Virus record (IMG/VR): IMGVR_UViG_3300023199_000204
Coordinates: 248,001 to 312,000 of that record
Reading direction: 5' to 3' (one strand)
DNA: 64,000 bases
In this document: positions 1 through 64,000 of the stretch, one piece after another
Numbering within the stretch: position 1 is the first letter of the stretch
Layout of the letters: each line of letters opens with the position of its first letter
Position numbers and translations under genes: made by a program
The notes under the pieces: model-generated
What the model saw: only the letters and a program-made list of their open reading frames with translations
What the model was told of the DNA's origin: nothing
Database searches by the model: none

Positions 1-140
1 ACTCTTAGAGCATTTGTAATGATGTGGTGTCATTTAACTCCTGAATGGTTTGATGAGGAACCTAATCCAAAAAATGGTTCTATCAGACTCATTGAAAATG
101 GAATTGATAAAGAATATATCTGGAATAGAGGAGTAAAATA

Positions 141-446
141 ATGGTAAAATTTAAACCACCTGGTTATTTAAATGGTGCCCCAAATTATGTAGTTAATAAG
201 CCTAAATTCACTTGCCCATTAAGTTCAGGTATTGCTTGGCACTGGGGTTTAACATATCTTTCTTGTCCAGTTAATTCTGATCAAAGGGATATGATGGCTT
301 GTAAAACCTGTCCTTTAAAAAGTGATAATAAAGAGCCTAAAGATGAATACAAGGTAGTTCCAAAGAAAAGAAAAAATAAAGAAGTAGAAGTTATTCCAGT
401 TATTAAAAGAACTTACCATTCACATAAGGAGAAAGGAAATGAATAA
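141..446 (+). CDS. hypothetical protein, Cys-containing, Lys-rich C-terminus
   Basis: 101-aa ORF whose end overlaps the start of the next ORF; no recognisable family. Confidence 0.55.
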   Translation: MVKFKPPGYLNGAPNYVVNKPKFTCPLSSGIAWHWGLTYLSCPVNSDQRDMMACKTCPLKSDNKEPKDEYKVVPKKRKNKEVEVIPVIKRTYHSHKEKGNE

Positions 447-687
447 TAATTTAGATAATGTTAGTAGCGGTGATGTAGTTAAATTTATTACTAAAGTAAA
501 TAAATCTGGTCACGATGAGAACACTCAAGAAGTTATCTTGAAAGTGACTGAAGTTGATCACGATAAAGATTTAGTTAAAGGTATCAATGCTATGAGGGCA
601 TTAGATTTGAATGAAGATAGAAAACCATTTAGATCATATAAAATATCAAATATAGTTAAACATTCTATTTGGAAACTAATAGGATAA
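439..687 (+). CDS. hypothetical small beta-barrel protein (possibly WYL/SH3-like)
   Basis: 82 aa, RBS AAGGA; C-terminal FRSYKISNI loosely resembles the WYL RxFRxDRI strand. Confidence 0.45.
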   Translation: MNNNLDNVSSGDVVKFITKVNKSGHDENTQEVILKVTEVDHDKDLVKGINAMRALDLNEDRKPFRSYKISNIVKHSIWKLIG

Positions 688-710
688 ATCTATCAATTAA
701 TCTATATTAA
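686..710 (+). promoter_or_regulatory. putative phage promoter motif AAATCTATCAATTAA-NN-TATATTA
   Basis: Intergenic, upstream of thioredoxin; 22/25 identical to 13955-13979. Confidence 0.5.
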
Positions 711-736
711 TTAATATTTCGCGTTGAGGAGAGCTG

Positions 737-1009
737 ATGAGTGAAAAAAACCTAGTATTATTAAAGTTTTATGCGGACTGGTGCGGACCTTGTAAGGCAA
801 TGACACCAGTAGTTAAAGCAGTATTAGAAGGATTTCCTAATATAAAATTAGTAGAAGTTGATATTGAGAAGAAAAATGATATGGTTTCACAGTATTCTAT
901 AAGATCAATTCCTACTTTAGTTTTATTAAGTGATGATAACGAAAAAGAAAGAGTGATTGGTGCATTATCAGCCGAAGAATTAAAGGAATTTCTATCTGCA
1001 AACTCATAA
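737..1009 (+). CDS. trxA: thioredoxin
   Basis: FYADWCGPCK active site and SIPTLVL cis-Pro motif. Confidence 0.95.
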   Translation: MSEKNLVLLKFYADWCGPCKAMTPVVKAVLEGFPNIKLVEVDIEKKNDMVSQYSIRSIPTLVLLSDDNEKERVIGALSAEELKEFLSANS

Positions 1010-1027
1010 ACTTAGGGAGTTTAAATA

Positions 1028-2809
1028 ATGATAAAAATGTCAAAAGACGAGGTTTTGTCTTCAATAAAATTAGAAGATAAATCTAGTCTTTATTCTTCTT
1101 ATGTTAAGAAGAATAATCCAAAATTATTTAATTCGGCAATAAAGCATTTTAAATCTTGGAGAAATGCTATTACGGCAGCAGGAATTAATTATACAGATGT
1201 AAGTAAAAGAGTTTCTTGGAACAAAGACAATGTAATTAAAAAATTACAAAGCCTTCCTAAAGAGGAACTTGTAGATAAAATTTTAAGAAAAGAGAATTCT
1301 GGTTTATACACAGCGTGTATTAGACTTTTTGGTTCAAGGAAAGCTGCTTTAATGGCAGCAGGAATAGATTATGAAGAAACACTATTAAGTATTCCGTGGA
1401 CAAAAGAAAGAGTTATAAGTGATATACAAATGTATCATATTAATGGAGTTCCATTAAAATATAAATTTATTAATACTTATAATAAAAAGTTTAGACAACA
1501 AGCTGAAAAGTTTTTTGGTTCTTGGGGCGATGCCGTAAAGGCAGCGGGAATAGATTATGATTCTATTAAGAACAATAAAGATTGGAATAAACCTTTTCTT
1601 TCAGATGATGGAAAGCTTTATAATTCAAAAATAGAAGGACTTATTGCTAATGAATTACATTCTTTAAAGACATTAGATAAAATTACAGAGTATTCTTCTA
1701 GCGAAAATTTAACTCAAGATAAAACCTTATGTTGCGATTTTTTGGTTGTGTTAAATAATTCTGCCAAACTTTATTTGGAACTTGACACTCCTTCTAAAAA
1801 TCAAGATCTTATAAATGACAAAATTAAATTTTATGAAAAGACTAATTATTTATTTCATAAAATTTCAACACATAGGAACCTATCAAATATTATAGATAGA
1901 TATACAACTTGGTTTAGCATTCCTCTCGTCAACACTTTAATAACGTCTCACAAAAATCCAGATGGAGATGCTCTAGCATCTATAAAAGCAGTTTATAATC
2001 ATTTGAAATCTAATGATAAAGATTGTTGTGTAAAAATTTATGGCGAACTTCCTAAGAATTTAGATTGGGTTTTAGATGGAGTAGAGTTAGTTAAAAAAAT
2101 TCCGGATTGGGTTGAAAATATTGTTGTTTTAGATTGTGCTCCTACTAAAGATAGATTGGGATGGGACCTTCCTACCAATATTCCAATTTTTAATATTGAT
2201 CATCATATGATAAGAGAAGAGGAAAATGATCCTGACAACAATATACACGTTATTAAAGGTTGTAGTACTTGTAGTTTATTATATAGTAGATTTGGTATAA
2301 ATGATGATATTTTAGCATTGGGTGTATATACTGATACTTTATTTACAAAAAGTATATTTGAAGTATTACATTTTATTTTGGATTCTAAAATAGAAGAAGA
2401 GGTTGTTAGTAATTACATTGCTAAGGTAAATAGCAATCCAGATAAAAAGGTATGGGATATATTATCTAATATTAAAACTCATAGGTGTAGAAATGGATTT
2501 TTAATAGCAGAATATGATGGATTTGCTTCACCAGATGTTATAGAATCTATAATTCAGATTTTATTTAAATTAAGTGAATCAGTTTGTTTTATCTATGGAA
2601 AACATAAAAAAGTAAAGTTAAGAACATCAAATGACAATATAGATTTATCTGAAATTGCTTCTAAATATAAAGGTGGCGGGCACCCGTTTGCCTCGGTATG
2701 TACTATATCTGGAAAAGTATCAGAATTTAAATCTATAATTAAATCAATGGATGTACCTAAAATATTAATTAGTGAAGACGGTTATGGAGAAGATAATCTA
2801 AATGAATAA
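1028..2809 (+). CDS. fusion: three homing-endonuclease-associated repeats + PD-(D/E)xK-like domain + DHH/DHHA1 phosphoesterase (NrnA-like)
   Basis: Three FxSWxxAxxAAGIxY-type repeats; SKIEGLIA..CDFL..LELD; then SHKNPDGDALAS, VVLDC, IDHH, TDT and GGGHPFAS. Confidence 0.8.
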   Translation: MIKMSKDEVLSSIKLEDKSSLYSSYVKKNNPKLFNSAIKHFKSWRNAITAAGINYTDVSKRVSWNKDNVIKKLQSLPKEELVDKILRKENSGLYTACIRLFGSRKAALMAAGIDYEETLLSIPWTKERVISDIQMYHINGVPLKYKFINTYNKKFRQQAEKFFGSWGDAVKAAGIDYDSIKNNKDWNKPFLSDDGKLYNSKIEGLIANELHSLKTLDKITEYSSSENLTQDKTLCCDFLVVLNNSAKLYLELDTPSKNQDLINDKIKFYEKTNYLFHKISTHRNLSNIIDRYTTWFSIPLVNTLITSHKNPDGDALASIKAVYNHLKSNDKDCCVKIYGELPKNLDWVLDGVELVKKIPDWVENIVVLDCAPTKDRLGWDLPTNIPIFNIDHHMIREEENDPDNNIHVIKGCSTCSLLYSRFGINDDILALGVYTDTLFTKSIFEVLHFILDSKIEEEVVSNYIAKVNSNPDKKVWDILSNIKTHRCRNGFLIAEYDGFASPDVIESIIQILFKLSESVCFIYGKHKKVKLRTSNDNIDLSEIASKYKGGGHPFASVCTISGKVSEFKSIIKSMDVPKILISEDGYGEDNLNE

Positions 2810-3467
2810 CTTATTACAAAGAAGTTTTTCTTCAGGATTAAAGCCACTTGGTGTTCCTCTAGGGATCCATTGGTCAGCAATATTATTACCATTTTTATTT
2901 ATCTTTCAATATGGATTGATAGGTATTCCATTGTATCTGATACTTTTAGCCTCGCTGTTGTTTCACGAATACTCTCACGTTTTTGCCGCTCAAAAAAGAG
3001 GTCATTATGTAGGAGGAGTTAGTGTATTAGCAATTGGTGCGTCAGCTATGATTAATATGAAAGGTTTTGTTAATCCAAAGGATGAGCTTATAATTGCTGC
3101 GGCAGGACCTATTGGTTCTTTTATATTAGCATTAATACTATTACCAATATATTTTGTATATTCAAATATAACATTAATAATGTTTGCTTATACTATAAAT
3201 GTAGTATTATTTCTATTCAATTTACTTCCATTATACCCAATGGATGGGGGGCGGATACTTAACTCATTATTAGGATTTATTTTTAAACAAAAAACCGCTC
3301 TTGAAATTTCTGTCATATTTTCCAATATATTATCATTAATTGGGGCGGGAATATGTTTATATTATAAACAATATTGGGTAGCAATGATCTTAGGAATAAT
3401 ATTCTTATTTGCTAGGCAGCAAAGGAGTGCTATAATAAAGAATATTAAGGAATCAGAAAGTGTATAG
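2802..3467 (+). CDS. site-2 protease, M50 family membrane metalloprotease
   Basis: HEYSH, AAAGP and FNLLPLYPMDGGR motifs; hydrophobic segments. Confidence 0.92.
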   Translation: MNNLLQRSFSSGLKPLGVPLGIHWSAILLPFLFIFQYGLIGIPLYLILLASLLFHEYSHVFAAQKRGHYVGGVSVLAIGASAMINMKGFVNPKDELIIAAAGPIGSFILALILLPIYFVYSNITLIMFAYTINVVLFLFNLLPLYPMDGGRILNSLLGFIFKQKTALEISVIFSNILSLIGAGICLYYKQYWVAMILGIIFLFARQQRSAIIKNIKESESV

Positions 3468-3550
3468 ATATTTTCCTCGGCTGCTGTTATTAGTTACTTA
3501 CCAGGAAATTTCACTTTGTCAATCTTTTTTTTTCAAAAAAAAAATGAGTT

Positions 3551-4327
3551 ATGAAACAAGATGATATAAAAAAAATTGAAGTTGTTGAGTCTTCTATCAA
3601 GGTAAAGACCGAAACCATAAGAAATCTTTATGAAAGTCATAAAGATAAGCTACCAGAATTTTCTTTCATAAGAAACATCTATGAAGAAATAGGAGAGTTA
3701 GATGATACTATTTTTATAAATGATTTCATATGGTGTGGGGAAAATAGTTTAAAATATTTTCCAATATTTACTAATATACTTAAAGAAATTTCTGAGCAAT
3801 ACGGAACTCATTGTAAATTGATATTGATTTTAAATGAGAATAAAGAAAAAAAAATAGCTTTTTGGAGTGGATTATATAGAAATGATCATAATGGATATTG
3901 TTTTCCTGAGCAGAATTTAGTTATGAATTTTAATGTATTTGAGTCAAATACAGGTAGTTTAATACCTATGGAATTTAATGACCTTCCTTTTATTCCAAAA
4001 AGAGTATTTACTGTCGCAGGTAATAAGAGAGAAAATCCTCCCTATAAGTGGAGAGGTAATCACTCAAGTATAAAAAATAAGCAGGTGATAGTTTGTATAA
4101 AAGGTGAAATGTTATTTTGTATATCAGATGAATGGAGAGTTCAAAATTCTTATTTTTTAAAAGAAGGGGAGTGGATACACTGCCCTAATTTAAAATGGGT
4201 AAAGTATAGGTTTTTAAAAAATAATACTATTATGTTGTCCTTATGCTCTCATTCTTATAATGAAGATGATTACTTAAATAATATAAGTGATTTTATAGAT
4301 TATCATAAAAAGATAAGAAATGAATAA
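3551..4327 (+). CDS. protein with C-terminal FdtA/QdtA (WxcM-like) cupin, sugar 3,4-ketoisomerase family
   Basis: LPFIPKRVF..WRGNHS..QVIVCIKG..LSLCSHSYNEDDY pattern. Confidence 0.7.
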   Translation: MKQDDIKKIEVVESSIKVKTETIRNLYESHKDKLPEFSFIRNIYEEIGELDDTIFINDFIWCGENSLKYFPIFTNILKEISEQYGTHCKLILILNENKEKKIAFWSGLYRNDHNGYCFPEQNLVMNFNVFESNTGSLIPMEFNDLPFIPKRVFTVAGNKRENPPYKWRGNHSSIKNKQVIVCIKGEMLFCISDEWRVQNSYFLKEGEWIHCPNLKWVKYRFLKNNTIMLSLCSHSYNEDDYLNNISDFIDYHKKIRNE

Positions 4328-4610
4328 GTGTAAATTATGTGAAAGAAAATCAGATAAATTAAACGAACATCATCTAATTCCAAAAAGTAGAGGTGGAAAG
4401 GAAACTATACTAATATGTGTAGATTGTCATAGGCAAATACACGCTTTATTCGACAATAAGATGCTAGAGACTTCTTTAAATACTATAAAGGCATTGAAAG
4501 AAGATGAGCAGATTGTTAAGTATCTAAAGTGGGTTAAGAAAAAACCTGTGAGGGTGGTACATAAAGCAAAAAGGTCTAACAAAACAAAGAAAAGAGATAG
4601 GCGAGGATAA
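4320..4610 (+). CDS. small HNH endonuclease
   Basis: CKLCER..HHLIPKSRGG..ICVDCHRQIH. Confidence 0.85.
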   Translation: MNKCKLCERKSDKLNEHHLIPKSRGGKETILICVDCHRQIHALFDNKMLETSLNTIKALKEDEQIVKYLKWVKKKPVRVVHKAKRSNKTKKRDRRG

Positions 4611-4621
4611 AAAAAGTAATT

Positions 4622-4951
4622 TTGGTTATGATGATTTTAATGGGCTCTGTTAGTATATCTTATGCTCAAAAAATTGATTTAAATAAAATATGTAAGAAAA
4701 CTAACAAAAAGCTTATTATATCTAAAGCGGGAATGTTTTTAAAAATAGAGCTTTTAAAATGTATTCCAGGCGACATTGTTGCTGCTAGAACTAATGTTCC
4801 ACTAGATATTAAAACTCTACAATTGGTAGATAGAATAACTAAAAAGTGGGCGAAACATAATAAAATTAAAAAGTTAAGTATGACCTATCTAACTACCACT
4901 AAAGTAGAAAAAAAAGATAATAATATACATTATTTATACCAACTTAGTTAA
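4622..4951 (+). CDS. hypothetical secreted protein
   Basis: Signal-peptide-like N-terminus ending SYA-Q. Confidence 0.5.
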   Translation: MVMMILMGSVSISYAQKIDLNKICKKTNKKLIISKAGMFLKIELLKCIPGDIVAARTNVPLDIKTLQLVDRITKKWAKHNKIKKLSMTYLTTTKVEKKDNNIHYLYQLS

Positions 4952-5041
4952 AAAAACAAAACATAAGATATATTATATTTAATTACTACTAATAATTTAG
5001 CATACTCATCGAAATGATATACAAAATTATGGAGGTGTGAT

Positions 5042-5149
5042 ATGGCATTTGTATTAGGTCTTTTACTAGGAGCTGTAGTTAGTCCTCCACTTTACCTATT
5101 AGGAAAGTGGGGCTACGGAAAATTGAAAGAGAAATTTTCAAAGGAATAA
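5042..5149 (+). CDS. small membrane peptide MAFVLGLLLGAVVSPPLYLLGKWGYGKLKEKFSKE
   Basis: Strong RBS GGAGGTG; 35-codon ORF below the ORF-track cutoff. Confidence 0.65.
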   Translation: MAFVLGLLLGAVVSPPLYLLGKWGYGKLKEKFSKE

Positions 5150-5156
5150 TAAAGAT

Positions 5157-5181
5157 GGGGCTTTAGCCCCTATTTAATTTT
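5157..5181 (+). terminator. hairpin GGGGC-TTTA-GCCCC followed by T-rich run
   Basis: 5-bp GC stem directly after a stop codon. Confidence 0.5.
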
Positions 5182-5190
5182 GAGGTTTAA

Positions 5191-5469
5191 ATGAAATTTG
5201 AAGAAGAAATATCCCAAGTTATAGATGACTTAATAAATCCAGCGTTAAGCGCACACGGCGGGTTTATTGAGCTTGAATACATAGATGGGTATGATGTTTA
5301 TATAAGAATGGGTGGTGGTTGCCAAGGTTGTGCTGCTTCTAAATATACTTTAAAATCTGGTATAGAAACTCTATTAAGAGAAGAAGTAGATGGGATCAAT
5401 TCTATAATAGATGTTACTGATCACGAAGCAGGACTTAGTCCCTATTACTTTAAATTTGAAGAGGAATAA
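5191..5469 (+). CDS. NifU-like C-terminal domain Fe-S carrier (NfuA-like)
   Basis: INPALSAHGG..MGGGCQGCAAS..TLKSGIE. Confidence 0.9.
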   Translation: MKFEEEISQVIDDLINPALSAHGGFIELEYIDGYDVYIRMGGGCQGCAASKYTLKSGIETLLREEVDGINSIIDVTDHEAGLSPYYFKFEEE

Positions 5470-5699
5470 TGAAGATATTTTTTGATTGGAAACTCGTTGC
5501 TCCCATCTTAACTGCCGCGAGTACCGCAGTTATTGGAGGAATAAAACTTCTTCAATGGGAGAAAGAACAGAAGCAGAAAAGAAAACAATGGGAGTTTGAA
5601 CAGAAAAGAAAATTTGATCAGTGGAAAACTGAATTTGAAAATAAGAATAGACAGTGGGAAAAAGACTTTGAAATTAAAATCAATAAACTCAAATCATAA
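5469..5699 (+). CDS. hypothetical membrane-anchored coiled protein
   Basis: N-terminal TM segment then QW(E/K)xxFE repeats. Confidence 0.5.
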   Translation: MKIFFDWKLVAPILTAASTAVIGGIKLLQWEKEQKQKRKQWEFEQKRKFDQWKTEFENKNRQWEKDFEIKINKLKS

Positions 5700-5835
5700 T
5701 CCTAAAAAAACTAGAAGTTGTATTTATTGTCCATTTCCAGTTATAAAAGGAAAATTAATTTGTCATTGGTGTTTTAGTGAATTTATACTAGAGATAAAAT
5801 ATAATTTAATATGGGAAAGAAAATGGAGAAAATAG

Positions 5836-6831
5836 ATGATTGCTACTATTACTAAAGTAGATATGGTTGTGGATTTGGATCACGGAGATTGCGGAAAAGG
5901 AAAGATAAGTCACTGTTTGCTTTCCGAAAAAAAATATAATTATGTTTGTAAAGCTTCTGGTGGGAACAATGCTGGTCATACTATCTATCATAATAATGAG
6001 AAGTTTATAACCCATTATTCTCCGTCTGGAGTATTTAAGAATATTAATTCAGTAATATGTTCAGGATGTGTTGTACATCCTGAATCGTTTTTAGAGGAAG
6101 TTGGAAATTTAGTTTCACGAGGAATTCCTGCTGATAAGTTATTGAAAATTGCTTATAATGCTCATTTAGTAACTGATGAACATATAAAAGAAGATGTTGA
6201 AAATAATGTAGTTGGCAGTACTGGCAAAGGAATAGCACCAGCTTATAGAGATAAATATAATAGAACTGGACACCGAGTAGAAAAGTCTAAGCTTCTTCAA
6301 CCATTTTTATTTGATCCTATTATCTTACACAAGGCATCTAGAATTTTAGTTGAGGGTTCTCAAGGAATGTGGTTGTGTCCTGATCACGGAGATTACCCTT
6401 ATGTTACATCTAGTCCTCCTACTTCTTCTTACGCTCTACATTCTTTGGGCATGGCTCCAAGGAACGTAGGAGAGGTAATAGGAGTGTGTAAGCCATATTC
6501 AACATATGTTGGAACAAAAGATTTTCAACCAGATGGCAACATATATAAACAAATTCAAGATGTTGGAAAAGAATTTGGAGCCACGACTGGTCGTATGAGA
6601 CAAGTTCGAGAACTAAATCTATTAAAATTATATAAAGCAGCTCAAATTAATGGAGTAGATTATATAGTAATAAACAAGATGGATGTGTTAAGAGAAGTCA
6701 ATTATTGGAAATTATTAATAGACAAGGATAAACTTATTGACCGAAAAAATGAAGATAGTTTTAAAGAATACATAGTACAGTATATGAACAAATTTGAAAT
6801 AAAATTCTCATATAGTCCTAATAAGATATGA
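5836..6831 (+). CDS. purA: adenylosuccinate synthetase (short form)
   Basis: GDCGKGK P-loop with catalytic Asp, GGNNAGHT, VGSTGKGIAPAY, EGSQG, YPYVTSS, EFGATTGRMR. Confidence 0.92.
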   Translation: MIATITKVDMVVDLDHGDCGKGKISHCLLSEKKYNYVCKASGGNNAGHTIYHNNEKFITHYSPSGVFKNINSVICSGCVVHPESFLEEVGNLVSRGIPADKLLKIAYNAHLVTDEHIKEDVENNVVGSTGKGIAPAYRDKYNRTGHRVEKSKLLQPFLFDPIILHKASRILVEGSQGMWLCPDHGDYPYVTSSPPTSSYALHSLGMAPRNVGEVIGVCKPYSTYVGTKDFQPDGNIYKQIQDVGKEFGATTGRMRQVRELNLLKLYKAAQINGVDYIVINKMDVLREVNYWKLLIDKDKLIDRKNEDSFKEYIVQYMNKFEIKFSYSPNKI

Positions 6832-6834
6832 TCT

Positions 6835-6880
6835 ATACGTGCGTGCGTGAATTTTGATTTTTCGGCATCGACGATTTTAT
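6835..6880. repeat. degenerate intergenic repeat copy 1 (TACGTGCGTGA...TCGACGATTTTA)
   Basis: Similar to 43995-44036. Confidence 0.55.
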
Positions 6881-6940
6881 GTCCTGTTGAAGTTTTAAAA
6901 TGTCGACATAATTCTTATAAAATAATAATGGTTAAAAGAT

Positions 6941-7582
6941 ATGGGAAAATTCAAAGGTCCTGACTGGGCTCGTAATATAGGGGGAGCAGTCTCTGCCAAT
7001 AAGCAAAGAAAGGAGGCTATCCGTAAATATTATGAAAATCCTAATATATGTTTCAATTGTTTAAAAACAATTGAAGTGGGATCAAATAAAGTAAAAAACG
7101 TTAGACAAAAGAAATTTTGTAATAATTCTTGTTCAGCTTCATTTAATAACAAATATAGAAAAGTTAATAAATGGGCAAAAAAGAAATTATGTAAATATTG
7201 TGAAAAAGAAACCCCAACTAAAGATTCAACAACTTGTGTGGATTACAATCCAAATAAAATAGATTGGACAGTTATAACAATAAAAGAACTTAAGGAAAGA
7301 TATAATTCTAAACCTAAGTTTTACTTTCAAGGGAGAATAAGGTTATTATCAAGAAATGTTTATAAAAATTCAGGACTGCCAAATTATTGTGTAAATTGTA
7401 AATATGAATTACAATATGATGTTTGTCACATTAAATCAATTAAAGATTTTTCAGAAGAAGCTAGAATTTCCGAAGTTAATAATATTAATAATTTAATTGC
7501 ATTATGTAAAAGATGCCATTGGGAATTTGATAATGGTTATTTAAAATTGGAAAAAATTACGGGAAGAGTGTCGGAAGATTAA
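6941..7582 (+). CDS. HNH endonuclease with Zn-ribbons (putative homing endonuclease)
   Basis: CxxC pairs; CVNC..DVCHIK..NNINNLIALCKRCHWEFD; abuts tRNA-like elements. Confidence 0.85.
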   Translation: MGKFKGPDWARNIGGAVSANKQRKEAIRKYYENPNICFNCLKTIEVGSNKVKNVRQKKFCNNSCSASFNNKYRKVNKWAKKKLCKYCEKETPTKDSTTCVDYNPNKIDWTVITIKELKERYNSKPKFYFQGRIRLLSRNVYKNSGLPNYCVNCKYELQYDVCHIKSIKDFSEEARISEVNNINNLIALCKRCHWEFDNGYLKLEKITGRVSED

Positions 7583-7659
7583 GCTTGAATAAGTTTAATC
7601 GTCTTGGACAGGCATCATAAGCTTGGCTTTCACAGGTTTGATTTCCGCCCCCGTTATTT

Positions 7660-7759
7660 GGAGCAGTAAAAGAGTTAGTAGAACAGCTCGGAACGAGAAA
7701 CGAAAGCTCAGCCTTCTTAGGAAGTGTGGAAAATGTAGGTTCGAGTCCTACCTGCTCCG
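7660..7759 (+). ncRNA. tRNA-like RNA with perfect acceptor and T arms but non-canonical interior
   Basis: GGAGCAG/CTGCTCC stem, GTAGG-TTCGAGT-CCTAC T arm, no 7-nt anticodon loop recognisable. Confidence 0.6.
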
Positions 7760-8252
7760 CAAAGGACAAGGGAATCATAGAGGAGGCTTCTATGAAACAT
7801 TTAAATCAAGAAAAAATGAAAGTTGTTAGTTTAGAAACTAATGGTAAGAACAAAGAAGTTATTTCTAAAGAGCGAGACTTTGGTGCCCGAATAGGGGCTA
7901 TTATATCTTATGTAGATTGGAAACCTATATCAAAATTAGTCAATAGAATGTTAGGAAAAATAAATGGCATTACAAAATCCAAGTCATAAATTATACGAAG
8001 AAATGTATAATAAAAAAGAGCATATAAAAAACTATGCTAAGTCAATATCAAGATATTTTGGATTAGGATTTTCTTTATATGGCATATTAGATAATCCTAA
8101 TAGACTTGTATATGATTTAGATTTACATTTAACGGCTTTAAGTGAAGAAAAAGTTCTATTCATAGTAGATTTAATATCTGAAAAATTAGGAGATTTTCTA
8201 GCCTCCCCAGACAAAGAGGCAGAAAAGAAATAAAAAAGAGAAATATAAAAGT

Positions 8253-8324
8253 AGGGCACGCTCGGGGTAAGCTGGCTGGTCTCCAAAACCGACTGAATGC
8301 TGGGTTCGAGTCCCAGGTGCCCTG
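8253..8324 (+). tRNA. tRNA-Trp(CCA)
   Basis: AGGGCAC/GTGCCCT, loop CT-CCA-AA, TTCGAGT T loop; D arm irregular. Confidence 0.8.
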
Positions 8325-9766
8325 AAAAGGAATGTTAGAATGCTTATAAAAACACTGTTTAAAGATCCACATCAATTTGTTTTAAATATATTAAGAGATC
8401 ATAATTTTAAAGAAATGGATAAAAGTGATGCTCATAGCTACCAAAATTTTAAATGTTGTAGATCATTTAAAAAAAATAATATAATCGTTAAAATATGTGA
8501 TGCTGTTAAAGAACTTTCTATATTGGCAGTGGCAGAGGGCAAATGTAGTGAGTATGTTTCTTACTTTAATAGGAACTTTTATTCAAACGTAAAGCAGTTA
8601 ATAAATAAATATGAAAATTTTTAATATAAACTCTAACGCCTCTATTTTAGGATATAATAAAGCGGTGTCTATCGCAAAACAATACGGATTTTATTTGTCT
8701 TCTAAGACATTGTGTTGTAATACTTTCGTTAATATTTATACTTATGAAATAGTTAAAATCTGCGAAGGTTTTGTCGAAGCATTCTTTATAAATCCTAGAA
8801 ATGATCAATATTATCTCGATGATAAAGATTCATTTAAATCTTTTGAAGAAGAACTTAAAAAAAGAGGATTTGTAAATGAAAGTTAGTTCGCTTAATACAT
8901 CTTCTTTTTATCCATCTATAACATCTAATGGTATAAAAAATACTAGAAGACTATTAACTAGCTTTGGTTTTAAAAGAAATGAATACGTATTAATGGTAAG
9001 TGGTGAAGAGTGGGAGTATAACTATCGCGGCCTGAGAAAATTTGCGTTTCTATATTATAATCCTCTTATAGAATTGAAAATTATGAAGCGTACATTCTAC
9101 ATTATGAAATTTGAAGAAAGATTAAATCTTGTTAAGTATTTAAGAGAAAGTTATGTTTAGATATTCAAATAAAGAACTTAAGTCTTTAATTGAAACAGAA
9201 GGGTTTTGGAAAATAATTGGTCTAATAGATATAGATACAATATCTAATAATAAAGTTAAGAAACTTATTTTAAAAATGAAAAAGCTTGAAAATAATATTT
9301 ATAGAAAACTGAATGAAAATTAAAAAAATAGAAGCAGATAAGCAAATTATAATAGATGTTAGAAAAAAATTATTAAGTCTTGGTTTAAAGAGAATTAAAA
9401 ATTCCCCCAGCGAGCCTCCTTTTTCAAAAGAAATATGGGAAGGTGGAATTTATCTTTATAAAGATCCACCAGATCTTCTGGTATTTGAAGCTCTATTTTA
9501 TAGAATTAATATACCAGAAGAACTACAACAAGCTTATATTCATTTAGAAAAGGTGTTTAAATAATGAAAATTTATATTGTTAAAGATATAATAAAAATAT
9601 ATGGAAAATCATTTAATACAATTAAAAATTTCACTAGTAAAAAAATGGAAAATTTATAAAGGAACTCTTAAATTAATATGACATTTAGAATTGGAGATAT
9701 ATATCGAACAGAATCTATTCCAAGATATATTGTCGTCTCTTCAGAGTTCTGTTTAATATAGAATAT

Positions 9767-10153
9767 ATGAACGAATCTATCGCACCATTTGAAATCAATA
9801 AGCCACGCTGGAGATTTGATCATTGGCACGCAAATTATGAAGTTTCGATAAATAGATATTTATATACTGTTAAAGATTTTGATAAAAGAAGAGAACTTAA
9901 AATAAAAGCAAAGGAACTTCTTGGTGAAAGATTATATCTTTATCACTTTGACAATAATTTTTATAAACAGAGTGTTAAATATGAAAAATTTGCTTTGGAA
10001 TTTAATTCCAAATTTAATAATCTTAAAATAGATTATAATATTATATCAGAAGAATATGAAGTAAAAAGAAAGTTTTCATTGAAGAATGAAGATGAAGTAA
10101 ATGTTTTTTCAGACTATCTGTCTGAATTTGGTGTAATAGAAGAGGCAGAATAA
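9767..10153 (+). CDS. hypothetical protein, YLxEFG paralog family member 1
   Basis: C-terminal DYLSEFGVIEE shared with 12245 and 12603. Confidence 0.65.
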   Translation: MNESIAPFEINKPRWRFDHWHANYEVSINRYLYTVKDFDKRRELKIKAKELLGERLYLYHFDNNFYKQSVKYEKFALEFNSKFNNLKIDYNIISEEYEVKRKFSLKNEDEVNVFSDYLSEFGVIEEAE

Positions 10154-10366
10154 AAGGAAGTAAGTATGGAATTATCACCATTAGAGCTAGTATTTTTAGT
10201 ACCTCTTATTGTTGCGGTGGGTTGGTTCATAGTAACTAATTTATTTATGGGAGGTTTCGCAGATTACAAAACAAGGAGTACATCATTTTATCGAAGAGGC
10301 TTAGGAGGCAGTATTAGAAGGACTCCTGCTCCTGTTAATGGAGGATAGAATAAAAATATTCATATT

Positions 10367-10753
10367 ATGACAAAAGAAGAACTAGCAAATAAGTATTTAG
10401 AATTAATGGAATTTAAAAACAATATGACAGTTAATTTAATTAATATGCTCCTTGTAATTCACGAAGGCAATTTAAGCTCTGAAGGTGCGGAGAAAATAAT
10501 TAAGTTAGCTAATATTGATTCTTTGGTAAATAGATTTAAGAATCACGTATTAGAGACTTTTACAGAGGAAGAAATAGAAAAATTAGTAAAATTTTCTGAG
10601 GACCCTTTGTATAAAAAAGTAATTTCAAATGAGTATCTTGAATCATTACAAAAACTTTCTGTAGATTGGTGGATTAATCAATACTCAGGATTAAATGATG
10701 AAGTAAATAAGATCTTAATGGAAGAAAGGAGCAACAAAATATGTTTGAATTAG
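10367..10753 (+). CDS. hypothetical helical protein (DUF2059-like)
   Basis: ETFTEEEIEKLVKFSEDPLYKK resembles the DUF2059 motif. Confidence 0.5.
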   Translation: MTKEELANKYLELMEFKNNMTVNLINMLLVIHEGNLSSEGAEKIIKLANIDSLVNRFKNHVLETFTEEEIEKLVKFSEDPLYKKVISNEYLESLQKLSVDWWINQYSGLNDEVNKILMEERSNKICLN

Positions 10754-11284
10754 TTGTAGGAACGGGGCTACTTGCTGCAGGATGGTTTGCCAGAAAGTAT
10801 TTCTCTGAAAAGAAAAAACGCAGATAATGTTTCCTCATACTATATTCTTATCGGAAGATAGAAATGTTGATGATGATATAGATCTCATTTTTAATATTGT
10901 GAATAACTTGGTAAAGGCAGAGCAATGGGACACGATTAGTGATTATTTTCAAGCTATAGTTGAAAAAGATTATTACAAACAAACTCAAACTCACGGTGCT
11001 CAATTGATGGCTTTTTTGGCAACAACAAGAATGTTTAAAAAAGAAATAGGTCATTGGAGAAAAGTTATGAAGAAGAAAGTAAAAAAGCTTTTTAAAAAAG
11101 AAAATAAAAATATAACAGAAAAGATTGTTGAAGAAATATAATGCCCATTGTTGAAAATCAGCCAGTAGGTCAATGTGAAATTTGTGATAAATTGTGGCTA
11201 TATGAAACCTTTTCTGAAAAATGCGAAGTGTGTATGGGAGTATTTTGTAAAACACATCTTAAAAAGAGGAAGATACTATAACGA

Positions 11285-11932
11285 ATGAGGAAAAATATGA
11301 AGCTGGTTTTAGGGTCGCGGAATCCAGGTAAATTGGTAGAGCTTAAAGAACTCTTCAATATTGAGGGATTAGAATTGGTTCCCATAACTGATTTTAATGT
11401 TCCAGACGTTGAGGAAACAGGCTCAACATTTGCTTCTAATGCTGTATTAAAGGCAAGATATGCTGCTGTTAAAACAGGGATTCCTGCTATTGCTGATGAT
11501 TCTGGTATGGAAATATATGTTCTAAACGATTTTCCAGGAATATATTCAGCAAGATGTGCTGGTGAAGACGCAACTGATGAAGAAAAAAAGAATTTTATTT
11601 TGGAAAAAATGAAAGGCATTCAAGACAGGAAAGCACGATTTGTGTGTGTGATGGCGTATTGTGAACCTGACAATAATATTCCAACTTATTTTACTGGAAC
11701 TGTAGAAGGAGAAATTCTAACTTTTGCTTTAGGGAAATCAAAGCCAAATCTTCAATATGATAGTATTTTTTATTATGAGCCCGCTAAGCAATCATTTGCT
11801 ATGATGCCAGAAGATGAAAAAAATAAAGTTAGTCATAGAAGCAGAGCGTCAAAAAGTATGAGAAAGTTTCTTGAAGAGAAAATTAAATCTAAATTTAGGA
11901 GAGAATACTCCATTATTAATGAAGAGGGCTAA
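11285..11932 (+). CDS. rdgB: RdgB/HAM1 non-canonical purine NTP pyrophosphatase (ITPase)
   Basis: GSRNPGK, EETGSTFASNAVLKA, ADDSG, PGIYSAR, KNKVSHRSRA. Confidence 0.93.
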   Translation: MRKNMKLVLGSRNPGKLVELKELFNIEGLELVPITDFNVPDVEETGSTFASNAVLKARYAAVKTGIPAIADDSGMEIYVLNDFPGIYSARCAGEDATDEEKKNFILEKMKGIQDRKARFVCVMAYCEPDNNIPTYFTGTVEGEILTFALGKSKPNLQYDSIFYYEPAKQSFAMMPEDEKNKVSHRSRASKSMRKFLEEKIKSKFRREYSIINEEG

Positions 11933-12244
11933 ATGGATATTATATCAGATATTGTTGTGTGTTATTAATCATTAGCAGTACTAGCTAATATTATTAGTTT
12001 TTTTTGGATGGACTGGTGGTGATGTTTCTAACCAAGCTTTAGCAAAAATATTTTTGGGGACCTTGTGTCCATTAGTAGGTTTGTATTTTGTTTGGAAAGT
12101 AGCATTTTCAGAATGATATATGTATTAGGAACTATATTCTTTTTACTTTTTATAGTTATGATAATAGCTTTAATTAAGCTAAGTATTGATTAATATGAAA
12201 TATAATGAAAGATTTAATTTCACAGGGCATATACTAAATTTTAA

Positions 12245-12637
12245 TTGTTTTTTTCTACGCAAAAAAAAGAAAAAAAAATGGAAGGAATGGACAGATATAA
12301 TCAGGTTTATTCTTCTTTTTTTAAGAAGGATGAATACATAATTTTTTCAGCTTATTGCTCAAACTACAAGTATTTAGCTATTAAATGTGATGAAGAACTT
12401 ACTAAAATTAGTGAAGAAGAAGTTAGTTGTAATAAATGTAAAAAATTTTATCACATATATGATAGATTGCTAACCGCTCGTAATAATTATAAAAATGTTA
12501 AAATAATTTATGATAAAAATAAGGAAAGATATACTTTAAGACTTTCCTATAAGGCTAAGGATTTTGATAGAATTGAAGTTCTTCTAGATTATTTAAAGGA
12601 GTTTGGGGCAATTGAAGAAAAAAAATCCAACTCATAA
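12245..12637 (+). CDS. hypothetical protein, YLxEFG paralog family member 2
   Basis: VSCNKC and DYLKEFGAIEE; true start probably the ATG at 12278. Confidence 0.6.
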   Translation: MFFSTQKKEKKMEGMDRYNQVYSSFFKKDEYIIFSAYCSNYKYLAIKCDEELTKISEEEVSCNKCKKFYHIYDRLLTARNNYKNVKIIYDKNKERYTLRLSYKAKDFDRIEVLLDYLKEFGAIEEKKSNS

Positions 12638-12995
12638 AGAGTTTGTAAAGAAAATTAAGGATGTTCATCTCCTTAATAGAACAAGGAAATTTCAAGCGAA
12701 CTGGCGATATCCACAGAATTGTAAATATAAAACATTTTGTAATAAGAAATATCTTGTCCCAAATTCATCTTTAAGCACACAGGATGTCGACAAAGTCACT
12801 TGTAAAGACTGTCTTAAATATATAGATAAGTTTAATTTTGTGGAAGAAATAATTAAAAATTATAAAAATGTTCGCTTTGATAATAAGAAGGGAGATGAAT
12901 ATAGTATTATTGTTAAATGTAAATTTAAAAATATGGAAAATGTTAGAGTATTTGTAGATTATCTGTCTGATTTCGGAGTGTTAGAAGTAAAGTAA
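12603..12995 (+). CDS. hypothetical protein, YLxEFG paralog family member 3
   Basis: VTCKDC and DYLSDFGVLEV. Confidence 0.6.
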   Translation: MGQLKKKNPTHKEFVKKIKDVHLLNRTRKFQANWRYPQNCKYKTFCNKKYLVPNSSLSTQDVDKVTCKDCLKYIDKFNFVEEIIKNYKNVRFDNKKGDEYSIIVKCKFKNMENVRVFVDYLSDFGVLEVK

Positions 12996-13001
12996 ATATT
13001 A

Positions 13002-13076
13002 CTGGGCGTGTTCTAGTCTGGCTAAGATTCCTCATTTGGAATGAGGAGATCGTAGGTTCAAATCCTGCCGCCCAGA
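13002..13076 (+). tRNA. tRNA-Pro(UGG)
   Basis: CTGGGCG/CGCCCAG, CCTCA-TTTGGAA-TGAGG. Confidence 0.92.
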
Positions 13077-13110
13077 TTAAAGTAGCTTGTTTAACAAGTA
13101 GAGGTTAGTT

Positions 13111-13500
13111 ATGAAAACATTGGTAGTTAATGTTCGCGACAAAAACTATGATGTATATATTGGTAGAGAAGGCCGAGGCGAAACAGGTTACTTTGGTAAT
13201 CCTGTAATAAGAGGTAAGGTCTGCACAGTGTGTGGAAATGTACATCCCAATAGAGGCAGCACGCTGCCTTGTTATGAGAAATACGCACGCGAGCGACTAT
13301 CTGATGATGCTGATTTTTGTTCTGCCGTACGCAAACTTAGGGGCAGAGCGCTCGGATGTTTTTGTGCGGGTAACAAGGTTCTAACAAAAGACGACCACCC
13401 TCACTGTTGCCATGGTCAGGTATTAGCAGAATTAGCCGAGGAGCTAGAGGCTGCTGTAGAAAAGTTTGTAGAACTTGGTGGACTTGATGAAACACCTTAA
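13111..13500 (+). CDS. DUF4326-like protein
   Basis: VVNV..YDVYIGR..YFGNP..LRGRALGCFC..CHGQVL. Confidence 0.75.
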   Translation: MKTLVVNVRDKNYDVYIGREGRGETGYFGNPVIRGKVCTVCGNVHPNRGSTLPCYEKYARERLSDDADFCSAVRKLRGRALGCFCAGNKVLTKDDHPHCCHGQVLAELAEELEAAVEKFVELGGLDETP

Positions 13501-13954
13501 GGAGATTATATGGAAAAAGTAGAACTAGACCTACCAAAGCTGGTTGAAGCTGATGATTATCACGAATTTAAATGGCTAGAAAAACATCTTCAAAAGTTAA
13601 ATAAAGAATTATATGTTGAAGAATTGACTCCATATTATGAAACAATAGACTATATAGCTATCATCTATTATAAAAACAAAGATGCTAAATATCATCAGTT
13701 AAAAGCAAGTGTTGAAATGGAAGTTAATAGTGGATAAATTTATTTTAAAAAATTTGAAAGAAATTAAAAGATCTTTAATAAAGGACCAAGAATTTACTAT
13801 AAAAGTATCCGAAGAAGCAATTCACCTAATAGATGAAATTTTAAAAAATAAGGCATTGTTCAAAAGACAAACAAGAAAATTGCTAAATAGACTTGAAAAA
13901 TTAGATAATTGTGTAGATATTGGAGAAATGATATATTATCAAGATTATAGTTAA

Positions 13955-13979
13955 AAATCTATCAATTAAATTATATTAG
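13955..13979 (+). promoter_or_regulatory. putative phage promoter in front of leader 1
   Basis: 22/25 identical to 686-710. Confidence 0.5.
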
Positions 13980-13986
13980 GATTACT

Positions 13987-14082
13987 ATGATTGTTTTTAA
14001 TCTAAACCTATCAAATTTAGAACACGCCCATAGCGAAGAGCACGGACTCTCTTCAGCGGCAGGGAGAGGTGTAACTATTTAA
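13987..14082 (+). CDS. leader peptide 1 (MIVFNLNLSNLEHAHSEEHGLSSAAGRGVTI)
   Basis: 31-codon ORF after AGGA, immediately upstream of alternative hairpins and a terminator. Confidence 0.65.
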   Translation: MIVFNLNLSNLEHAHSEEHGLSSAAGRGVTI

Positions 14083-14084
14083 TA

Positions 14085-14140
14085 GGTCTGGGATTATAAT
14101 ATTTTACGAAGCCTGGGCCATTTGGTCTGGGCTTTTTTTA
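14085..14140 (+). terminator. attenuator 1: intrinsic terminator 14109-14139 with competing antiterminator segment 14085-14092
   Basis: AAGCCTGGGCC-ATTT-GGTCTGGGCTT plus T7; GGTCTGGG occurs both upstream and as the terminator 3' strand. Confidence 0.75.
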
Positions 14141-14158
14141 TTATGAGAAAGAGGCTAA

Positions 14159-14620
14159 ATGAATAAATTAAGTACCGCTACCAAAATGGATGAAGTTATG
14201 ATAAAACTCCTTGACGGCATAACTTTTGAAGGAACAGATATAACGAACGATCAATATAAAAATTTACTCAAATACTATGAATATGATTTAGATCATTCAG
14301 ATACTATGTCTAAACTGTCTGCTAAATTGACAGATGAAAAATATGAAAAAGAATGTAGCGAATGGGAAGAAGAAGAAGCAAGTAATAATATATATTATAA
14401 TGTTCCTAAACAAAAAAAACCTGATATAGAGAATATTTTAAAAGAAACAAAAAGGTTTTATGAGGCAGGAAATATAAAAAATATAATGAGAGAGGCGAGT
14501 CACGACGGACGTAGAATTATGGCTTTCATATCAAAGTTTCTTGAAAAAGGAGAAGACCCTGTTAAATTAATAGCAGAGTGTATGAGTCAAGTGGGATTTG
14601 ATGTTCAGTTAGAAGAGTAA
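14159..14620 (+). CDS. hypothetical protein
   Basis: 153-aa ORF with RBS GAGG, first gene after attenuator 1. Confidence 0.6.
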   Translation: MNKLSTATKMDEVMIKLLDGITFEGTDITNDQYKNLLKYYEYDLDHSDTMSKLSAKLTDEKYEKECSEWEEEEASNNIYYNVPKQKKPDIENILKETKRFYEAGNIKNIMREASHDGRRIMAFISKFLEKGEDPVKLIAECMSQVGFDVQLEE

Positions 14621-14627
14621 ATTAAAA

Positions 14628-14702
14628 GCTCCTGAGAGCCATTAGGAAGGCTATCAGATTTCCAATCTGACTATCGTGCGGGTTCGAATCCCGTCAGGAG
14701 CT
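14628..14702 (+). tRNA. tRNA-Gly(UCC)
   Basis: GCTCCTG/CAGGAGC, TCAGA-TTTCCAA-TCTGA. Confidence 0.88.
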
Positions 14703-14706
14703 TTAT

Positions 14707-14778
14707 GGTGGATATGGTGTAATGGTAGCACAAAACACTGTGAATGTTTAGGAGAGGGTTCGTATCCCTCTATCCACC
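14707..14778 (+). tRNA. tRNA-His(GUG) with encoded G-1
   Basis: G+GTGGATA/TATCCAC+C, AAACA-CTGTGAA-TGTTT. Confidence 0.9.
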
Positions 14779-14829
14779 CTCGTTGAAGTCCCTTTGACTA
14801 TAAACGTAAGGAGTGACGACCTTACATTT

Positions 14830-14903
14830 GCGACTGTAGCTCAATTTGGTAGAGCACTACATTGCCAATGTAGAGGTTGTGGGTTCAAGTCCCATCAGTT
14901 GCT
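14830..14903 (+). tRNA. tRNA-Gly(GCC)
   Basis: GCGACTG/CAGTTGC, CTACA-TTGCCAA-TGTAG. Confidence 0.92.
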
Positions 14904-14967
14904 TAAAGTTGTGAGTTTGAACACAGGCTCTTTACCCTTAAAATCCTAAGGGGCTCATAACTTTTTT

Positions 14968-15057
14968 GGGAGAGTGGCAGAGTCTGGCTTATTGCGTTGG
15001 TTTTGAAAATCAAAGAGTACTGAAAGGTCTCCGGGGGTTCAGATCCCTCCTCTTCCG
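14968..15057 (+). tRNA. tRNA-Ser(UGA)
   Basis: GGGAGAG/CTCTTCC, TTGGT-TTTGAAA-ATCAA, long variable arm. Confidence 0.85.
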
Positions 15058-15062
15058 TTTAT

Positions 15063-15136
15063 GCGGGTGTAACTTAATTTGGTAGAGTGTGAGATTTCCA
15101 ATCTTAAGATTGCGAGTTCGAGTCTCGTCTCCCGCT
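15063..15136 (+). tRNA. tRNA-Gly(UCC), second copy
   Basis: GCGGGTG/CTCCCGC (one mismatch), TGAGA-TTTCCAA-TCTTA. Confidence 0.82.
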
Positions 15137-16782
15137 TTTAATAAGGAGGAAGCTAATGGCAGATATAGAGTGTTCAAAATGGTCTGGTTTTTATAATGTT
15201 CCCGAAGGAAGGTGGGATACTAATCATCCTAAATGGGAAAAATATTATGGTGGTAAATCAACGAATGTTAATTCTCCAGATTATGATCCAAAGTATTCTG
15301 ACGAAACAGGAGCTTCTTGGTTGAGACGTTTTAAACAGAGGATAAAATGAATCGAAAAGGACATAAAAGGTTAGATGTTAAAGTAAGAACTGGTGGTAAT
15401 GGACTATGGTCAAGGGTAGCAAAAGAAGTAATTATTACTAAAATAGAATGGGAAATGTCTGACATTTTAGATGAAACTTATGTGAAACTATATCTTGATC
15501 CCGAAACTTGGAATCAAAAAGAAGATGGTTTAATTTATACAGATGATACTTTTGAAGCAAATATGCGAAATATATTATGTAATATGAAATGTGAAAGAAA
15601 ACTTATTGATTTGCCTTGGGAGAAACTTTCATATACTGAACAAGGAATGCAGGGAGGACATAAATTTTGTTGTCCAGATGACTGTAATTCTTGTCCCATA
15701 TATGTAAGTATGATATTAGGATCTTGGTAGGAGAGCAAATGAAGCTTAAAGAAAGGCCACAAGAGCCGACAGAAAAAATAGTATATGAAAAACTTAAGAA
15801 GAATATATATTCATACTACGAATATGTTAAAAAAAGAAGACCTTGAAGATGATGAAGAATTTGCCATAGAAGATTGGAATGATGACGATGACCGCCTAAT
15901 TGGCGGATGGGTCACAAGAAATGTTAGTGTATCTTTACAAGATATTGTTGATTTCTTTATAGAAAGAAACATAGATCTCAATGAAGTTTATCCATATTAT
16001 GAAGAAGAAGTTAGAGTAGATGATGCTTTTATGCTAGGATATGCTGAGCCATTTTTTCATTATACGAAAGAAGAAGCTGATGAAGATTTTGAAAAAAGAG
16101 TTAAGCAATATAAGAAAGATTTAAAAAACTATAAGAAATGGTATAATGAAAATAAAGAAGAAATAAAAGCAGAAAAGGCAAGGATAAGAGAGGAAAAGAA
16201 AAGATTAAAAGAAGAAGAAAAGCAGAATAAAAAATTAGAAAAGTTAAAGAAAAAAAAAATAAATTATAAAAGAGCTTATGGAGTTAGAAAAATAGTATGT
16301 CAAATCACTGGGATCCTTTAAAGGATATTACAATCTTTGCGTTTGAATTATCTCAAAATTCACAAGTAATGAATTTGCTAACTGATAAAGGAATTATTAA
16401 AATTCACGCTGACGGGGACTGATGTGCTTTTGCGTGGATAGAAGAATTCTCCACACCAGCACTGGGGTTCCCAGCCAAAATAATTGAAATGAAAGAGGGA
16501 ACTTATTTTGCTGGAATTAATGAAGATTATGAAGTAACTGATGTTTGTTTTTATAACTTGGAAACTGACAGAGGAACTTTCGCGATGGAATTGAGAGTAT
16601 CTCATAACGGTTATTATGGAGGCTCCCTATGTATATTAGAGGCTCCAAAAGATAATGGTTATAAAGATCTTACAGAAGAAGACAAAGTATTAATTGATGG
16701 TATGTGGTCAAAGCAAATATCTGATGAAGAATTTAATGATTTGTTGAAAAGAACAGATTGGAAAATAAAGGATAAAGAAAGT

Positions 16783-17045
16783 GAAAATAACGGAAGATGA
16801 AGCTTGGGGAAATTTTAGAAGGTAAAGATTTAATAGTAAAACAATATGAGTATGTGAGAAGATAGAGTGTTTTATTTTCAATAGTTTTTAAAAGAGATGA
16901 TAAGTTTTATAGTTTTGCTTGGGATCAGTCAGCAATTAAATATCAAGATGGACAGGAGCAATTACATATTGATCATGAAGGAATGATAGGTTGTAGAGAA
17001 GTGGAACCATATGAAAAAACTATGTATAGAGTTAAAAAATGAATT
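16783..17045 (+). pseudogene. disrupted hypothetical ORF (frameshift plus in-frame TAG at 16863)
   Basis: Reads MKITEDEAW/EILEGKDLIVKQYEYVRR*SVYFSIVFKRDDKFY. Confidence 0.45.
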
Positions 17046-17049
17046 AAAC

Positions 17050-17123
17050 GGTCCCATAGTCTAATGGTTTATGATTTCGCTCTTTCAAAGCGAAGGTGTT
17101 GGGTTCAATTCCCACTGGGATCA
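17050..17123 (+). tRNA. tRNA-Glu(UUC)
   Basis: GGTCCCA/TGGGATC, TCGCT-CTTTCAA-AGCGA. Confidence 0.9.
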
Positions 17124-17309
17124 AAGGAAAATATTAAAGTTAAAGAAAAAAAAGAAGCAATAAAATTAAGAAAAAAAAAGGAAAATCCGTTAATTATATA
17201 TCTAAAAAATTAAAAGTAGGAAAAGGAAGCGTATCTACTTGGTGTAGAGATATTATTTTAACTGAAGAACAAAAAAGAAATCTATTAAAAAATAGTAATA
17301 AATAAAAAA

Positions 17310-17383
17310 GGCCCTATCGTCTAATTGGTTTAGGATACGGCGTTCTCAATGCTGAGATCGGAGTTCAAATCTCCGTAGGGTTA
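17310..17383 (+). tRNA. tRNA-Glu(CUC)
   Basis: GGCCCTA/TAGGGTT, CGGCG-TTCTCAA-TGCTG. Confidence 0.88.
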
Positions 17384-18361
17384 ATAAGGAAATACAATGT
17401 TTTTTAATTTCTTGAATAAATTGTTTAGAAAGACTAGTCCCAATGTTAAAAAGTGTGGTATTTATTTATGTGATTATGAAATACCAAATACTTTTAATAG
17501 AAATTACTGTGATTTTCATAGGGAAAATGGATTTAATGGGGAGCCACTAGTATGTTCAGTATGTAATAAATGTGCGAGGATTAATTCAAATGGAACCAAT
17601 TATTGCGATCTCTGCTATTCATTAAAGAATAAAGAGGAAATAGTTAAAACAATTGTTAAATTATGGAATCAAAACATTAAAAACATATCATCTTGGGAAG
17701 ATATGGCGAGGATGGCAGTAGAAGAGTTTAGTTGAAAGGATTTAAATTAAATGTACAGAACTAATGCTTTTAAAAATGATGACAAGTCTATTGAGGATTT
17801 TATTAGGAGGGCCCTAAGGACAAATTTTAATCGCTGGGAAAGAATAGATATTCAACCAATTGGCTCATTCTTTCATCATAAAGTTTTTACACTATCTAAA
17901 ACAGAAGAGGATTCAAAAGTAAATATTTTAAGTTTTGTGTTTAGAAAATATTATACAAGACCTGGATATAAAATAATAATGTTATTGGGGGAAAGAAAGA
18001 ACCTTACTATATTTATAGAGATAAGAGAAGTAAAAATAGATTTGAAATTCCAAAGAAATTACATAAACAGATAATATCTTTTTATAATGATTTTATTAAT
18101 TGGGCTGATGAACAAAAAGAAATGAAAAGATTAAAAGAATTTGAAAAGCTATATGAGAAAATATAAGGAAATAATGAAAATTAAAGATGAATTTGATTTA
18201 GCTAGAGTTATTCATGATATTTTGATGGAAGATTATATTATTTGGAACACGTTTAATTTGGTGAGTAGCAAAGGTAAAGAAATATATTTAGATAAAGATG
18301 ATGTAGAGTATGTAATTACGATAAATAAAAATGTTGTTTCAAAAGTATAATGTGGAGTTAA

Positions 18362-19114
18362 ATGTCTAAAAAGAGAGAAGATATAGATAAAAAGAAAGAT
18401 ATAATAATTTCTATGCTTAAATCAGGAATTTCTAAGGCAGAAGTCTGTAGATATCTTAAGTGTAAATATATAACTCTAAAATCTAGATTGGATAAATGGG
18501 GATGTAACATAAAAAATACGCATAGAAAAAGTTTCCCGAGACTCAATAATAGAAAACACGTATCTGAATATTTACATCACGACAGTAATATTAATTCTTT
18601 TAAGCTCAAAAAAAAATTATGGCAGGATGGTTATAAAGCAAAATTTTGTGAAGAGTGTGGAATATATAAATGGCGTGGAAAACCAGCACCTTTAGAGTTA
18701 GATCATACTGATGGTTACAAATTTAATAATTGTATAGAAAATTTAAAGATTCTGTGTGCAAACTGTCACGCTAAAAAATCAACTAATGGTGGGAAAAATA
18801 AAGGTACTTATAAAATTAGCTCCGTCTCTCAATTGGCAGAAGAAACGCGCTTAGACCGCGTACGGTGTGAGTTCGAATATCACCGGAGCTATAATAAAAA
18901 ATCTAAAAATAAATGTATTGATTGTAAAAAAGAAATAAAAAAAACTAGTAAAAGGTGTAAGAAATGCTTTTCTCTCAGTTCAAGAAAAATAGAATGGCCT
19001 CCTGTAGAAAAAATACTAGAAATACTAAAAGAGGAAAATTATACAAAGCTTGCTAAAAGATTAGGAGTGACTGATAACGCAATTAGAAACTATTTAAAAA
19101 GAAACAATAAATAG
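18362..19114 (+). CDS. HTH-HNH endonuclease reading through an embedded tRNA into a Zn-ribbon/HTH tail
   Basis: N-terminal HTH; CEEC..LELDHTDG..NN..ENLKILCANCH; C-terminal CIDC..CKKC and HTH. Confidence 0.8.
   Translation: MSKKREDIDKKKDIIISMLKSGISKAEVCRYLKCKYITLKSRLDKWGCNIKNTHRKSFPRLNNRKHVSEYLHHDSNINSFKLKKKLWQDGYKAKFCEECGIYKWRGKPAPLELDHTDGYKFNNCIENLKILCANCHAKKSTNGGKNKGTYKISSVSQLAEETRLDRVRCEFEYHRSYNKKSKNKCIDCKKEIKKTSKRCKKCFSLSSRKIEWPPVEKILEILKEENYTKLAKRLGVTDNAIRNYLKRNNK
18818..18891 (+). tRNA. tRNA with UAG (Leu) anticodon, class I body, inside the HNH ORF
   Basis: AGCTCCG/CGGAGCT, ACGCG-CTTAGAC-CGCGT, GTGAG-TTCGAAT-ATCAC; no long variable arm. Confidence 0.65.
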
Positions 19115-19481
19115 ATGGAACCAACTATAAAAAGTGGAACAGAGCTAAAAGAACAAGTTTAAAATGCTAGTATTATGATTACATAACATATTTTAAGGAA
19201 AAAAAATGAAAGTTTATGTTTTAAAATGGGAAGATAATAGAAATAATAATTGGAATAAATTTAACTTATTTGAAACAAGAAAGTCAGCCAATGAAAAGGT
19301 TAGGGAATATCTTACAAATATTTATATAGAAGAGGAAATGGAAGGCTTTGACACAAATAGTCCAACGGAAGAGAAATTAAGAAAGAAGGCATCAAAAATA
19401 TCCTTAAAAGAATTAAGTAAGAAAGTTGGATGTTTATGTTATTATGAAATCATTAGAACAGAAGTCGAAAAATAGGAGAGA

Positions 19482-19881
19482 AATGGGAACTAGATCGATT
19501 ACCATTGTTAAAGAAAAAGAACTTAAAAGTAAGAATAATTATTTAGTAATGTATAGACAAATGGATGGTCATCCTGAAACTCACGGCTACGAGCTTGCCA
19601 GCTTTTTAAATGGAATGAAGATAGTAAATGGAATTCCATATGGAGAGGACACTTCTCAAATCGCCAATGGAATGGATTGTTTGGCAGCTCAGATAGTTGC
19701 TTATTTTAAAGACGGTCCTGGTAGTATATATTTATGTCCCTCAAATGAGTTACAACACGAGTGTTTTGATTATTATGTTTATTTAAACAAGGGCAACAAA
19801 ATAATGATTAAGTGTATGAGTGGAGACGAAACATTGTTTAAAGGCACGCCAAAACAATATTTAAAATGGGTAAATAAATAA
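19482..19881 (+). CDS. conserved-looking phage hypothetical protein (MGTRS..YRQxDGxP motif)
   Basis: RBS AGGAGAG before the ATG; the ORF-track start at 19426 is probably too early. Confidence 0.55.
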
Positions 19882-20090
19882 TGATAGAAGCTCTTTTTGT
19901 CGTAGAAGGTTCGCAGGCTTATAATGCTGGTGTTAGGAAAGGTGATAAAATACTTGCCTTTAATGATGTTGTTGTTAAGTCTTTAATAGATTATATAAGA
20001 GCGAAGAGAAATTCAGGCGAATATGAAACCATTCTCGTTAGTAGGTATGGAGAACAAAAGTATTTTAGATGGAAAAAGAATAGAGGGTAG
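19881..20090 (+). CDS. stand-alone PDZ-like domain protein
   Basis: VVEGSQAYNAGVRKGDKILAFND. Confidence 0.7.
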   Translation: MIEALFVVEGSQAYNAGVRKGDKILAFNDVVVKSLIDYIRAKRNSGEYETILVSRYGEQKYFRWKKNRG

Positions 20091-20171
20091 GCATATGTTG
20101 GTTTGATGCGACCGCCTGCTAAGCGGTTGGCTCCGTGATGGAGTCCGCGAGTTCGATTCTCGTGCCCTCTG
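20082..20171 (+). tRNA. tRNA-Ser(GCU)
   Basis: AGAGGGT/GCCCTCT, ACCGC-CTGCTAA-GCGGT, long variable arm. Confidence 0.87.
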
Positions 20172-20206
20172 CTTAAAGGAGAAAGAATGAGATTTTGAAT
20201 ATCTTG

Positions 20207-20296
20207 GGAAGATAGGTAGATATGGTTTGCTACGTCAGTTTGGAAAACTGATCTGTCTTGTAAAAGACAGTGCGGGTTCGAATCCCGTGTCTTCCG
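20207..20296 (+). tRNA. tRNA-Ser(GGA)
   Basis: GGAAGAT/GTCTTCC, TCAGT-TTGGAAA-ACTGA, long variable arm. Confidence 0.9.
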
Positions 20297-20964
20297 TTGT
20301 TTAAAAGGAGAGACTTATGTTTAGAAAGTTTAGAAGCATAGTTTTGATATTTTTTATTCCATTCGTTCTGATTTTTGAAGGATTACGAAAAGTTTTAAAA
20401 CATTTGAGAAGATTTCTTTCTTTACTTGGACACGAAAGAATAATTAGTCATTATAAAAGAAGCAAGTTTAATCCATATGAAGAAGCCAATAAGATGGGAT
20501 ATTATATATGCTTAGATCCTTATGAAGCAGAAAAATATATAACAATTCCATTACCAAATCCTAGTAGTATTAATGATGTTAAATCATATTGGGCTAAAAG
20601 TTTTATAGATTATCCAAAAGAAAGAGCACCTAAGGGCAAACAATGGAAACTTTTTACTGGAAAAAATGAAGGTGTTAATTTTGCTGATGGAATGCCAGAA
20701 TGGAGATTAGTTGATGAAAGTAATTAATTCAGGATATTTAAAATATATTCAAAACTTTTATAATTATTTGTCTAAAATAAGGGCAAAAAGTGTAGATGTT
20801 AGTGGATCAGTTTATAAAGAAATTCGAAATCATTTAGTTGATGTTTTTAATCCCTGTTCTTCATTATCGATAATCAGAAAACATTCGGACCCTACACGCA
20901 TTTTTGTTGGTCATTTAATTTTAGAAAATAATGAGGCCGCGGAGTTTTATGTTAAAAGGAAAAA

Positions 20965-22131
20965 ATGAAATATATAATATTAAGTGATCTTCATTTAGGG
21001 CACAAAGGGATCCAGAATAATGGATTTGTATCTTTACTTTCTAATATTCCAGAGGGTGCGGATGGATATGGCAAGAGTAAGTTAGACAGTTTTTCTACAG
21101 CCATAAAAGATTTTTGTGGAGAAGATAAAGCAGTTTTGATTTTAAATGGTGATTTATTAGAGCTTTCATTAGCGACAATGAGAGATGCTCTTGACAGCTT
21201 TTTAGATGTGATTGCTACAATAAAAGACAATGTAAGTAAAATAATATTAATTGTTGGAAATCACGATCATCATATTTGGTCTTTACATTCAGAGTATAGC
21301 AGGTCATTAAATCATTTACTTTCTGGAGATTTGCCAGCAGTGGGGACGGCTTATAGGACAACGATATTTGCTGAGAAAGCACATCTTTTAGATCCGCTTA
21401 TTAAAAAACAAATTGACGAAAACATTGACTTTAAAGTATCATATCCTTCTTTACGGCTCCATTTAAATAATGGAGATGAACCAGTTTATTGTTATATTAC
21501 ACACGGTCATTTATTGAGTGGATTATATAATTTAACTTCAAGAATACTAAAACCTTTTGCTATTGGTAGAGAAACAGAATATACAATTGCCGAAGTTAAT
21601 TCTGCCTTAATTGAGTTTATGTATTGGTCAGCAGGAGAAATGGGCGATGGGATGGGAGTTGATGGGATCCTTGAGGCAATGTACACGGACTTAGAAAAGG
21701 GAAAGAGTTCTAAAATGAAGGAACTTCTTGTTAATTTATCTAATACATTGTTTCCAGATGGAGTTTTATCGTTTGTCCCAGATGTTTTGGAAAGAAAAAT
21801 ATTTAGTTGGCTAGCAGAAAAGATGTCCAAGAAACTATCAAAGGATAGAGATAAGCCCATATCCTCAGTTGATAGATACGCTTCTTTGGAAGATACTAGA
21901 AATTACGTTAATGATTGGACTAACAATGTTGTTGATTTATCACCTCCATATAAAAGAATGATTTTTGTTTCTGGTCATACGCATCGTGCTGACGAGTTTA
22001 ATATTAATGAAACTGTTAAATATTATAACACTGGATCGTGGTTATTAGAGCCAGCCCATCCTGAACCAGAGTCAAGACTCCTTTTTATAGAGGACGGAGA
22101 AGAACTGAAAATTGAGTTTAAGGTAATATAA
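20965..22131 (+). CDS. calcineurin-like metallophosphoesterase
   Basis: SDLHLG, NGDLLE, GNHDH, THGH, GHTH, NTGSW. Confidence 0.9.
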   Translation: MKYIILSDLHLGHKGIQNNGFVSLLSNIPEGADGYGKSKLDSFSTAIKDFCGEDKAVLILNGDLLELSLATMRDALDSFLDVIATIKDNVSKIILIVGNHDHHIWSLHSEYSRSLNHLLSGDLPAVGTAYRTTIFAEKAHLLDPLIKKQIDENIDFKVSYPSLRLHLNNGDEPVYCYITHGHLLSGLYNLTSRILKPFAIGRETEYTIAEVNSALIEFMYWSAGEMGDGMGVDGILEAMYTDLEKGKSSKMKELLVNLSNTLFPDGVLSFVPDVLERKIFSWLAEKMSKKLSKDRDKPISSVDRYASLEDTRNYVNDWTNNVVDLSPPYKRMIFVSGHTHRADEFNINETVKYYNTGSWLLEPAHPEPESRLLFIEDGEELKIEFKVI

Positions 22132-22904
22132 AATGAACAACTTTGATTATAAAAAAGCGTTTGAGTGGATATTAAAGCACGGAGCATATATTAAACTTCC
22201 CTATAAAGAAGAACTTGATGACTGGTATAGAGAGATTGGATGTCCAACTTTAGGAATAATAAATGGAAAATATACTGTTAGATCTATTAGAAATATGTAT
22301 GGAAAGAATTTTGATTCATTGAAAGAGGCATTAGAAGAGTTTATTCCTAATTGTGATAATATAGGTGCTATACAATGCTATACTGAAAATGAGTTAGGGA
22401 TTAACTCTGAAGAAAATTGGGATGAAATGGTAGAGGCAATTAAAAAAGAAAAAGAAAAAAGAGATGCTAACAAAAGCAGAAATGATGATTGTTAGGAAAT
22501 ATAATATTGGAGTAATATGGGACACTGGTGCTACGAAATAGTAGATAATTATAATGCTTTAATAGCAAGGTGCGAAGATATATTTTGGTTTTGGTTGAGC
22601 AAAAAAATGTATCTTGATATAGATGAAAAAGATTATTATTGTGCTCATATAAATATTTCTTTTGATAAAAATAATGATTTAATCAAATGTGAGTATAAAG
22701 GAAAAAGATGGGAGTTCCCATCATCTTATATAGATAATGATAAATGGATGACTGAATTAGAATTTCAAATAAAAGAAGAAAATATTGAAGAACAAATTGT
22801 AAATATTAAAAATCGCTTTGCTAATGAAAATGAAGAAAAGAAACTTTATTTAAAATTAAAAGAGAAATATGAATGATAGATATAAGAAAGTAAATAACAA
22901 AATA

Positions 22905-22977
22905 GGGGATGTAGTTTAGTTGGGAAAACCTCTGATTTGCGATCAGAAGAGCGTCGGTTCGAGTCCGACCATCTCCA
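22905..22977 (+). tRNA. tRNA-Ala(UGC)
   Basis: GGGGATG/CATCTCC with G3:U70, TCTGA-TTTGCGA-TCAGA. Confidence 0.9.
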
Positions 22978-23008
22978 ATAATTTCAAATTTATTAGGAGG
23001 ATAGGAAT

Positions 23009-23325
23009 ATGCGAAAAGCAAAAAGAAAAGTTTTTTAAAAATATCTGGAAAGACGACAGACGGAAAGTTAGTATATAGTGGTCTTTATGAACTTAGGAAT
23101 ACTTACGGAATTCCATTAGATATAAGTATTCCATTTATTCACGATAATGATGGAATTCCAGACTGGTTTAATATATATGAAGAGGCTTTAAAATATAACC
23201 TTCCATATGATAGATTAAGAAATAATTTAAGTGTTATAATAGTTGATCTATATAGTGAAGACATATGTAATTCAATATTATTTAAACTTGATAAAGTTAA
23301 TGAAATTGGATTAGTTAAAATAAAA
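23009..23325 (+). pseudogene. frameshifted small ORF with AlaRS-like LRNTYGIPLD motif between two tRNA-Ala genes
   Basis: ATG 23009 with RBS AGGAGG is out of frame with the open frame from about 23032 (FLKISGKTTDGKLVYSGLYELRNTYGIPLDISIP...). Confidence 0.5.
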
Positions 23326-23399
23326 GGGGCTGTAGCTCAATTGGGAGATCAACTCTCTGGCAGAGAGAAGGTTTGTGAGTTCGAGTCTCATCAGCTCCA
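23326..23399 (+). tRNA. tRNA-Ala(GGC)
   Basis: GGGGCTG/CAGCTCC with G3:U70, loop CT-GGC-AG. Confidence 0.82.
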
Positions 23400-25405
23400 A
23401 AAGGACGATTATGGATAAAGAAGAACTTAATAAAAAAAGAGAAAATTTAATGCTAGAAATTAGAGCTATGGAAAAGGAAATAGCATTACTTGCTTGTTAT
23501 TTTTACGATAGCCTTTCTAAAAAAGAAGCTAGAAAAAGACCAGAGCTAAAATATCTTTTATGGCAACAAGTAGATGACTTCCAAAGTACTTTAAAAGAAA
23601 TGGAAAAGCTCGATGACATAACATCTAAAAGGATACTTAATGAAAGTTTTAAACACTAATCAAAATACTCCCTTTAACCTTCTCCAAAGGGGAGTTGTAA
23701 AATATCTAGGAAAATTCCCACCACCTGAAAATATAAAAAAAGACAGATATAAAGCCATTTGTTTGTGGAGATACGGACTTGAACTTCAATATGTTGCTAT
23801 TAGAAAAAATGAAAATAATCCTAAATTATGGGTAGTAACCGTTGCCTCTAGAAAAAAAGATTTGGAAAAAGCAATATTTTGGGGACCAATGACACCAGAA
23901 CAAATTGTTGATATTCTTGGCGACACGATTAAAGTTCAAGAAAATTCAACAACTCAAGTTTTATCGATGCTTAAATAAGGAGATTTTTATGGGCGTTTTG
24001 TCTTGTGAAAGAAGAGGCTGTGATAATGTAATGTGTGATCATATAGTTACAGTTTCTCCTAAAGAATATTATCACACAGAAAGCAGATATATGAGCCGAT
24101 ATATTTGTGATGAATGTCTTTCATTATTTCTTGATATTAAGAATCAATTAAGTGCTAATGCTACGGAAGAAGAAGTGTGTATAGCGATAGACAACTTCTT
24201 TGATAATGGTAATTACATTTCTGGTGGAACTGGAAGCAATGTTTTTGCTGAAATTGTTAAAGTAACGAGGAGTTAAAAAGTAGGTAGTTTTATTAAAAAG
24301 GTGATTACAATGAACTTTGATATTAAAGATGAGTTTTATTTTAAAGAAGAACCAGATGAGTTATATAAAGTTGTTGGCTTTTGTTCCTTTCTATCTGGCG
24401 AAGAGGCAGGAGTATATGTAATATATAAATGTATTAATTCTCACGTTTTAAATAAAATTAATGAAACCTTCCGCGAAGAGTATAAAACCTTAGAGTATAA
24501 GGTAATCAAACTGTGAATAAAATATATATAATTACCAGCCTCTCTTTAAAAAAATCAAGAGAAGAGGCAGAGCATTTGTGCCCTCAAGGCTGGCACTATA
24601 ATCTTGAGGACGCTATAAAGTTAGTAGAGGAGCTTGATAGCGAGGCAGGATGGTTTTCTCATATTGTTATAGAAGAGTTAAAGGAGGGCTTGAATCTACA
24701 ATCTTTTACTGGTAAAGATGAAGTTTGGTTTGAGTTTTGTGAGGGAGAGGAATTTAAGAAGAAAAAAGTTGTGCGACCAGAGGAATTGAAAATGTATAAT
24801 CTTCACGGAATTCATGGGCTATATGGCCCAAGTATAAAGGAAAGGAAAAAAAATGGATCATAATTGTACTGGAGAAGATTGTATATTTTGTCCACGAACG
24901 GATGAAGAAATTAAAAATATTTCAGAAAAAATAAAAGAAAGGGAAGAAGAAAGAAAGAAAGAGATTGAAAAATTCAATATAGAGATTGAAGAGAAAGCAG
25001 TTGCCGACGCCAAAGAATTATTTATAAAATATTGTTTTTCAGCAAAAAATGTTGAAGTTTTGTATTTTCCAAAAAGCATTACTCCTCACCTTCGTGTTGG
25101 CGGTCATAGCACTTCTTATAATGCTGGGCTCAATATTATAACAAAAATAAATGTTCATTCCCATAATACTGGAATTAATTTAATTAAATTTAATGGATTT
25201 GTTAATATAGTATCTGGTGATATGTTTTATGCTCATTTTAATAAATCAAAAATTGAGTACAAGAAAGACATTTATCTTTGGAAAGATAAACCATATAAAA
25301 AGCAATATATTATTGAAATAGATTTCAAAGCAGAAGAGACTGCTTTTCAAATAGATAAAATTAATGATTATAAACAAACAATAGCAACCTACAAAACTTT
25401 ATAAT

Positions 25406-25852
25406 ATGGAAGAAAAAGTAAAAATTATTTGGGGGAAGTCAAAACATCTATCTCTAAAGAAAAAAAAGAAATTAGAAGAAGTAAAAAAGATGTTTGTAAT
25501 ATGGAAAGAGACTTTATGTCTTCATCCAGATGATGAGATTCATATTAAATATGTTGGAAAGAAAAAATTTAAGATGCGAGTTAATTATAAATTGGCTGAA
25601 TATAAAAGATATATTTTAGAAGTTTCTAAGTCTTGCTTAAAAGATAAGAGAGATTTTAAAAGAGAAGCTGATGTTATTCACGAGACAGTTCATATAGTAA
25701 TATATCCATATACTGAGTTAGCAGAAAATTTTACTGAGATGGTAAAGGGAGAGAAGGGGGAGATTTTAAAAGAACTTCTTGTGAAGGCTGAAGAAAGTGT
25801 GGTTTCTAGGCTAGAATTAGCATTGGCAAGAATGGTAGGAATTCAAATTTAA
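25406..25852 (+). CDS. hypothetical protein with HExxH motif
   Basis: VIHETVH. Confidence 0.5.
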   Translation: MEEKVKIIWGKSKHLSLKKKKKLEEVKKMFVIWKETLCLHPDDEIHIKYVGKKKFKMRVNYKLAEYKRYILEVSKSCLKDKRDFKREADVIHETVHIVIYPYTELAENFTEMVKGEKGEILKELLVKAEESVVSRLELALARMVGIQI

Positions 25853-25853
25853 A

Positions 25854-26942
25854 ATGAAACTTAAAAAATCTGGTCTCCCTGAAATTTACAAAAACATAAT
25901 AAAAGAGAAAAATTTCATATACTTGTTGGTATTTTTATTTATGTTTGGCGGTATTATATTTAAAATACCAATAATAGCGGGTTGGTTTGGATTTATATTG
26001 GCAAGTTATTCTGTCGTTTCCAATGATAGTATTCAAACAATAGGCACATTCTTAGCGTCTAACAGGAGTAAAAATTGGATTATATTATGGGTATATATAG
26101 GATTAATATTTTTATTAACAACAACCTATAGTTGGTTAATATATTCTGGAGATGTTTCATATGGGAGACTTGCTTCAAAAGGGTTTGAGAATAGTCCAAC
26201 TAGTTTTAATTACTTACAAGTTGTAGCTCCATTATTTTTGCTTATATTAACTAAACTTAAAATGCCAGTATCAACTACTTTTTTAATACTAAGTAGTTTT
26301 GCGACTACTGGAAGTAGCATAGGTAAAATTCTATTTAAAAGTGTTTCAGGTTATTTTCTAGCATTTTCAGTTGCGTTAATTATCTGGCTCTTTATTCACT
26401 CCTATATTAAAAAGGCTATAAAAAAAAAGAAAAAAGCAAGTTCTGTGTGGAGAATATTTCAATGGCTCACTTCTGGAACGTTGTGGTCAATTTGGCTGAT
26501 GCAAGATGCGGCAAATATTGCGGTATACCTACCTAGAGAAATGAGTTTATTAACATTCGGTTTGTTTTGCTCTATAATAATAGCAGGTCTTGGAATTTTG
26601 ATGTATTATAGAGGTGGGAAAATTCAAACCATAATTCTTGAAAAGAGTTATGTTGAGGATGTTAGACCAGCAACTATAATAGATGTTATATATTCAGGAA
26701 TTCTTTTTTATTTTAAAATGATTAACAAAATACCATTAAGTACTACTTGGGTTTTTGTTGGATTTTTAGGTGGAAGGGAATTAGCAATTAATATTATGTC
26801 CAAAGAAAAAAAGAGAAATTATAAAAAAGTTGGTAGGATGTTGGCGAGAGATATAACATATTTAATTATAGGATTGCTAGTGTCCTTAATACTTTCAATA
26901 TCAATAAATCCTATAATTAGAAAATCCATACTAGGATTTTAG
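25854..26942 (+). CDS. multi-pass membrane protein, PiT/PHO4-like transporter
   Basis: About 10 TM segments; duplicated NDxxxxIG / QDAANIA and PVSTT / PLSTT motifs. Confidence 0.6.
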   Translation: MKLKKSGLPEIYKNIIKEKNFIYLLVFLFMFGGIIFKIPIIAGWFGFILASYSVVSNDSIQTIGTFLASNRSKNWIILWVYIGLIFLLTTTYSWLIYSGDVSYGRLASKGFENSPTSFNYLQVVAPLFLLILTKLKMPVSTTFLILSSFATTGSSIGKILFKSVSGYFLAFSVALIIWLFIHSYIKKAIKKKKKASSVWRIFQWLTSGTLWSIWLMQDAANIAVYLPREMSLLTFGLFCSIIIAGLGILMYYRGGKIQTIILEKSYVEDVRPATIIDVIYSGILFYFKMINKIPLSTTWVFVGFLGGRELAINIMSKEKKRNYKKVGRMLARDITYLIIGLLVSLILSISINPIIRKSILGF

Positions 26943-26950
26943 GAGAAGCT

Positions 26951-27241
26951 GTGTCGCGAATATTAATGATTTTAGGAATTATTACGCTAGCTACAGCGTG
27001 TGGGTTTTTTGGTCAGATTGAAAAAGTAAGTATTAAAAATAAGGTAGGAGTGGAATTTAGAAATGTTTCTACTACTGATAGTAATGAAAGATATAGTTTA
27101 GGAACAGGAATCGATATAAAATCAACAACTGGATACGGAGCAAACATCTTTTATAGATTTAGAGACACAAATTGGAGTGTTTTTGAACAAGAGCACGGGG
27201 TGTTTTTTGGATTTAATGTTCCTTTGTATAAGAAAAAGTAG
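26951..27241 (+). CDS. putative lipoprotein with beta-strand character
   Basis: LATA-C lipobox; alternating aromatic residues. Confidence 0.5.
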   Translation: MSRILMILGIITLATACGFFGQIEKVSIKNKVGVEFRNVSTTDSNERYSLGTGIDIKSTTGYGANIFYRFRDTNWSVFEQEHGVFFGFNVPLYKKK

Positions 27242-28844
27242 GTAATTAAATGAAGAAAGCTTCAGGATTATATGATGTTAATACAATTATTAATATATCA
27301 TCAGAAAATTTAATGAATGACGGATTTGAAGAGTGGGTGCCCTCTCGCCCAATTGGAACATTTGGTTTCTTGTCGAGATGTAAAAAAGCTTGGATGGTTT
27401 TTACAGGGAAGGCAGATGCTCTTATATGGCCTAAAGGACAGTGATGAGAAAGATTAATAAAGTTTGCGGTAGCATTTTAAAACAGTTAGAAATACCAGAT
27501 AATCTTGAATATTGTTGTGAATTTATAGAGCAACAACTTAATTATGATTGTAAGCAGCACGGTTCGGGATGTCCAGATATAGGAATTAGATTAACAAAGA
27601 ATATTGAATTAATGCTTATAGCACCAAATGCTGAGTATATATGTAATTATTGTCCAAGTTGTGGAAAAAAATGGTCTAAGGAGAGATAATGTTTTATGAT
27701 TTTAGGCAGAATAATTCTGGAGGTTCTTTTAAAGTAACTGATAGTGTTGGACATTATGTAATAATAGAAGCTGATAATGCTCAAGAAGCTAACGAAAAAG
27801 CAGAGCAAGTGGGCATATATTTTGATGGTTGTTCAACTGGAAAAGATTGTAATTGTTGTGGAGACAGATGGTATCCACAATGGGATTCCGATGGTAGTGA
27901 AGAACCATCCATTTATGGAGAAAATATAGAAGAATATAAGAATTCAATAAGATATTCTGTTTCAGATGAAGAAGTAATTTTTGTTTACTATAAAGGCGGA
28001 CACTCTAAAAAAATAGTCATTGATGTTAAATCAGAAAAATAAAAGACCGAAAAGGCTTTAAGAGATGAGGCAGATAAAACTTGGGCAGCTTTTGCTGGGA
28101 TAAGCTATTGTTATAAAAATCCTGAAAGAATGTATCAAGCTGATTTTTACGATAAATATTATGATGAGTCAGGCAATAGAAGTATTGAGAAAAAAGGACT
28201 TGTAGTTAATAATGATTATAATTATCTCACATTTTCTTCTGATAATAAAGAAGAAGTGGAAGATTTTATAAAAGGGTATAGAACATATGCTGAGGCAGTT
28301 AGAGAGGCTATAATTAATTTATCAGATTTGAACAGAGATGAGTTCAGTAGCAAGGGAGAGAAAGCTTTAAAGGATATGCTTTTGAATGCACTGAAAAATG
28401 TAATGTCGACATATTCATAATATAAAAACTAAGAGCTGGTATGAAAAGATACAATATAAAAAAACAATTAGCTTACTATGAAATTTCATTTTTAAACAAC
28501 AAGAATCTTAATGATTTGATAAATGAATTCAATTCATTAAAAAAGAAGTTCGGAAGAAAATGGAATCTTTCAATCAAGTTGGAAGACTCTTATGATAGTT
28601 ATGAGTCCGAGCCTTCATATAATAGCTTTTGCGTTTATGGTGAAAGATTAGAAACTATAAAAGAAGCAAAGAAGAGAATTAAAGAGGAAGAGGAATATAA
28701 AGCTTTAAGAAAAGAGCAAGCAAGGGCTCGGGCAAAGGAAAGAATAAAGGCTGAAAAGGAAACTTATTTAAGACTTAGGAAAAAATTTGAAAAAAAAAAT
28801 CTTAATTTATATTAATAATAATATATTAGGACAGGAATATAATT

Positions 28845-28931
28845 ATGTCTATATTTAATTTACGCTTGAAATTAAAATCTATCCAAATTACTGATCAAGT
28901 TGATCAGAAGGATAGATGTGTGCGCCAATAT
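28845..28931 (+). CDS. leader peptide 2 (MSIFNLRLKLKSIQITDQVDQKDRCVRQ)
   Basis: 28-codon ORF after TATATTAGGACAGGA; shares MxxFNLxL start with leader 1. Confidence 0.65.
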
Positions 28932-28950
28932 AATACCACAAATATTGGAG

Positions 28951-29029
28951 GCTCAAGCGTATAAGACATTAATATTATTAGATGTTTTATCAAGCCGCTT
29001 GGGTCAAAAGCCCTGGCGGCTTTTTTATT
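28951..29029 (+). terminator. attenuator 2: intrinsic terminator 28992-29026 with competing antiterminator 28951-28960/28996-29005
   Basis: AAGCCGC...GCGGCTT plus T run; GGCTCAAGCG pairs over 10 bp with CGCTTGGGTC. Confidence 0.78.
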
Positions 29030-29101
29030 GACGTGCTCCTTGGGACTGAGGGTTAGGCTCTGCAAAAGCTTGAATTTGGGGTTCAACTCCCCAGCACGTC
29101 T
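29030..29101 (+). tRNA. tRNA-Cys(GCA)
   Basis: GACGTGC/GCACGTC, AGGCT-CTGCAAA-AGCTT. Confidence 0.88.
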
Positions 29102-29115
29102 TGGAAATAAAATAA

Positions 29116-29248
29116 GGATGCGTTGAGCAGTGCGGTGAGCTTGGCGGGCTGTGGGGATTGATTAAATGGTAATTTTAATGAGTTCGATTCTCACATTCCC
29201 AAAACCCCGTGGTCTTCGGGCTTGTAGGTTCGATTCCTACCGCATCCA
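29116..29248 (+). tRNA. tRNA-Tyr(GUA) interrupted in the anticodon by a ~50-nt tRNA-like insert
   Basis: GGATGCG/CGCATCC-A, long variable arm with TTCG loop; removing 29153-29202 gives GCGGG-CTGTAAC-CCCGT. Confidence 0.75.
29153..29202 (+). ncRNA. nested minimal tRNA-like element (acceptor + one hairpin + T arm, no anticodon arm)
   Basis: (T)GGGGAT/ATTCCC(A); ATTAA..TTAAT hairpin; TGAG-TTCGATT-CTCA. Confidence 0.7.
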
Positions 29249-29599
29249 ATAGGAGAAAGAAAATTAATTTAGGAAGCATTTTAGATGACTATAATAAATT
29301 TTATAGTAGGATATTAAGTTATTTTAATATAAATTATTTAAGTGGAGATATATCAGACTCCAGAGAGTATTACTGGTTTAATGATTATGATTCACTTTAT
29401 TTCTTTTCAAAAAAAACCAAAATATAAAACTGTATATGAAAAAGGACCAGAATATAAAAGTACGATAAGTTCTTATCACGGAGTAGGCGTAGTAAATGGT
29501 GGAGATTTGACACTTGTTCAAGTTATTGATGACTGCGGAGGTGGTGATATAGCTATGATTCTCGATAATAAAAAGAAAATAACAGATGAGAAAATTATA

Positions 29600-29985
29600 G
29601 AATTAGTTGAAGAATTTTAGGTAGAGAGGATGATAAAAGGATTTCGTGAATATGGCTACAATACGGAAATAAAAAATATAAAAGAGGTGGTTTTTGAAGA
29701 TTTTAAGGTAAGGGAAGAGGACAGGGAAGGTGTTAATATATTATTTGCTGTATATAGACACCCACCTTATTGAAGGATATGCTCTCGTTTTCTTTGAAAA
29801 AAATGGGAAGTTATATGAGGTTCAAAGCTCTCACTGTTCTTGTAGGGGACTTGAGGAGCAGTGGTCCCCATAAGAAACTAACTATGAGACTGTAAAATTT
29901 AGAATTAAGGGCAATAGCTATTGGGGTTGGGATGAATATTCAAATGATATTCTTAAGATTTTAAAAGAAAGGTTTGGTATTATGA
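29600..29985 (+). pseudogene. disrupted hypothetical ORF (..GKLYEVQSSHCSCRGLEEQWSP*ET..)
   Basis: Frameshift near 29770 and in-frame TAA at 29871; boundaries approximate. Confidence 0.4.
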
Positions 29986-30280
29986 AACAAAAAGATTGGA
30001 CGCTTGAGCAAGAGTATTTTAGTTGGAAAAGATGGGATCAATGTGATACACTATCAGTAATTTTTTACGAGGTTCAGTTTAAGAAAAGCTTTGGCGTGTT
30101 TAGTAAAGGAGAGGAATTCGGAAGCATTATGCTTTCTTATAAAGATGGAATTATTGAAGCTTATTAAAAAGATGGAGAAGAAGTTTTAAAGACTCAAAAA
30201 TTTAGATTACAACCATTTATGGAACAATAATCAACATCATTTGTTTTCTAGGATATAGTGATTTAATTTAATAGGAAAAA

Positions 30281-30352
30281 TCCGGGTTAGTGAAATGGCA
30301 TCATCGCACGGCTGTTAACCGTGAATTAGAGGTTCGAGTCCTCTACCCGGAG
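30281..30352 (+). tRNA. tRNA-Asn(GUU)
   Basis: TCCGGGT/ACCCGGA, CACGG-CTGTTAA-CCGTG. Confidence 0.92.
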
Positions 30353-31048
30353 ATAAGGAGAAAGGAATGTCTAATAAATAAAAAAGAAGTTCTAGAGGTG
30401 TTAGAAAGGTATGAAGAGATTAAAAGTGAAATTAAAGGAACATTCTTAATTTATGCTAAATATTGTGGTATTTAAGTTTCAGAAATAGTTCATATTGAGG
30501 TAAACGAAAGTGAGGTTGAAGTAGAATACACTGAGCCAGGCGGATGTAGCTGTTGCTATACTAGTAGATACTCTACTTTTCCTATTAGTTATTTATGGGA
30601 AGAGAATTGGATTGAAAAGCTAAAAGCTAAGCATCAAGTGGAATTAGCCGAAAAAATTAAAAAGAAAGAAGAGGAAAAAGAAAGAAGAGAAAGAGAGCAA
30701 CTAGAGCTGGATAAAAAGCTTTATAAAAGATTAAAAGAAAAATTCGGCTAAAATAATCTTAGAGGCAGATTCCACTGGGTGAGTTAATAAGGAAAGTAAA
30801 ATAATGAATTTCGCAAAATGGTTTAGAGAACAGCAAAAAGACGCTAAGGCTGTAATTAATTTAACAAAACTTGATGTCAGAGATGAGCCTTGTCTTACCC
30901 TAAAGGGCAATAATAAATATAAAGTTTTGATAACACAAAATACATTTATTTCGAATGTATGTGGAATTTTCGTTGAAGATGTAAATTATGTATTAATGGA
31001 GGCACAAAATGAAGAAACGAAAACGTAAATAAAAATCAGGCAAACTAT

Positions 31049-31195
31049 GCCTCCGTGGTGTTAATGGCTTAGCACACTGGATTTTGCGAAAGACATTTGG
31101 TATGTAGATGTTAGAGGCAACTCTTTGGTCTAAGTGAGTTCGATTCTCACCTTTCGCGTAATCCATGAAGTGTGGGTTCGAATCCTACCGGGGCT
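31049..31195 (+). tRNA. tRNA-Lys(UUU) interrupted in the anticodon by a 73-nt tRNA-like insert
   Basis: GCCTCCG..GTGT/GCAC D arm; removing 31086-31158 gives CTGGA-TTTTTAA-TCCAT; T arm GTGGG-TTCGAAT-CCTAC; 3' acceptor G-run one base short. Confidence 0.72.
31086..31158 (+). ncRNA. nested tRNA-like element without a canonical anticodon loop
   Basis: Perfect GCGAAAG/CTTTCGC+G, D-like ATTT/AGAT, perfect GTGAG-TTCGATT-CTCAC. Confidence 0.8.
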
Positions 31196-32114
31196 ATAAA
31201 ATAGATTAGATAAGAGGATTTAGTTAATATTTATTATTAAAAGGAAAGGAAAAAATGAAAAGTAAAATTTTATCAGTTGTATTGTCAGTTTGTTTGTTAA
31301 TTGGAACGGTATTTGCGACTTCTGCCTGTGGAGACGACTTAGTTGTTAATGGAAAAAACATATAAAACCAAAGGTATTTTTACTCAAGATGAAAAAGACC
31401 CTTGTATTAAATATAGTTTAATTGCTGGAAATGTTGCTTGGGCAATTATATTTTTTGGAACAGCAGTTGCTCCAGTTTATTTTTTTGGATTTTCTTTATG
31501 GGAGCCAGCGAGAGTTAAGTCAGAATGCGAAAAGAAATAAAGTCTCCAAAAATAGGAATGGGAGCAACCATTCAACTTTGGTCAGATAGAATTGCTGGAA
31601 CAATCGTGAGAATTACAAAAACTAAAAAGACAATCTTTATTCAAGAAGATGCGGCATCAAGAATTGATAGAAACGGAATAAGTGAAAGCCAAAGATATGA
31701 ATATACTCCAAATTCTAAAGGAAATGTATATCGTGCTTCTTTAAGAAAATATGGAAGGTTTAGAGTATCAAAAACCAATGAATTAGTTAGTATTAGAGTA
31801 AGACGCAAGTTTTACGATTATTTTTTTTAAGGACATTATGGGAAGATTAAAAGTAGCTAGTTATATTGAAGAGTGGTTGAAATTAGAATGCCCACACTGT
31901 GAAGAGTCAAATTGGCTTCAATCATCATTTGGAGACATATTAGACCCTGATGTTGATGCGATTAGATGCCTATCCTGTAAAGAGTTGTTTCTTGTTTGTG
32001 AAAGAGAGGAATGGGAGAGTGAAGATAATTTATACATAGAAGATGGAGTGACTGATCCGTCTGAAATAAAAGAGTTAGATTTTTATAATGAAGAGATTTG
32101 GAATGATTAAATAA

Positions 32115-32187
32115 GGGTTTGTGGTGTCAATGTAGCATATTCGCCTCTTAAGCGAAAAGGTGATGGGTTCAAGTCCCTCCGAGCCTA
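32115..32187 (+). tRNA. tRNA-Lys(CUU)
   Basis: GGGTTTG/CGAGCCT, TTCGC-CTCTTAA-GCGAA. Confidence 0.85.
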
Positions 32188-32859
32188 CAATAATTGAAAG
32201 GAGAAAAATGAAAGATTTGAAAGACTATTCAATCGAAGATTTACAAAAAGAAATTAATAGAAGGGAAAAGTTAAGTAGTGTTCCAGAATTGATTGAAAAT
32301 CCTGATTTTTCCAATGCGATAAGGGAAGCAGAAGAAATCATCAACTCAGTGTTGGTAAATGATGGGCGTCCTGGGAAGGATTATAAAAATGGTATTTTCT
32401 CAGAAATAATGAAGGCATTATATGGACCAAGCTTTTTTTTGAATGGTGGAACAGTAATGTGAGGCATTAATGTTTGGAGTTAAAAGTGTTTCAGCATTAG
32501 TTCTTAACGAACTCATCCAAACTCAAGATGAGTATGTAAGAAAAAAAGCTTTGTCAAGGATACACAAAAGCATTAAGAGGCTTAAAAATATATTTGATGA
32601 ACTTGAAGGTATAAAAAACAGAAATGTATTTGATGATCTTTATTTTTCAACATAGGAGGCTATACTTGATAAAGTATTAGATGATAAGTGTATTCCATAT
32701 AAGGTAGCATCATATATTCATACAACATTAACTTCTTATATTAGAAGTAGAAGAAGAGAGATATATCTTAAAAATTATTTTGTTAAGAAGAAAAGGGGTA
32801 GGAAGAGATTAATAAACAAGACCAAAAAACATTTGGAAGAATATGAAAGTTATATAAAT

Positions 32860-32933
32860 TCAGCTGTCTTCTAACTGGATAAGATCCCTGGCTTTGAACT
32901 AGGGCAATGTGGGTTCGAATCCCATTATTCCCG
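32860..32933 (+). pseudogene. tRNA-Gln(UUG) body with non-complementary acceptor strands
   Basis: Good D, anticodon (CCTGG-CTTTGAA-CTAGG) and T arms, but TCAGCTG vs TATTCCC. Confidence 0.6.
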
Positions 32934-33005
32934 TCACAGGAAGCTCAAAGTCGCGAGCAGCTCACTTACGGGCGAGGTTGATGGTTTAGCGCCCATCCCT
33001 GTCAC
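32934..33005 (+). pseudogene. degenerate tRNA (Val UAC-like)
   Basis: TCACAGG/CCTGTCA, GCTC/GAGC D stem, broken anticodon stem and T loop. Confidence 0.45.
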
Positions 33006-33008
33006 TCT

Positions 33009-33092
33009 GCCCCTATGACGGAATTGGTGAGACGTGCGCGATTCAAAATCCCGTGCCCTAGAGGTGTGTAGGTTCGAATCCTACTAGGGGTA
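33009..33092 (+). tRNA. tRNA-Leu(CAA)
   Basis: GCCCCTA/TAGGGGT, loop TT-CAA-AA, long variable arm. Confidence 0.85.
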
Positions 33093-34410
33093 TAAAAAAG
33101 AAAGGAGAAAAATGAGACTTACGAAAAAAGATAGATTTATAGTTTCCTGCGAAAATCCCTGTTTTGAGTTCTCAGACACAGAGATAAAAGAATCATATGA
33201 AAAAGCCAAAGGACATTATTGGAGGGATGATGAACAAGAAGAGTATGTTTCTGTTTGTCCAGTTGGGAGGGCAGAAAAATTTGAGTATTTCTCATCATCT
33301 GATGAATTAAATGACTTAAAGTTTAGAAAGCAAGTAAGAAAAGCAGCCTCTTTATGGTCAATGGGAGAATATAATAAAGCTAATAAAATATTTGAAACTT
33401 CATTTAATTTACATTACAACAGTGAGTAAAAACATTATGAAGTTGTTAATAGAGACCTTGCTGATGCTATGATATAAAATGGTTTGGAAATAATATTGTT
33501 AGAATATTTGGTGCCCAGAACAGAAAGGATTTATTTATAATGAGAATGAAAAAGAGAGACGCATATAGAAGGCATATTGAAAAAATGATTAATTAAATTG
33601 AAAATAAATCTCACGGCTTAAAAGATGTAAATTATGGGAATAGATTATTTATGGAAATAGATGGACGTTTCATTATTGCTTGGATCAATAAATTTTACGA
33701 CATTAAAGGAAATAATGGTAAAGAAGACTAGCGAAGGAATGTTATAAATTAAAGAGAGGAAAAAATGAGTGTATGGCATAGAGCTTATTTATATTTAGGA
33801 TGGCATTTAAATTATAAGGAAGAATATGAACTTGTTAAATATTTAAGAAAAAGATCTTATGAACTTTATGATAATCAGGAAGAAGTTAAATTAGACTGTG
33901 TTGATGATTGTATGTGTGCTCGCTATTTTGTTATAGGTAAAAAAATACAAATGGTCGCTAGTGAAGATGAGAACAAGTTTTTTAATGTCGAATTACCTAA
34001 AGAAAAAGACTATAGTGAAGTGGTAGAGATATTAAAAGAAAAATATGAAGTAGATTTAGGAAGACCGGAATTATTTATGTTTTCTCACGGAGATTAAAAT
34101 GACTAGTAAAGAAAGTAAAAATCCTAAACCTAAAGCTAAAGCTAAAATTATTGCTTATTATGATTGGTATAAGGTAGCAGAATATATTTGTGATAAATAT
34201 GAGGACGTTAGTTATGATGATTTAGAGAATTATAGAATTGAACTTCACGATATTAATTCGGCCGGAAATGGCGTAATGGCTAAGGTAGATGATTATTATT
34301 TTAAATTTGAAGAAAATGAAAATAATCGCAGAGTTATTAAACATATACTTGATGAATTTAGTAAAGAAGAAAATAGAAAAGTTATGGTTAAAATAGAATG
34401 GTAGAACAAA

Positions 34411-34483
34411 CGGTCCATAGTTTAATTGGTTAAAACAAGGTCCTGATAAGACTTAGCCGAAAGTTCGAATCTTTCTGGACCGA
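34411..34483 (+). tRNA. tRNA-Ile(GAU)
   Basis: CGGTCCA/TGGACCG, AGGTC-CTGATAA-GACTT. Confidence 0.9.
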
Positions 34484-34914
34484 TAGGAGAGTATATGGTT
34501 TTAAGAAAATATGTTGTAGTAAGTGAAATGCTTACAAGAACGGAATGGGTAGAGTATCCCGTAGCGGGCTATGAAGAATGTTATCATATCTATAATGTTG
34601 TTGAGGCAGAAAGTCACGCAAAAGCAAAATGGAAAGTTTGGAAAAACTCTGATGATTATAAAAAATATGGTGGATATGATATAAGAGATATGCCGAAATT
34701 TTCTATAAAATTATATAAAGAAGAGTTTAATGATTAAATAATCAAGAAATGGTTCTGATTTGAAAGTTGAACTGAAGGCTGATTGAAAGGATTAAATAAC
34801 ATCGCATTGGGCTGACCAAAAAACGCAGCTGGGTTAAAGCTCCCGGCAGGTTTAATCTAAGTAGATGTTAGTATGAAAGATTAGTAGATGTTCCGAGTAT
34901 TGATTATTAAAGAC

Positions 34915-35001
34915 ATTCCGATAGTTTAATGGCAAAAACGCCCGCACCCAGCACAATGCGATTTGAAGCGGGAGATGTTGGTTCGAGTCCGACAGAGTTT
35001 G
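34915..35001 (+). pseudogene. tRNA pseudogene with a 22-nt anticodon loop
   Basis: D arm, CCCGC/GCGGG stem and T arm intact; acceptor unpaired; 15 extra loop nt. Confidence 0.55.
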
Positions 35002-35005
35002 TTGA

Positions 35006-35078
35006 ACACTGATAGCATAACGGTTAATGCCCTCGCCTGATGAGTGAGCGAATGTAGGTTCAAATCCTACTCAGTGTA
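35006..35078 (+). tRNA. tRNA-Ile(GAU), second copy, G37
   Basis: ACACTGA/TCAGTGT, CTCGC-CTGATGA-GTGAG. Confidence 0.85.
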
Positions 35079-36475
35079 TAATAAAGAGAGGTTGTAATAA
35101 TAATATTTAAAGCGGTAGTTAACGCAACTAAACAGGTTGAAGACATTTGGAAATGTAAAGTTATAAAAACTTTTATTGTCCAAAAAGGAGATATATTTGT
35201 TATTTATAGTGAAACCGATGATGGAATTACGATGATGAATTATAGCTCCGTTTATAATGGAGAAATTACAAATGACATCTGTTTTAATTAGTGATCTAGA
35301 ATATTTTAATATAAATGATTCTAAAAAATCAATAGAAATTTTAAAAAGAAATAATATTCCAAAGTTAAAAGAAAGTGATATAAAGTTCGATTTCAGTGTA
35401 GGACATAGAGATGGTCCAGCAACAGGCATCTGCTCTGCTAATGGAAAAAAATGTTGGTTCGAAAGAGTAAACGAAGGCTATGTTAAATACAATGATGGTG
35501 AATTCATATTAAGATTATATGTTATTGTTCCAATTTCAGATAAAGAATATCAAAAAGAATTGGAAATTCATAATATTTTTAAGAAGAACGTAGGAAAGCA
35601 CACAACTTATAAGTCAGACGGGAAAACACGATACAAAGTAGATGGCATTTTAGTTTCGTTAATAAAAACTTTGCTTGGAAGAAAAAGAAGTAAATATTAT
35701 AATAATCCAGAGGTTAGGAAGTTTCAGCAAGAAGTAAATTATGACCATCGAGCAATAATTGGTTGGTGGATTGAAGAGGTCCCGTATTATAGGTGGTTAA
35801 AATGATTTTTAAAAAAAATTGAAACTAAAAAAAAGCGAAAGAAAATATATTTAATATTTTAAAAAGTTATAATGAAAAGCTCTGGAAGAACTATGATTAT
35901 GATATATCAGTTAATAAGGATAAAAAAGAAATAAGAATAATAGTTAGTTGTATATATAGATTAGGAAATTTTGTATCTTTTGAGCTACTTTCGAGATTTT
36001 CAGATATGTTTAATACCAAGAAAATTAAACTAATTGATGCGAATTATACATTAGGATGTGAAAGTTGTGATTATGGGTCAAGTGATGAAATAACTATTTT
36101 AATAGAGGGAGCAGAAGTTTAAATGAAATACATAATATTAATAATTTTAGCTTTATTGATTGCTGATGCTGGAACGTATTATTTAAGTACGGAAAGAAAA
36201 CAAGTGAGCCTTTCTTATATTAGCATTTATAAACTTTATTCTAAAATTAGAAACATAAATCCCAGTAAATGGAAAGAAGAGAAGTTTCTAGAATACAGCG
36301 TAAGTATCAAGTCTCATACAATAAGGTTAGGAAAATATAAATTATATTTTGATGGTTCAATAATAAGGACCAGTTTGCTTCAAACATTTATGTTTGGCTC
36401 CTTATATAATGATATTGAAGATCATTACAATCCTGGAAAAATAAATGTTAAAAAATCAATGAAAAAAGTTCTGGA

Positions 36476-36742
36476 ATGAAAAAATATTTTGTTTATATAG
36501 TTAGGTCATCAAAGGATAAATTATATACTGGAATAGCGATTGATGTAGAGGATAGGATTAAGACACATAATAAGGGAAAAGGTTCAAAAGCTTTAAGGGG
36601 GCAATTACCAGTAAAACTTTGTTGGGAATATGGACCAATTGATAAATCACAAGCAATGAAGATTGAAACAGCAATTAAAAGGCTGCCTCAGTTTGTGAAA
36701 GATGCTATTGTAGGAGGCAAGAAAGTTTATGGCAACTGTTAG
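36476..36742 (+). CDS. GIY-YIG nuclease (UPF0213-like)
   Basis: YFVYIVRS..LYTGIA..RIKTHN.GKGSKA. Confidence 0.85.
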   Translation: MKKYFVYIVRSSKDKLYTGIAIDVEDRIKTHNKGKGSKALRGQLPVKLCWEYGPIDKSQAMKIETAIKRLPQFVKDAIVGGKKVYGNC

Positions 36743-37119
36743 AATGGAAGCAACCAGAGTTTATTATTTAACTGAAATATGGTTAAAAGAATATAAATAA
36801 GGCATTAATTCCCAATACAATCAGCATATCGATAATATTATAAAATTAAAAAATTCATCAAAAATACGTCGTTTATTTAAACTTACTAATTGGAACAGAA
36901 ACCGTGCCATTTCTTATCTAGATAAAAAAAACTATGTTTAGTGATTATAAAGATTATCTTCATTATAGATATAAAAATTATTTATGGATAGATATAAAAG
37001 AATTACATAGAACATCTTATAAATTAAAATCACAAGATATAATTGATGTTCCTATAAAGCTAGTAAATGAAATTCTTAATTTAGAAGAAAGCAATAATAA
37101 TGATAGTATATATAGATAA

Positions 37120-37191
37120 TCTCCTGTAGCTCAGAGGTAGAGCGGTCGCCTGTTAAGTGAATGGTCGCAAGTTCGAATCTTGCCGGGAGAG
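37120..37191 (+). tRNA. tRNA-Asn(GUU), second copy
   Basis: TCTCCTG/CGGGAGA, loop CT-GTT-AA. Confidence 0.82.
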
Positions 37192-37600
37192 CTTAAATGA
37201 AAGGAGAAATAAAACGTATAAAGTAGATAGTTTTAAAATTACGGTTAATACAAAAAAAGCTATTGAGTTCATTGGAGAAAAACAGAGAAGAACATTTAAA
37301 AGAGTATCAGGAGCTTCAAGAACTTTTTCTTAAAAAAGTTTTATCTGAGTTTAAAAAGAGGAGTAAGATAATCTTAAAAACAACGCCACAGAGCATTAAT
37401 AATGATGAGTTGTTAAGATTTAATAATATAATTATTCCTAGGTCTTATATAAAAGAATATGATGACGTAATATCTATGCTTGAATTTACTTTACAAGAAT
37501 CAGTGGAAATAACTGGTGAGCAATATAAATCTTGGATAAAGAATGAATGGAATTGGATGAGCACTTTTAAGAATACTTTGGAAAGTTATAAGGCAGTAAG

Positions 37601-38020
37601 ATGAAAACTAATGTTAATCTATATATTAAGTGTATGAGAACTGGAAAAGTTCTGGGCGTGACAAAAGGTGTTGGAACAAATAATTGGAATTTACCTGGCG
37701 GAAAGCTTGAAGAAAACGAAGACTTTATAAGTGGAGCTTTTAGAGAAGTTAAAGAAGAAACGGGAGTTGATTTTAACCGACCAAGCGTAGGTTATACTTG
37801 GGATCCCATTCCTTTTATATCTCTTTGTAAGGCTCAGGATGATGGTGATGTTGAGTATGTTTTAGTATTTTGGGGGATACTATGTGATTCGAAATTCTTT
37901 GAGCCGATGTCCTCATCAGAGGGCGATGCTGCTTGAATTGATAAAGAACTACTGCTTGATGGTAGGTTTAAAGAAGTAAATAAACTTGTTATTGAACATT
38001 TTAAAGGATTTGTAAGTTAA
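37601..38020 (+). CDS. Nudix hydrolase with in-frame TGA at 37934
   Basis: Nudix box GGKLEENEDFISGAFREVKEETG; frame stays open after the TGA (EGDAA*IDKELL...) to TAA 38020. Confidence 0.75.
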
Positions 38021-38439
38021 TGAATAATCCATATAAGAGTGAACTTGAGGCGGCACATAATAGAATTCAAGCTCTTGAAAAAGAGCTTAATTTTAAAAAA
38101 AATAAAGCCCCTTTAAAAACAAAGAAAAAGATAACAATGAGCAAGAAAACAATTTCCTTTCTAAAAAGAAACTACAAGATTATGATTTTTTGTTTTGCCG
38201 CACTATCTGTTTTTTTATGTTTTACTTTTGGAAATTCCAGAGCAAAAATTGAAAGTTGTTATACAAACCTTACGCATGAAAGTTGCTCAAAAATATGTGA
38301 AAGGAATGGGAAAACAAAATTAATCGGCGGAGAGTGGACGATAAAAAATCTTTCGGCAAACTGTTTTTGTTATTATGAAGACGGATCTTTTAAGAAAAAA
38401 AAAATAACTTGGATTAATAAAAAACTATGTAATAAATAA

Positions 38440-38514
38440 GCTAGTGTAGCTTAGTTTGGCAAAAGCACCTCGGTGGTATTGAGGAAATTAGGAGTTCGAG
38501 TCTCCTCGCTAGCT
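38440..38514 (+). tRNA. tRNA-Thr(GGU) with atypical loop GT-GGT-AT
   Basis: GCTAGTG/CGCTAGC, CCTCG/TGAGG stem. Confidence 0.75.
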
Positions 38515-38551
38515 CTAGCTAATTCATAATTTTAAAAGGAAGGAAGATAAT

Positions 38552-38995
38552 ATGAAGTGTATAAAACACCCTCATTATACTGTATCTAGAAAGCCGACAT
38601 CTGGGTGTGAAGATTGTTTAAGAATTTTTATACAAACAAAAACCGCATTTAAAAATGACGTTAATTCCCTTTTAGACAAAATAGATTTGTCTAACACAGA
38701 AACAGCTAAATGCTTAGATGTTTCGCCTCAAACTTTGAAAAGATGGAAAGAAGGAAAAAGCATGCCTTCAGAAAGATTTAGAGATGATATTCTTTTTTAT
38801 TTAGAACGAGTGTCCCAAGGGAATTATAACAAAACTTTAAAAGAGCATTTGGCTAAAATCGAAGAAGATAAAAAAGCTGAAGAAGATAAAGTTAAAAGAA
38901 AAGAAATGATAAACTATTTTTCTGTTTGGAAAGAGGGAGAGCTTGTTTCAAAAGACGATCTTATTGAGAACCTTTTAGAAGAAAGAATAGATTAA
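38552..38995 (+). CDS. Cro/C1-type HTH protein with N-terminal Cys/His cluster
   Basis: LSNTETAKCLDVSPQTLKRWKEGKSMP. Confidence 0.7.
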   Translation: MKCIKHPHYTVSRKPTSGCEDCLRIFIQTKTAFKNDVNSLLDKIDLSNTETAKCLDVSPQTLKRWKEGKSMPSERFRDDILFYLERVSQGNYNKTLKEHLAKIEEDKKAEEDKVKRKEMINYFSVWKEGELVSKDDLIENLLEERID

Positions 38996-39033
38996 AGGAG
39001 ATATTAATGTGGAAACTTATTGTAAGATGGGGA

Positions 39034-39068
39034 ACTTCTTCTAGTTAAGTTATTTAACTAGAGGAGGT
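39034..39068 (+). promoter_or_regulatory. 15-bp hairpin that sequesters the GAGGAGG RBS of the next ORF
   Basis: ACTTCTTCTAGTTAA-GTTAT-TTAACTAGAGGAGGT; GTG start at 39074. Confidence 0.55.
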
Positions 39069-39703
39069 TTCAAGTGTATGAGATTAAAAAATCTGGAAAG
39101 TTTTATGTTCTTGATCGTAATAATAAACACACTGAGTTTATAAGTTATGAAGAACTACTTAAATGGTTAAGGAGGTTTAAACTACATTGTTTTCATTTAC
39201 CTAACTTTTTCCGTAAGAATGGTATTGGAAAAATTGATCGCGTTGGTAATAATTGGAATAATATTTGTATATTGCCTCAAAGAAAAGGAACTGGATGGAA
39301 AAAGTATAGTTTTTTTACAGAGAGGCACCCCCGTTGATTATATTGTTTTTGACGAATATTATCGGGTAATTAATACTGATGTCTTAATAAAAGATTTAGA
39401 AAATCTACCCGAGCCTAAATATTATTATAGAAAATGGAAATTTAAAAATAATAAAAATTGGCCAGGTTTTAGAAATGGTCCAGTTCCTTATACTGGGGTT
39501 AAAAGATTTAGATTTAGCTCTTATTATAAAAGTCCTAGAACTACATCAGAAAGAAGATATGTATATGCTCATCCTGAATATGTAAGACCAAAAAGAGGGA
39601 TTAGAGCATTACCAAATGACTGGGATGACATACCAAAAGGGCGTCGCTCTCGTGGGTGGAAAGAACAGTCTAAAAAGAAAAGGCAGTGGATGAAATAATC
39701 ATC

Positions 39704-39776
39704 GCCCCTATGGTGTAACTGGATAGCATCTATCGCTACGAACGATAAGGTTTGGGTTCGAGTCCTAATAGGGGTT
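39704..39776 (+). tRNA. tRNA-Arg(ACG)
   Basis: GCCCCTA/TAGGGGT, TATCG-CTACGAA-CGATA. Confidence 0.9.
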
Positions 39777-40634
39777 TTTTAAAAGGAGAAAGATATGAAA
39801 AAGTATATTCTTGGAGAAATGTGGCTTGATGAAAATCTTGGTATAAGATATATTTAGGAACCGTTTAACTCTACTTATCTAGAAGTTATTACAATAAGTA
39901 AAAAAGGAAAAGCCAAGGTTAGAAAGATAGTTCCTGATATGGCTTTAATATTACAAAATTTTGTTTCTCAAGCGAATGAGTTATTAAGAAAACATCAACT
40001 TTTTGAAAAGTCTTGTGAAGCTTTAGATGAAATAAAAGGTTTAAGACACCCTAAAAATGAAGAAGAAATAACTGAAGAACAACTGAAGTTTATAAAGTTA
40101 ATGACTGGTTCAGAGCTACCAGAGGCTGATTTATAATGCCAACTAAAGGAATGTATCAGGTGTGGTGGTGTGGCAGAGGGGAAGAATATTTTGATAGAGA
40201 GTTCAATAATTTTGAATCTGCCATACAATACATAAGATCAGAATGGGGCTATGGGGCTATCCACAGAAACTAATTCTGCCAGATGGGACTAATTATTCTT
40301 TTGACGAACCAGAATTTAATAATTATGTCGTTTTAAGTCTCTTTTCTTTAAAAGATGAAATATTAATTAATCCCAATACTAGGCAAGTTTATGTAATTAA
40401 TATAATTAATAAAGATAAAAGAGTATGGAAATATTTAAGAAACGCTAATAGAATTACTAATATTAGAGAGCGTATGGATGACTATATGAAAAATGTTAAT
40501 GCTAATGAAATTGTTGATCTTCTTTTAGATTATGATATGTTAGAACCAATTAGTTGTGGAATATCTTCTGGCGTAGAGGATATGAGGTTTACCCAAAGTG
40601 GAAGAAGAAAGAGAGGAGATTAAAAATAAATAAC

Positions 40635-40717
40635 GCATCCCGTTCCAGACGCCTGTCTTCTAAATAGGTTCCTTAATAGTTTGGGGGAGGTAAGAGGTTC
40701 GAGTCCTCCGGGGTGTT
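40635..40717 (+). tRNA. atypical tRNA-Arg(UCU): no D arm, long variable arm, 8/4 fold
   Basis: GCATCCCG/CGGGGTGT, CCTGT-CTTCTAA-ATAGG, 8-bp V stem, GAGG-TTCGAGT-CCTC. Confidence 0.62.
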
Positions 40718-42241
40718 TAAAAAAGAGAAAGATATGTCAATGAGAATTAAGCAACATAAGTTATTCATAGAGACTAAAAAAAAGAATTGAGGCTGGCTAC
40801 GATCTTCAAACAGAGGCAATGGTTTTGTCGGATAGGCTTATGGATATTGGAGATCCAGACAGAAGGGGAGAGTTTATAAAACACTCCATAATTATAGAAA
40901 CCTCTAATTCAAAACCTAGATTAAGAAAGTTAAAAAGAAAGGGAGAACAAATTTGGAAAACAAATGCTAAAAAGTGGTTTAATCTTCCTTTGAAAATAGA
41001 TTCTAATAAAGTAAAAGCACAAGGAAAGGTTTATACTAGTATAGATTGTCTTTTAATGTATGAATATGAAGTTGGAAAATCTGGAGTTCCGTTTTACCCA
41101 AATAAAGGCGATCCAGATAAACATTTAATGTTTATTGCTAATCAGAGATCTAATTGGAGAGCTTTAACTAATACTAGTAATTACTATACCTCCTTTCACG
41201 AAGAGTATATTTATATATTTATGAAAAGTGGTTTGGTAAATAAAATAATCTATACTCCTAAATTAAAAAAAACGGTAAATAAAATTCTAATAAAAGAGCC
41301 ACTATATACAGAAGAAAGGAAAATTTACATTAAAGATAATGGGCATTAATTATGTCACCAAATCCAGAAGTATATAAAAAATTTGAAGTTTTAAGGCATT
41401 ACGAAGACTTTATCGTTTCCCTCTTATATATTAAGAGGGATATTAGGAATGGGTTTAATTTAGGTAGAAAGAAAGAAGTAAAAAAAAGAAATAATTGTTT
41501 TAAATAAAAAGGATTTTTTTATATAAAAAGAAAATGTTCTGGAAGGAATTATTTTCAAAAATTGATAGTTATAATATTCCTTATAAAGACAGAAAAGAGA
41601 TTATAAAAAGAATAAGACAAGAAAGGTATTATCTTAAACTACCCCGTCCTGAAAATTGGGAACAGAGATATGGAAAAATAATAAGTTGGTGGGCAAAATG
41701 GGTAATAAGAAAAAAAATATAGATGATCCTTGTGTAAGCAACTACCGACTTGCGAGAGTTAATGATAAACACTGGGTTAAAAGATATTATTTACAACAGG
41801 ATAGGAGCTGTTGTGGAGTCTTTGATGTTAGGAAAATAGGACCAGATTTGCGTGTATATCTTATTGGATGTAATTATGGGCACTAATGGAGTAGGTAATG
41901 AATATAGAAGATTTAATAAAATTAATTGGGAAAGCATATGATTCATATTTTAACTTAGTTGTTAATTAATCTCAAGATAAATATTTGGCAAAAAGTTATT
42001 GTGAATGTTTCATTCTGCAAAATATAGATTAAAAATATATTTTGCCAAAAAAAGTATTCTTTGTTTTATAAAGAAGCGAGAAGAGGAGAGAAAATAAAAT
42101 GTTTATCAGAGTTGGATTCTTGCTTATATTCAGTTTTAAAATGCTTTAGAAAGTCAAGTGAAGAGGCATTTAAAATTATAAAATTGATTAAGAAATATTA
42201 TGAAAAGTTATATAAACATAAATTAAATTATAAAGGAGAGA

Positions 42242-43239
42242 ATGTTAGTGTCTAAAATATTACTAAAGTTTATAGATCTATTTTGTGGAATCGGAGCATT
42301 TCATCAAGCAATTATTAATCTCAAGAATAAATCTATAATTAAAGATTATAAATGCATTCTATCTTGTGATATAGATAAAGATGCAAAGGAAACTTATCAA
42401 AAAAACTTTGATACAGATTTATTTATAAATGATGTTAAAGATGTATCAGACATTAATAATACTTATAGCTTATTATGTGCAGGATTTCCTTGTCAACCGT
42501 TTAGTATTTCAGGAAATAAACGGGGTTTTAATGATGAGAGAGCAGGTCTATTTTTTAAAGTTGTTGATATTGTAAAAAAAACTAATCCTAATTTTATAAT
42601 AATAGAAAACTCGCCTCGTTTAATTAGGAATAGTAGTTATTTCTCAGTCATACAAAATGAATTAGATAATGCTGGATATAATGTTAATGCTGAGATTATT
42701 AATTCTAATAAATTCGCAACTCCTAAAAAAAAGAATCAAAGGTTATATAGTTGCTATCAATAAAAATATTAATATTAATTATATATTTTCCTAAAGGGGA
42801 GGAACATAATTTATCAGTCCATGATATATTAGATTCTTCAGTTCAGAAACACTTAATCGAAAAAAGATATGAAATAATATGGAATAAAACTGTTAATGAA
42901 AACAAAAAATACGGACCTATTAGAATAGGATATGTTTTAAAGAGAAGACAAGGAGAACGCATTTATAGTGTTGACGGGCATTCAATAACCTTAACTGCTT
43001 CGGGAGGAGGCCCTGGTAGAAGTACTGGATTATATTGTGTAGATAAAAGTAAAAACATTATTAGAAGATTATCAGTTAATGAATGTAGGAAATTATCAGG
43101 CTTTAATAATGATTTTATTGTTAATAAAAATAAAAGAGTTGCTTATAAACAATTTGGAAATACTATTGTAGTTCCTGTAGTAGAAGCTATTATAAAAAAT
43201 TTAGTTTTACAGACAAAAGAAGAGAATTGGAGTGACTAG
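42242..43239 (+). pseudogene. dcm: C5 cytosine DNA methyltransferase split by frameshift(s)
   Basis: DLFCGIG, AGFPCQPFS and IENS in the first ORF; RRLSVNECRKLSGF and YKQFGNTIVVPVV in the second; break at an A-tract near 42724. Confidence 0.85.
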
Positions 43240-43988
43240 GTCTGGTGCGGTTAAAGGAAATCTCAAAGAGAGAGCAGTATTAACTGTCCTTAAAGAACAC
43301 ATTAAATACACCGAATTTCACTCAATTTTTGGTATTAGAGTTTGTATAAATTGTTACGATAACATCACTTTCTCCCACCTTTCAAGAAAAAAAAACAGAT
43401 TTTATAGTAGTTTTTCCTAAATGTGAGAATTGCATTAGAGAAAAAAATATATTAAATATACAGCATAAATTTGGTGCAGGCAATTCAGTAGCTAGATGTA
43501 AACAAATTAAGTTTTTAACTTTACTTAATTTAGATGACAATAAATCATATATAATTAAAAAGTTTTTTGGTACAAAAAATACAAAAGGAACTGGCATTTC
43601 TGTCACAGAAAGAGAGGTATTTAAGAATAATATTAAAAATAATATACAAGGTGTTATTAAATTTTTTCTTTTTGGAAATGAAGAAGATTATATTCCTAAT
43701 ATTTTGTTAAAGCAAAATAAAAATAAGATTGATGTTTATTATAATTACAATATTATATTGAATAATATTAACAGCACTGCTTTTGATATTAATATCAAAA
43801 CCAATACTATAAATATTTCAATTAACAGATTTAAAGCATTATCTTTTCAAAGAAAAGGCGGGGGAAAGAAGGAGAAAAATCCGCAAGATATTCAATGCAA
43901 AATACTTAAAAGTTTTTATGATTTATTAAATGAATTAACATATAAAAATACTGTTAATTTAAATGAATTGTCTTTTAAAGTATTTTAA
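43232..43988 (+). pseudogene. fragmented ORF downstream of the MTase, possibly a decayed partner endonuclease
   Basis: Several short consecutive frames over extremely AT-rich sequence; position only. Confidence 0.3.
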
Positions 43989-43994
43989 TTACAC

Positions 43995-44036
43995 ATACGT
44001 GCGTGAAATTTAATTTCATCGTCTCGACGATTTTAG
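43995..44036. repeat. degenerate intergenic repeat copy 2
   Basis: ATACGTGCGTGAAATTTAATTTCATCGTCTCGACGATTTTA; see 6835. Confidence 0.55.
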
Positions 44037-44500
44037 GGAGAGAAGGAATGGCGAGATTTAAATCAGCTTATGGAGAGTTAAAACTTACTTGGAACTGTAG
44101 AAAGTGTAAAATAACTCATACAACAGATGATTTATTTATAGAGTGTAAGCGAGAATCATATGCTTTAAATGAAGACCAAAGGGAGCATCATTTTTTAATG
44201 TTGTGTTCAAAATGTAATAAATTTTATAATGTAGAGGTTATTTAATGGATGAAAATAAATTAAATTTAATGAAGCGAATTAAATATTCAATAAGCAAAAC
44301 TTGTTCTATGTGTAAATGGGCAACATTTTAAAACCATAAAGAATTTGGAAGTTGTTATAAACAAAGTTATAGGCATAAAAAACATAATGATATTCTTAGT
44401 ATGACCATTCATAAGAGTGGAATATGTGATAAATTTGAGTTTTCACATAAGGATTTTTATAAACTTGGAGATTACATTCCTTTTTTGAAAGGAGCGATTA

Positions 44501-44944
44501 ATGAACCCACAAGCTATTAGATTATATCACGTTGGCTACCATAACAAACCAGGACAGATATACAGGTTTTATACTATAAGGCTAAAATGGGATGATGGTG
44601 GGAGAATGGATTTTCCAAGTGAGGAGCACGCAAATGCTTACTTAGAAGGAAGACCAGCAAATTTTGTAAGTAATATTAAATTATCATCAAAAGTCCCTGT
44701 TAAAAAGGAAGAGGTTATTGCTGAAGCAACAGAATTTAATGTTATGTTAAATTCCTATGGAGTAAATAAAGTTCCTGTAATCAAGGTTGTGAGAGAAATA
44801 ACTTCTCTTGGTCTCAGAGATGCGAAGAATCTCGTTGAGTCTGCCCCTGTTGCGATACAGGAGGGTTTAGAGAAAGAGCAAGCCGAAAAGACAGCAAGGA
44901 AGTTAAAAGAGCTTGGAGCGGAAGTGGAAGTGGTTTCAGCTTAA
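44501..44944 (+). CDS. ribosomal protein bL12 C-terminal domain fused to an unrelated N-terminal domain
   Basis: [44 protein letters not shown]. Confidence 0.88.
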
Positions 44945-44949
44945 AAATA

Positions 44950-44969
44950 TAGCACCTAATGGTGCTATA
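44950..44969 (+). terminator. hairpin TATAGCACC-TAAT-GGTGCTATA
   Basis: Perfect 9-bp stem between the bL12-domain gene and tRNA-Val; no T-tail, may be a processing signal. Confidence 0.35.
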
Positions 44970-45040
44970 GATGAGTAACTCAGTGGAAGAGTGGGTGTTT
45001 TACGAGCACTTGGTCGGGGGTTCAAATCCCTCCTCATCCA
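44969..45040 (+). tRNA. tRNA-Val(UAC)
   Basis: AGATGAG/CTCATCC (1:72 mismatch), GGTGT-TTTACGA-GCACT. Confidence 0.8.
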
Positions 45041-45532
45041 AATAGGATCTCTAACTATGAGAAATATTAAGCAAAAAACTGAATTGATGGAAAAAGAAAA
45101 AAGTATTTTAAATAGTTATATAAAAGTTCTGCTTAAAACAAGTAGGTCTTTTACTAAACTTGTATATAATTGGGCAAATAAAAATAAGATTAATAAACAT
45201 GACAAATAATTATTCGTGGGGGAATGAAACAAAATCTATAGTTGATTAAATAATTTTACAATATGGTGAATGATGTCTTTAAAAGAAATAAAATATTATG
45301 GCTTAATGTGTGATTTGTGTGGTAAAATAGAAAAAATAGAGAATTATGCTGGAACCATAGGTGTAAAGCTTCCTTCAAATTGGGCAAAAATAAGTTATAA
45401 TCTGCCTCAGAAGGGAAGGTTTAGGGCGGCATTTACTATTCATAAGTGTCCAACCTGTGAGAGAGAGAAGCCATCAGACGCCGAAATCCTAATTCCAGAG
45501 GACGCAATAAACATTAATAAAGAAGTATATTA

Positions 45533-45859
45533 ATGAAATATCATATAAAAGCAACAATAGAATTATTTAATAAAAGACCAATATTTAGCGGACTAAGATC
45601 TCAGTTTTATTATATGGGTAGGGACTGGGATTGTGTTATTTCTTTTGAAGATGAAAAACTTTTTAGTAAAGAATTAAATGATGTCTATTTAACACTGCTA
45701 AGTCCCGATTTACAAAAAGATAATATAAAAGTTGGAATGCCGTTTTTATTAAGAGAAGGAGCCAGAGTTATTGCTTTTGGTTCAGTTTTAGAAATTAATG
45801 AAGAAACTTTTTCAGAAGGAATGAATATAAAAATTGTTAATAAAGAAAGAATGATTTAA
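45533..45859 (+). CDS. stand-alone EF-Tu domain III-like protein
   Basis: RPIFSGLRSQFYY..VGMPFLLREGARVIAFGSVLEI parallels EF-Tu HTPFF.GYRPQFY..GLRFAIREGGRTVGAGVV. Confidence 0.75.
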   Translation: MKYHIKATIELFNKRPIFSGLRSQFYYMGRDWDCVISFEDEKLFSKELNDVYLTLLSPDLQKDNIKVGMPFLLREGARVIAFGSVLEINEETFSEGMNIKIVNKERMI

Positions 45860-46076
45860 ACTCTTGTTAGATTTGAATATCTTGATATAGATGAATATGC
45901 TTATTTTTTAATTCCCGGATGGGATAGAAACATTCAGCTTTCTATTTCATTAAAGGAACTTCCATTTGAATTATCCAGAGAATTAGTGGAATAATTAAAT
46001 GAGGGCAATCCTTATAGGTGTTTCGTTGAAACAAATATTGGTGCCGAGTCAAAGTTTAAATTGAGATTCCAAAATT

Positions 46077-46161
46077 GGAAACTTGGCTGAATGGTATAGC
46101 GTCGGTTTCGAAAGCCGTAGCTGGAGTAACATCCGTGAAGGTTCGAATCCTTCAGTTTCCG
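46077..46161 (+). tRNA. tRNA-Ser(CGA)
   Basis: GGAAACT/AGTTTCC, loop TT-CGA-AA, long variable arm. Confidence 0.85.
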
Positions 46162-47941
46162 TTTGAAAGGATTTTCTCTTGTTAATAAAGAATTTTTTAT
46201 AAGAAATATTTATAATTCTAATTTTATTATGTTGGTAGAATCATTATATAAATGTTTCCCAACAATAGGAGGCAATAGATATGTACTTTTAAGTATTAGG
46301 GAAAATACAAAAGCATTATTATTTCCTGCTAATTACAAAGGAGAAACAACCTCTTTTAAAAGTTTAATTCCTAAGACTATTGAAGAAAAAAAATAACGTG
46401 GCTCGTTGTGTATTTGAAAAATTAAAATACTCAATCTCACATTATGAAAAATATATTAATTACATTGGTGAAGAAAAATGTAATAATTGTTTTACTAGGG
46501 ATGGGTTGGCATTAGAACCAAGATTATGTGAAAAAATACATAAATTCTGTAATTGTTGTTATGGGTGTAGAAACTATTGTTTAAACTCTTGAGAGGGGGT
46601 AGTATGAAAGTAGCAATTATTTCGTTTTTAGCATTGTTTGGATATATATTTTTTATTGAAGTTAGCTTATTAACTTTTAGACTATGGTACCCAAAAAGAA
46701 AATATGAAAAGCATTTAAGCGATTTTAGAAGAACTAATTCTCATTCTAATATATATACATTATCTATAATATGGCCTGTTATAATTATAGGTTGGATAGC
46801 AAGAATGTTTTATTTACTTCCAGCAAAACTTGCTAATTTTTGCTTCCTTAAAGTAAAAACAATAAAAGAACCTTCATTTCAAAAAAAATCTGTTAAAAGA
46901 AAGCGAGATGATCAGAAAAAACAATATGAATATTAAATTAAAAGTTAAACAACAAACACAAGTAAGATTAAGTGAAGAACAACTTCTCGAAGCTATAGTG
47001 TCATATATAGATGAAGCTCATTGTGGAAAATTAGCAAGTGCCTTAGGAAGTGGCAAAGTTATGATGGATTTTGATCCTGAGACAAGTGAATTTGTTTTAA
47101 TTTTAGATGGAATTTTAGATGATGAACCGGAGTATCATTTTCAATAATGAAAAAAATAATGAATGAGCTTAGAAAGCTTAGAGAAGACCAATTAAAGCTA
47201 GAAGAAAAGATAAGAGAAAAAACTGAAGAGACATTTAAATTAGGAGTAGATTCTCTATTTGAGGAAAATTCAAAACTAGAAAGTTTTTCTTGGATTCAAA
47301 CAGATATTGACCTTGAAGAAGAATTTTTGATTAAAGATTTTTGTGTTAATTATCATAAAATAAAAAAGTTGGCATATGAGTTTGAACAAGAAGACTTAAT
47401 AGAAATAGTTGAAGATATATCGTTTTCTTATTTAATTCAGAAGTTTTCCTATATGTTAAAAGAGAAAACTCCAATAGAGGAAATTATTGAAAATTGTTAT
47501 TTGGAAGAAACTCCAAATGAGTTTATAGAGTTATGTTATGAGGCAGCCATTTTGTTTCCAAGAATAAACAAATTTTTTACTTCTTTTGAAAAAGAAGATT
47601 ATAGGTTTATTTTTGGAGAAAATTTAAAAGTCTCTGTTTTTCGAAATAAAATTGATATAGAAGAACTTTCAGAAGATTATGAAAACTATGGAATATACTA
47701 ATATGAATAATTTTTTTAAAGAACTCGTTGATAATCAGAAAGAAAATGTTGAAGAAGTTAATTATGATGAAATCTATAATGAAATAGATTCGTTATTAGA
47801 TGAATGGTTAAATGATAATGATGAGGTGGGTGATAGGGTTTTTGAGCTAATAGAGAAACTTAAACCTACTCCCACTCCTTCTAAAAATATGGAAAATATT
47901 AAAATGGATATTGTTCCAATTAAACTATTATAGGAAACATA

Positions 47942-48419
47942 ATGGATAAAGAACTATTGTTGCTTTTAAATGAACACATGATGAAAGAATTTGATGCCTA
48001 TTTTCAATACTTAGCAACGGCATCCTTTTTTGAAAAGAAAGAGTGGCTTCGCACATTGGGCAAGGGTTCAAGCTGAAGAAGAAAGGGCTCACGCAATGAA
48101 AATATATGAGCATTTAATCGAAAGAGATTTAATACCTAACTTTTCAAATATAACTATTCCTCAGCTTGATTTTAACGGACCAGAAGATGCGTTTGCCTCG
48201 GCTTATAACGATGAAGTAAATCTTACAAGGAACGTTCAAAACTTAGCTGAGATATCTTTATCTTATAAAGATTACGCAGCATTTGATTTAATGACTTGGT
48301 TCGCCAAAGAGCAAATTGAAGAAGAAGATATGCTAGATAATATAACCACTAGGATTACTATGGCTGGGAATAATATATCAGCAATGTTATTCTTGGATCA
48401 AGAACTAGGAAAAAGATAA
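47942..48419 (+). pseudogene. non-heme ferritin with a frameshift near 48035
   Basis: MDKELLLLLNEHMMKEFDAYFQYLA..FFE then SGFAHW..QAEEERAHAMK..WFAKEQIEEE. Confidence 0.8.
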
Positions 48420-48420
48420 G

Positions 48421-48900
48421 TTGAACATATTTATTTTAGACAATGATTTAAAAAAATGTGTTGAATATTATGTAGATAAGCATTGTGTGAAAATGATATT
48501 AGAACATACTCAAATTTTATGTAGCGTTCATCACATATCTGGTTCTAAATTAGAAATACCATATAGGAAAACACATCAACATCATCCAGTTGTTAAATGG
48601 GCAACAAAAAGCCTAAGTAATTATAATTGGTTAATTAAGCTGACAGAAAGCCTTTGTAAAGAATATTCTTATAGATATGACAAAATTCATAAATGTGAAA
48701 AAGTTTTAAAATGGGCAAAAGAAAATACGCCAAATATTCCTGAGTTAGGATTAACTCCATTTGCCCAAGCAATGCCTGATGATTGTAAAAATGAGAACAC
48801 GGTGGTTGCTTATCGCAACTATTATAGAAAGCATAAGAGGCATCTTTTTGCTTGGAAAAGGAGAGAGCCTCCTTACTGGATAAAGGATGAAGAGAATTGA
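48421..48900 (+). CDS. pyrimidine dimer DNA glycosylase / endonuclease V-like
   Basis: MNIFILD..DKHCVKMILE..THQHHPVVKWA..TPFAQAMPD..AYRNYY. Confidence 0.75.
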   Translation: MNIFILDNDLKKCVEYYVDKHCVKMILEHTQILCSVHHISGSKLEIPYRKTHQHHPVVKWATKSLSNYNWLIKLTESLCKEYSYRYDKIHKCEKVLKWAKENTPNIPELGLTPFAQAMPDDCKNENTVVAYRNYYRKHKRHLFAWKRREPPYWIKDEEN

Positions 48901-49459
48901 TTTTGAAAAACTCACATATATAGCTAAAAATAATGGTTTAAAAGCAATAGTTTCTCACGATTATTGGATTGAGCCACTTGAATATTATGGACACGTCGCT
49001 TTATTCTACAATAATAATGAAGTTGGAAGGTTTTGTTATGAGGATAGAGGTGAGTCTAAAACTGGAATAAGATTATTTTCTATTCATAGTGATCTTGATC
49101 ACGAACATAACGGAAAGGGTTGGGGCCTTCTAGGATATTTATTATTGTTAGAACAACTACAAAAAAAGTTTCCAAAATCCTATGTTGGTCCAAGCGAAGA
49201 GTTTGGTTCATATACTTCTCCAAGTGCTGCGAAAGTATGGGAAATTATCATAAAGAGCAAAATACTTAGGACTTCTATGTTAAGTCCAGTAATAGGGAAA
49301 GTAAATAAAGTAAGAGTTTTTAAATACATAGGACCCAAGATATTAGGAAATGTAATAGGCAAGTTTAAGGGGGTCCATAGTTTAGGGGAAGAACGCTGCT
49401 TTGACGTAGCAGAAGTCGAAGGTTTAAATCCTTCTGGACCTATAAGGAGGGAAATATGA
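48887..49459 (+). CDS. hypothetical protein (possible GNAT-like), 3' end overlaps tRNA-Val
   Basis: IHSDLDHEHNGKGWGLLGY resembles an acetyl-CoA-binding motif. Confidence 0.4.
   Translation: MKRIDFEKLTYIAKNNGLKAIVSHDYWIEPLEYYGHVALFYNNNEVGRFCYEDRGESKTGIRLFSIHSDLDHEHNGKGWGLLGYLLLLEQLQKKFPKSYVGPSEEFGSYTSPSAAKVWEIIIKSKILRTSMLSPVIGKVNKVRVFKYIGPKILGNVIGKFKGVHSLGEERCFDVAEVEGLNPSGPIRREI
49371..49442 (+). tRNA. tRNA-Val(GAC)
   Basis: GGGTCCA/TGGACCT, CTGCT-TTGACGT-AGCAG. Confidence 0.8.
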
Positions 49460-50762
49460 AAACAAATTGGTGGGAAAGCATTAAGTTTAAGGTCTTAATG
49501 TTTATTATATATATAAAGTATAAATTAAAAAGTAAAGAATGACAATATTAAAAAAAATGATTAATTACATAAAGTCAGTTTTTAACAGAAATAAATATCC
49601 AGAACTTAGAACTATATCTAAAGAAGAAGCTGAAATAGTTTGTGAGCATATTAATAATGACACAGAAACAAAAAAGGCTTGGAAAACTATAATGCTTTCT
49701 TTATTTGGAGATAGAATGCCTCATTCATATAAATATAATATATGGTATGGTTTTGAATTACCAAAAGTTATAACTCACGAGTTTTTAAACAATCTTTTAT
49801 ATAAAGTTAATAATGATGAAGATATGCCGAGGCATCAAAAAGTATTTGTTACCAAAATAATTAATAAGATGTTAGAGCACAATATTGATTACCCAATAAA
49901 AAAATATAATACTGATACTGAAGAGTTAATGAATAAGTTGGAAAGTTTCATCACTGAAATTTCTTCCAGTTGTAAAAGGGAGTAGTTTTTTGGACCCAAA
50001 AGATTTTAAAGAATTTTTTAACAAGAATTTAACAAAAATTTTGGAAACAGATAATCATTTAAAAGTTGAGGAAGGTATAATTAAAAACTGGGCTTCTGGA
50101 GAATGGGCTCCAATGTCTCCATATTGTAGGGAATATTTTGTAAATGAATTTTCTAAACTTCTTAATTTTAAGAAAAATAATAAAGTTTCTTTTTCAAAAA
50201 AGAAAAAAACATCAGAGATAGATAAATTAGTTAAGTCAATTTTACAGGAGGTTGGTGTTGGATAGAAGGTTAAGAAGACACTTAATTTCAGAAAAAAGAA
50301 GAATATTAAAACCATATATTTGTTGGACAGAATGGTGTATGGATTGGGATTGTAGGCATATTGAAACCTTATGGTTCTATTAGCATTAAATAAAGCAAGA
50401 TATAATGGTGACTTCGTAATTGATGATGAGGGTAATCGCAAACGCATAGATCTTTATTTAGGAATTTATAGATCAAGTTTATAATCCTATCAAATTATAT
50501 TTATATTTAGTAGGGGGACTTAGATGAAAATATCAAATTATTTACTTTTAATATGTTTGCCATTAGCCATATTATTTCTTTCAATATATATGTCAGACAT
50601 CTATGATGTGGTTTGCGATAGACAAACAAAGGGAATTATTAAGTTTTTTCAAAGAATTGGAGATTATTGCCAAAACTATATAGCAATTATAGTTTCTGTT
50701 TTAATAATATTAAGTGGTCTATTGAAGTTAGTGGAATTTTGTTTACAATAAAAAGGTAATAT

Positions 50763-51197
50763 ATGTATAAGTATAAATTTCCTATTGGGGATTGGTCAAA
50801 AGATGGTCACGAAAAATGTGAATGGTTTTTGGTTCACGGTCTAAAGCCTGTTGAAGAAGTTAGAGAAGCTCATTATGAGGCAGAGAAACTATTGGGATTT
50901 TCTATTGGTGACATATGTGGTCAATATGAGGAAAATTATATTACTAAAGAGTATTTAGAAAAATTAAATGAATTGAGAATCTATCTTCCTGAAATAGATG
51001 TAGAAGAATATTCTAAGCGTTTTTGTCCAAACGCAGAAGAGTTGCTACATATATAGCTTAATATCCTTAATAAAGTTGATGAAAGTTTAGAATTATCTTT
51101 ACTTCCAAAGGAAGAGGATTACCCAACAATCAATTTTTATGGTTTTGATGAGAAGGAACGACATCTAAGAACTCCTGGGTATGGTTTATTTTATTAA
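50763..51197 (+). pseudogene. hypothetical ORF with in-frame TAG at 51054
   Basis: AEELLHI*LNILNKVDESL...PGYGLFY continues in frame. Confidence 0.5.
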
Positions 51198-51271
51198 GCC
51201 TCGGTGGTGTAATCGGTTTAGCATTCGAGTTTCATAAGCTTGAGGTCTGAGTTCAAATCTCAGCTGAGGTA
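51198..51271 (+). tRNA. tRNA with CAU anticodon (elongator Met or Ile2)
   Basis: GCCTCGG/CTGAGGT, CGAGT-TTCATAA-GCTTG. Confidence 0.85.
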
Positions 51272-51906
51272 TATATATAGGAGAAGAAATGCCAAGACTT
51301 AAGGATTGGGGAATAAGACAAGGATATTTGGTAGACATTGTTTACGGAATAATAAGACTTTCTGGAATTGTTTATGATCATCATAGGTTAGAAGATGGAA
51401 AGGACATAATTACATCTTCGTTAATGACTCTTGATTTAAAAAACAGAAAAGCTACAACAAAATCTGGAAGTGAATATATTCTTGAAGGAGACCCAGATCC
51501 TGAGTATATACAGTTTTTAAAAGACAAAGGCTTATGGGATAAATATAAAGATGAAATTTATCCCCCAACACTAGGACTTAATTAAAAATAATGATTATAA
51601 AAAAATAGAAAGTAATATACCTTCCTATTGGAAAATAGGATATTCAAGAGCATTTAATAATTTGTATATAAAAAGCGAATATTATAATAATAGGATTGAT
51701 AGGTTTGGAACTCTTTATTTAAATGAGAAAGATTTGATAAGAGAGAATGGACCTATTAATATTGGAAACTTAGCAGTTCCTTTAAGACCCTTACATAACG
51801 CTCACAAAATAGTATTTATTAGCAAAGACAATGAAGAATTTATTTTAAAAGATAGAACAAATACTCAAGAAGTATCTTCAAGATATTTTAGATAAAGGAA
51901 AAGAAA

Positions 51907-53214
51907 ATGTCAGTAATAGCAATGGAAGTAATGGAGGCGTTTGATCATCCAAATGCTGATTCATTAAGAGTTTATAAATTTATAGCACCAGGGCAAGCAT
52001 CAAAAGAGCGTCCACTTCAAATAGTTGCGAATCTTGAAAATGTGTATGAGGTTGGCGATGTCGTTGCTGTTGCGTTGGTTGGAACTGTTTTAAAAGATGA
52101 AACCACTATCAAAAAAGTAAATCTTCGTGGAGAGTCTTCATACGGAATGGCTTTGGGAAAAGTCGATGCCAAGGTCGGCGAAAATCTTTCTGATAAATAT
52201 GAGGCAGAAGAGATAAAACCTTCAATGGCAGGATTTATTAAATGGCCGAGCATTTCAGGTTTTCATAATATTAGAAAATCATTAGAGAAAATAAAAGAAT
52301 ATGAGGGAGGTGCTTTTACTTATCCAAAACTTGATTACAAATGTAAAGTGAAATTACACGGAACGAATTCGGGTGTTCATTTACATTCTGATGGAACATT
52401 TGCTGTTCAAAGTCGTTCAAGAATATTAACTCCTGAGCACGATAATTTGGGGTTTTATAGATGGACGCAGGATAGGAAAAATCATTTTGAAAAGTGGGCA
52501 AAATCTGCCGGTAGAAATTTAACCGTATTCGGAGAATTTTGTGGAGAGGGAATTCAAAAAGGCGTTGCTGTATCCAAGATAGAGAGGAAGATATTTGTTG
52601 TTTTCGCAGTCCAAGTTGATGAAAATACACTAATAACCGATCCAGAAGAAATCAATGGTTATGTTTTGGAACACGAAGATATAAAAGTTTTACCTTGGTA
52701 TGATGCTAATTTCTTCATTGATTATTCAAATACTGATTTGTTAAGGGCTGTTATTAAGGATATAAATGCTGAGGTAGATAAAGTAGAAAAAGAAGACCCT
52801 TGGGTAAAAGAAGTTTTTGGAGTGAGTGGTATAGGCGAAGGGTTAGTTTTTTATCCTTATAAAGAATATGATAGGGATAGAATATCTTTATTAATGTTTA
52901 AAGCGAAAGGAGAGAAGCATCAGGTTGCTGTTCAAAATAAGCCAGTCCAACTAGATCCAGAAGTATTAAATTCAATTAATGAGTTCTCTGATAAATTCAT
53001 TACAGAGGCAAGACTTGAACAAGGAGTTGCTGAAGGTTGTGATGGCAAGTTGGAAATGAAAATGATGGGTAAGTTTATTAAATGGATTATGTCTGATGTT
53101 AATAAAGAATCAAAAGACGAATTGGAAGCTTCGGGACTTAAATGGAAACAAGTAGGAAAAGAAGTTTCAAGTCGAGCCAGAAATTGGTATAAACAAAAGG
53201 TGGAAGAAATATAA
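51907..53214 (+). CDS. Rnl2-type ATP-dependent RNA ligase with N-terminal tRNA-binding OB-fold
   Basis: N-terminal HPNADSL..VGDVVAVALVG..LRGESSYGM (PheT/Trbp111-like); KLHGTN motif I, FGEF, GEGLV, FKAK, ITEARL. Confidence 0.85.
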   Translation: MSVIAMEVMEAFDHPNADSLRVYKFIAPGQASKERPLQIVANLENVYEVGDVVAVALVGTVLKDETTIKKVNLRGESSYGMALGKVDAKVGENLSDKYEAEEIKPSMAGFIKWPSISGFHNIRKSLEKIKEYEGGAFTYPKLDYKCKVKLHGTNSGVHLHSDGTFAVQSRSRILTPEHDNLGFYRWTQDRKNHFEKWAKSAGRNLTVFGEFCGEGIQKGVAVSKIERKIFVVFAVQVDENTLITDPEEINGYVLEHEDIKVLPWYDANFFIDYSNTDLLRAVIKDINAEVDKVEKEDPWVKEVFGVSGIGEGLVFYPYKEYDRDRISLLMFKAKGEKHQVAVQNKPVQLDPEVLNSINEFSDKFITEARLEQGVAEGCDGKLEMKMMGKFIKWIMSDVNKESKDELEASGLKWKQVGKEVSSRARNWYKQKVEEI

Positions 53215-53543
53215 TGGGCACTTTATAAATGATAATTAATTCCATTAACTCATTAAAAATATTACCAAAAAGTATATTTGCAATTGTTGACGAGATAGGA
53301 AAATTAAGTGAAATTGGACTTTATCAAAGCCAAGCATATTTTGAAAGATTAATATATGAGAAGCTTGACGGCTTAAGCTATTATTATAATTTTACATTTA
53401 ATCCTCATTTTAATATTTTTGATAGAATAATTATTTGTGTTGATGAATATAAAAACAAGTGGAAAATTGATTTTAGGAATTTATTTAATGTTAAAGCCAG
53501 AATGTGTTGATTGAAAAAATAAAGGGAAATAATATTTTCCTAT

Positions 53544-53616
53544 GCCAGCGTAGCTCAATGGTAGTAGCAACGGTTTTGTAAACCGTAGGTTGTAGGTTCA
53601 AGTCCTATCGCTGGCT
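53544..53616 (+). tRNA. tRNA-Thr(UGU)
   Basis: GCCAGCG/CGCTGGC, ACGGT-TTTGTAA-ACCGT. Confidence 0.93.
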
Positions 53617-53919
53617 TTTATGAAAGGAGGTTCCTATATGGTAAGTATGAAAATAGAATATCCTATTAATAAGCCAAGTGAATTTGGAATAACAGGAAAT
53701 GTAAAAAAAAGGAGTGGGCGACAGTTATAGGAGAATATTTGAGAACTCAGATAGGAAAAGGAAAAGATATTTCAAAACCAAATACAGATAGTGATTTGTA
53801 TGTAATTGATATTAACTTAGATCTAAGCTATGATACTTTTTATTGTAAAAGCAATTGTGGAAATTTAGGTCTTGAAACAGGTATTTTGTTAGATGTTATT
53901 CAAAGAATTGAGAAATAAT

Positions 53920-53966
53920 AAGGAGCGAATGGCTTGGATAAAAGCCACGCTCCTTTTGTTTTTTAT
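53920..53966 (+). terminator. intrinsic terminator at the end of the tRNA region
   Basis: AAGGAGCG-AA-TGGC...GCCA-CGCTCCTT followed by TTGTTTTTT. Confidence 0.7.
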
Positions 53967-54032
53967 AACTATCATAATTGCTGTCGTTACGGCAATAATA
54001 GTTCATATAATTATTAACTGAAAGGAAATAAA

Positions 54033-54542
54033 ATGAAAAAAGTATTATGTTTAATTGTTGTAACCGTTTTCTTATCAGCCTGTGGTTTACCTTCTGGAAC
54101 AGTCCATGTCCTCAGTGGAGATGACGAATATATTACAGATCACGGAATGTATGTTTTAGTTGAAAATGTTAATAGACCAAGTAAAAGTACAGTCGAAAAT
54201 TGGACAAATGAAGCTTTTATGTTTTGGTGGAAGTTATATCCTAAGCTTGGAAGATGTATGATAAATAGAATATATATCGTTAATGCTCATTTTTGGGATC
54301 AAAATTATATTCCATATGAAGGAACAGCTGTCGGAAATGGAAAGGTTGCTGGGCTATCATATGGAAATAATATAGATATATCATATAGTTATACTCTTGA
54401 AGATCCTTATTTAAAGGTAAGAGGTGTTTTTATACACGAATTATCTCATCAGTTGCTAACTTGTTATAAAAACAGACTTCCTCCTGAAGACGACCATTCT
54501 TTAATGAAGCGAACAGGAATGGATGAATTCACTGAATGGTAG
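54033..54542 (+). CDS. lipoprotein with HExxH zincin motif
   Basis: FLSA-C lipobox; FIHELSH. Confidence 0.6.
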   Translation: MKKVLCLIVVTVFLSACGLPSGTVHVLSGDDEYITDHGMYVLVENVNRPSKSTVENWTNEAFMFWWKLYPKLGRCMINRIYIVNAHFWDQNYIPYEGTAVGNGKVAGLSYGNNIDISYSYTLEDPYLKVRGVFIHELSHQLLTCYKNRLPPEDDHSLMKRTGMDEFTEW

Positions 54543-54626
54543 TAATTCATTTTCACCGATGTTATTAAAATACTAATATTATTTCATATATATATCTATG
54601 ATAATTAGAAGCTCTGGAGATTAAAT

Positions 54627-55295
54627 ATGTCTAATAAATTAGTATCAATTCTCATCATATCAAGAGGTAGATTTAATAGCTTACTAAAAGCCTTAGACTC
54701 TATTATAAAGAAATCTAAAGATATAAGTAGAGTAGAAGTAATATTAAGATTTGATGAAGATGATAAAGAATCACTAGATAGGATAGACGAGCTACCTAAA
54801 GATAAGGTTGATATTAATGTAATAGTGGGAAAAAGATACTTTTACGAGTTTCTTCATAAATATGTAAATGAAGCCTGTGAGGAAACAAAAGGTGAATTTA
54901 TACTTTGGTTTAATGATGATTGCGTTATAGAAACTCAGAATTGGGATGATATAGTAGCAGAGTATAGAGGAAGAATAGTTTGTTTATATCCAAATAATAA
55001 AGGAACTGGCTCTGGTAATATATTTCCATTAATAAGTAGGAAAGTATATGAAATTCTTGGACATTTCGCAAAGTCACAACAAGTAGATTCTTGGCAGTTT
55101 ATTGTTGGGAGTAGAGCAGGGATTGAAGTTAAAAGGGATGATTTAATATTTATTCATAATCGCAAACAGGCTTATGTTTCAGATGAAGATAGAAATGCTG
55201 TTTTAAAAAGAACGCGAACTGTTTGGAAAAAATCAGACAAATTAATTACTGAGGATGCCGATAAAATAAAAGAATATGTTAAAAATAACAAATAA
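54627..55295 (+). CDS. glycosyltransferase family 2
   Basis: VSILIISRGR..EVILRFDEDD..NEAC..FILWFNDD. Confidence 0.8.
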   Translation: MSNKLVSILIISRGRFNSLLKALDSIIKKSKDISRVEVILRFDEDDKESLDRIDELPKDKVDINVIVGKRYFYEFLHKYVNEACEETKGEFILWFNDDCVIETQNWDDIVAEYRGRIVCLYPNNKGTGSGNIFPLISRKVYEILGHFAKSQQVDSWQFIVGSRAGIEVKRDDLIFIHNRKQAYVSDEDRNAVLKRTRTVWKKSDKLITEDADKIKEYVKNNK

Positions 55296-56151
55296 TTTTA
55301 CATACTTAGTATTAGGTTCGGAAGGTCAGATAGGAAATCCTCTTGTTAATTGGATAAAGAGGCAAGGGGATACTGTTATAGAACACGACATTAAGCGAAC
55401 AGATTTGGAAGATATAAGGTTGCTTCCTCCTAATAGTGAGAGAAAAGAGCATCTTTTAAGGAATAATATTAAAAATTGTGATTTTATATTTTTTTTAGCT
55501 TGGGATGTTGGAGGAAGTAAATATTTATCAAATGCTGAAAAGTCTTATGATTTAGTTAATAATAATATACTGATTATGAAATCAGTATTTTCCCTCCTTA
55601 AAGAATATAATAAACCTTTTATATTTACTTCAAGTCAAATGTCAAATATGATACATTCCACTTATGGCAACACAAAGCTAATAGGCGAAAAATATACTAG
55701 AGCACTAAATGGTCTTTCTGTTAAGTTGTGGAATGTATATGGTTATGAGAAGGTAGATAAAAAATCTCACGTTATAACTGACTTTATTAATATGGCGTTG
55801 GAAGACAATCACATTAATATGAGAACTGATGGTTCAGAAGAAAGGCAATTTCTATATGTAGAAGATTGTTGTAATGCCCTTTACACTTTAAGTAAATCAT
55901 ATAATAAAATATCTAGAGAACAAGATTATCATATCTCAAGTGGCGAGTGGCTTTCTATAGAAAAAATAGCATCAATAATAAGTAATTTAACTAACTCAAA
56001 ATATACAAAAGGTTCGTATGTAGATAATGTTCAGATGAATATGAAACTAGAACCAAATGACTCTATGAAGAATATTTGGAATCCTAAATATAATATAAAA
56101 GAGGGGATTGAAATTCTTATAAAAAAAATTAAATTGGAGCTTAATAAATGA
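55276..56151 (+). CDS. NAD-dependent epimerase/dehydratase
   Basis: GSEGQIG Rossmann motif, FTSS, YGNTK, NVYG, RQFLYVED. Confidence 0.88.
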   Translation: MLKITNNFTYLVLGSEGQIGNPLVNWIKRQGDTVIEHDIKRTDLEDIRLLPPNSERKEHLLRNNIKNCDFIFFLAWDVGGSKYLSNAEKSYDLVNNNILIMKSVFSLLKEYNKPFIFTSSQMSNMIHSTYGNTKLIGEKYTRALNGLSVKLWNVYGYEKVDKKSHVITDFINMALEDNHINMRTDGSEERQFLYVEDCCNALYTLSKSYNKISREQDYHISSGEWLSIEKIASIISNLTNSKYTKGSYVDNVQMNMKLEPNDSMKNIWNPKYNIKEGIEILIKKIKLELNK

Positions 56152-56444
56152 AAATTTACGTTGATATAGATGAAACAATTTGTGATACACCGGGCGATAG
56201 GGATTACACCAAGTCAATTCCTATTGAAAAAAGAATAGAAAAAATAAACAAATTGTATGATTCGGGACACACGATAATCTACTGGACAGCTCGTGGAACA
56301 AAGTCTGGAATTAACTGGCGAGAAATAACAGAAAAACAATTAAATGATTGGGGAGCTAGGCATCATAAACTTAAAATGTGGAAACCAGATTATGATGTTT
56401 TTATATGTGATAAGGCAATAAATTCAAATGACTTCTTTAAATAA
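56148..56444 (+). CDS. small HAD-family phosphatase (capsule-biosynthesis type)
   Basis: VDIDETIC, IIYWTARG, KPDYDVFICDKA. Confidence 0.8.
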   Translation: MKIYVDIDETICDTPGDRDYTKSIPIEKRIEKINKLYDSGHTIIYWTARGTKSGINWREITEKQLNDWGARHHKLKMWKPDYDVFICDKAINSNDFFK

Positions 56445-56928
56445 AATTATTACAATATTAATTATAACTTTATTTGTTTTGATTCTTTTCAAATCAAGTT
56501 CTGCTCATAAGGTTGATATTCCTCATTATAGATATAAGCATAAAACGGAAGCGATCATTGTAAATCCTTCCATTTTTAATGCTAAGTTGAAAGTAAAATG
56601 TGATTGGAATGGTAAGAGGTGGCTAAGAGTAAAAGTTTTTCCTCTGAAAAGAAAAAGTAGTGTTTCAATATCAGTTCCAAATGGTTCTAGATGTGTGGTT
56701 ATTCCCTCTTTATGGTAAAGGAAGAATTTATGAACAAAATTTATTTATCAATGAAATCTGAAGTTCCGAATATTTCGGACAAAGAAGCGATGTTTTGGGC
56801 AAAGTTTATTAGGCTAGTTCCCACTCTTGATAAGGCAGACTCAGAATTTCTTTATGCGACAATGGCTTTATTAGTTGAAGAATTTTCTGAAAAATATAAT
56901 AAGCCAATAAACCATTAAATAAATTAAG

Positions 56929-57363
56929 ATGTGTGTGACAATATATACAGACGCTGGTTGTAAAAATAAAAAATCAACTTGGGCAATTTGGTCTCGTTGT
57001 GAAGAAGGAAGAATAGTAGAAAGTGGCTCGTGCCTAAAATATATTATGTCTGCTAATGCTGCTGAAATATATGCTATTTATAAAGGAATTCAATTAGTAA
57101 CGAGAAAGTGGAATGATTTAGAAGGAATAGATATTCGGACTAATTCGAAGCACGCAATAAGCAGACTTAAATTTGGCATAAGTTATACTGGAAATTTCAC
57201 TGTTTTTGAAAAGCGAGCAAGAGAGAATTTATATAAGTTTCTTGATAAAAAGAATATTAAATTAAAGATGAGATGGGTCAAAGGACATCAAGGTAATAAT
57301 TCAACACCTGCTTGGTTGAATAATAAATGTGATGAATTGACTAAAAAAGCAAGAGGTGAGTAA
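56929..57363 (+). CDS. RNase H type I-like
   Basis: YTDAG, NAAEIYAI, WVKGH, NNKCDEL; third acidic residue appears as N (RTNSK). Confidence 0.75.
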   Translation: MCVTIYTDAGCKNKKSTWAIWSRCEEGRIVESGSCLKYIMSANAAEIYAIYKGIQLVTRKWNDLEGIDIRTNSKHAISRLKFGISYTGNFTVFEKRARENLYKFLDKKNIKLKMRWVKGHQGNNSTPAWLNNKCDELTKKARGE

Positions 57364-58050
57364 ATGCTATCAATATGTATAGCGTCAAAAAATCGCTCTA
57401 GGTTAAAAACAAGAGATGGACTTAAACTAGAGCCTTTAATTAATTGTATTAAATCAATTAAGAAATCACTAAAGTTTTTTTATGAAGATGTAGAGATAAT
57501 AATAGCCGATTATAGCACTGATGATAAACCTCAAGAGTGGATAAGTGAAATCTTGGAAGACACGCCACATAAAGTAATTAGTGTTTCTGGCGAGTTCTCA
57601 AGAGGGGAGGCAAGAAACATTGCTTTTAGGCATTCTTCTGGAGAGTTTATATTTTTCTTAGATGCCGATATGATAATATATTCTTGTTTTATTTTAAGAA
57701 AATGTGTTGAAATATCTAAACAAGATATTTCAAATTTAGGAACAGCATATTTTCCAATATGTTATTCTTATTATAATCACCAGAAAAAAGATGGTTGGTG
57801 GCGAACGACTGGCTTTGGCAATGTAGCAATGTCAAGAAAGTTAATGAATAAGGTTGGAGAGTGGCAAGAGAAAAAAACTTGGGGCGGAGAAGACGATGAA
57901 ATGTATATGAGGGTTTCAAGAGTTGCTCCAGTTGTTAGAGAAAAAGTTAGTCAGTTTTATCACCAGTGGCATCCATATGAAAGTGAGGATATTAAAACTT
58001 CCTGGTATGATTATTTATTAAATAAGGTTAAACGTGGATTTAAATTATAA
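57364..58050 (+). CDS. glycosyltransferase family 2
   Basis: EIIIADYSTDD, FSRGEARN, FFLDADM, WGGEDDE, HQWH. Confidence 0.82.
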   Translation: MLSICIASKNRSRLKTRDGLKLEPLINCIKSIKKSLKFFYEDVEIIIADYSTDDKPQEWISEILEDTPHKVISVSGEFSRGEARNIAFRHSSGEFIFFLDADMIIYSCFILRKCVEISKQDISNLGTAYFPICYSYYNHQKKDGWWRTTGFGNVAMSRKLMNKVGEWQEKKTWGGEDDEMYMRVSRVAPVVREKVSQFYHQWHPYESEDIKTSWYDYLLNKVKRGFKL

Positions 58051-58714
58051 TATACAACTTAGAAATTCTAATGTAAATCAATCTATAGAAAACAAATTAG
58101 AAGATTTGCGTTATTTTTTAGATAAAAATCTAATGAAGATGTCGTTAATTAGTAGGCTTCCAATTAATGGATTAGTGTTTGAAGAAATATTACATAATTC
58201 TTTCCTAAAAATAGGATTAGAAAGTAATTGGGTTCCAAACTCTCACAAACCTGGTGCCGATATAACAGTGAAAAATTTCATTAATGATATGGACCCTATA
58301 TCTGTTAAAGGTGGGCTTCTTAAAAATAATTATATTCAAATATCTTCTCATAGATTAACGAAACATTCAACTCTTTTAGATAAATTAAATTTTATAAATA
58401 ACTGTTCAAATACATATAACTATTATGTGTTTAATGTTAGAGACTATAATAAAGAAAAAGAAGAAATAAGGAAATATAGAACATTTTTAGTTCCTTCTAA
58501 TTTTATAGATTTAAGCAATTTTGTTTGGTTTGAGACAGATAAATGTTGGAAAACTAGAGAAAGGGTAGAAGATAGAACTTATTTGAGAATTAATAAAAAT
58601 ATGTCTCACCAATATTGGATGTATATTGATTATGAAGCATTTCTAAATAACAGCAATATTGAACAAATAGGTGGTATTACGCTACCAATATCTATGTTGG
58701 GAATTGAAGGATGA
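58034..58714 (+). CDS. hypothetical protein, candidate restriction endonuclease
   Basis: FEEIL..HKPGADI..ISVKGG (PD-(D/E)xK-like spacing); overlaps the MTase start. Confidence 0.5.
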   Translation: MDLNYNIQLRNSNVNQSIENKLEDLRYFLDKNLMKMSLISRLPINGLVFEEILHNSFLKIGLESNWVPNSHKPGADITVKNFINDMDPISVKGGLLKNNYIQISSHRLTKHSTLLDKLNFINNCSNTYNYYVFNVRDYNKEKEEIRKYRTFLVPSNFIDLSNFVWFETDKCWKTRERVEDRTYLRINKNMSHQYWMYIDYEAFLNNSNIEQIGGITLPISMLGIEG

Positions 58715-59562
58715 ACCGAACCTATTTGGTTGATGTTCTTGAGGGTCTTGGCAAGATTGAAAATGATTCGATAGATATAATACTAGCAGATCCACCTTAT
58801 AATATTGGAAAGAATTTTGGAACTAATAAAACAAATATTCCAATTAAAGATTATATGGTTTGGTGTAATAGTTGGATTAATGAATGTTATAGAGTATTAA
58901 AACCAACAGGATCTATGTTTATATACGGATTTAGTGAAACACTAGCACATATTTCTTCTTCTATAAATTATGAACATAGGTGGCTAGTTTGGTACTATAC
59001 TAACAAAACCTCTCCAAGGTTAAAGTTTTGGCAACGAAGCCACGAATCAATTTTGTGTGTTTGGAAAGATTCTAAAAGTAGAATATTCAATGTTGATGAT
59101 GTTAGAATTCCTTATACTAATAACTTTATAAAAAATGCTGCTGGAAAGATAAGACAAGCCTCAGTGGGTAGGTTCTCAAAAGGAAGTAAGAAAACAATAT
59201 ACAAGGCTCATAGCAAGGGAGCTTTGCCAAGAGATGTGATTAAAATATCGGCGTTAGCTGGCGGAGCCGGTAGAGCTGAGAGATGGAAGTATTGTAAGTC
59301 TCATAATGAGGTGTTTTTTAATAGAGAACACTCTAATTGTGATGTAATAAAACATCCTACGCAAAAACCATTAGCTTTATCTTTAAGATTATTAAAGTCC
59401 TGTAAGCCTGATTTTGGAGGAGTAGTTTTAATTCCATTTTCTGGCTCTGGAGCAGAGGCATTAGCAGCCAAAAAACTAAATATGAATTTTATAGGATTTG
59501 ATATAAATTCTGATTATGTTAAAATGGCAAATAAAATTCTAGAAAAGGATTTAAATGAATAA
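58711..59562 (+). CDS. N6-adenine/N4-cytosine DNA methyltransferase (beta class)
   Basis: ADPPYNIG, HESIL, HPTQKP, LIPFSGSG. Confidence 0.9.
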   Translation: MNRTYLVDVLEGLGKIENDSIDIILADPPYNIGKNFGTNKTNIPIKDYMVWCNSWINECYRVLKPTGSMFIYGFSETLAHISSSINYEHRWLVWYYTNKTSPRLKFWQRSHESILCVWKDSKSRIFNVDDVRIPYTNNFIKNAAGKIRQASVGRFSKGSKKTIYKAHSKGALPRDVIKISALAGGAGRAERWKYCKSHNEVFFNREHSNCDVIKHPTQKPLALSLRLLKSCKPDFGGVVLIPFSGSGAEALAAKKLNMNFIGFDINSDYVKMANKILEKDLNE

Positions 59563-60138
59563 AATTCTAGGGTTGGGAAAAATATTATTAATAACTATCC
59601 TAATATTTTTAGGTATGTTTTCTTTTGGGGCAAGTATAATCATACCAGAGCTAAGTATCTTTAAAAGAATGTTGTTTGGCTCAGTATCATTAATATGTTT
59701 AATATTGACAACTTTATATTTTCTTCTTTTAGAAAACTCAAAATTTATGATAGATAATCAAAAGAACCTAAATACTAGAATTTTAATGGACTTAAACTCT
59801 GTCTCTAAAAATTATAATAAGCTTTTAAAAAGAAAAATGGGATTTGGGCAGGGAGATTTATTTTCAAAAGATATAGAAATAATGTCTATGTTAAGAGAAG
59901 GAATAGTAGAAGAGCCTTCTTTAAAAGTTATAGAAGAATTTTTAAAAGAAATAAAACATTCCGATACATTATTTTTAATTCGTATCGATCATTATAATGG
60001 GCTATGGTGGTTAAGGGTGTGTGGTCAGTCAATTACTCTAAATCAAGCACTTGCTGTTATGGAACTTATAAGTAATAGAATAATTTTAATGTCAGATATA
60101 GATGGCTCTCTTATAGAAAAAAAGGAGATTATATTAAA

Positions 60139-60933
60139 TTGAATCATGTAGTTTTAGCAAGGATAGATGAACAATCTGAAGAAGAATTTTTAATAGCTTC
60201 TAAGATAATACCTATTTACGCAAATAGAAATAATATTCCCAATGGAAGTGTAGTTATGGGAAGATACAGTGTTTTACCGTTTTATAATGGTCAATATGAA
60301 TCTATGCTAAAAAACGGTAGTATTTTAATAAATACTCCAAAACAACACGAAATTGTTTCTAATATGGAGCTTTGGCTTAAGTTTCCTGAGTTGAGAAGTG
60401 TTTCTCCAAAGACTTGGTTTGATAAAAGTGAGGTTCCTAATGATGGTCCATTTGTAGTAAAGGGTAATACTAATTCTAGAAAGCACGAATGGAACACTAA
60501 AATGTTTGCGAAGAGCAGAGATGACTTAGATAGAATATTAAGCAACTTACAAAAAGATACTTTAATATATAATCAAGGCATTTTATTTAGAGAATATGTA
60601 AAGTTAGAAAAAATAGCAGAAGCTCCTAATGAGTTGCCCATTTCAAACGAATGGCGGTTTTTTTATTGGGAAGATAAAAGGGTTGCGACGGGATTTTATT
60701 GGAGCAAATATGCTAATGGCGAGTTTTCTGGGCAAATGGATTATAATGGAATAAAATTTGCTGATAAAATTGCTTCAGTTGTTGCCAACTTTTGTAAGTT
60801 CTTTGTAGTAGATATAGCCAAAACAGAAGAAGGTGATTGGATTTTAATTGAGATAGGAGATGCCCAAATGGCGGGCTTATCAGCCATAGATAAAGAGTTA
60901 TTTTATACTTCTTTGTCAAATTTTTTTATTTGA
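60139..60933 (+). CDS. ATP-grasp domain protein (R2K/DUF4343-like)
   Basis: PFVVKG..SRKHEW..REYV..NEWRFF..FFVVDIA..ILIEIGDAQMAG. Confidence 0.75.
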   Translation: MNHVVLARIDEQSEEEFLIASKIIPIYANRNNIPNGSVVMGRYSVLPFYNGQYESMLKNGSILINTPKQHEIVSNMELWLKFPELRSVSPKTWFDKSEVPNDGPFVVKGNTNSRKHEWNTKMFAKSRDDLDRILSNLQKDTLIYNQGILFREYVKLEKIAEAPNELPISNEWRFFYWEDKRVATGFYWSKYANGEFSGQMDYNGIKFADKIASVVANFCKFFVVDIAKTEEGDWILIEIGDAQMAGLSAIDKELFYTSLSNFFI

Positions 60934-60940
60934 GGAAAAT

Positions 60941-61477
60941 ATGATTGGAGTTCCTATTGGATTACTGGTAGCAAATACCACAGAATGGATGTTTCATAAA
61001 TTTGTATTACACGAACTAGGTAAGGCTAAGAATAGTTTTTGGAGGTTTCATTGGAAACCACATCACAATTCTTCTCGAAGAAACAATTTTATAGATGCTG
61101 ATTATGAAAAGTCAGCATTTGAATCAATTGTTGAATGGAATGCTCAAGGAAAAGAGCTGGCGGCACTATTTGTGGCAGCGGTAATCCATATGCCTTTATT
61201 ACCTTTAACTCCTTTTTATACCTTGACTATTTGGTATTGTGTGTTAAATTATTATAGAAAGCACAAAAAATCTCATTTATTCCCTAAATGGGCTAAGAAG
61301 GAGCTATACTGGCATTGGCTTCACCATATGGGAAAAGACCAAAACAAAAACTGGGGAGTAACGCATCCGTTTTTTGATTTCGTAATGGGAACATCAACAA
61401 TGAATCCTCCAGACAGAGTAAGTAAATTAGCATTAAATATAAATAAATTATATAATAAGGTTAGGAAAATACTATGA
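60941..61477 (+). CDS. sterol desaturase / fatty acid hydroxylase family
   Basis: EWMFHKFVLH, HWKPHH, HWLHHM, NWGVT. Confidence 0.8.
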   Translation: MIGVPIGLLVANTTEWMFHKFVLHELGKAKNSFWRFHWKPHHNSSRRNNFIDADYEKSAFESIVEWNAQGKELAALFVAAVIHMPLLPLTPFYTLTIWYCVLNYYRKHKKSHLFPKWAKKELYWHWLHHMGKDQNKNWGVTHPFFDFVMGTSTMNPPDRVSKLALNINKLYNKVRKIL

Positions 61478-61941
61478 ATATAATTATCACCAATTTAAGC
61501 AAAGCGGGCAAACTGCTTTTAAATGATTGTATAGATCAGAATATCACTCATATAGTGTCTTTAGGAGGACCTAATGATTCTCCTCCTCTCGCTTATAATG
61601 CTCATCCCGCCAAGAAGATAAGGCTTGAGTTCGATGACGTTGTTTTTGATGGTAATGATTATATTGCTCCAAAAGAAGAGCACGTAAGGAAGTTAATTGA
61701 TAAAAAGAAAATGCTTATTCATTGCTATGCTGGAATAAGCAGATCAACTGCGGCAGCATTAATCTTTATGTCGTTGTTTCACGATTTACAAACTTGTAAA
61801 GATAAATTGCTTGAATTAACTCCTTGGGCTCAACCAAATAAAACAATGATAGGATTTGCTGATAAGATATTAGAACATAATGGCAAGTTTTTGGAACTTA
61901 GGGAAGAAATTTATGATTTAACTAAGGACTACGAATGGTAA
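61474..61941 (+). CDS. protein-tyrosine / dual-specificity phosphatase family
   Basis: IHCYAGISRSTA (CX5R). Confidence 0.88.
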   Translation: MNIIITNLSKAGKLLLNDCIDQNITHIVSLGGPNDSPPLAYNAHPAKKIRLEFDDVVFDGNDYIAPKEEHVRKLIDKKKMLIHCYAGISRSTAAALIFMSLFHDLQTCKDKLLELTPWAQPNKTMIGFADKILEHNGKFLELREEIYDLTKDYEW

Positions 61942-62396
61942 AAAGAATATTTATAGGAATGGATAGTAGTTGTAATTATGAAAGAAATAGGATATTACAA
62001 TTTCTAAGTAGTGATATAATGCTATCAAATTATTCTTTTGAAGAAGTATCTGGTGATAATTATATAGAAGTGGCGGATGAGGTTTGTTCAAAAGTCAGAA
62101 TAAATGGAAGTTATGGAATTTTGATATGCGAATCAGGTTCTGGCTCTGCTATGGTGGCAAACAAAAAAGTTGGGATACGGGCAGCGGTCTGTAATGATTC
62201 TTGTAGTGCTTCTCTTGTAAAGTCTCATAATGATGCTAATGTAATATGTTTAGGAGCCAAAATAATAGGAATGGATGTGCTTAAGGCGGCGATTTCCACA
62301 TTTATATTAACTCCTTTTGATAAGAAATATTTAGAAAACGTTAATAAGATTAAAGTGATTGAAAACACTGAAATTGAAAGTTGGGGTAGGAAATAA
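61935..62396 (+). CDS. rpiB: RpiB/LacA/LacB sugar-phosphate isomerase family
   Basis: GILICESGSG..ANK..GIRAA..HNDANVICLG; some catalytic positions divergent. Confidence 0.8.
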   Translation: MVKRIFIGMDSSCNYERNRILQFLSSDIMLSNYSFEEVSGDNYIEVADEVCSKVRINGSYGILICESGSGSAMVANKKVGIRAAVCNDSCSASLVKSHNDANVICLGAKIIGMDVLKAAISTFILTPFDKKYLENVNKIKVIENTEIESWGRK

Positions 62397-62398
62397 TT

Positions 62399-62986
62399 GT
62401 GAATTATGAAAATCTTAAAGAATTAAGAAGAAGAACTCTTGCTCCGTATATTAAATGTAAATCTGCTTTGATTGACTCTAATGGTGATATAGAGAAAGCA
62501 ATAAAATTGCTTCTTGAGCAAGGGTTTAAAAAACAGCGGAGACTTTTGGGCAACCCAACTGATAGTGGAATTGTTCACGCATATGTTCATCCTGGAGACA
62601 AAATAGGTGTTTTGGTTGAGCTAAAGTGTCAAACTGATTTTGTTGCTAGAACGGAAGAATTTAGAACTTTCGCTCACGAACTTTCTCTACAAGTCGCTTC
62701 AATGAAACCTAAATATATTTCAAGAGATGATGTTCTTCAAGAAGATATTGATAAGGAAAAAGAACTGCTTTTAAAAAATATGAAAAGAAAGAAGATGCCT
62801 GATGAAGATATAAAGAAGGCTTTGCCTTCTGCTATAGAAAGATGGTATGCTGAAATTTGCTTATTGGAACAACCTTATATTAAAAACAGCATAAAGTCAG
62901 TTAAAGATGTTCTTGCCGAATTAATTAATAAAGTGGGAGAGAATTGTAGAATATCTAAATTTTCAAGATGGGAAATAGGTGAATAA
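62399..62986 (+). CDS. tsf: translation elongation factor Ts (short form)
   Basis: LKELRRRT..CKSAL..GDIEKAI, GIVHAYVH, LVELKCQTDFVAR, LLEQPYIK, SKFSRWEIGE. Confidence 0.9.
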   Translation: MNYENLKELRRRTLAPYIKCKSALIDSNGDIEKAIKLLLEQGFKKQRRLLGNPTDSGIVHAYVHPGDKIGVLVELKCQTDFVARTEEFRTFAHELSLQVASMKPKYISRDDVLQEDIDKEKELLLKNMKRKKMPDEDIKKALPSAIERWYAEICLLEQPYIKNSIKSVKDVLAELINKVGENCRISKFSRWEIGE

Positions 62987-63085
62987 ATGAATGATCCTTC
63001 TAATTATCGGGACTGGGCTTATTATATCATAATGATATTATTGATTTTTACAATAGTGTCATTTTGTTCAATATAGGAAATTAAT

Positions 63086-63532
63086 ATGAGTTATGCTGAA
63101 ACAACCGAAATAATAATGCCTGGAGATACAAATCATTATGGAACGGCTTTTGGTGGGAAGATAATGGAATTAATTGATAAAATCGCTGCCATTGCTTCTT
63201 ATAGGTTTGCTAGAAATTGTGTGACTGCTTCAATAGATAGTTTGGAATTTAAACATCCTATTCAATTAGGTGATATAATTACATTAAAAGCTCACGTTAA
63301 TAAGTCTTGGAAAACTTCTATGGAAGTGGGTGTTAAAGTTATTTGTCATAGCAAGAAAACTGGGGAGGAATTTAAAGCTTGTAGAGCATTTCTAACATTT
63401 GTAGCAGTTGATGAAAATGGAAAGAGAAGAGAGATAGAGAATGAAATTAAACCAGAGACAGCACGAAATTGGAGGTGGTTTAATGAAGCAGAAGAAAGAA
63501 GAGAGTTGCGTTTAAAAGCGAGGAAGAAATGA
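63086..63532 (+). CDS. acyl-CoA thioesterase (hotdog fold)
   Basis: MPGDTNHYGTAFGGKIM..VTASID..TSMEVGV..FLTFVAVD. Confidence 0.9.
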   Translation: MSYAETTEIIMPGDTNHYGTAFGGKIMELIDKIAAIASYRFARNCVTASIDSLEFKHPIQLGDIITLKAHVNKSWKTSMEVGVKVICHSKKTGEEFKACRAFLTFVAVDENGKRREIENEIKPETARNWRWFNEAEERRELRLKARKK

Positions 63533-63693
63533 TTTGTAAGTATATATTTTCTTTAATAAAAAAACATTATATCTTTTATTAAGGAATTTTTAAATGAGGG
63601 AAAAGATAGTTTAAACGATGATGTTAATATGTATGATCCATTTGATGATGAATGTTTATATGATTTAAATGACTATCATTAATAAGTAAATAC

Positions 63694-64000
63694 GGGGACG
63701 AAATGGATTCGACAGAGGCGACAAAGATAAATAAAGCAAGTAAGGGAATGTCTATTTTCTCTTTGAAAAATATAGGCAAAAATAAGTAACGAAAATTACG
63801 CACTTGCTGCCTAATTAGGTAGCACATCTGAAGTTTTCTCTCACTCGTGACGGAACTTCAAGATGTCAAATGAACGAGGTAATAATTATTCTTTTAGCGA
63901 TTGGGAATAATTATGAAATTTTAATTGCTTCGTAATTTAGTAGCTTGTTTATGGGCGACTTTATTATTAAATTAAATCATAAACTAAACTTGTAGATGTC
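63694..64000 (+). ncRNA. ssrA: tmRNA, 3' end truncated by the window
   Basis: 5' GGGGACGAAATGGATTCGACAG; internal tag ORF 63776-63814 reading AKISNENYALAA*. Confidence 0.9.

Follow-up and report, generated by a model that had tools for sequence, protein, structure and literature searches.

In ribosome-mediated transcription attenuators of amino-acid operons (trpL, hisL, pheL and especially the multivalent thrL and ilvL leaders of enterobacteria), a short translated ORF precedes an intrinsic terminator. The transcript can form mutually exclusive 1:2, 2:3 and 3:4 pairings, region 2 is occluded by a ribosome at the stop codon, and the regulatory codons report on the availability of the matching charged tRNA. 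The pheM leader of pheST and other attenuators or autoregulators of translation-apparatus genes (compare the thrS and ribosomal-protein leaders cited in PMC2965389) control a gene of the translation machinery by how well a leader with cognate codons is translated. T-box riboswitches read tRNA status through codon-anticodon recognition and a terminator/antiterminator switch. Phage tRNA clusters, such as those of T4 and T5, have been interpreted as compensation for host tRNA loss, including loss through tRNA-targeting defences, or for codon bias. Here, a 64,000-nt window of a huge phage genome of roughly 316 kb was analyzed, in which a short ORF and an intrinsic terminator precede each of two tRNA arrays, and each ORF is written in codons read by the tRNAs behind it.

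The first element was proposed by a sequence-only reading, and its observation was confirmed. All features described are on the plus strand. Leader ORF 1 (13987-14082; ATG at 13987, TAA at 14080-14082) comprises 31 codons and encodes MIVFNLNLSNLEHAHSEEHGLSSAAGRGVTI. It was not annotated by gene callers and had no Pfam or PHROG match. A motif shared with the second leader, TATATTAGGA (13972-13981), contains an AGGA Shine-Dalgarno-like site (13978-13981) 5 nt before the ATG. This motif is common upstream of plus-strand genes and therefore represents ribosome-binding-site context rather than a specific promoter. A promoter at 13955-13986, where the sequence-only reading saw a promoter-like motif, was not supported; this motif was no better than chance (58 sites found against 57 expected in the region). 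The sequence GGTCTGGG occurs at 14085-14092 and again at 14125-14132, the second copy lying in the 3' arm of an intrinsic terminator (14108-14139). This terminator consists of a 12-pair stem at 14108-14135 (5' arm 14108-14119, loop, 3' arm 14124-14135) followed by a run of 7 T, with a dG of -17 to -18 kcal/mol. The first ORF behind it (14159-14620, 153 aa) belongs to no known family and has one 34%-identical homologue in another 318-kb viral contig. Its start codon is only 20 nt downstream of the terminator, leaving no room for a promoter.

tRNA array 1 (14627-23399) contains 12 genes with 11 distinct anticodons: Gly UCC (two copies), His GUG, Gly GCC, Ser UGA, Glu UUC, Glu CUC, an atypical short "Leu" tRNA with anticodon UAG (18818-18891), Ser GCU, Ser GGA, Ala UGC and Ala GGC. 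Two of these were missed by the default filters of Rfam but scored above threshold in a closer search. Small ORFs and an HNH endonuclease are interspersed. Under strict wobble rules, 18 of the 31 leader codons were matched by these tRNAs, all 11 anticodons were covered, and 15 of 17 consecutive codons (codons 12-28, GAA...GGT, 14020-14070) were matched, only CTC and AGA in this run being unmatched.

In order to assess whether this match exceeds chance, several null models were applied. Against genome codon usage, P was about 2e-4 for codons matched and for anticodons covered, and 1e-5 for both together; dropping the atypical UAG tRNA left a P(both) of 7e-5. None of 11,800 real ORF windows of the same length reached the observed values. 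Dinucleotide shuffles of the leader itself gave P = 5e-5 for codons matched and P = 0.002 for anticodons covered, and the ORF ranked first of 420 small ORFs in six frames. The other two frames of the same DNA matched only 6 and 5 codons. The latter result bears on the possibility that the GC-rich leader regions are untranslated structured RNAs, either small RNAs or riboregulators binding a protein or tRNAs directly in the manner of a T-box, with an incidental open frame. The regions do fold well (z = -2.6 for 13960-14145), and GC-rich islands in an AT-rich genome often mark RNA genes. However, no Rfam family, T-box included, came near its threshold, only the open frame matches the tRNA set, and a Shine-Dalgarno-like site sits at the right spacing in both leaders. 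We therefore consider this reading improbable.

A second, paralogous element was found at 28845-29027, directly before tRNA-Cys. It was identified from its terminator and its similarity to leader 1 (the shared upstream motif and the start xxFNLxL), not from its codons. Leader ORF 2 (28845-28964) comprises 39 codons and encodes MSIFNLRLKLKSIQITDQVDQKDRCVRQYNTTNIGGSSV. Its terminator (28992-29027, dG -20 kcal/mol), which is also the end of unit 1, is followed after 3 nt by tRNA-Cys. tRNA array 2 (29030-53616) contains Cys GCA, Asn GUU (two copies), Lys CUU, Leu CAA, Ile GAU (two copies), Thr GGU, Arg ACG, Val UAC, Ser CGA, Val GAC, Met/Ile CAU and Thr UGU, as well as an odd tRNA-like gene (29116-29251) and an RNA ligase fused to a tRNA-binding domain (51892-53211). 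The tRNA-Cys and the odd gene are, like the UAG tRNA of array 1, atypical or weak. Leader 2 covers 11 of the 12 anticodons of array 2, including the rare codons CGC (twice), ACC, ATC, GTG and TGT (P(coverage) = 0.0017, P(both) = 6e-4), and 0 of 11,128 real windows reached that coverage. Its overall match is modest (18 of 39 codons, P = 0.02), and it also holds 10 central codons (Gln x4, Asp x3, Lys AAA, Tyr, Arg AGA) for which no tRNA gene was found in the window or in the 4.5 kb beyond it. Leader 1 against array 2 and leader 2 against array 1 were at chance level (P = 0.45-0.97).

The two terminators and a third one (53920-53965, at 53954; dG -21 to -22 kcal/mol), which ends unit 2 and is not preceded by a leader-like ORF, are the only strong plus-strand terminators bounding the arrays, so the arrays are naturally delimited. 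It could be argued that these are ordinary operon ends, that the small ORFs are ordinary small genes or chance ORFs without annotation or relatives, and that the codon match is coincidence; the modest match of leader 2 and the indistinct antiterminator of leader 1 (see below) would fit this view. However, the joint probability of the two own-array matches is about 1e-8 whereas the crossed pairs sit at chance, and the spacing behind both terminators leaves no room for a promoter, so that the downstream genes can only be reached by read-through. Moreover, the two peptides share only their first residues, so no conserved protein product is evident. Together with the recurrence of the pattern in other phages (see below), this makes coincidence very unlikely.

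Both leaders can form 1:2, 2:3 and 3:4 pairings with region 2 in the footprint of a ribosome at the stop codon, and the sequences differ between the two paralogues but the pairings are kept. In minimum-free-energy folds of leader 1, region 1 (13998-14011) pairs with region 2 (14084-14096, containing GGTCTGGG) when no ribosome is present. Region 2 starts 2-3 nt after the stop codon, so a terminating ribosome would cover it, and it pairs with either region 1 or the 5' arm of the terminator; by this geometry, every stall site in the run of codons 12-28 would leave it free. The antiterminator pairing of leader 1 is real (hairpin -10.9 kcal/mol) but short (8 bp, 3 of them G-U). It was not stronger than in shuffles if allowed to lie anywhere (P = 0.40), and only marginal when required to lie in the ribosome shadow of the stop codon (P = 0.08 by shuffles, 0.024 against genomic windows). 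In leader 2, region 1 (28861-28869, ACGCUUGAA; duplex against shuffles P = 0.027) and region 2 (28949-28960, GGCUCAAGCG), which is formed by the last codons before the stop and pairs with 28996-29005 (P = 0.008 and 0.003), gave significant pairings.

The sequence-only reading had asked whether leader codons change with tRNA content in related phages. The only relatives of this phage in the databases were 99.99% identical copies, which are not informative for its own leaders, but this expectation held in an independent family. The same scan found the same design in three unrelated phage groups. The clearest is that of cultured Caulobacter and Brevundimonas phages (CcrColossus family). In CcrColossus, 12 of 13 consecutive codons were matched and 7 of 7 anticodons covered, 0 of 13,874 windows reached that run of matched codons, and the regulatory codons lie in region 1, as in trp and his. 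Homologues were found in 50 records. Across 9 aligned phages, the frame stays open and 10 of 14 regulatory positions vary, yet 125 of 125 residues of the regulatory segment lie in {Y,F,V,I,Q,N,R}, the seven amino acids of the downstream tRNAs. The rest of the peptide scored 33 of 126, against a background of 0.32. Substitutions are constrained by amino-acid/tRNA identity rather than by base pairing alone, which also speaks against an untranslated RNA. In LR756504.1, leader B has 14 of 27 codons for Lys, Gln and Tyr and sits before Tyr, Gln and Lys tRNAs (P = 2.6e-5; 0 of 6,006 windows). In the LR756511.1 family, a 35-codon ORF with 19 different amino acids and 31 different codons (P = 0.003) precedes a terminator at the head of an array of more than 34 tRNAs and is conserved in three contigs. 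Bacillus phage G and T5, run through the same scan as negative controls, gave nothing.

These results suggest that the window holds two paralogous ribosome-dependent transcription attenuators of the trp/his type (13987-14139 and 28845-29027), each gating one tRNA-rich transcription unit, and we hold this explanation with moderate confidence. In this model, during fluent translation the ribosome would reach the stop codon and cover region 2, the terminator would form and transcription would end before the tRNA genes. During slow translation, the ribosome would lag on the central codons, region 2 would stay free and pair with the 5' arm of the terminator, and RNA polymerase would read through into the tRNA genes. 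This would constitute negative feedback on decoding capacity: any one of 11-12 tRNA species running short, whether through low supply early in infection, host shut-off, starvation or cleavage by a host nuclease, would turn on the whole replacement set, and once those tRNAs are plentiful the unit would shut itself off. The analysis itself established the sequence anatomy, the codon-to-anticodon match and its specificity for the array's own leader, the alternative pairings and the recurrence of the design in unrelated phages, whereas translation of the leaders, control of read-through, the direction of the switch and its physiological trigger are inferred from sequence alone. In both leaders region 1 lies upstream of most sensor codons, and a ribosome stalled late in the run would leave region 1 free unless trailing ribosomes cover it, so the direction and sensitivity of the switch remain uncertain. 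Furthermore, intrinsic terminators may behave differently if the phage uses its own polymerase.

The interpretation of the sequence-only reading, a multi-codon sensor of host tRNA depletion through anticodon nuclease attack or starvation that switches on the replacement tRNAs, was partly supported: the anatomy fits a leader-peptide attenuator with codons matched to the tRNAs it precedes, but a trigger by anticodon nucleases was not supported; plain negative feedback on phage tRNA supply or amino-acid starvation fit equally well. Its statement that such control has not been described agrees with full-text literature searches, which returned no prior description. It is also possible, though unlikely, that the same mechanism senses not tRNA abundance but aminoacylation or overall elongation rate, or that it works in the opposite direction, with fluent translation promoting read-through as in pyrBI-type coupling. 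Classical attenuators sense charged tRNA, so starvation would act on these leaders too. The upstream position of region 1 would also fit, and in the LR756511.1 family the stop codon lies before region 1, making the direction of the switch ambiguous. However, in the window the stop codons lie upstream of the terminators with region 2 in the shadow of the ribosome, which is trp-type and not pyrBI-type geometry, and the regulatory codons of CcrColossus lie in region 1 exactly as in trp and his. Moreover, matching codons to the unit's own tRNAs, isoacceptor by isoacceptor, has no obvious purpose for a general speed sensor.

Compared with T-box riboswitches, which bind uncharged tRNA directly without a ribosome, carry a Stem I specifier loop and a conserved T-box sequence, and control synthetase and amino-acid genes, the present elements share the terminator/antiterminator switch that reads tRNA status, but no T-box model matches them. 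The pheM-type systems control an aminoacyl-tRNA synthetase or a ribosomal protein for a single amino acid, and none is known to control tRNA genes. As in known phage tRNA clusters, the tRNA genes are interspersed with small ORFs and homing endonucleases, and an RNA ligase with a tRNA-binding domain lies in the array, but leader-peptide control has not been described for those clusters. The leaders of the CcrColossus/phiCbK-like phages, LR756504.1 and the LR756511.1 family, undescribed as far as we could find, have the same architecture and the same codon-to-downstream-tRNA match but share no sequence similarity with those of the window. CcrColossus and LR756504.1 use compact runs of regulatory codons before small clusters, whereas the leaders of the window and of LR756511.1 sample many tRNAs once each before large dispersed arrays. 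Finally, the elements share with the trp, his, phe, thr and ilv leaders the short ORF (here with inferred translation), the terminator, the mutually exclusive pairings and the position of region 2 at the stop codon, and several amino acids would be sensed at once as in thr and ilv. They differ in that the regulated genes are tRNA genes rather than biosynthetic enzymes, so that the sensed molecule would be the product itself, in that the sensor is not a run of one or two codons but roughly one codon per tRNA species, 11-12 species and separate isoacceptors included, and in that the element is viral and duplicated, with each copy tuned to its own array.

The 64-kb window is AT-rich (about 30% GC), with genes lying almost entirely on the plus strand, and carries at least 27 tRNA genes and the start of a tmRNA. 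It is part of a 316,473-bp viral contig (IMGVR_UViG_3300023199_000204), and the same phage was found at 99.99% identity in two other samples. An alternative genetic code was considered but dropped, since the standard code already gives 82% coverage by long ORFs. Auxiliary genes are located upstream of the tRNA region (1025-13500), including a DHH/DHHA1 phosphoesterase with a homing-endonuclease repeat, adenylosuccinate synthetase, NifU-like and Ham1-like (ITPase) proteins, DUF4326 and a lone tRNA-Pro UGG (13002-13076). All of these sit outside the two putatively attenuated units.

The elements described in the sequence-only reading were all found in the DNA at the stated coordinates, so that its observation holds. 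A 31-codon ORF runs from 13987 to 14082, with an AGGA site 5 nt before the ATG. The sequence GGTCTGGG occurs at 14085-14092 and again inside the 3' arm of a 12-pair intrinsic terminator (14108-14135 plus seven U). Twelve tRNAs with 11 distinct anticodons follow between 14627 and 23399. Under strict wobble rules the ORF contains a codon for all 11 anticodons and matches at 18 of 31 codons and at 15 of 17 consecutive codons, only CTC and AGA failing in that run. In contrast, the promoter-like motif which had been noted before the ORF was not distinguishable from chance, and a sigma-70 promoter at 13955-13986 was therefore rejected. Among the tRNAs of this array, a 74-nt class-I tRNA with anticodon UAG (18818-18891, 42 bits in Rfam) lies inside a 250-codon open frame (18362-19114) whose ends hit HNH endonuclease and helix-turn-helix profiles. 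Either a homing-endonuclease frame runs through a tRNA gene or two ORFs are joined by chance, and a Leu tRNA without a long variable arm is unusual. The tRNA-Ser GGA (20207-20296) scored 45 bits on the selenocysteine tRNA model, just under its threshold of 47, which probably reflects only its long variable arm.

In order to assess whether the codon match could be a composition effect, leader 1 was compared with array 1 under several null models. Genome codon usage gave P of about 2e-4 per measure and 1e-5 for both measures (codons matched and anticodons covered) together, and none of 11,800 real ORF windows of the same length reached the observed values. Dinucleotide shuffles of the leader gave P = 5e-5 for codons matched and P = 0.002 for anticodons covered. 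The other two frames of the same DNA matched only 6 and 5 codons, and the ORF ranked first among all 420 small ORFs in six frames. Dropping the atypical UAG tRNA or allowing extended U34 wobble did not change the picture. These results demonstrated that the codon match is not a composition effect.

The whole window was scanned for strong terminators, which revealed only three on the plus strand in or around the tRNA region, at 14133, 29021 and 53954. The second is preceded by a 39-codon ORF (28845-28964) with AGGA 8 nt upstream of its ATG, which shares with leader 1 the upstream TATATTAGGA motif and the start xxFNLxL, and nothing else. tRNA-Cys begins 3 nt after the U-tract of this terminator. 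The 14 tRNAs between this terminator and the third carry 12 distinct anticodons, one of which, Lys CUU at 32115-32187, was found by Rfam only. Leader 2 has codons for 11 of those 12 anticodons, including rare ones (CGC twice, at 1.4 per thousand, as well as ACC, ATC and GTG), with P(coverage) = 0.0017 and P(both) = 6e-4, and none of 11,128 real windows reached that coverage. This is a genuine replicate, because the element was found from its terminator and not from its codons. The crossed comparisons served as an internal control: leader 1 against array 2 and leader 2 against array 1 were at chance (P = 0.45-0.97). The central parts of the two peptides use almost disjoint sets of amino acids, and the two paralogues diverge in line with their arrays. 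However, leader 2 contains ten central codons (Gln, Asp, Lys AAA, Tyr and Arg AGA) with no matching tRNA gene in the window or in the 4.5 kb beyond it. The missing Gln, Asp, Tyr and Lys-UUU tRNAs had been predicted to lie beyond the window's end, but only a phage-encoded tmRNA (63694-64000, complete at 10618-10972 of locus L006; 122 bits) and, 3.2 kb further on, tRNA-Leu AAG (L006 14157-14230) were found there. Both lie beyond terminator 3 and so outside the two units. The tRNA-Leu AAG would read the CTC codon that is unmatched in leader 1. A 136-nt tRNA-like gene (29116-29251) directly follows tRNA-Cys and has a 7-bp acceptor stem (GGATGCG/CGCATCC) and a good T arm. ARAGORN, when allowed introns, reads it as a GUG-anticodon tRNA with a long variable arm and a 50-nt insert at a non-canonical position, the insert itself containing a T-arm-like hairpin.

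Both leaders can form the three competing pairings of a classical attenuator. In leader 1, region 1 (13998-14011) pairs with region 2 (14084-14096), which can instead pair with the terminator's 5' arm (hairpin -10.9 kcal/mol), the terminator itself being -18 kcal/mol. In leader 2, ACGCUUGAA (28861-28869) pairs with GGCUCAAGCG (28949-28960), and the latter segment can instead pair with CGCUUGGGUC (28996-29005), giving -20.8 kcal/mol against -20.2 kcal/mol for the terminator. Region 2 starts 2-3 nt after the stop codon in leader 1 and ends 2 nt before the stop codon in leader 2, so that in both it lies within the footprint of a ribosome sitting at the stop codon. All sensor codons of leader 1 lie far enough upstream to leave region 2 free. 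The pairings of leader 2 were significant against shuffles (P = 0.003-0.03), whereas those of leader 1 were only marginal (P = 0.02-0.08 when position was required and 0.4 otherwise; 0.08-0.4 when shuffles alone are considered). Region 1 (codons 4-9 in leader 1 and 6-9 in leader 2) lies upstream of most sensor codons, and only early stalls or queued ribosomes would mask it. A late stall would need queued ribosomes to keep region 1 masked, so the direction and sensitivity of the switch remain inferences. The strongest structural argument is positional. The terminators, with stems of 12 and 13 pairs followed by U-tracts and dG of -17 to -20 kcal/mol, lie 20 nt before the next start codon and 3 nt before tRNA-Cys, respectively. 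This leaves no room for a promoter, and the downstream genes can only be expressed by read-through.

Searches for known families did not offer another identity for these regions. No T-box match was found at the gathering score or at E <= 10 in 13900-14200, nor at E <= 1 in 28750-29350. The best hits to other Rfam 15 models were terminator-driven, with 17-28 bits against thresholds of 39-80. Profile searches of Pfam and PHROGs with the leader peptides returned nothing below E = 0.05. A T-box, another Rfam family and a known small protein family were therefore dropped as explanations.

Relatives of the phage were searched by three protein-seeded scans and two DNA-pattern scans of IMG/VR, by a search of a 5.8-billion-protein collection with the first downstream ORF and by BLAST against GenBank phages. 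These returned the source contig itself, the 99.99%-identical copies in two other samples, and one distant contig (L002) with no tRNAs nearby. The one other pattern hit (L005) was the start of a long ORF and was rejected. Homologs of the RNA ligase encoded in unit 2 (50% identity) sit in bacterial contexts and did not lead to related phages. With no informative relative of this phage in these collections, covariation of leader codons with tRNA content, which the sequence-only reading had proposed as a test, was examined in an independent family instead.

An unbiased scan was written and applied to other tRNA-rich phages. It looks for a strong terminator, then a small ATG ORF ending within about 110 nt upstream, then the tRNAs downstream as far as the next terminator, and it recovers both window leaders. 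Bacillus phage G and T5, which were scanned as possible further examples, gave nothing and were kept as negative controls. In LR756511.1 (595 kb), the strongest terminator in the region (-24 to -27 kcal/mol) stands at the head of an array of more than 34 tRNAs. It is preceded by a 35-codon ORF with 19 different amino acids and 31 different codons (P = 0.003), covering 19 of 22 downstream anticodons (P about 0.02), and a GGCTCAGG / CCTGAGCC / GGCTCAGG relay overlaps the terminator. Homologs in a 373-kb IMG/VR contig and in a metagenome contig keep the frame open, including across a 3-nt indel, and keep the three repeats. No third-position substitution bias was detected in this family (differences by codon position 6, 8 and 9), so that only frame preservation supports translation there. 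In LR756511.1 the leader ORF stops at a TAG two codons before the TGA/TAA that is conserved in its two relatives (loci L011 11886-12095 in LR756511.1, L016 7780-7990 and L017 1-190), and that TGA is in frame. This could be a recent nonsense change or a hint of TAG read-through in that phage.

In LR756504.1 (636 kb), two tandem paralogous leader-terminator units are present (locus L019 18788-19245, reverse strand of about 401,500-402,000). Leader B (MKTKKQQYKQYQPQYKTVMGVYSLFGT) precedes Tyr, Tyr, Gln and four Lys tRNAs, and 14 of its 27 codons match the Tyr, Gln and Lys tRNAs (P = 2.6e-5; 0 of 6,006 windows). Leader A, the first of the two, precedes tRNA-Asp and carries three Asp codons where B has none, although three Asp codons in 35 is not itself significant (P = 0.38). 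In both, the conserved GGTGTATAT forms the antiterminator. Unusual tRNA-like sequences lie at L019 18421-18610 and 19250-19325.

In the cultured Caulobacter phage CcrColossus, an unannotated 31-codon ORF, MMTYRNNVRQIRVRQFN... (NC_019406.1 68148-68243; locus L020 26491-26586), precedes a terminator of -28.7 kcal/mol at record position about 68,300. Downstream lie a Tyr-like tRNA, then Phe, Val, Ile, Ile, Val, Gln, Gln, Asn, Arg and Arg tRNAs. Twelve of 13 consecutive codons match and 7 of 7 called anticodons are covered, each Val and each Gln isoacceptor having its own codon, and none of 13,874 windows reached that run of matched codons. Here the regulatory codons lie in region 1, exactly as in trp and his.

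The CcrColossus leader has homologs in 50 GenBank records (37 Caulobacter, 8 Brevundimonas, 2 Sphingobium, 1 Rhizobium and 2 listed as Bertelyvirus sp.), in which the 31-32-codon ORF with its textbook attenuator is unannotated or 'hypothetical'. A conserved Tyr-GUA tRNA-like sequence and a weak Phe-GAA tRNA between the terminator and tRNA-Val are unannotated in several records. Nine leaders from several genera were aligned. They share a conserved TTGAC box, an ORF of 31-32 codons that is always open and the [GA]CGGGCC motif repeated in region 2 and in the terminator's 3' arm. In the 13-14-residue regulatory segment, 10 of 14 positions differ between phages, yet all 125 residues belong to {Tyr, Phe, Val, Ile, Gln, Asn, Arg}, the amino acids of the downstream tRNA cluster. 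The rest of the peptide scored 33 of 126, against a background of 0.32. Exchanges such as N/F, R/V and I/N/Y make no sense for a folded protein but are exactly what a regulatory-codon model predicts.

The best explanation is a ribosome-dependent attenuator whose regulatory codons are those read by the tRNAs it gates, giving feedback control of phage tRNA supply. For the elements of the window this is held with fair, but not full, confidence, and the confidence is higher for the existence of the class. The leader anatomy, the codon match with its specificity for the own array, the alternative pairings and the recurrence in other phages are seen in the sequences, whereas translation of the leaders, dependence of read-through on that translation and on tRNA supply, the direction of the switch and its trigger are inferred. 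The interpretation given in the sequence-only reading is thus supported in part. Its further idea, that the trigger is host tRNA cleavage, is compatible with the data, but starvation sensing or plain homeostasis fit equally well. An RNA ligase fused to an N-terminal tRNA-binding (EMAP/Myf-like) domain (51892-53211) lies in unit 2. Its closest homologs (about 50% identity) are in cyanobacteria and myxobacteria, in non-phage contexts, and it is a likely tRNA-repair enzyme acquired from bacteria. Ordinary terminators with coincidental ORFs, or untranslated RNAs, are now unlikely.

A broader reading, which is about as likely as not, is that leader-peptide attenuation of tRNA genes may be a widespread, so far undescribed class of phage regulation, in which the leader ORF would 'taste' the decoding capacity for exactly the tRNAs it gates. 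In this view, small clusters (CcrColossus-like phages, LR756504.1) use a compact run of regulatory codons, whereas huge phages with dispersed arrays use a multi-codon sampler acting as an OR gate over 11-20 tRNA species. Because loss of any single cognate tRNA would open the gate, the element could double as a built-in alarm that would switch on replacement tRNAs, and the co-transcribed RNA ligase, when a host anticodon nuclease or host shut-off depletes tRNAs. Phage tRNA genes are usually treated as passively expressed cargo that offsets codon bias, host shut-off or tRNA-cleaving defences. If the leaders work as proposed, phages would measure decoding capacity directly and adjust tRNA supply by feedback, the ribosome being the sensor and the gene product itself the signal. 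The classic attenuation paradigm would extend from amino-acid biosynthesis to RNA genes, and it would be shown how a single leader can integrate a dozen inputs. It would also explain why strong terminators sit immediately upstream of tRNA arrays, and would give annotators a new feature to call, namely short, unannotated ORFs whose codons predict the downstream tRNA set. The occurrence of the same design in cultured Caulobacter and Brevundimonas phages makes the idea directly testable in a standard laboratory host, and the element, if it works as proposed, would offer a natural part for synthetic circuits responding to tRNA levels. Full-text literature searches found no description of attenuation control of tRNA genes in phages or bacteria, although older reports cannot be excluded because much subscription literature was outside the searched collection.

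Mechanistically, the proposed element works like the trp, his, thr and ilv leaders, the closest in spirit being the multivalent thr and ilv leaders and the pheM leader of pheST. It possesses the sequence-level defining features of that family, except that the placement of the regulatory codons relative to region 1 is atypical in the window's leaders. It is not a T-box and matches no Rfam family. What differs is the target, which is tRNA genes, so that the sensed molecule is the product itself. The sensor logic also differs, with one codon per tRNA species across 11-12 species.

What the first reader, a model, noticed from the sequence alone, without database searches (positions are those of the whole stretch)
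28810..45040. Second leader-peptide attenuator, matched to a different tRNA set (operon 2)
Seen: a 28-codon ORF (28845-28931) that begins MxxFNLxL like leader 1. It is followed by a 10-bp antiterminator option (28951-60 with 28996-29005) that excludes a strong terminator (28992-29026) ending 3 nt before tRNA-Cys. Of the 12 anticodons between 29.0 and 45.0 kb (Cys, Tyr, Asn, Lys UUU/CUU, Gln, Leu CAA, Ile, Thr GGU, Arg ACG/UCU, Val UAC), 11 have a matching codon in this leader (TGT, AAT, AAA, AAG, CAA, TTG, ATC/ATT, ACT, CGC, AGA, GTG). Tyr is the exception. The leader has no His, Gly, Glu or Ala codon, and only 1 of the 11 operon-1 anticodons matches it. Leader 1 matches 5 of these 12, so the partition is asymmetric. 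The Pro and Trp tRNAs lie upstream of both leaders, and neither leader uses Pro or Trp codons. Three GAT (Asp) codons have no intact Asp tRNA here. Inference: two independently tuned tRNA-sensing modules. The spacing from stop codon to antiterminator (20 nt) differs from element 1, so the switching geometry is uncertain.
Basis: partly seen in the sequence, partly recalled or inferred. Interest (0 to 1): 0.88.

Follow-up and report, generated by a model that had tools for sequence, protein, structure and literature searches.

The report
Codon-matched attenuator before phage tRNA genes
A giant phage puts a short translated leader and a switchable transcription stop just in front of a block of its own tRNA genes, written largely in the codons those tRNAs read, so it may make more tRNA only when decoding runs slow.

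Summary
The element is real, but several details were wrong.

**What is there**
- The leader ORF has 39 codons (28845-28964), not 28.
- Its true stop touches the 5' arm of the antiterminator. This is the classical attenuator geometry, the same as at leader 1.
- The RNA has all four trp-type segments: 1:2 (28861-69 with 28953-61), 2:3 (28950-59 with 28996-29005) and the terminator 28992-29022.
- tRNA-Cys starts 3 nt after the U-tract, so it can only be made by read-through.

**tRNA set**
- Tyr, Gln and Arg-UCU are insert-bearing or decayed tRNA-like genes. Lys-UUU was not found.

**Codon match**
- The match survives null models. Leader 2 covers 8/8 detected anticodons (P about 0.001-0.03).
- It ranks first of 180 small ORFs for its own tRNA set. 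Leader 1 does the same for its set (11/11, P about 1e-4).

**Limits**
- No relative carrying this element was found in any collection, so there is no conservation evidence.

**Verdict**
- Most likely this is a ribosome-mediated attenuator that senses decoding capacity and gates the tRNA block (confidence 0.55).
- It is a new variant of a known mechanism.

The parts
28822..28836 (+). Shared upstream 10-mer TATATTAGGA (28822-31) plus a second AGGA(A) at 28832-36, 9 nt before the ATG: ribosome-binding region of leader 2
   Evidence: Read. The exact 10-mer occurs on the + strand only here and at 13972, before leader 1.
28845..28964 (+). Leader ORF 2: 39 codons plus TAA (not 28 codons)
   Evidence: Translation. 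Called as a 39-aa gene in the source records. N-terminus M-x-x-F-N-L-x-L is shared with leader 1.
28861..28869 (+). Region 1 (codons 6-9): nine Watson-Crick pairs with region 2 (28953-61), the anti-antiterminator
   Evidence: MFE and centroid of 28845-29029 (z = -6.9). Best duplex -13.5 kcal/mol; shuffles reach it with P = 0.018.
28877..28948 (+). Two hairpins inside the coding region (28877-28917 and 28925-28948): possible pause structures. They cover the codons whose stalling frees region 2.
28950..28961 (+). Region 2: pairs either with region 1 or with region 3. It ends at the stop codon (28962-64), so a terminating ribosome covers it.
   Evidence: coordinates read.
28962..28989 (+). Spacer hairpin in the loop of the antiterminator
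28992..29029 (+). Intrinsic terminator. Stem 28992-29004 / 29010-29022 (-19.6 kcal/mol), then a T-run to 29026 followed by ATT. Region 3 (28996-29005) is its 5' arm.
   Evidence: One of three strong + strand terminator-like hairpins in the window.
29030..29101 (+). tRNA-Cys (GCA), starting 3 nt after the U-tract. There is no room for a promoter of its own after the terminator.
   Evidence: ARAGORN. Not found by the Rfam tRNA model.
29116..29248 (+). Type-II tRNA-like gene with a 50-nt insert in the anticodon loop. It would be Tyr GUA only if the insert were excised exactly.
30281..45041 (+). Detected tRNAs of the block: Asn GUU 30281-30352 and 37120-37192; Lys CUU 32115-32188; Leu CAA 33008-33093; Ile GAU 34411-34483 and 35006-35078; Thr GGU 38440-38515; Arg ACG 39704-39776; Val UAC 44968-45041. 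They are interspersed with + strand ORFs.
46076..53616 (+). Further tRNAs before the next strong terminator-like hairpin (53913-53961): Ser CGA, Val GAC, Met CAU, Thr UGU. Probably part of the same unit.
13972..14143 (+). Paralogous module 1: the 10-mer, leader ORF 13987-14082 (31 codons), region 2 14084-93, region 3 14111-20, and terminator 14108-14135 with its T-run. It is followed by a 153-aa ORF (14159-14620) and then 12 tRNA genes with 11 anticodons.

Best explanation
Leader 2 is a ribosome-mediated (leader-peptide) transcription attenuator of the trp/his/thr type. It stands in front of a block of phage tRNA genes and small ORFs.

PROPOSED MECHANISM
- Transcripts arriving from upstream carry a 39-codon ORF.
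- If the ORF is not translated, region 1 pairs with region 2, the 3:4 terminator forms and transcription stops 3 nt before tRNA-Cys.
- If the ribosome runs smoothly to the stop codon, it sits on region 2. The terminator forms again.
- If the ribosome stalls inside the ORF because a needed charged tRNA is short, region 2 is free. It pairs with region 3 as soon as region 3 emerges, the terminator cannot form, and RNA polymerase reads into the tRNA block.
- In an equilibrium model this works best for stalls at codons 23-31.
- The ORF is written largely in codons read by the tRNAs encoded downstream, so the element would act as a feedback sensor of decoding capacity for that tRNA set.
- Leader 1 would do the same for a different, almost non-overlapping set.

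SHOWN
- The ORF, its ribosome-binding site, the three alternative pairings, the position of the stop codon, and the terminator abutting the tRNA.
- A codon match beyond chance.

INFERRED
- That the ORF is translated, that the terminator is conditional, and that stalling is the signal.
For: 1. ORF. A 39-codon ATG ORF with AGGA 9 nt upstream, also called by the source's gene caller.
2. Structure. The region 28845-29029 folds far better than shuffles (-60.1 kcal/mol, z = -6.9, 0 of 200 shuffles). The fold shows 1:2 plus the terminator.
3. Switch. Without the 3' arm, the minimum-energy fold switches to 2:3. For 28930-29035 the MFE (-28.5) uses the antiterminator and the centroid (-25.3) uses the terminator.
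4. Stop codon. The stop at 28962-64 touches region 2 (28950-61). In leader 1 the stop (14080-82) lies 2 nt before region 2 (14084-93). The geometry is the same.
5. Read-through is required. tRNA-Cys starts 3 nt after the T-run, and in module 1 the next ribosome-binding site follows within about 15 nt. Downstream genes must therefore be expressed by read-through.
6. Terminators are rare. Only three strong + strand terminator-like hairpins exist in 64 kb, and two follow the two M-x-x-F-N-L-x-L ORFs.
7. Codon match, leader 2.
   - It covers 8/8 detected downstream anticodons: P = 0.005 (codon-usage null), 0.004 (9019 real gene windows), 0.027 (same-composition shuffles).
   - It covers 11/12 up to the next terminator: P = 0.002 and 0.026.
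   - For sensor codons 2-31, coverage P = 0.001 and own-minus-other P = 0.0015.
8. Codon match, leader 1. It covers 11/11 of its set: P about 1e-4 to 4e-4, and 0 of 9547 gene windows reach that.
9. Cross-matches are at or below expectation (Fisher P = 0.005).
10. Rank. Among all 180 ATG ORFs of 25-45 codons on both strands, each leader ranks first for its own downstream set.
11. The operon-1-type codons of leader 2 (GGA GGC TCA AGC) lie in the last five codons. These are region 2, where stalling could not antiterminate.
12. Ribosome-occlusion partition functions. Terminator probability falls from 0.95 to about 0.3 for stalls at codons 23-31, if the 5' side is blocked.
13. The two leaders are alike only in the ribosome-binding site and the first 8 codons. 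That fits a regulatory module better than a protein family.
Against: - No relative carries the element, so there is no conservation or covariation evidence. The neighbouring proteins are orphans, and two DNA-pattern scans of IMG/VR and one of the metagenome collection returned only chance hits.
- The other contigs that carry it are essentially identical to the window over the overlap: two at 100%, one with a single gap in 8 kb.
- The leader-2 codon match is only moderate under the strictest null (P 0.03-0.1 for the fraction of matched codons).
- 15 of its 39 codons have no detected phage tRNA in the window: GAT x3, AAA x2, CAA x3, CAG, TTA x2, TTT, ATA, AGA, TAT.
- Regulatory codons are scattered singly rather than in the tandem runs typical of classical attenuators.
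- The antiterminator alone is weakly significant: P = 0.03-0.08 for leader 2 and 0.15 for leader 1.
- The leader-1 1:2 pairing is not beyond chance (P = 0.5).
- At equilibrium, stalling barely opens the leader-1 terminator. For leader 2 it works only if RNA behind the ribosome is blocked.
- tRNA-Cys is not recognised by the Rfam model.
- The host, the RNA polymerase used and the promoters are all unknown. The promoter scan was uninformative.
- One attenuator would have to govern 16-25 kb that also holds unrelated genes (methylase, NUDIX, GIY-YIG).
Confidence: 0.55

Rival explanations
1. An ordinary, constitutively leaky intrinsic terminator that merely sets a fixed expression step between gene blocks of a long + strand array. 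The small ORF in front of it is incidental or unrelated, and the codon match is chance helped by flexible definitions.
For: - Terminators inside phage transcription units that pass a fixed fraction of polymerases are common (general knowledge).
- The antiterminator is only weakly beyond chance.
- The leader-2 match drops to P 0.03-0.1 under same-composition shuffles.
- 15 of 39 codons have no phage tRNA.
- There is no conservation evidence.
Against: - Both terminators are preceded by small ORFs that share the ribosome-binding 10-mer and the first 8 residues.
- Each ORF is rank 1 of 180 small ORFs for its own downstream tRNA set.
- The stop codons sit on region 2 in both modules.
- A 9-bp Watson-Crick 1:2 pairing is present, and the fold has z = -6.9.
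Confidence: 0.2
2. A structured non-coding RNA that is not read by ribosomes. It could be a 5' leader that guides processing or stabilises the upstream mRNA after RNase P cuts at tRNA-Cys. It could also be a switch that binds a protein or a tRNA directly, like a T-box.
For: - Very strong folding signal (z = -6.9).
- The element directly abuts a tRNA 5' end, where RNase P would cut.
- The phage encodes many translation and RNA-repair factors that could bind RNA.
Against: - No Rfam family, T-box included, matches 28800-29030, even at E up to 1.
- An open 39-codon frame with ATG and AGGA in a 30% G+C genome is unlikely by chance. By a rough estimate of my own from base composition, about 4% of frames stay open that long; this was not computed with a tool.
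- The codon match is specific to this reading frame. The other five frames cover 4-6 of 8 anticodons against 8 of 8.
- A stabilising hairpin needs no U-tract.
Confidence: 0.1
3. Two paralogous micropeptide genes with a function of their own (for example small regulators), each ending its transcription unit with a terminator.
For: - Shared N-terminal motif and shared upstream 10-mer.
- The gene caller predicted the ORF.
Against: - Similarity stops after residue 8, and the rest of the two peptides has unrelated composition.
- No homologue turned up in the DNA-pattern scans of the two contig collections.
- The terminators are followed immediately by genes that need read-through.
Confidence: 0.08

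Closest known systems
Leader-peptide transcription attenuators of amino-acid biosynthesis operons (trpL, hisL, thrL, ilvL/ivbL, leuL, pheL of enterobacteria)
   Same: - A short translated ORF, four RNA segments with mutually exclusive 1:2, 2:3 and 3:4 pairings, and an intrinsic terminator with a U-tract.
- The stop codon is placed so that a terminating ribosome covers segment 2.
- Multivalent sensing of several amino acids is known for thr and ilv (general knowledge; pheL leaders are described in PMC3082878).
   Different: - The regulated genes are tRNA genes plus small phage ORFs, not biosynthetic enzymes.
- The leader samples 8-12 different codon types, mostly once to four times each, rather than runs of one to three amino acids.
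- Region 1 lies upstream of most of the sensing codons.
- It is encoded by a phage.
- There is no sequence similarity to any known leader.
pheM leader controlling pheST (phenylalanyl-tRNA synthetase) in E. coli
   Same: Leader-peptide attenuation applied to a component of the translation apparatus rather than to biosynthesis (general knowledge).
   Different: It has one amino acid (Phe) and regulates a synthetase. Here many codons are sampled and the tRNAs themselves would be regulated.
T-box riboswitches
   Same: A terminator/antiterminator switch that reports tRNA charging status to genes of the translation supply chain.
   Different: - A T-box binds uncharged tRNA directly, has a specifier loop and a conserved T-box sequence, and needs no translation.
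- No T-box match was found here, and the signal here is reading-frame specific.
Phage tRNA clusters, for example T4 and T5-like phages and the jumbo phage XacN1
   Same: tRNA genes sit in arrays interspersed with small ORFs. They are thought to sustain translation late in infection or to replace host tRNAs cut by defence nucleases (PMC10264068, PMC11464382, PMC11555353, PMC5852040).
   Different: The library searches found no report of a leader-peptide attenuator, or any decoding-sensing switch, in front of such arrays.

Membership tests
Leader-peptide (ribosome-mediated) transcription attenuator | Short ORF with start codon and ribosome-binding site upstream of the regulated genes | tested here: met
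   ATG at 28845 with AGGA 9 nt upstream; 39 codons. Called by the source's gene caller.
Leader-peptide (ribosome-mediated) transcription attenuator | Intrinsic terminator (G+C-rich hairpin plus U-tract) between the leader ORF and the first regulated gene | tested here: met
   Hairpin 28992-29022 at -19.6 kcal/mol, T-run to 29026, tRNA-Cys at 29030.
Leader-peptide (ribosome-mediated) transcription attenuator | Antiterminator pairing that uses the 5' arm of the terminator | tested here: met
   28950-59 pairs with 28996-29005: 10 bp, duplex -16.9 kcal/mol. Beyond shuffles only at P = 0.03-0.08.
Leader-peptide (ribosome-mediated) transcription attenuator | Anti-antiterminator (1:2) pairing that involves the leader coding region | tested here: met
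   28861-69 pairs with 28953-61: 9 Watson-Crick pairs, P = 0.018. For leader 1 the equivalent pairing is not beyond chance.
Leader-peptide (ribosome-mediated) transcription attenuator | Stop codon placed so that a terminating ribosome occludes segment 2 | tested here: met
   TAA at 28962-64 directly follows segment 2 (28950-61). In leader 1, TAA at 14080-82 lies 2 nt before segment 2.
Leader-peptide (ribosome-mediated) transcription attenuator | Leader enriched in codons whose decoding reports the regulated pathway (classically tandem runs) | tested here: inconclusive
   Enriched for codons read by the downstream tRNAs: 8/8 anticodons, P 0.001-0.03, rank 1 of 180. The codons are scattered rather than in runs, and 15 of 39 codons have no detected phage tRNA.
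Leader-peptide (ribosome-mediated) transcription attenuator | Read-through responds to translation of the leader and to supply of charged tRNA | not testable with these tools
   Needs reporter, in-vitro or infection transcript data. Only an equilibrium occlusion model was run.
Leader-peptide (ribosome-mediated) transcription attenuator | Conservation of the ORF and compensatory changes in the pairings among relatives | tested here: inconclusive
   No relatives carrying the element were found. The only comparison is with the paralogous leader 1. It keeps the layout with a different sequence in segments 2, 3 and 4, though its 1:2 pairing is not beyond chance.
T-box riboswitch | Match to the T-box covariance model (Stem I specifier, conserved T-box sequence) | tested here: not met
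   No Rfam hit in 28800-29030 at the gathering score or at E up to 1.

The most novel reading that the evidence does not exclude
The phage carries a decoding-capacity homeostat made of two attenuators in series. Each has a leader that works as a codon checklist for the tRNA genes behind it. A shortage of any listed tRNA would then switch on transcription of exactly the block that supplies it. Such a shortage could come from codon-usage mismatch, host shut-off, or tRNA-cleaving host defences. This would be the first attenuator known to control tRNA genes, and a sensing arm for phage counter-defence by tRNA replacement.
Probability: 0.4. Interest if true: 0.9.

Novelty: new variant of a known kind. 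Interest (0 to 1): 0.75.

Why it matters
- **An open question.** Phage tRNA genes are now seen as tools that keep translation going when host tRNAs are degraded or cut by defence nucleases (PMC10264068, PMC11464382, PMC11555353). How phages control these genes is essentially unknown.
- **What would be new.** A leader-peptide attenuator written in the codons of the downstream tRNAs would be a direct feedback loop from decoding speed to tRNA synthesis. Textbook attenuation does not cover this logic, and the literature searches found no report of it.
- **It is easy to test.** A 200-nt fragment in a reporter or a defined in-vitro translation system is enough.
- **Wider use.** It would give a compact, programmable codon-specific sensor. 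It would also offer a way to predict which tRNAs matter to a phage.

Tried and rejected
**1. Comparative evidence**
- The proteins flanking both leaders (124 aa and 153 aa) have no homologues in 5.8 billion proteins.
- The 153-aa protein has one 34% relative, in a higher-G+C 318-kb phage with no tRNAs or leader nearby.
- The 362-aa protein turned out to be a PHO4-type permease shared with bacteria, so it says nothing about phage kinship. Its two IMG/VR relatives have a different layout and no attenuator-like element.
- The RNA ligase and the L7/L12-like protein found only the source contig.
- Leader DNA patterns gave only chance hits in IMG/VR and in the metagenome collection.
- GenBank phages gave no DNA match.
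- The other contigs carrying the element are essentially identical to the window over the overlap: two at 100%, one with a single gap in 8 kb.

**2. Known RNA families.** No Rfam family, T-box included, covers the element.

**3. Promoters.** The sigma-70 consensus scan was no better than shuffles (112 found against 96 expected). Whether each module has its own promoter stays open.

**4. Missing tRNAs.**
- Lys UUU and Asp tRNAs were searched for with relaxed ARAGORN, Rfam at E up to 1, a T-loop scan and an anticodon-arm scan. None was found.
- ARAGORN also found none in the 9-10 kb before the window or in a contig reaching about 2 kb past its end.

**5. A third leader.** The third terminator-like hairpin (53913-53961) has no comparable leader. 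It overlaps the start of a small hydrophobic ORF.

**6. Leader 1 as a structural control.** Its 1:2 pairing and its equilibrium switching are not beyond chance. The RNA-switch argument therefore rests mainly on leader 2, and the codon argument mainly on leader 1.

Full report
**Source and setting**

The window is bases 248001-312000 of a 316-kb, 30% G+C phage contig from a metagenome, IMGVR_UViG_3300023199_000204. Almost all of its ORFs lie on the + strand.

The window is a translation island. It holds 26 tRNA genes by ARAGORN, and one more by Rfam. It also holds:
- a tmRNA;
- an L7/L12-like protein;
- an RNA ligase fused to a tRNA-binding domain;
- an EF-Ts-like protein;
- IF3, peptide deformylase and a chaperonin just upstream of the window.

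**Check of the observation**

The ORF starting at 28845 is real, but it does not end at 28931. Positions 28929-31 read TAT, and the frame stays open to TAA at 28962-64. That gives 39 codons. The source's gene caller made the same call.

The true peptide therefore has one Tyr, two Gly and four Ser codons. It matches 5 of the 11 operon-1 anticodons rather than 1.

It competes with a hairpin at 28992-29022 that is followed by a T-run, and tRNA-Cys begins at 29030.

A scan for hairpins followed by T-runs found only three strong ones on the + strand in 64 kb. They lie at 14108-14135, 28992-29022 and 53913-53961. The first two follow the only two ORFs in the window that begin M-x-x-F-N-L-x-L. Both of these ORFs are preceded by the same exact 10-mer, which occurs nowhere else on the + strand.

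**The tRNA set**

Between 29.0 and 45.0 kb the detected tRNAs are:
- Cys GCA (ARAGORN only; the Rfam model does not find it);
- Asn GUU, two copies;
- Lys CUU (Rfam 41.7 bits; ARAGORN only at a relaxed threshold);
- Leu CAA;
- Ile GAU, two copies;
- Thr GGU, Arg ACG and Val UAC.

That makes eight anticodons.

- 'Tyr' (29116-29248) is a type-II tRNA with a 50-nt insert in its anticodon loop.
- 'Gln' is three non-canonical copies. One carries a 71-nt insert (31050-31196). Two lack an acceptor stem (32865-32933 and 34913-35001).
- 'Arg UCU' (40640-40716) lacks a D arm.
- No Lys UUU gene and no Asp gene was found by any scan.

Four more tRNAs lie before the next strong hairpin at 53.9 kb: Ser CGA, Val GAC, Met CAU and Thr UGU.

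**Is the codon match more than chance?**

I used standard wobble rules and several null models.

| Test for leader 2 | Observed | Null and P |
|---|---|---|
| Detected anticodons, full 39 codons | 8 of 8 | codon-usage 0.005; 9019 real gene windows 0.004; same-composition shuffles 0.027 |
| Anticodons up to the 53.9-kb hairpin | 11 of 12 | codon-usage 0.002; same-composition 0.026 |
| Sensor codons 2-31, coverage | 8 of 8 | codon-usage 0.001 |
| Sensor codons 2-31, own-minus-other matches | 10 | codon-usage 0.0015 |

The fraction of matched codons is weaker, at P 0.01-0.1.

Leader 1 covers 11 of 11 of its downstream anticodons, with 18 of 31 codons matched. P is about 1e-4 to 4e-4, and none of 9547 gene windows reaches that.

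Cross-matches are at or below expectation. The two-by-two partition gives Fisher P = 0.005.

The simplest control is empirical. Among all 180 ATG ORFs of 25-45 codons on both strands of the window, leader 1 is the single best for the operon-1 set. Leader 2 is the single best for the operon-2 set.

The match is also frame-specific. The other five frames of the same DNA cover 4-6 of 8 anticodons.

So the codon match does not vanish under a proper null. It is strong for leader 1 and moderate for leader 2.

Fifteen of the 39 leader-2 codons have no detected phage tRNA. Six of them (CAA x3, CAG, TAT, AGA) would be matched if the insert-bearing or decayed tRNA-like genes were functional.

**RNA architecture**

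With the correct ORF the element has the full four-segment layout of a trp-type attenuator:
- Segment 1 (28861-69, codons 6-9) forms nine Watson-Crick pairs with segment 2 (28953-61).
- Segment 2 (28950-59) can pair instead with segment 3 (28996-29005).
- Segments 3 and 4 form the terminator.

The whole region folds at -60.1 kcal/mol against -34.3 for shuffles (z = -6.9).

Taken one at a time, the pairings are less striking. The 1:2 pairing is reached by shuffles with P = 0.018. Pairing of segment 3 with upstream sequence reaches P = 0.03-0.08.

When the 3' arm of the terminator is withheld, mimicking the nascent transcript, the best fold uses 2:3.

The stop codon directly follows segment 2, so a terminating ribosome would cover it. 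In leader 1 the stop lies 2 nt before segment 2.

Partition functions with a 28-nt ribosome footprint show the terminator probability falling from 0.95 to about 0.3 for stalls at codons 23-31 (D R C V R Q Y N T). This holds only if RNA behind the ribosome cannot pair forward.

The four operon-1-type codons of leader 2 lie in its last five codons. These are segment 2 itself, where a stall could not antiterminate.

Leader 1 is a weaker structural case. It folds with z = -3.3, its 1:2 pairing is not beyond chance, and it shows little equilibrium switching.

**Why the terminator is probably regulatory**

tRNA-Cys starts 3 nt after the T-run. In module 1 the next gene's ribosome-binding site follows within about 15 nt. 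There is no room for a promoter after either terminator, so the genes just downstream can only be expressed by read-through.

That rules out a plain end-of-operon terminator. It does not distinguish a regulated switch from a constitutively leaky one.

**Mechanism proposed**

- No translation: 1:2 and 3:4 form, and transcription stops.
- Smooth translation to the stop: the ribosome covers segment 2, 3:4 forms, and transcription stops.
- A stall within the sensor codons because a charged tRNA is short: segment 2 is free, 2:3 forms, and polymerase reads through into the tRNA block.

Because the sensor codons are those read by the downstream tRNAs, this would be negative feedback on tRNA supply.

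The anatomy and the statistics are shown. Translation of the leader, conditional termination and the stalling signal are inferred.

**Rivals**

- A leaky terminator behind an incidental ORF (0.2).
- A non-coding structured RNA for processing, or for direct binding of a protein or tRNA (0.1). No Rfam family, T-box included, matches.
- Paralogous micropeptide genes (0.08). Similarity ends after residue 8.

**Comparison with known systems**

It works like the leader-peptide attenuators of the trp, his, thr, ilv and pheA operons, and like pheM-pheST. This comparison rests on general knowledge, and on PMC3082878 for pheL.

It meets the five structural features of that class. It was inconclusive on codon enrichment, because the codons are scattered rather than in runs. 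It could not be tested for response or for conservation.

It differs in three ways. It regulates tRNA genes, it samples 8-12 codon types, and it is phage-encoded.

Full-text searches found no report of a leader-peptide attenuator in front of tRNA genes or phage tRNA arrays. Recent work shows that phage tRNAs rescue infection from tRNA-cleaving defences (PMC10264068, PMC11464382, PMC11555353). That gives such a sensor an obvious use.

**Limits**

No relative carrying this element could be found in any collection. The other contigs that carry it are essentially identical to the window over the overlap, two at 100% and one with a single gap in 8 kb. There is therefore no evolutionary test. The host, the polymerase and the promoters are unknown.

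**Verdict**

The best explanation is a codon-matched ribosome-mediated attenuator, at confidence 0.55. It is a new variant of a known kind, with interest 0.75.

Noticed in passing
window 31050-31196 (insert 31086-31158): A Gln(UUG)-like tRNA carries in its anticodon loop a 71-73-nt insert. On its own the insert folds into a cloverleaf with a 7-bp acceptor stem, a D-like arm and a T arm, and a GCAA-capped stem in place of the anticodon loop (-24.1 kcal/mol). It is a tRNA-like structure nested in a tRNA.
   Followed up: partly
window 29116-29248 (insert about 29156-29205): A type-II tRNA (long variable arm, A73) has a 50-nt insert in its anticodon loop. The insert shares the exact 16-mer TGAGTTCGATTCTCAC with the insert at 31135. 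Exact excision would give a Tyr GUA loop. An untested idea: these are tRNA-like introns cut out by RNase P and RNase Z and sealed by the phage RNA ligase. A literature search found nothing similar.
   Followed up: partly
window 32865-32933, 34913-35001, 40640-40716: Decayed or non-canonical tRNA-like genes. Two are Gln(UUG)-like copies with an intact anticodon arm and T arm but no acceptor stem, one of them with a 15-nt loop insert. The third is an Arg(UCU)-like element without a D arm and with a long variable region.
   Followed up: partly
window 32933-33007: A 75-nt element directly abutting tRNA-Leu(CAA) folds into a three-hairpin, cloverleaf-like shape closed by a stem (-22.1 kcal/mol). 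It lacks canonical tRNA loops.
   Followed up: no
window 44501-44944, 62399-62986; L061 7437-8449: The phage encodes several translation factors: a ribosomal protein L7/L12-like protein, an EF-Ts-like protein and, just upstream of the window, IF3 and peptide deformylase. A chaperonin, HSP20 and a PARP-like protein are also there.
   Followed up: partly
window 51907-53214: An RNA ligase (Rnl2-like) fused to an N-terminal tRNA-binding domain lies inside the tRNA block. It is a candidate for tRNA repair or joining.
   Followed up: no
window 25854-26942: This 362-aa ORF is a PHO4-type phosphate/sulfate permease, 50-57% identical to thousands of bacterial proteins (for example from Marivirga and Myxococcota bins). 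It is probably an auxiliary metabolic gene taken from a host.
   Followed up: partly
window 42242-43239: A C5 cytosine DNA methylase is split into two overlapping ORFs. The N-terminal half is 42242-42763 and the C-terminal half is 42751-43239. This is either a frameshift or a split gene.
   Followed up: no
window 5836-6831: An adenylosuccinate-synthetase-like gene best matches the PHROG annotated as a PurZ-type enzyme. This hints at a modified (2-aminoadenine) genome.
   Followed up: no
window 63694-64000 (continues past the window; L063 about 1980-2350): A tmRNA gene is found by Rfam (82 bits, cut by the window end). ARAGORN does not recognise it in the full-length Logan contig.
   Followed up: no
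window 53913-53961: The third strong terminator-like hairpin overlaps the ribosome-binding site and start of a small hydrophobic ORF (ATG at 53930). It has no leader like the other two and may mark the end of the tRNA block.
   Followed up: partly

Follow-up and report, generated by a model that had tools for sequence, protein, structure and literature searches.

A tRNA-shaped insert, inferred to be an intron, splits the tRNA-Tyr gene of a jumbo phage

A 316-kb phage carries a well-formed class II tRNA-Tyr(GUA) gene whose anticodon loop is interrupted, between U35 and A36, by a 50-nt miniature tRNA look-alike. We consider it likely that this is a functional split tRNA gene whose insert is removed from the RNA. 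Our preferred but still tentative explanation for the removal is excision by the ordinary tRNA end-processing enzymes of the host followed by resealing by a phage RNA ligase, a splicing route not yet shown in bacteria. The locus lies at positions 29116-29248 (+) of a 64,000-nt stretch of DNA, here called the window, which covers positions 248,001-312,000 of the 316,473-bp phage contig IMGVR_UViG_3300023199_000204. The window has a GC content of 30.5% and constitutes a translation island carrying 26 tRNAs called by ARAGORN, a further tRNA-Lys(CUU) seen only by Rfam, a tmRNA, ribosomal protein L7/L12, EF-Ts and an RNA ligase, and no cultured phage is close to it at the DNA level. The features discussed are summarised in Table 1.

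Table 1. Coordinates in the window of the split tRNA-Tyr gene and of associated features
Position	Strand	Feature	Details
29116..29152	+	Exon 1 of tRNA-Tyr(GUA)	Acceptor 5' strand, D arm, anticodon stem 5' strand, loop bases C32 U33 G34 U35; aligns base for base with the 5' half of the Aeromonas phage TS3 tRNA-Tyr
29153..29202	+	50-nt tRNA-shaped insert (inferred intron)	Acceptor 5' strand from 29153/29154; AU hairpin 29161-29179 with loop UGGUAAU; T arm 29178-29194 (T loop 29183-29189); acceptor 3' strand 29195-29201; discriminator A29202
29203..29248	+	Exon 2 of tRNA-Tyr	A36 A37 C38, anticodon stem 3' strand, TTCG-capped variable arm, T arm, acceptor 3' strand, A73; no CCA encoded
29030..29101	+	tRNA-Cys(GCA)	14 nt upstream on the same strand; probably the same precursor transcript (co-transcription inferred)
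31049..31197	+	Sister element, tRNA-Lys(UUU) gene split between positions 35 and 36	73-nt cloverleaf-like insert (31086-31158) whose ends are exactly its +1 base and its discriminator; outer acceptor stem has one extra T compared with its relative L068
51907..53214	+	RNA ligase, candidate sealing enzyme	N-terminal tRNA-binding OB domain and Rnl2-like nucleotidyltransferase domain

The initial annotation had described a tRNA-Tyr split at this site by a minimal tRNA mimic of about 50 nt, and all of its sequence statements hold. The outer acceptor strand GGATGCG (29116-29122) pairs with CGCATCC (29241-29247) and is followed by A73 at 29248, a D arm is present, the anticodon stem is formed by 29144-29148 with 29206-29210, and the T arm is GTAGG/TTCGATT/CCTAC. 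The loop reads C29149 T G T29152, then the 50 nt, then A29203 A C29205. The long variable arm, G1-C72 and A73 correspond to the bacterial Tyr identity set, and once 29153-29202 is removed in silico the gene shows the complete tRNA cloverleaf, with a 7-bp acceptor, a D arm, a 5-bp anticodon stem with a 7-nt loop (U33, purine 37) and a T arm with the T-loop consensus. When the flanks were joined in silico at 72 alternative junctions, only 29152|29203 gave an ARAGORN tRNA-Tyr(gta), of 83 nt, and this junction cannot be shifted because the flanking bases differ. The unspliced gene is missed by ARAGORN in default mode and by Rfam (RF00005) at the gathering threshold, whereas ARAGORN in intron mode independently flags both 29116-29248 and 31048-31197. 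Moreover, the joined exons match the uninterrupted tRNA-Tyr(gta) of the Aeromonas phage vB_AdhS_TS3 (OP820700.1, Demerecviridae) at 72 of 83 positions (86.7% identity), with the gap falling exactly at CTGT|AAC, and the two acceptor-stem differences are compensatory (GGATGTT/AACATCC versus GGATGCG/CGCATCC in the window).

Concern had been expressed that the adjacent G4, A4 and C4 runs left the register uncertain by one base in this assembly. However, the sequence, including these runs, is identical in two further assemblies, from JGI sample 3300022725 and from a Logan assembly of SRR23862440, with 0 mismatches over 6.4 kb and 5.7 kb, respectively. An assembly artefact or chimera is therefore very improbable, although the contig derives from a metagenome and one gene in the window, encoding a C5 methylase, is split just after an A8 run; relatives of the split gene also exist in independent metagenomes.

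Reading from its 5' end, the insert shows a G-rich acceptor strand, an AU hairpin with a D-loop-like loop, a T arm (ATGAG-TTCGATT-CTCAC) with one A.C mismatch, the acceptor 3' strand ATTCCC(A) and A29202, and it lacks an anticodon arm and a variable region. It shares the 16-mer TGAGTTCGATTCTCAC with the insert of the neighbouring Lys gene; this sequence occurs exactly twice in the 64 kb, at 29179 and 31135, against an expected number of 0.04. No ordinary tRNA in the window carries this T arm and the Lys insert matches window tRNAs no better than do shuffled versions of itself, so that a recent local duplication of an ordinary tRNA, which had been named beforehand as a possible refutation, is excluded. 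Free-energy folding alone does not single out the tRNA-like fold of the 50-nt insert, since its z-score is only -1.3 to -1.6 and the minimum free-energy structure is a different hairpin, and the predicted fold rests instead on homology and covariation. In contrast, the 73-nt Lys insert does fold as a cloverleaf (z-score -3.7, 0 of 200 shuffles).

Relatives of the insert occur in other phage and metagenome contigs (designated here by L numbers). Inserts of 48-50 nt that start with the same CTGT|GGG and carry nearly the same T arm split tRNA-Asn(GUU) genes at the same 35/36 site, in four sequence variants from at least seven viral or metagenome contigs (L105, which equals L173, L177 and L187; L185, which equals L172 and L175; L186; L190). 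They are about 63-65% identical to the window insert and 75-88% identical to each other. The uninterrupted tRNA-Asn of Bacillus phage Moonbeam, about 93% identical over the exons, marks the empty site exactly at CTGT|TAA. On the alignment of these four variants plus the window sequence, the nested structure, consisting of the outer cloverleaf and two inner helices, is 90% paired and 20 of 31 pairs have changed on both sides, a result reached by 0 of 500 shuffles, while slid controls gave 38-50%. The insert-bearing genes have therefore gone on evolving as tRNAs, which argues that the insert is removed from the RNA, and the inner helices are selected too.

Other forms were also found. L068, on a 240-kb phage contig, has a tRNA body homologous to the Lys gene of the window, split as CUU|83 nt|UGAC, and removal of its insert gives tRNA-Gln(ttg). 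IMG/VR contigs L075 and L090 carry Thr(UGU), Lys(UUU) and Asn(GUU) genes with the architecture listed for the Lak megaphages, namely a leader hairpin, a mini tRNA, a discriminator and then exon 2. Free-standing elements of 41-52 nt with a 12-bp stack, an AAUGGUUAU connector and a T loop occur in many viral contigs and covary strongly (96% paired, 11 of 12 pairs), and one of these, L033, is almost a free-standing twin of the window insert. A covariance model built from nine free-standing 43-nt elements ranked the Tyr insert first in the window, but only at 17.5 bits and E=0.11, and it misaligned the 5' strand because of the extra hairpin. A scan for two T loops 27-40 nt apart yielded at least 120 loci, of which we estimated about 10 by chance, and only a minority of the hits are truly nested.

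Several other searches were negative. An exact-pattern scan of the T arm plus acceptor of the insert found only the source contig and ordinary tRNAs, and a scan of 185,579 reference bacterial and archaeal genomes for the Tyr/Asn insert pattern returned only tRNA-Sec and tmRNA genes. The cultured-phage database holds no interrupted homologue of the Tyr, Lys, Asn (L185) or Gln (L068) genes. Searching for relatives through neighbouring proteins gave, for a 362-aa neighbour, only two distant contigs (L007 and L008) with no split tRNA in reach and, for the ligase alone, only the source contig, while a promoter and terminator scan was uninformative.

These results bear on the possibility that the gene is dead, a selfish mini tRNA-like element having inactivated a tRNA-Tyr that the phage no longer needs. 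In favour of this view, free-standing copies of similar elements are scattered through many phage contigs, the window holds several other defective-looking tRNA-like genes, the sister Lys gene has a flawed outer acceptor stem and there is a possible one-base processing problem in Tyr. Nevertheless, we consider it unlikely, because every outer helix of the Tyr gene is intact, the acceptor changes relative to TS3 are compensatory and the insert-bearing Asn genes have retained their cloverleaf through many compensatory changes since they diverged. Moreover, no other Tyr or Lys(UUU) tRNA is found among the 27 tRNAs of the window, although TAT (38 per 1000) and AAA (73 per 1000) are heavily used codons.

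With respect to mechanism, the only features conserved across the inserts are those that RNase P and RNase Z read: an acceptor/T-arm stack, the T-loop consensus, a GG-containing loop for the elbow, an unpaired discriminator and the absence of CCA. The Tyr insert shows these features, with a stack of about 12 bp, subject to the mismatch in its T stem and an ambiguous acceptor register. The Lys insert runs exactly from a canonical +1 base (GCGAAAG pairs with CTTTCGC) to its discriminator G, and its exons then give the loop UUUU|UAA. For Tyr, a 12+1 count places the 3' cut after A29202, as the tRNA requires, and the model built only from free-standing elements ends at the same base. The 5' side depends on register. 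Counting 12 positions from the inner T loop does pair A29201 with T29152, as the initial annotation stated, one base earlier than the tRNA needs. This difficulty partly dissolves when the insert is aligned with its Asn relatives, in which G1 is unpaired opposite position 72 and pairing proceeds from G2-C71 onward, with two pairs changed on both sides; G29153 is then the +1 base and A29202 the discriminator. However, the G4 run permits a slipped and more stable register (U35-A29201, G29153-C29200 and so on; 7 of 7 pairs against 5 of 7), and a strict 12-bp count in that register would cut one base early and give a 6-nt loop. Every leaderless case has U at -1 and G at +1, which is the bacterial RNase P preference. 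None of the 26 ARAGORN-called tRNAs of the window, and neither insert, encodes CCA, which fits RNase Z-type processing and implies that the host must process tRNA 3' ends endonucleolytically and add CCA.

A suitable candidate for sealing is the 435-aa protein encoded at 51907-53211, which carries PF01588, a PheRS-beta-type tRNA-binding OB domain, fused to an Rnl2-like domain, PF09414 (E=2.4e-13; phrog_548, E=1.6e-53). Its closest solved relatives are PheRS-beta B2 and T4 Rnl2 (structure match to T4 Rnl2, E=1.2e-4). The nucleotidyltransferase motifs I, IV and V, with the adenylylated lysine (K149-L-D-G-T-N154, E311-G312 and K332/K334), are invariant in 14 homologues. Rnl2 seals 3'-OH/5'-PO4 nicks (PMC3884662), and no kinase/phosphatase (Pnkp) or RtcB was seen in the window.

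In the pathway that we propose, the gene would be transcribed with its neighbours as a CCA-less precursor in which the insert folds into the part of a tRNA that the end-processing enzymes read, an acceptor/T-arm stack plus a D-loop/T-loop elbow. Host RNase P would cut between U35 and G29153, leaving a 3'-OH on exon 1, and host RNase Z would cut after A29202, leaving a 5'-phosphate on exon 2, ends that RtcB cannot use but an Rnl2-type ligase can. The exons would be held together by the outer acceptor, D and T arms until the phage ligase restores the loop CUGUAAC, and the normal 3' end would then receive CCA. The analysis establishes the split gene, the tRNA-like anatomy of the insert, its family, the covariation and the presence of the ligase, whereas every enzymatic step, including cleavage at the predicted sites and ligation, is inferred from sequence in the absence of RNA data. 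In this view the element is most simply an intron-like, evolutionarily mobile passenger, tolerated because it borrows universal tRNA-processing enzymes, although extra roles, for example in timing tRNA supply or as a decoy after release, are not excluded.

Some observations do not fit this scheme, and for this reason we hold the full mechanism only tentatively. In the closest relatives, the Asn inserts, exon 2 starts 3 nt after the discriminator (GAT, GAG or GTC), and in L068 it starts after an encoded T-CCA, so that a cut at the discriminator is not the general rule. Lak-type introns carry a leader that RNase P alone cannot remove and would leave on exon 1. The ligase family is mostly cellular, with the closest homologues on cellular contigs, and it is widespread in phages without any nested tRNA nearby; 80 viral loci with ligase relatives held no nested tRNA within 6 kb, and ARAGORN intron-mode calls there were fusions of neighbouring tRNAs. 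Its presence may therefore simply reflect repair of nuclease-cut tRNAs. The imperfect outer acceptor stem of the sister Lys gene, the A.C mismatch in the inner T stem and the energy folding of the Tyr insert also speak against the scheme. The differing exon 2 starts and the Lak leaders could also indicate that the intron is removed by another route, such as a dedicated, still unrecognised phage endonuclease, or a different host nuclease (RNase E or G, or an RNase Z that cuts after position 76) followed by trimming, with sealing by this or another ligase. Most neighbouring ORFs have no recognisable function and several HNH endonuclease genes lie in the tRNA island. We regard this alternative as less likely, since the conserved features are exactly those read by RNase P and RNase Z, the boundaries fit canonical sites in both window cases and no candidate nuclease was found next to the split genes.

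The interpretation offered in the initial annotation is partly supported. The split by a tRNA mimic, the grouping of the Tyr and Lys inserts in one family and the view that the arrangement looks selected rather than accidental are all borne out. The further suggestion that the targets were chosen because they are attacked by defence systems is only weakly supported: Tyr and Lys are indeed targets of PtuAB/Septu and PARIS/PrrC, and T5-family phages supply those tRNAs as countermeasures (PMC11555353, PMC11464382, PMC13096335), but related inserts also split Asn, Gln, Thr, Phe and Gly tRNAs and the choice of target is therefore not explained by defence alone. Homologous inserts at the same loop position in non-homologous tRNAs point either to an intron-like element that has moved between tRNA genes or to a position constraint set by the splicing machinery. 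An alternative, that the released 50-nt RNA is the product that matters and acts as a decoy or inhibitor of tRNA-directed defence nucleases or of tRNA-binding enzymes, with the outer tRNA serving mainly as a carrier guaranteeing transcription and precise release, would be consistent with the covarying free-standing elements and with Tyr, Lys and Asn being nuclease targets (PMC11555353, PMC11464382, PMC13096335). We consider it improbable, as the insert lacks the anticodon and variable arms which those nucleases cut, other isoacceptors are also interrupted and it does not explain why the exons stay perfect, although it is compatible with the proposed pathway rather than opposed to it.

Bacterial tRNA introns are taught as self-splicing group I ribozymes, and enzymatic tRNA splicing is regarded as an archaeal and eukaryotic trait. 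It is possible, though on present evidence somewhat less likely than not, that bacterial viruses have a protein- and RNase P-dependent tRNA splicing pathway, and that the intron family, moving between Tyr, Asn, Lys and Gln genes and also living free-standing, represents a new class of mobile RNA element that parasitises tRNA end-processing, possibly with a second life as a released mini-tRNA. The two leaderless inserts of the window are the simplest members of the phenomenon seen so far: both intron ends coincide with the ends of a tRNA-shaped module, the expected cut products have exactly the chemistry that an Rnl2-type ligase needs, and such a ligase lies in the same tRNA island, which makes the mechanism directly testable with three enzymes. 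Moreover, since standard tRNA finders miss these genes, the tRNA repertoires of large phages are under-counted, including isoacceptors linked to anti-defence.

The closest published systems are the "enigmatic" tRNA introns of Lak megaphages (Devoto et al. 2019, PMC6784885; bioRxiv 10.1101/356790), which the initial annotation had missed. These also lie in the anticodon loops of huge-phage tRNA genes and lack an Rfam match, and one was noted to look like a tRNA; in Table S6 of that work the Phe and "Tyr" introns contain the same kind of mini tRNA, with an acceptor helix, a short connector and a T arm followed directly by exon 2. They differ in being 79-114 nt long and in carrying a 24-28-nt 5' leader hairpin (loop AGUAAA) and a 13-bp stack with discriminator C, whereas the window inserts have no leader and a 12-position stack with discriminator A or G, such that both ends coincide with tRNA ends. 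The Lak "Tyr" is class I and reads better as Asn(GUU). No mechanism was proposed for the Lak introns, which have been unexplained since 2019, and our literature searches found no later paper describing one.

Group I introns also interrupt anticodon loops of bacterial and phage tRNA genes but they are self-splicing ribozymes of more than 200 nt with a conserved catalytic core (P3-P9), while this insert is 50 nt and gave no RF00028 match even at E-values up to 10; a small self-cleaving ribozyme reading was likewise rejected. Archaeal and eukaryal protein-spliced introns (EndA/TSEN, RtcB or Trl1) share the enzymatic cutting and sealing of a short anticodon-loop intron but sit mostly at position 37/38, are recognised through a 3-nt bulge/4-bp helix/3-nt bulge motif and leave 2',3'-cyclic phosphate and 5'-OH ends. 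Here the position is 35/36, the expected ends are 3'-OH and 5'-P, and inspection of the window and of four Asn relatives revealed at most a 2-bp helix (C32-U33 with A-G) between the two sites, which is not conserved. The tRNA-like elements released by RNase P and RNase Z, including mascRNA from MALAT1, mitochondrial tRNA punctuation and plant t-elements, similarly use a tRNA-shaped module inside a longer transcript as the signal for both enzymes, but their flanks are not rejoined and the systems are eukaryotic or organellar. T5-family anti-defence tRNAs, tRNA-Tyr against retron Ec78 PtuAB (PMC11555353) and tRNA-Lys against PARIS (PMC11464382), are the same isoacceptors, and the window's exons are closest to the tRNA-Tyr of a T5-like phage, but those genes are uninterrupted. 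Finally, in T4 Pnkp/Rnl1 repair of PrrC-cut tRNA-Lys and in T4 Rnl2 nick sealing (PMC3884662) a phage ATP-dependent ligase joins a 3'-OH and a 5'-P end in or near a tRNA anticodon loop; that is repair of damage and needs end healing, whereas here the nick would be a programmed processing intermediate and the ligase has a PheRS-beta-type tRNA-binding domain.

Two of the tRNA-like genes listed in the table were missed by both ARAGORN and Rfam, although each carries 7 of 7 acceptor pairs and a perfect 5-bp T arm with the T loop TTCGAGT; their middle parts are aberrant. The tRNA-Lys(CUU) was found by Rfam (41.7 bits) but not by ARAGORN. The tRNA-Gln(UUG) gene is intact from position 8 to the discriminator but the 7 nt just upstream do not pair with its 3' acceptor strand. 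A partly complementary AGGGGTA lies about 65 nt upstream, and this arrangement may represent either an insert at position 7/8 or a 5'-truncated gene. The Arg(UCU)-like gene shows a good acceptor stem, anticodon arm and T arm, but it has no D arm and its variable region extends over 24 nt. For the split Lys gene, the outer acceptor 5' strand is GCCTCCG whereas its relative on the phage contig L068 has GCCCCG against the same 3' strand CGGGGC and, therefore, the window gene has a bulged T or a mismatch in its acceptor stem.

The phage also encodes translation components next to its tRNA array, and a C5 cytosine DNA methylase gene that is split into two overlapping ORFs just downstream of an A8 run, which is either a real frameshift or a homopolymer indel.

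Coordinates of additional features in the window and in other phage and viral sequences
Sequence	Position	Strand	Feature
Window	7660-7758	+	tRNA-like gene
Window	8253-8323	+	tRNA-like gene
Window	31049-31055		Outer acceptor 5' strand of the split Lys gene
Window	32115-32187	+	tRNA-Lys(CUU)
Window	32865-32933, with 32794-32800	+	tRNA-Gln(UUG)
Window	40635-40717	+	Arg(UCU)-like gene
Window	42242-43236	+	C5 cytosine DNA methylase, A8 run at 42725
Window	44501-44941, 62399-62983, 63694-64000		Ribosomal protein L7/L12, EF-Ts and a tmRNA
L185 (203-kb phage contig)	2792-2978		Group I intron
L027 (viral contig)	6419-6485	-	Type-P3 twister ribozyme
L086 (Aeromonas phage Aeh1, AY266303.2)	96609-96779		tRNA-like gene with two T loops

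Free-standing mini tRNA-like elements of 41-52 nt occur in unrelated viral contigs, which we denote L020, L027, L030, L033, L036, L041, L042 (two copies), L046 and L017/L024. Each has a 12-bp acceptor/T stack, an AAUGGUUAU connector and a T loop, and covariation among them is strong, although they match no Rfam family. At the L027 locus, the twister ribozyme (41.8 bits) lies about 1 kb from the mini-element. In a further set of loci, comprising L047, L060, L066, L070, L071 and about 45 more among the at least 120 loci hit by a scan for two T loops 27-40 nt apart, an ordinary tRNA is followed within about 30 nt by an extra T-arm-like hairpin or mini-element, and some contigs (L048, L059 and L069) have arrays of such hairpins. 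On L185, the group I intron (Rfam 50.5 bits) is located about 190 nt downstream of the nested tRNA-Asn.

The tRNA-like gene of Aeromonas phage Aeh1 is unannotated, but it is conserved at 90-100% in 13 cultured Aeromonas T4-like phages and is labelled tRNA-OTHER in PX29. The gene listed as tRNA-Tyr(GTA) of Lak megaphage A1 (Table S6 of PMC6784885) is class I and would have U37 as annotated; when it is read with the intron ending after the discriminator of the mini-tRNA, it becomes Asn(GUU), split CUGU|..|UAA between positions 35 and 36.

What the first reader, a model, noticed from the sequence alone, without database searches (positions are those of the whole stretch)
31049..31195. tRNA nested inside a tRNA: Lys(UUU) split at anticodon 35/36 by a complete 73-nt tRNA-like element
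Seen: the outer tRNA has normal D and T arms, but its anticodon loop holds an insert (31086-31158). The insert has its own perfect 7-bp acceptor stem, a discriminator G, a D-like hairpin and a perfect T arm, but no canonical anticodon loop. Cutting exactly at the insert's +1 and after its discriminator restores a 7-nt TT-TTT-AA loop. It has no group I core and no bulge-helix-bulge. Established: RNase P cleavage leaves a 3'-OH on the upstream piece and RNase Z leaves a 5'-P on the downstream piece, which are the ends Rnl2-type ligases join. tRNA-Lys(UUU) is the target of PrrC and PARIS AriB. Inference: a new intron type, a tRNA-mimic excised by host tRNA-processing enzymes with exons joined by the phage ligase. 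It could also be a decoy, or a way to keep the gene or precursor invisible to anticodon-directed nucleases and integrases. The intact Lys(CUU) gene nearby has no insert.
Basis: partly seen in the sequence, partly recalled or inferred. Interest (0 to 1): 0.92.

Follow-up and report, generated by a model that had tools for sequence, protein, structure and literature searches.

The report
tRNA-shaped introns in phage tRNAs
Two tRNA genes of a 316-kb phage (Lys and Tyr) are each interrupted inside the anticodon by a small RNA shaped like a tRNA, a little-known kind of phage intron whose ends here sit where the cell's ordinary tRNA-trimming enzymes would cut, which suggests a testable new splicing route.

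Summary
Window 31049-31196 is a tRNA gene split by a 73-nt insert (31086-31158). The insert has a perfect 7-bp acceptor stem, a perfect T arm and a cloverleaf fold whose anticodon arm ends in a GCAA tetraloop. Removing it gives a tRNA-Lys(UUU).

I found a second case 1.9 kb upstream. A class II tRNA-Tyr(GUA) at 29116-29248 carries a 49-51-nt relative of the insert at the same anticodon position (35/36), with an identical 16-nt T arm.

It is not a wholly new class. Devoto et al. 2019 reported "enigmatic" conserved introns in Lak megaphage tRNAs, one of which "may itself encode a tRNA". Lak-type introns also occur in other large viral contigs. They differ in having a 5' hairpin plus an A-rich linker and in sitting at 36/37. 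Here the tRNA mimic is flush with both exons.

The RNase P + RNase Z + ligase model fits in several ways:
- the flush ends of the Lys intron;
- no phage tRNA gene encodes CCA;
- the phage encodes an Rnl2-type ligase fused to a tRNA-binding domain;
- AAA is the phage's most used codon.

The model is untested. It is off by 1 nt for the Tyr intron, and it cannot explain the 5' splice site of Lak-type introns.

The parts
31049..31085 (+). 5' exon of tRNA-Lys(UUU): acceptor 5' strand, D arm, anticodon-stem 5' strand, loop positions 32-35 (TTTT)
   Evidence: the spliced sequence is called tRNA-Lys(ttt) by ARAGORN
31086..31158 (+). 73-nt tRNA-shaped intron 1: 7-bp acceptor stem, 4-bp D-like hairpin with GG in its loop, extended third arm capped by GCAA, perfect T arm, discriminator G
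   Evidence: cloverleaf minimum-free-energy fold, z = -3.67; not called a tRNA by ARAGORN or Rfam
31159..31196 (+). 3' exon of tRNA-Lys(UUU): loop positions 36-38 (TAA), anticodon-stem 3' strand, variable loop, T arm, acceptor 3' strand, discriminator A; no encoded CCA
29116..29152 (+). 5' exon of a class II tRNA, read as Tyr(GUA): perfect acceptor 5' strand, D arm, anticodon-stem 5' strand, loop CTGT
29153..29202 (+). tRNA-shaped intron 2 (49-51 nt; the 3' end is uncertain by 1 nt): acceptor stem, one D-like hairpin with a TGGTA loop, T arm sharing the 16-mer TGAGTTCGATTCTCAC with intron 1; no third arm
29203..29248 (+). 3' exon of tRNA-Tyr(GUA): loop AAC, anticodon-stem 3' strand, 13-nt variable arm with a TTCG loop, T arm, acceptor 3' strand, discriminator A
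   Evidence: the 29153-29202 excision gives Tyr(gta), 83 nt, with a 5-bp stem and a 7-nt loop
51907..53214 (+). RNA ligase, Rnl2-type nucleotidyltransferase with an N-terminal tRNA-binding OB domain; candidate exon-sealing enzyme
   Evidence: PF09414 + PF01588; T4 Rnl2 2hvq; PheRS beta B2 domain; phrog_548, E 1.6e-53
32115..32187 (+). intact tRNA-Lys(CUU), no insert; comparison gene

Best explanation
Two phage tRNA genes, Lys(UUU) and Tyr(GUA), are each interrupted between anticodon positions 35 and 36. The inserts belong to one family of small introns that fold like a tRNA but have no anticodon loop.

Proposed route:
1. Each gene is transcribed as one precursor.
2. The host's RNase P cuts at the 5' end of the inner tRNA mimic, leaving a 3'-OH on the 5' exon.
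3. RNase Z cuts after the mimic's discriminator, leaving a 5'-phosphate on the 3' exon.
4. The two exon halves stay held together by the outer acceptor and anticodon stems.
5. The phage's tRNA-binding Rnl2-type ligase seals them, with no end-healing step needed.
6. The intron is released as a free tRNA-like RNA.

Shown: the anatomy, the second copy, the ligase gene, and the CCA-less tRNA genes. Inferred: transcription as one unit, both cleavages, ligation, and any function of the released RNA.
For: - Both ends of the Lys intron coincide with the +1 and post-discriminator positions of a perfect acceptor/T-arm helix. The excision leaves a canonical 7-nt loop with U33 and A37.
- A second, related intron sits at the same 35/36 position in another isotype. 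This argues for a site-specific, tolerated element rather than random damage.
- The nucleotide 5' of the proposed 5' cut is U in both introns, and none of about 30 phage tRNA genes encodes CCA. RNase Z-type 3' maturation is therefore the expected route for this phage's tRNAs.
- The phage encodes an Rnl2-type ligase fused to a tRNA-binding domain. By established enzymology, RNase P and RNase Z leave 3'-OH and 5'-phosphate ends, which this ligase class joins.
- AAA is the most used codon (77 per 1000) and Tyr codons total 47 per 1000. No other Lys(UUU) or Tyr gene lies in the window, so these genes are probably needed.
- In published Lak introns and in L267/L283, the 3' splice site also lies 0-1 nt after the discriminator of an inner tRNA-like helix, and intron-less alleles exist.
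- Acceptor sequences differ between family members while pairing is kept.
Against: - There are no RNA data.
- Tyr intron: with canonical numbering (U29152 = +1, A29202 = 73), flush cuts leave a 6-nt loop. A canonical Tyr loop needs the 5' cut one nucleotide inside the helix, at 29152|29153. If G29153 is taken as +1 instead, the loop has 8 nt.
- In Lak-type relatives the 5' splice site is 25-30 nt upstream of the inner +1. RNase P cannot define it there, which suggests another nuclease may act in the whole family.
- L039 has 3 extra nucleotides after the discriminator.
- Leader and trailer of the inner mimic are closed by the outer anticodon stem (a 4x4 internal loop). From my own knowledge of these enzymes, such pairing can hinder RNase P and RNase Z.
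- Rnl2 ligases are common in jumbo phages for tRNA repair.
- The outer Lys acceptor stem has a C.C mismatch.
- No close relative or intron-less allele was found.
Confidence: 0.42

Rival explanations
1. The inserts are true spliced introns, but a different endonuclease cuts them. It could be phage- or host-encoded and would either measure from the outer tRNA body or recognise the intron. The tRNA-like fold would serve another purpose, such as stability, mobility, or function as a separate small RNA. A ligase then joins the exons.
For: - Lak-type relatives have their 5' splice site next to a conserved small hairpin with a purine-rich loop, far from the inner +1.
- There is a 1-nt misfit in the Tyr intron and 3 extra nucleotides in L039.
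- Splice positions are fixed relative to the outer anticodon: 35/36 here and 36/37 in the Lak type.
Against: - No candidate endonuclease was found in the window.
- There is no bulge-helix-bulge motif.
- The exact flush fit of the Lys intron to both tRNA-processing sites would be a coincidence.
- No kinase or other recognised end-healing gene was seen in the window. The only phosphoesterase-type hits (20965-22131, 1028-2809) have no assigned role.
Confidence: 0.25
2. The inserts are not spliced. A mobile tRNA-like element inserted into two tRNA genes and inactivated them, so the genes are pseudogenes.
For: - The outer Lys gene has acceptor and anticodon-stem mismatches.
- The Tyr gene cannot be restored to a perfect loop with flush cuts.
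- Two copies share a 16-mer, as expected for a recently spread element.
Against: - Both insertions are at the same anticodon position, and excision restores canonical loops.
- Invariant tRNA features of both outer genes are intact (U8, GG in the D loop, T loop).
- These are the only candidate Lys(UUU) and Tyr genes in a window that holds about 30 tRNAs, while AAA is the top codon.
- Lak introns are conserved across cohorts in otherwise intact genes.
- There is no target-site duplication.
Confidence: 0.12
3. The unspliced two-elbow RNA is itself the functional product. It could be a decoy or sponge for anticodon nucleases or other tRNA-binding defence proteins, or a source of regulated tRNA halves.
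For: - tRNA-Lys and tRNA-Tyr are known targets of anticodon or tRNA nucleases (PrrC and PARIS from my own knowledge; Septu cleaving tRNA-Tyr is stated in the abstract of PMC13096335 listed).
- An abundant unrelated family (L014, L038, L107) has an acceptor-less tRNA body fused to the anticodon stem. That body cannot be an RNase P/Z substrate.
Against: - The perfect inner acceptor stem with a single-stranded discriminator is what processing enzymes need, not what a decoy needs.
- The anticodon that nucleases recognise is disrupted.
- There is no direct evidence.
Confidence: 0.1
4. Assembly artefact or chimeric contig.
For: The contig is a metagenome assembly and the reads were not available here.
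Against: - Two independent loci show precise nesting.
- The inner sequence is not a copy of any other tRNA in the window.
- Analogous nested genes occur in independently assembled and curated genomes.
Confidence: 0.03

Closest known systems
Conserved 'enigmatic' tRNA introns of Lak megaphages (Devoto et al. 2019, PMC6784885), and the same type in IMG/VR contigs L267 and L283
   Same: - A short non-group-I insert in the anticodon loop of a huge-phage tRNA gene.
- The insert contains a tRNA-like acceptor/T-arm helix whose discriminator lies 0-1 nt from the 3' splice site.
- Several isotypes are affected in one genome, including Tyr and Lys.
- No Rfam family matches.
   Different: - Lak-type introns are 80-115 nt and start with a short hairpin plus an A-rich linker before the tRNA-like part.
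- They sit after position 36.
- The window's introns are 49-73 nt, consist of the tRNA mimic only, are flush with both exons, and sit at 35/36.
tRNA-like small RNAs released by RNase P and RNase Z (mascRNA from MALAT1; the tRNA punctuation model)
   Same: A cloverleaf mimic without a decoding anticodon loop, embedded in a longer transcript and expected to be cut out at its +1 and post-discriminator positions.
   Different: Those systems are eukaryotic or mitochondrial, and their flanking RNAs are not re-joined. Here the flanks must be ligated to make a working tRNA.
Phage T4 tRNA-Lys anticodon-loop repair (PrrC cleavage, Pnkp healing, Rnl1 sealing)
   Same: A phage ligase seals a break in the anticodon loop of tRNA-Lys(UUU), with the halves held together by the tRNA body.
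   Different: - In T4 the break is made by a host defence nuclease, carries cyclic-phosphate and 5'-OH ends, and needs healing.
- No sequence is removed in T4.
- The ligase here is Rnl2-type with a tRNA-binding OB domain, not Rnl1.
Archaeal/eukaryal bulge-helix-bulge tRNA introns, and bacterial group I introns in tRNA anticodon loops
   Same: An intervening sequence in the anticodon loop of a tRNA gene.
   Different: - There is no bulge-helix-bulge geometry and no group I core.
- The size is far below that of group I introns.
- The position is 35/36 rather than 37/38 or 34/35.

Membership tests
Lak-type phage tRNA intron (Devoto 2019) | Insert in the anticodon loop of a phage tRNA gene; excision restores a canonical tRNA | tested here: met
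Lak-type phage tRNA intron (Devoto 2019) | tRNA-like acceptor/T-arm helix whose discriminator abuts the 3' splice site (0-1 nt) | tested here: met
Lak-type phage tRNA intron (Devoto 2019) | 5' short hairpin plus A-rich linker between the 5' splice site and the tRNA-like part | tested here: not met
   Both window introns start directly with the acceptor stem. All Lak, L267 and L283 introns have the hairpin and linker.
Lak-type phage tRNA intron (Devoto 2019) | Splice position after anticodon nucleotide 36 | tested here: not met
   The Tyr case requires 35/36: a class II tRNA with A73 and no G-1 excludes His. The Lys case is read as 35/36 by analogy and by the flush ends.
Canonical tRNA (inner element) | Recognised by tRNA models; 7-nt anticodon loop with U33 | tested here: not met
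   ARAGORN finds nothing in the insert. There is no Rfam tRNA hit at E <= 10. The third arm ends in a GCAA tetraloop, and intron 2 has no third arm.
RNase P / RNase Z substrate (tRNA-like minihelix) | About 12 stacked base pairs of acceptor plus T stem, T loop, unpaired discriminator, no CCA after it | tested here: met
   Intron 1 has 7+5 perfect pairs, discriminator G, then TAA. Intron 2 has 7 (one G.U) + 4 pairs, discriminator A, then AA.
RNase P / RNase Z substrate (tRNA-like minihelix) | Actually cleaved by these enzymes at those sites | not testable with these tools
   Needs in vitro processing or RNA sequencing.
Group I intron | Conserved catalytic core (P3-P8), usually more than 200 nt | tested here: not met
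   No Rfam intron match at E <= 10; lengths are 73 and about 50 nt.
Bulge-helix-bulge intron (EndA type) | Two 3-nt bulges carrying the splice sites, separated by a 4-bp helix | tested here: not met
   The splice sites face each other across a symmetric 4x4 internal loop between the outer anticodon stem and the inner acceptor stem.
Rnl2-type RNA ligase (ORF 51907-53214) | Nucleotidyltransferase domain homologous to T4 Rnl2 | tested here: met
   PF09414 E 2.4e-13; 2hvq E 1.2e-4 over residues 143-401; phrog_548 E 1.6e-53. Catalytic residues were not inspected.

The most novel reading that the evidence does not exclude
These are a minimal form of a class of phage introns spliced without any dedicated endonuclease or ribozyme. 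The intron mimics a tRNA, so the universal tRNA end-processing enzymes RNase P and RNase Z excise it, and a phage Rnl2-type ligase joins the exons. That would be a third mechanistic route of tRNA splicing, alongside self-splicing group I introns and EndA/Sen-type protein splicing. It would make two heavily used phage tRNAs depend on a phage-encoded ligase.
Probability: 0.35. Interest if true: 0.9.

Novelty: new variant of a known kind. Interest (0 to 1): 0.62.

Why it matters
tRNA-like introns in huge-phage tRNA genes have been on record since 2019 as unexplained, and I found no later paper that gives a mechanism. The two introns here are the simplest form seen so far. They consist of nothing but the tRNA mimic, flush with both exons, so they turn a vague curiosity into a sharp hypothesis that can be tested in vitro with three purified components.

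If the hypothesis holds:
- It would add a new way of splicing RNA in bacteria and phages.
- It would give a natural function to the pairing of phage RNA ligases with tRNA arrays beyond damage repair.
- It would mean that standard tRNA finders miss functional tRNAs, including those for the most used codons, in large phages.

If it fails, the family still needs an explanation, and the Lak-type 5' hairpin points to an unknown nuclease.

Tried and rejected
Searches for relatives and alleles:
- The 1-kb region has no match in the INPHARED phage records.
- The exact inner 3' end occurs in IMG/VR only in the source contig.
- The neighbouring 101-aa ORF brought 7 distant loci with no tRNAs.
- The ligase has no close relative in IMG/VR.
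- No intron-less Lys allele was found in IMG/VR in any of the three registers.
- The genome scan with the inner 3' end hit two DPANN archaeal tRNA-His genes, judged coincidental.
- Scans for an inner T arm closely followed by an outer T arm found no further flush-type case (screened). They returned Lak-type and other odd tRNAs.
- Only 2.7 kb upstream of the window could be fetched, and it holds no tRNA.

Other methods tried:
- Brute-force splice enumeration with ARAGORN was too permissive to fix boundaries.
- A loose structural screen for nested modules gave mostly false positives.
- The promoter/terminator scan was uninformative.
- Sequence similarity to other window tRNAs did not settle Lys against Gln or Thr.

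Readings rejected:
- Group I intron and bulge-helix-bulge intron.
- Integrase att site: there is no repeat of the tRNA 3' half.
- His for the second gene: it has a class II variable arm, A73 and no G-1.

Full report
**What is there.** The window is part of IMG/VR contig IMGVR_UViG_3300023199_000204, which is 316 kb with 30% G+C. The window corresponds to contig positions 248001-312000. It carries about 30 tRNA genes and a tmRNA, all on the + strand and interspersed with small ORFs.

At 31049-31196 the sequence reads as the first-stage reader said. A tRNA 5' half (acceptor strand, U8, D arm with GG, anticodon-stem strand, then TTTT) is followed by a 73-nt insert. After the insert come TAA, the other anticodon-stem strand, a 5-nt variable loop, a T arm with loop TTCGAAT, the acceptor strand and discriminator A. 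With the insert removed at 31085|31086 and 31158|31159, ARAGORN calls tRNA-Lys(ttt).

The outer gene is not flawless. The acceptor stem has G1.U72, a C2.C71 mismatch and U4.G69, and the top pair of the anticodon stem is C.U.

**The insert.** The insert has 7 of 7 Watson-Crick acceptor pairs, discriminator G, and a 5 of 5 T stem with loop TTCGATT. Its minimum-free-energy fold is a cloverleaf whose D-like arm has GG in the loop. The third arm is a 4+4-bp stem with an internal loop capped by GCAA (-24.1 kcal/mol, z = -3.67, 0 of 200 shuffles as stable). Neither ARAGORN nor the Rfam tRNA model accepts it as a tRNA, and no Rfam family matches the region at E <= 10. It is a tRNA mimic, not a tRNA.

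**A second case.** ARAGORN in intron mode flagged 29116-29248, directly after tRNA-Cys. This is a tRNA with a perfect acceptor stem, a D arm, a 13-nt variable arm closed by a TTCG loop, and discriminator A. It has no G-1. That makes it a class II tRNA that can only be Tyr given the loop letters CTGT...AA.

Its anticodon loop holds a 49-51-nt insert with an acceptor stem, one D-like hairpin (loop TGGTA, as in intron 1) and a T arm. The T arm shares the 16-mer TGAGTTCGATTCTCAC with intron 1. The 15-mer core occurs exactly only at these two places in the window. With up to 2 mismatches allowed there are 5 matches against 0.06 expected. Intron 2 looks like intron 1 without the third arm.

Both inserts interrupt the anticodon between positions 35 and 36.

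**Registers.** For the Lys gene, cuts shifted by -1, 0 or +1 give Thr(UGU), Lys(UUU) or Gln(UUG), all with canonical loops. ARAGORN's intron heuristic gives Ala(UGC) with a shifted stem. I favour Lys for four reasons:
- The flush cuts give it.
- The Tyr gene fixes the family's position at 35/36.
- Thr(UGU) and Ala(UGC) already exist intact in the window.
- AAA is the most used codon in 28 long ORFs (77 per 1000, against 13.5 for CAA), while the window otherwise has only Lys(CUU).

Sequence similarity to other tRNAs did not decide the matter.

For the Tyr gene there is a 1-nt problem. With canonical numbering of the inner helix (U29152 = +1, A29202 = 73), flush cuts leave a 6-nt loop. A canonical 7-nt loop (CTGTAAC on a 5-bp stem) needs cuts at 29152|29153 and 29202|29203. 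Taking G29153 as +1 and A29201 as discriminator gives an 8-nt loop or a bulged stem.

**Context.** None of the phage tRNA genes encodes CCA. The nucleotide 5' of the proposed 5' cut is U in both introns. ORF 51907-53214 combines a tRNA-binding OB domain with an Rnl2-type ligase domain:
- The OB domain is PF01588, and residues 3-93 resemble the PheRS beta B2 domain.
- The ligase domain matches PF09414, T4 Rnl2 structure 2hvq over residues 143-401, and phrog_548 at E 1.6e-53 over its full length.

I saw no kinase, RtcB, RNase Z or splicing endonuclease among the 30 largest ORFs of the window. The rest of the contig was not available.

**Prior art.** Devoto et al. (Nat Microbiol 2019, PMC6784885; preprint 10.1101/356790) reported that Lak megaphages have tRNAs with highly conserved, 'enigmatic' introns in Tyr, Phe, Thr and Gly genes. 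They noted that the Thr intron 'itself may encode a tRNA', and that intron-less alleles exist and shift the true boundary by one nucleotide from the tRNAscan prediction. They also suggested such introns may be common in large phages. No mechanism was offered.

Their Table S6 shows a common plan for all four introns. Directly after the 5' splice site comes a short hairpin, then an A-rich linker, then a tRNA-like part with a 7-8-bp acceptor stem and a T arm. The discriminator lies 0-1 nt before the 3' exon. With the 1-nt offset, the Thr gene gives the canonical loop CTTGTAA, and the intron ends exactly after the inner discriminator.

I found the same plan in other large viral contigs: L267 (235 kb; Tyr, Thr, Lys) and L283 (99 kb; Ala, Tyr, Thr). 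All sit after position 36, and their acceptor sequences differ while pairing is kept.

Seven further literature searches found no paper proposing or testing a splicing mechanism, and an eighth returned only the two Devoto papers. Two recent jumbo-phage papers discuss only group I introns or list introns among mobile elements.

**How it most likely works.** Established enzymology says RNase P leaves a 3'-OH on the leader, RNase Z leaves a 5'-phosphate on the trailer, and Rnl-family ligases join exactly such ends. The flush Lys intron therefore fits a three-enzyme route with no healing step. The CCA-less tRNA set makes RNase Z the expected 3' maturase, and the ligase has a tRNA-binding domain. 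I put this at about 0.4.

Points against the route:
- The 1-nt misfit in Tyr.
- The closed 4x4 internal loop around the cut sites.
- Rnl2 ligases are common repair genes in jumbo phages.
- RNase P cannot create the 5' splice site of the Lak-type relatives, which lies 25-30 nt upstream of the inner +1. A family-wide mechanism may therefore use another nuclease at the 5' site, with RNase Z or a similar enzyme at the 3' site.

Rival explanations are an unknown dedicated endonuclease (0.25), inactivating insertion of a mobile tRNA-like element (0.12), a functional unspliced decoy (0.10) and mis-assembly (0.03).

**Comparison and novelty.** The element is neither a group I intron nor a bulge-helix-bulge intron. 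It shares two defining features with Lak-type introns: an anticodon-loop insert, and a tRNA-like helix abutting the 3' splice site. It fails two others: it has no 5' hairpin and linker, and it sits at 35/36 rather than 36/37.

I therefore file it as a new variant of a known but unexplained kind. It works like mascRNA-type excision combined with T4-type anticodon-loop sealing, but I know of no system that does both.

Among about 370 fetched loci, only the two window genes are of the flush type.

**Limits.** There are no reads, no RNA data, no close relatives and no intron-less allele.

Noticed in passing
window 40635-40717 (+): tRNA-Arg(UCU)-like gene with a good acceptor stem, anticodon arm and T arm. 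It has only about 8 nt where the D arm should be and a 24-nt region between the anticodon and T arms. ARAGORN and Rfam both miss it.
   Followed up: partly
window 8253-8324 (+): tRNA-Trp(CCA) with an unusual D arm and an A1-U72 pair. ARAGORN and Rfam (gathering threshold) both miss it.
   Followed up: partly
window 63694-64000 (+): Phage-encoded tmRNA (Rfam 82 bits), cut off by the window end.
   Followed up: no
window 42242-42763 and 42751-43239 (+): A C5 cytosine DNA methylase is split over two overlapping ORFs that hold the N-terminal and C-terminal halves of PF00145. This could be a frameshift, a sequencing error or a programmed event.
   Followed up: no
L014, L015, L023, L024, L038, L107 and more than 30 other IMG/VR loci (e.g. 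L038:3580-3800, - strand): An abundant family of complete tRNA genes whose anticodon stem continues, through a 2x2 internal loop, into a 6-bp helix. That helix carries an acceptor-less, circularly permuted tRNA body (variable loop, T arm, linker, D arm). It is a different kind of 'tRNA in a tRNA' and cannot be an RNase P/Z substrate.
   Followed up: partly
L267:2224-5159 and L283:1453-8250: Two large viral contigs each carry three Lak-type tRNA-like introns (L267: Tyr, Thr, Lys; L283: Ala, Tyr, Thr). All lie after position 36 and start with a short hairpin with a purine-rich loop. L283 also has a 208-nt intron in a tRNA-Tyr.
   Followed up: partly
L039:447-569: tRNA-Asn(GUU) with a 49-nt anticodon-loop insert. 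It starts flush (CTGT|GGG) like the window's Tyr intron and has a similar T arm, but it has a weaker acceptor stem and 3 extra nucleotides before the 3' exon.
   Followed up: partly
L011, L012, L020, L035, L062, L074, L117: A conserved element of about 70 nt lies directly downstream of tRNA-Asp/Glu genes in many viral contigs. It contains a T-arm-like hairpin and ends in GATTGATTATAGTGTAAT. It could be an attachment site or a small RNA.
   Followed up: no
L102:2880-3094 (- strand): tRNA-Leu(UAA) with a 51-nt insert that appears to lie between positions 32 and 33 and has no convincing tRNA-like fold. Short non-group-I inserts in phage tRNA anticodon loops seem to be diverse.
   Followed up: partly
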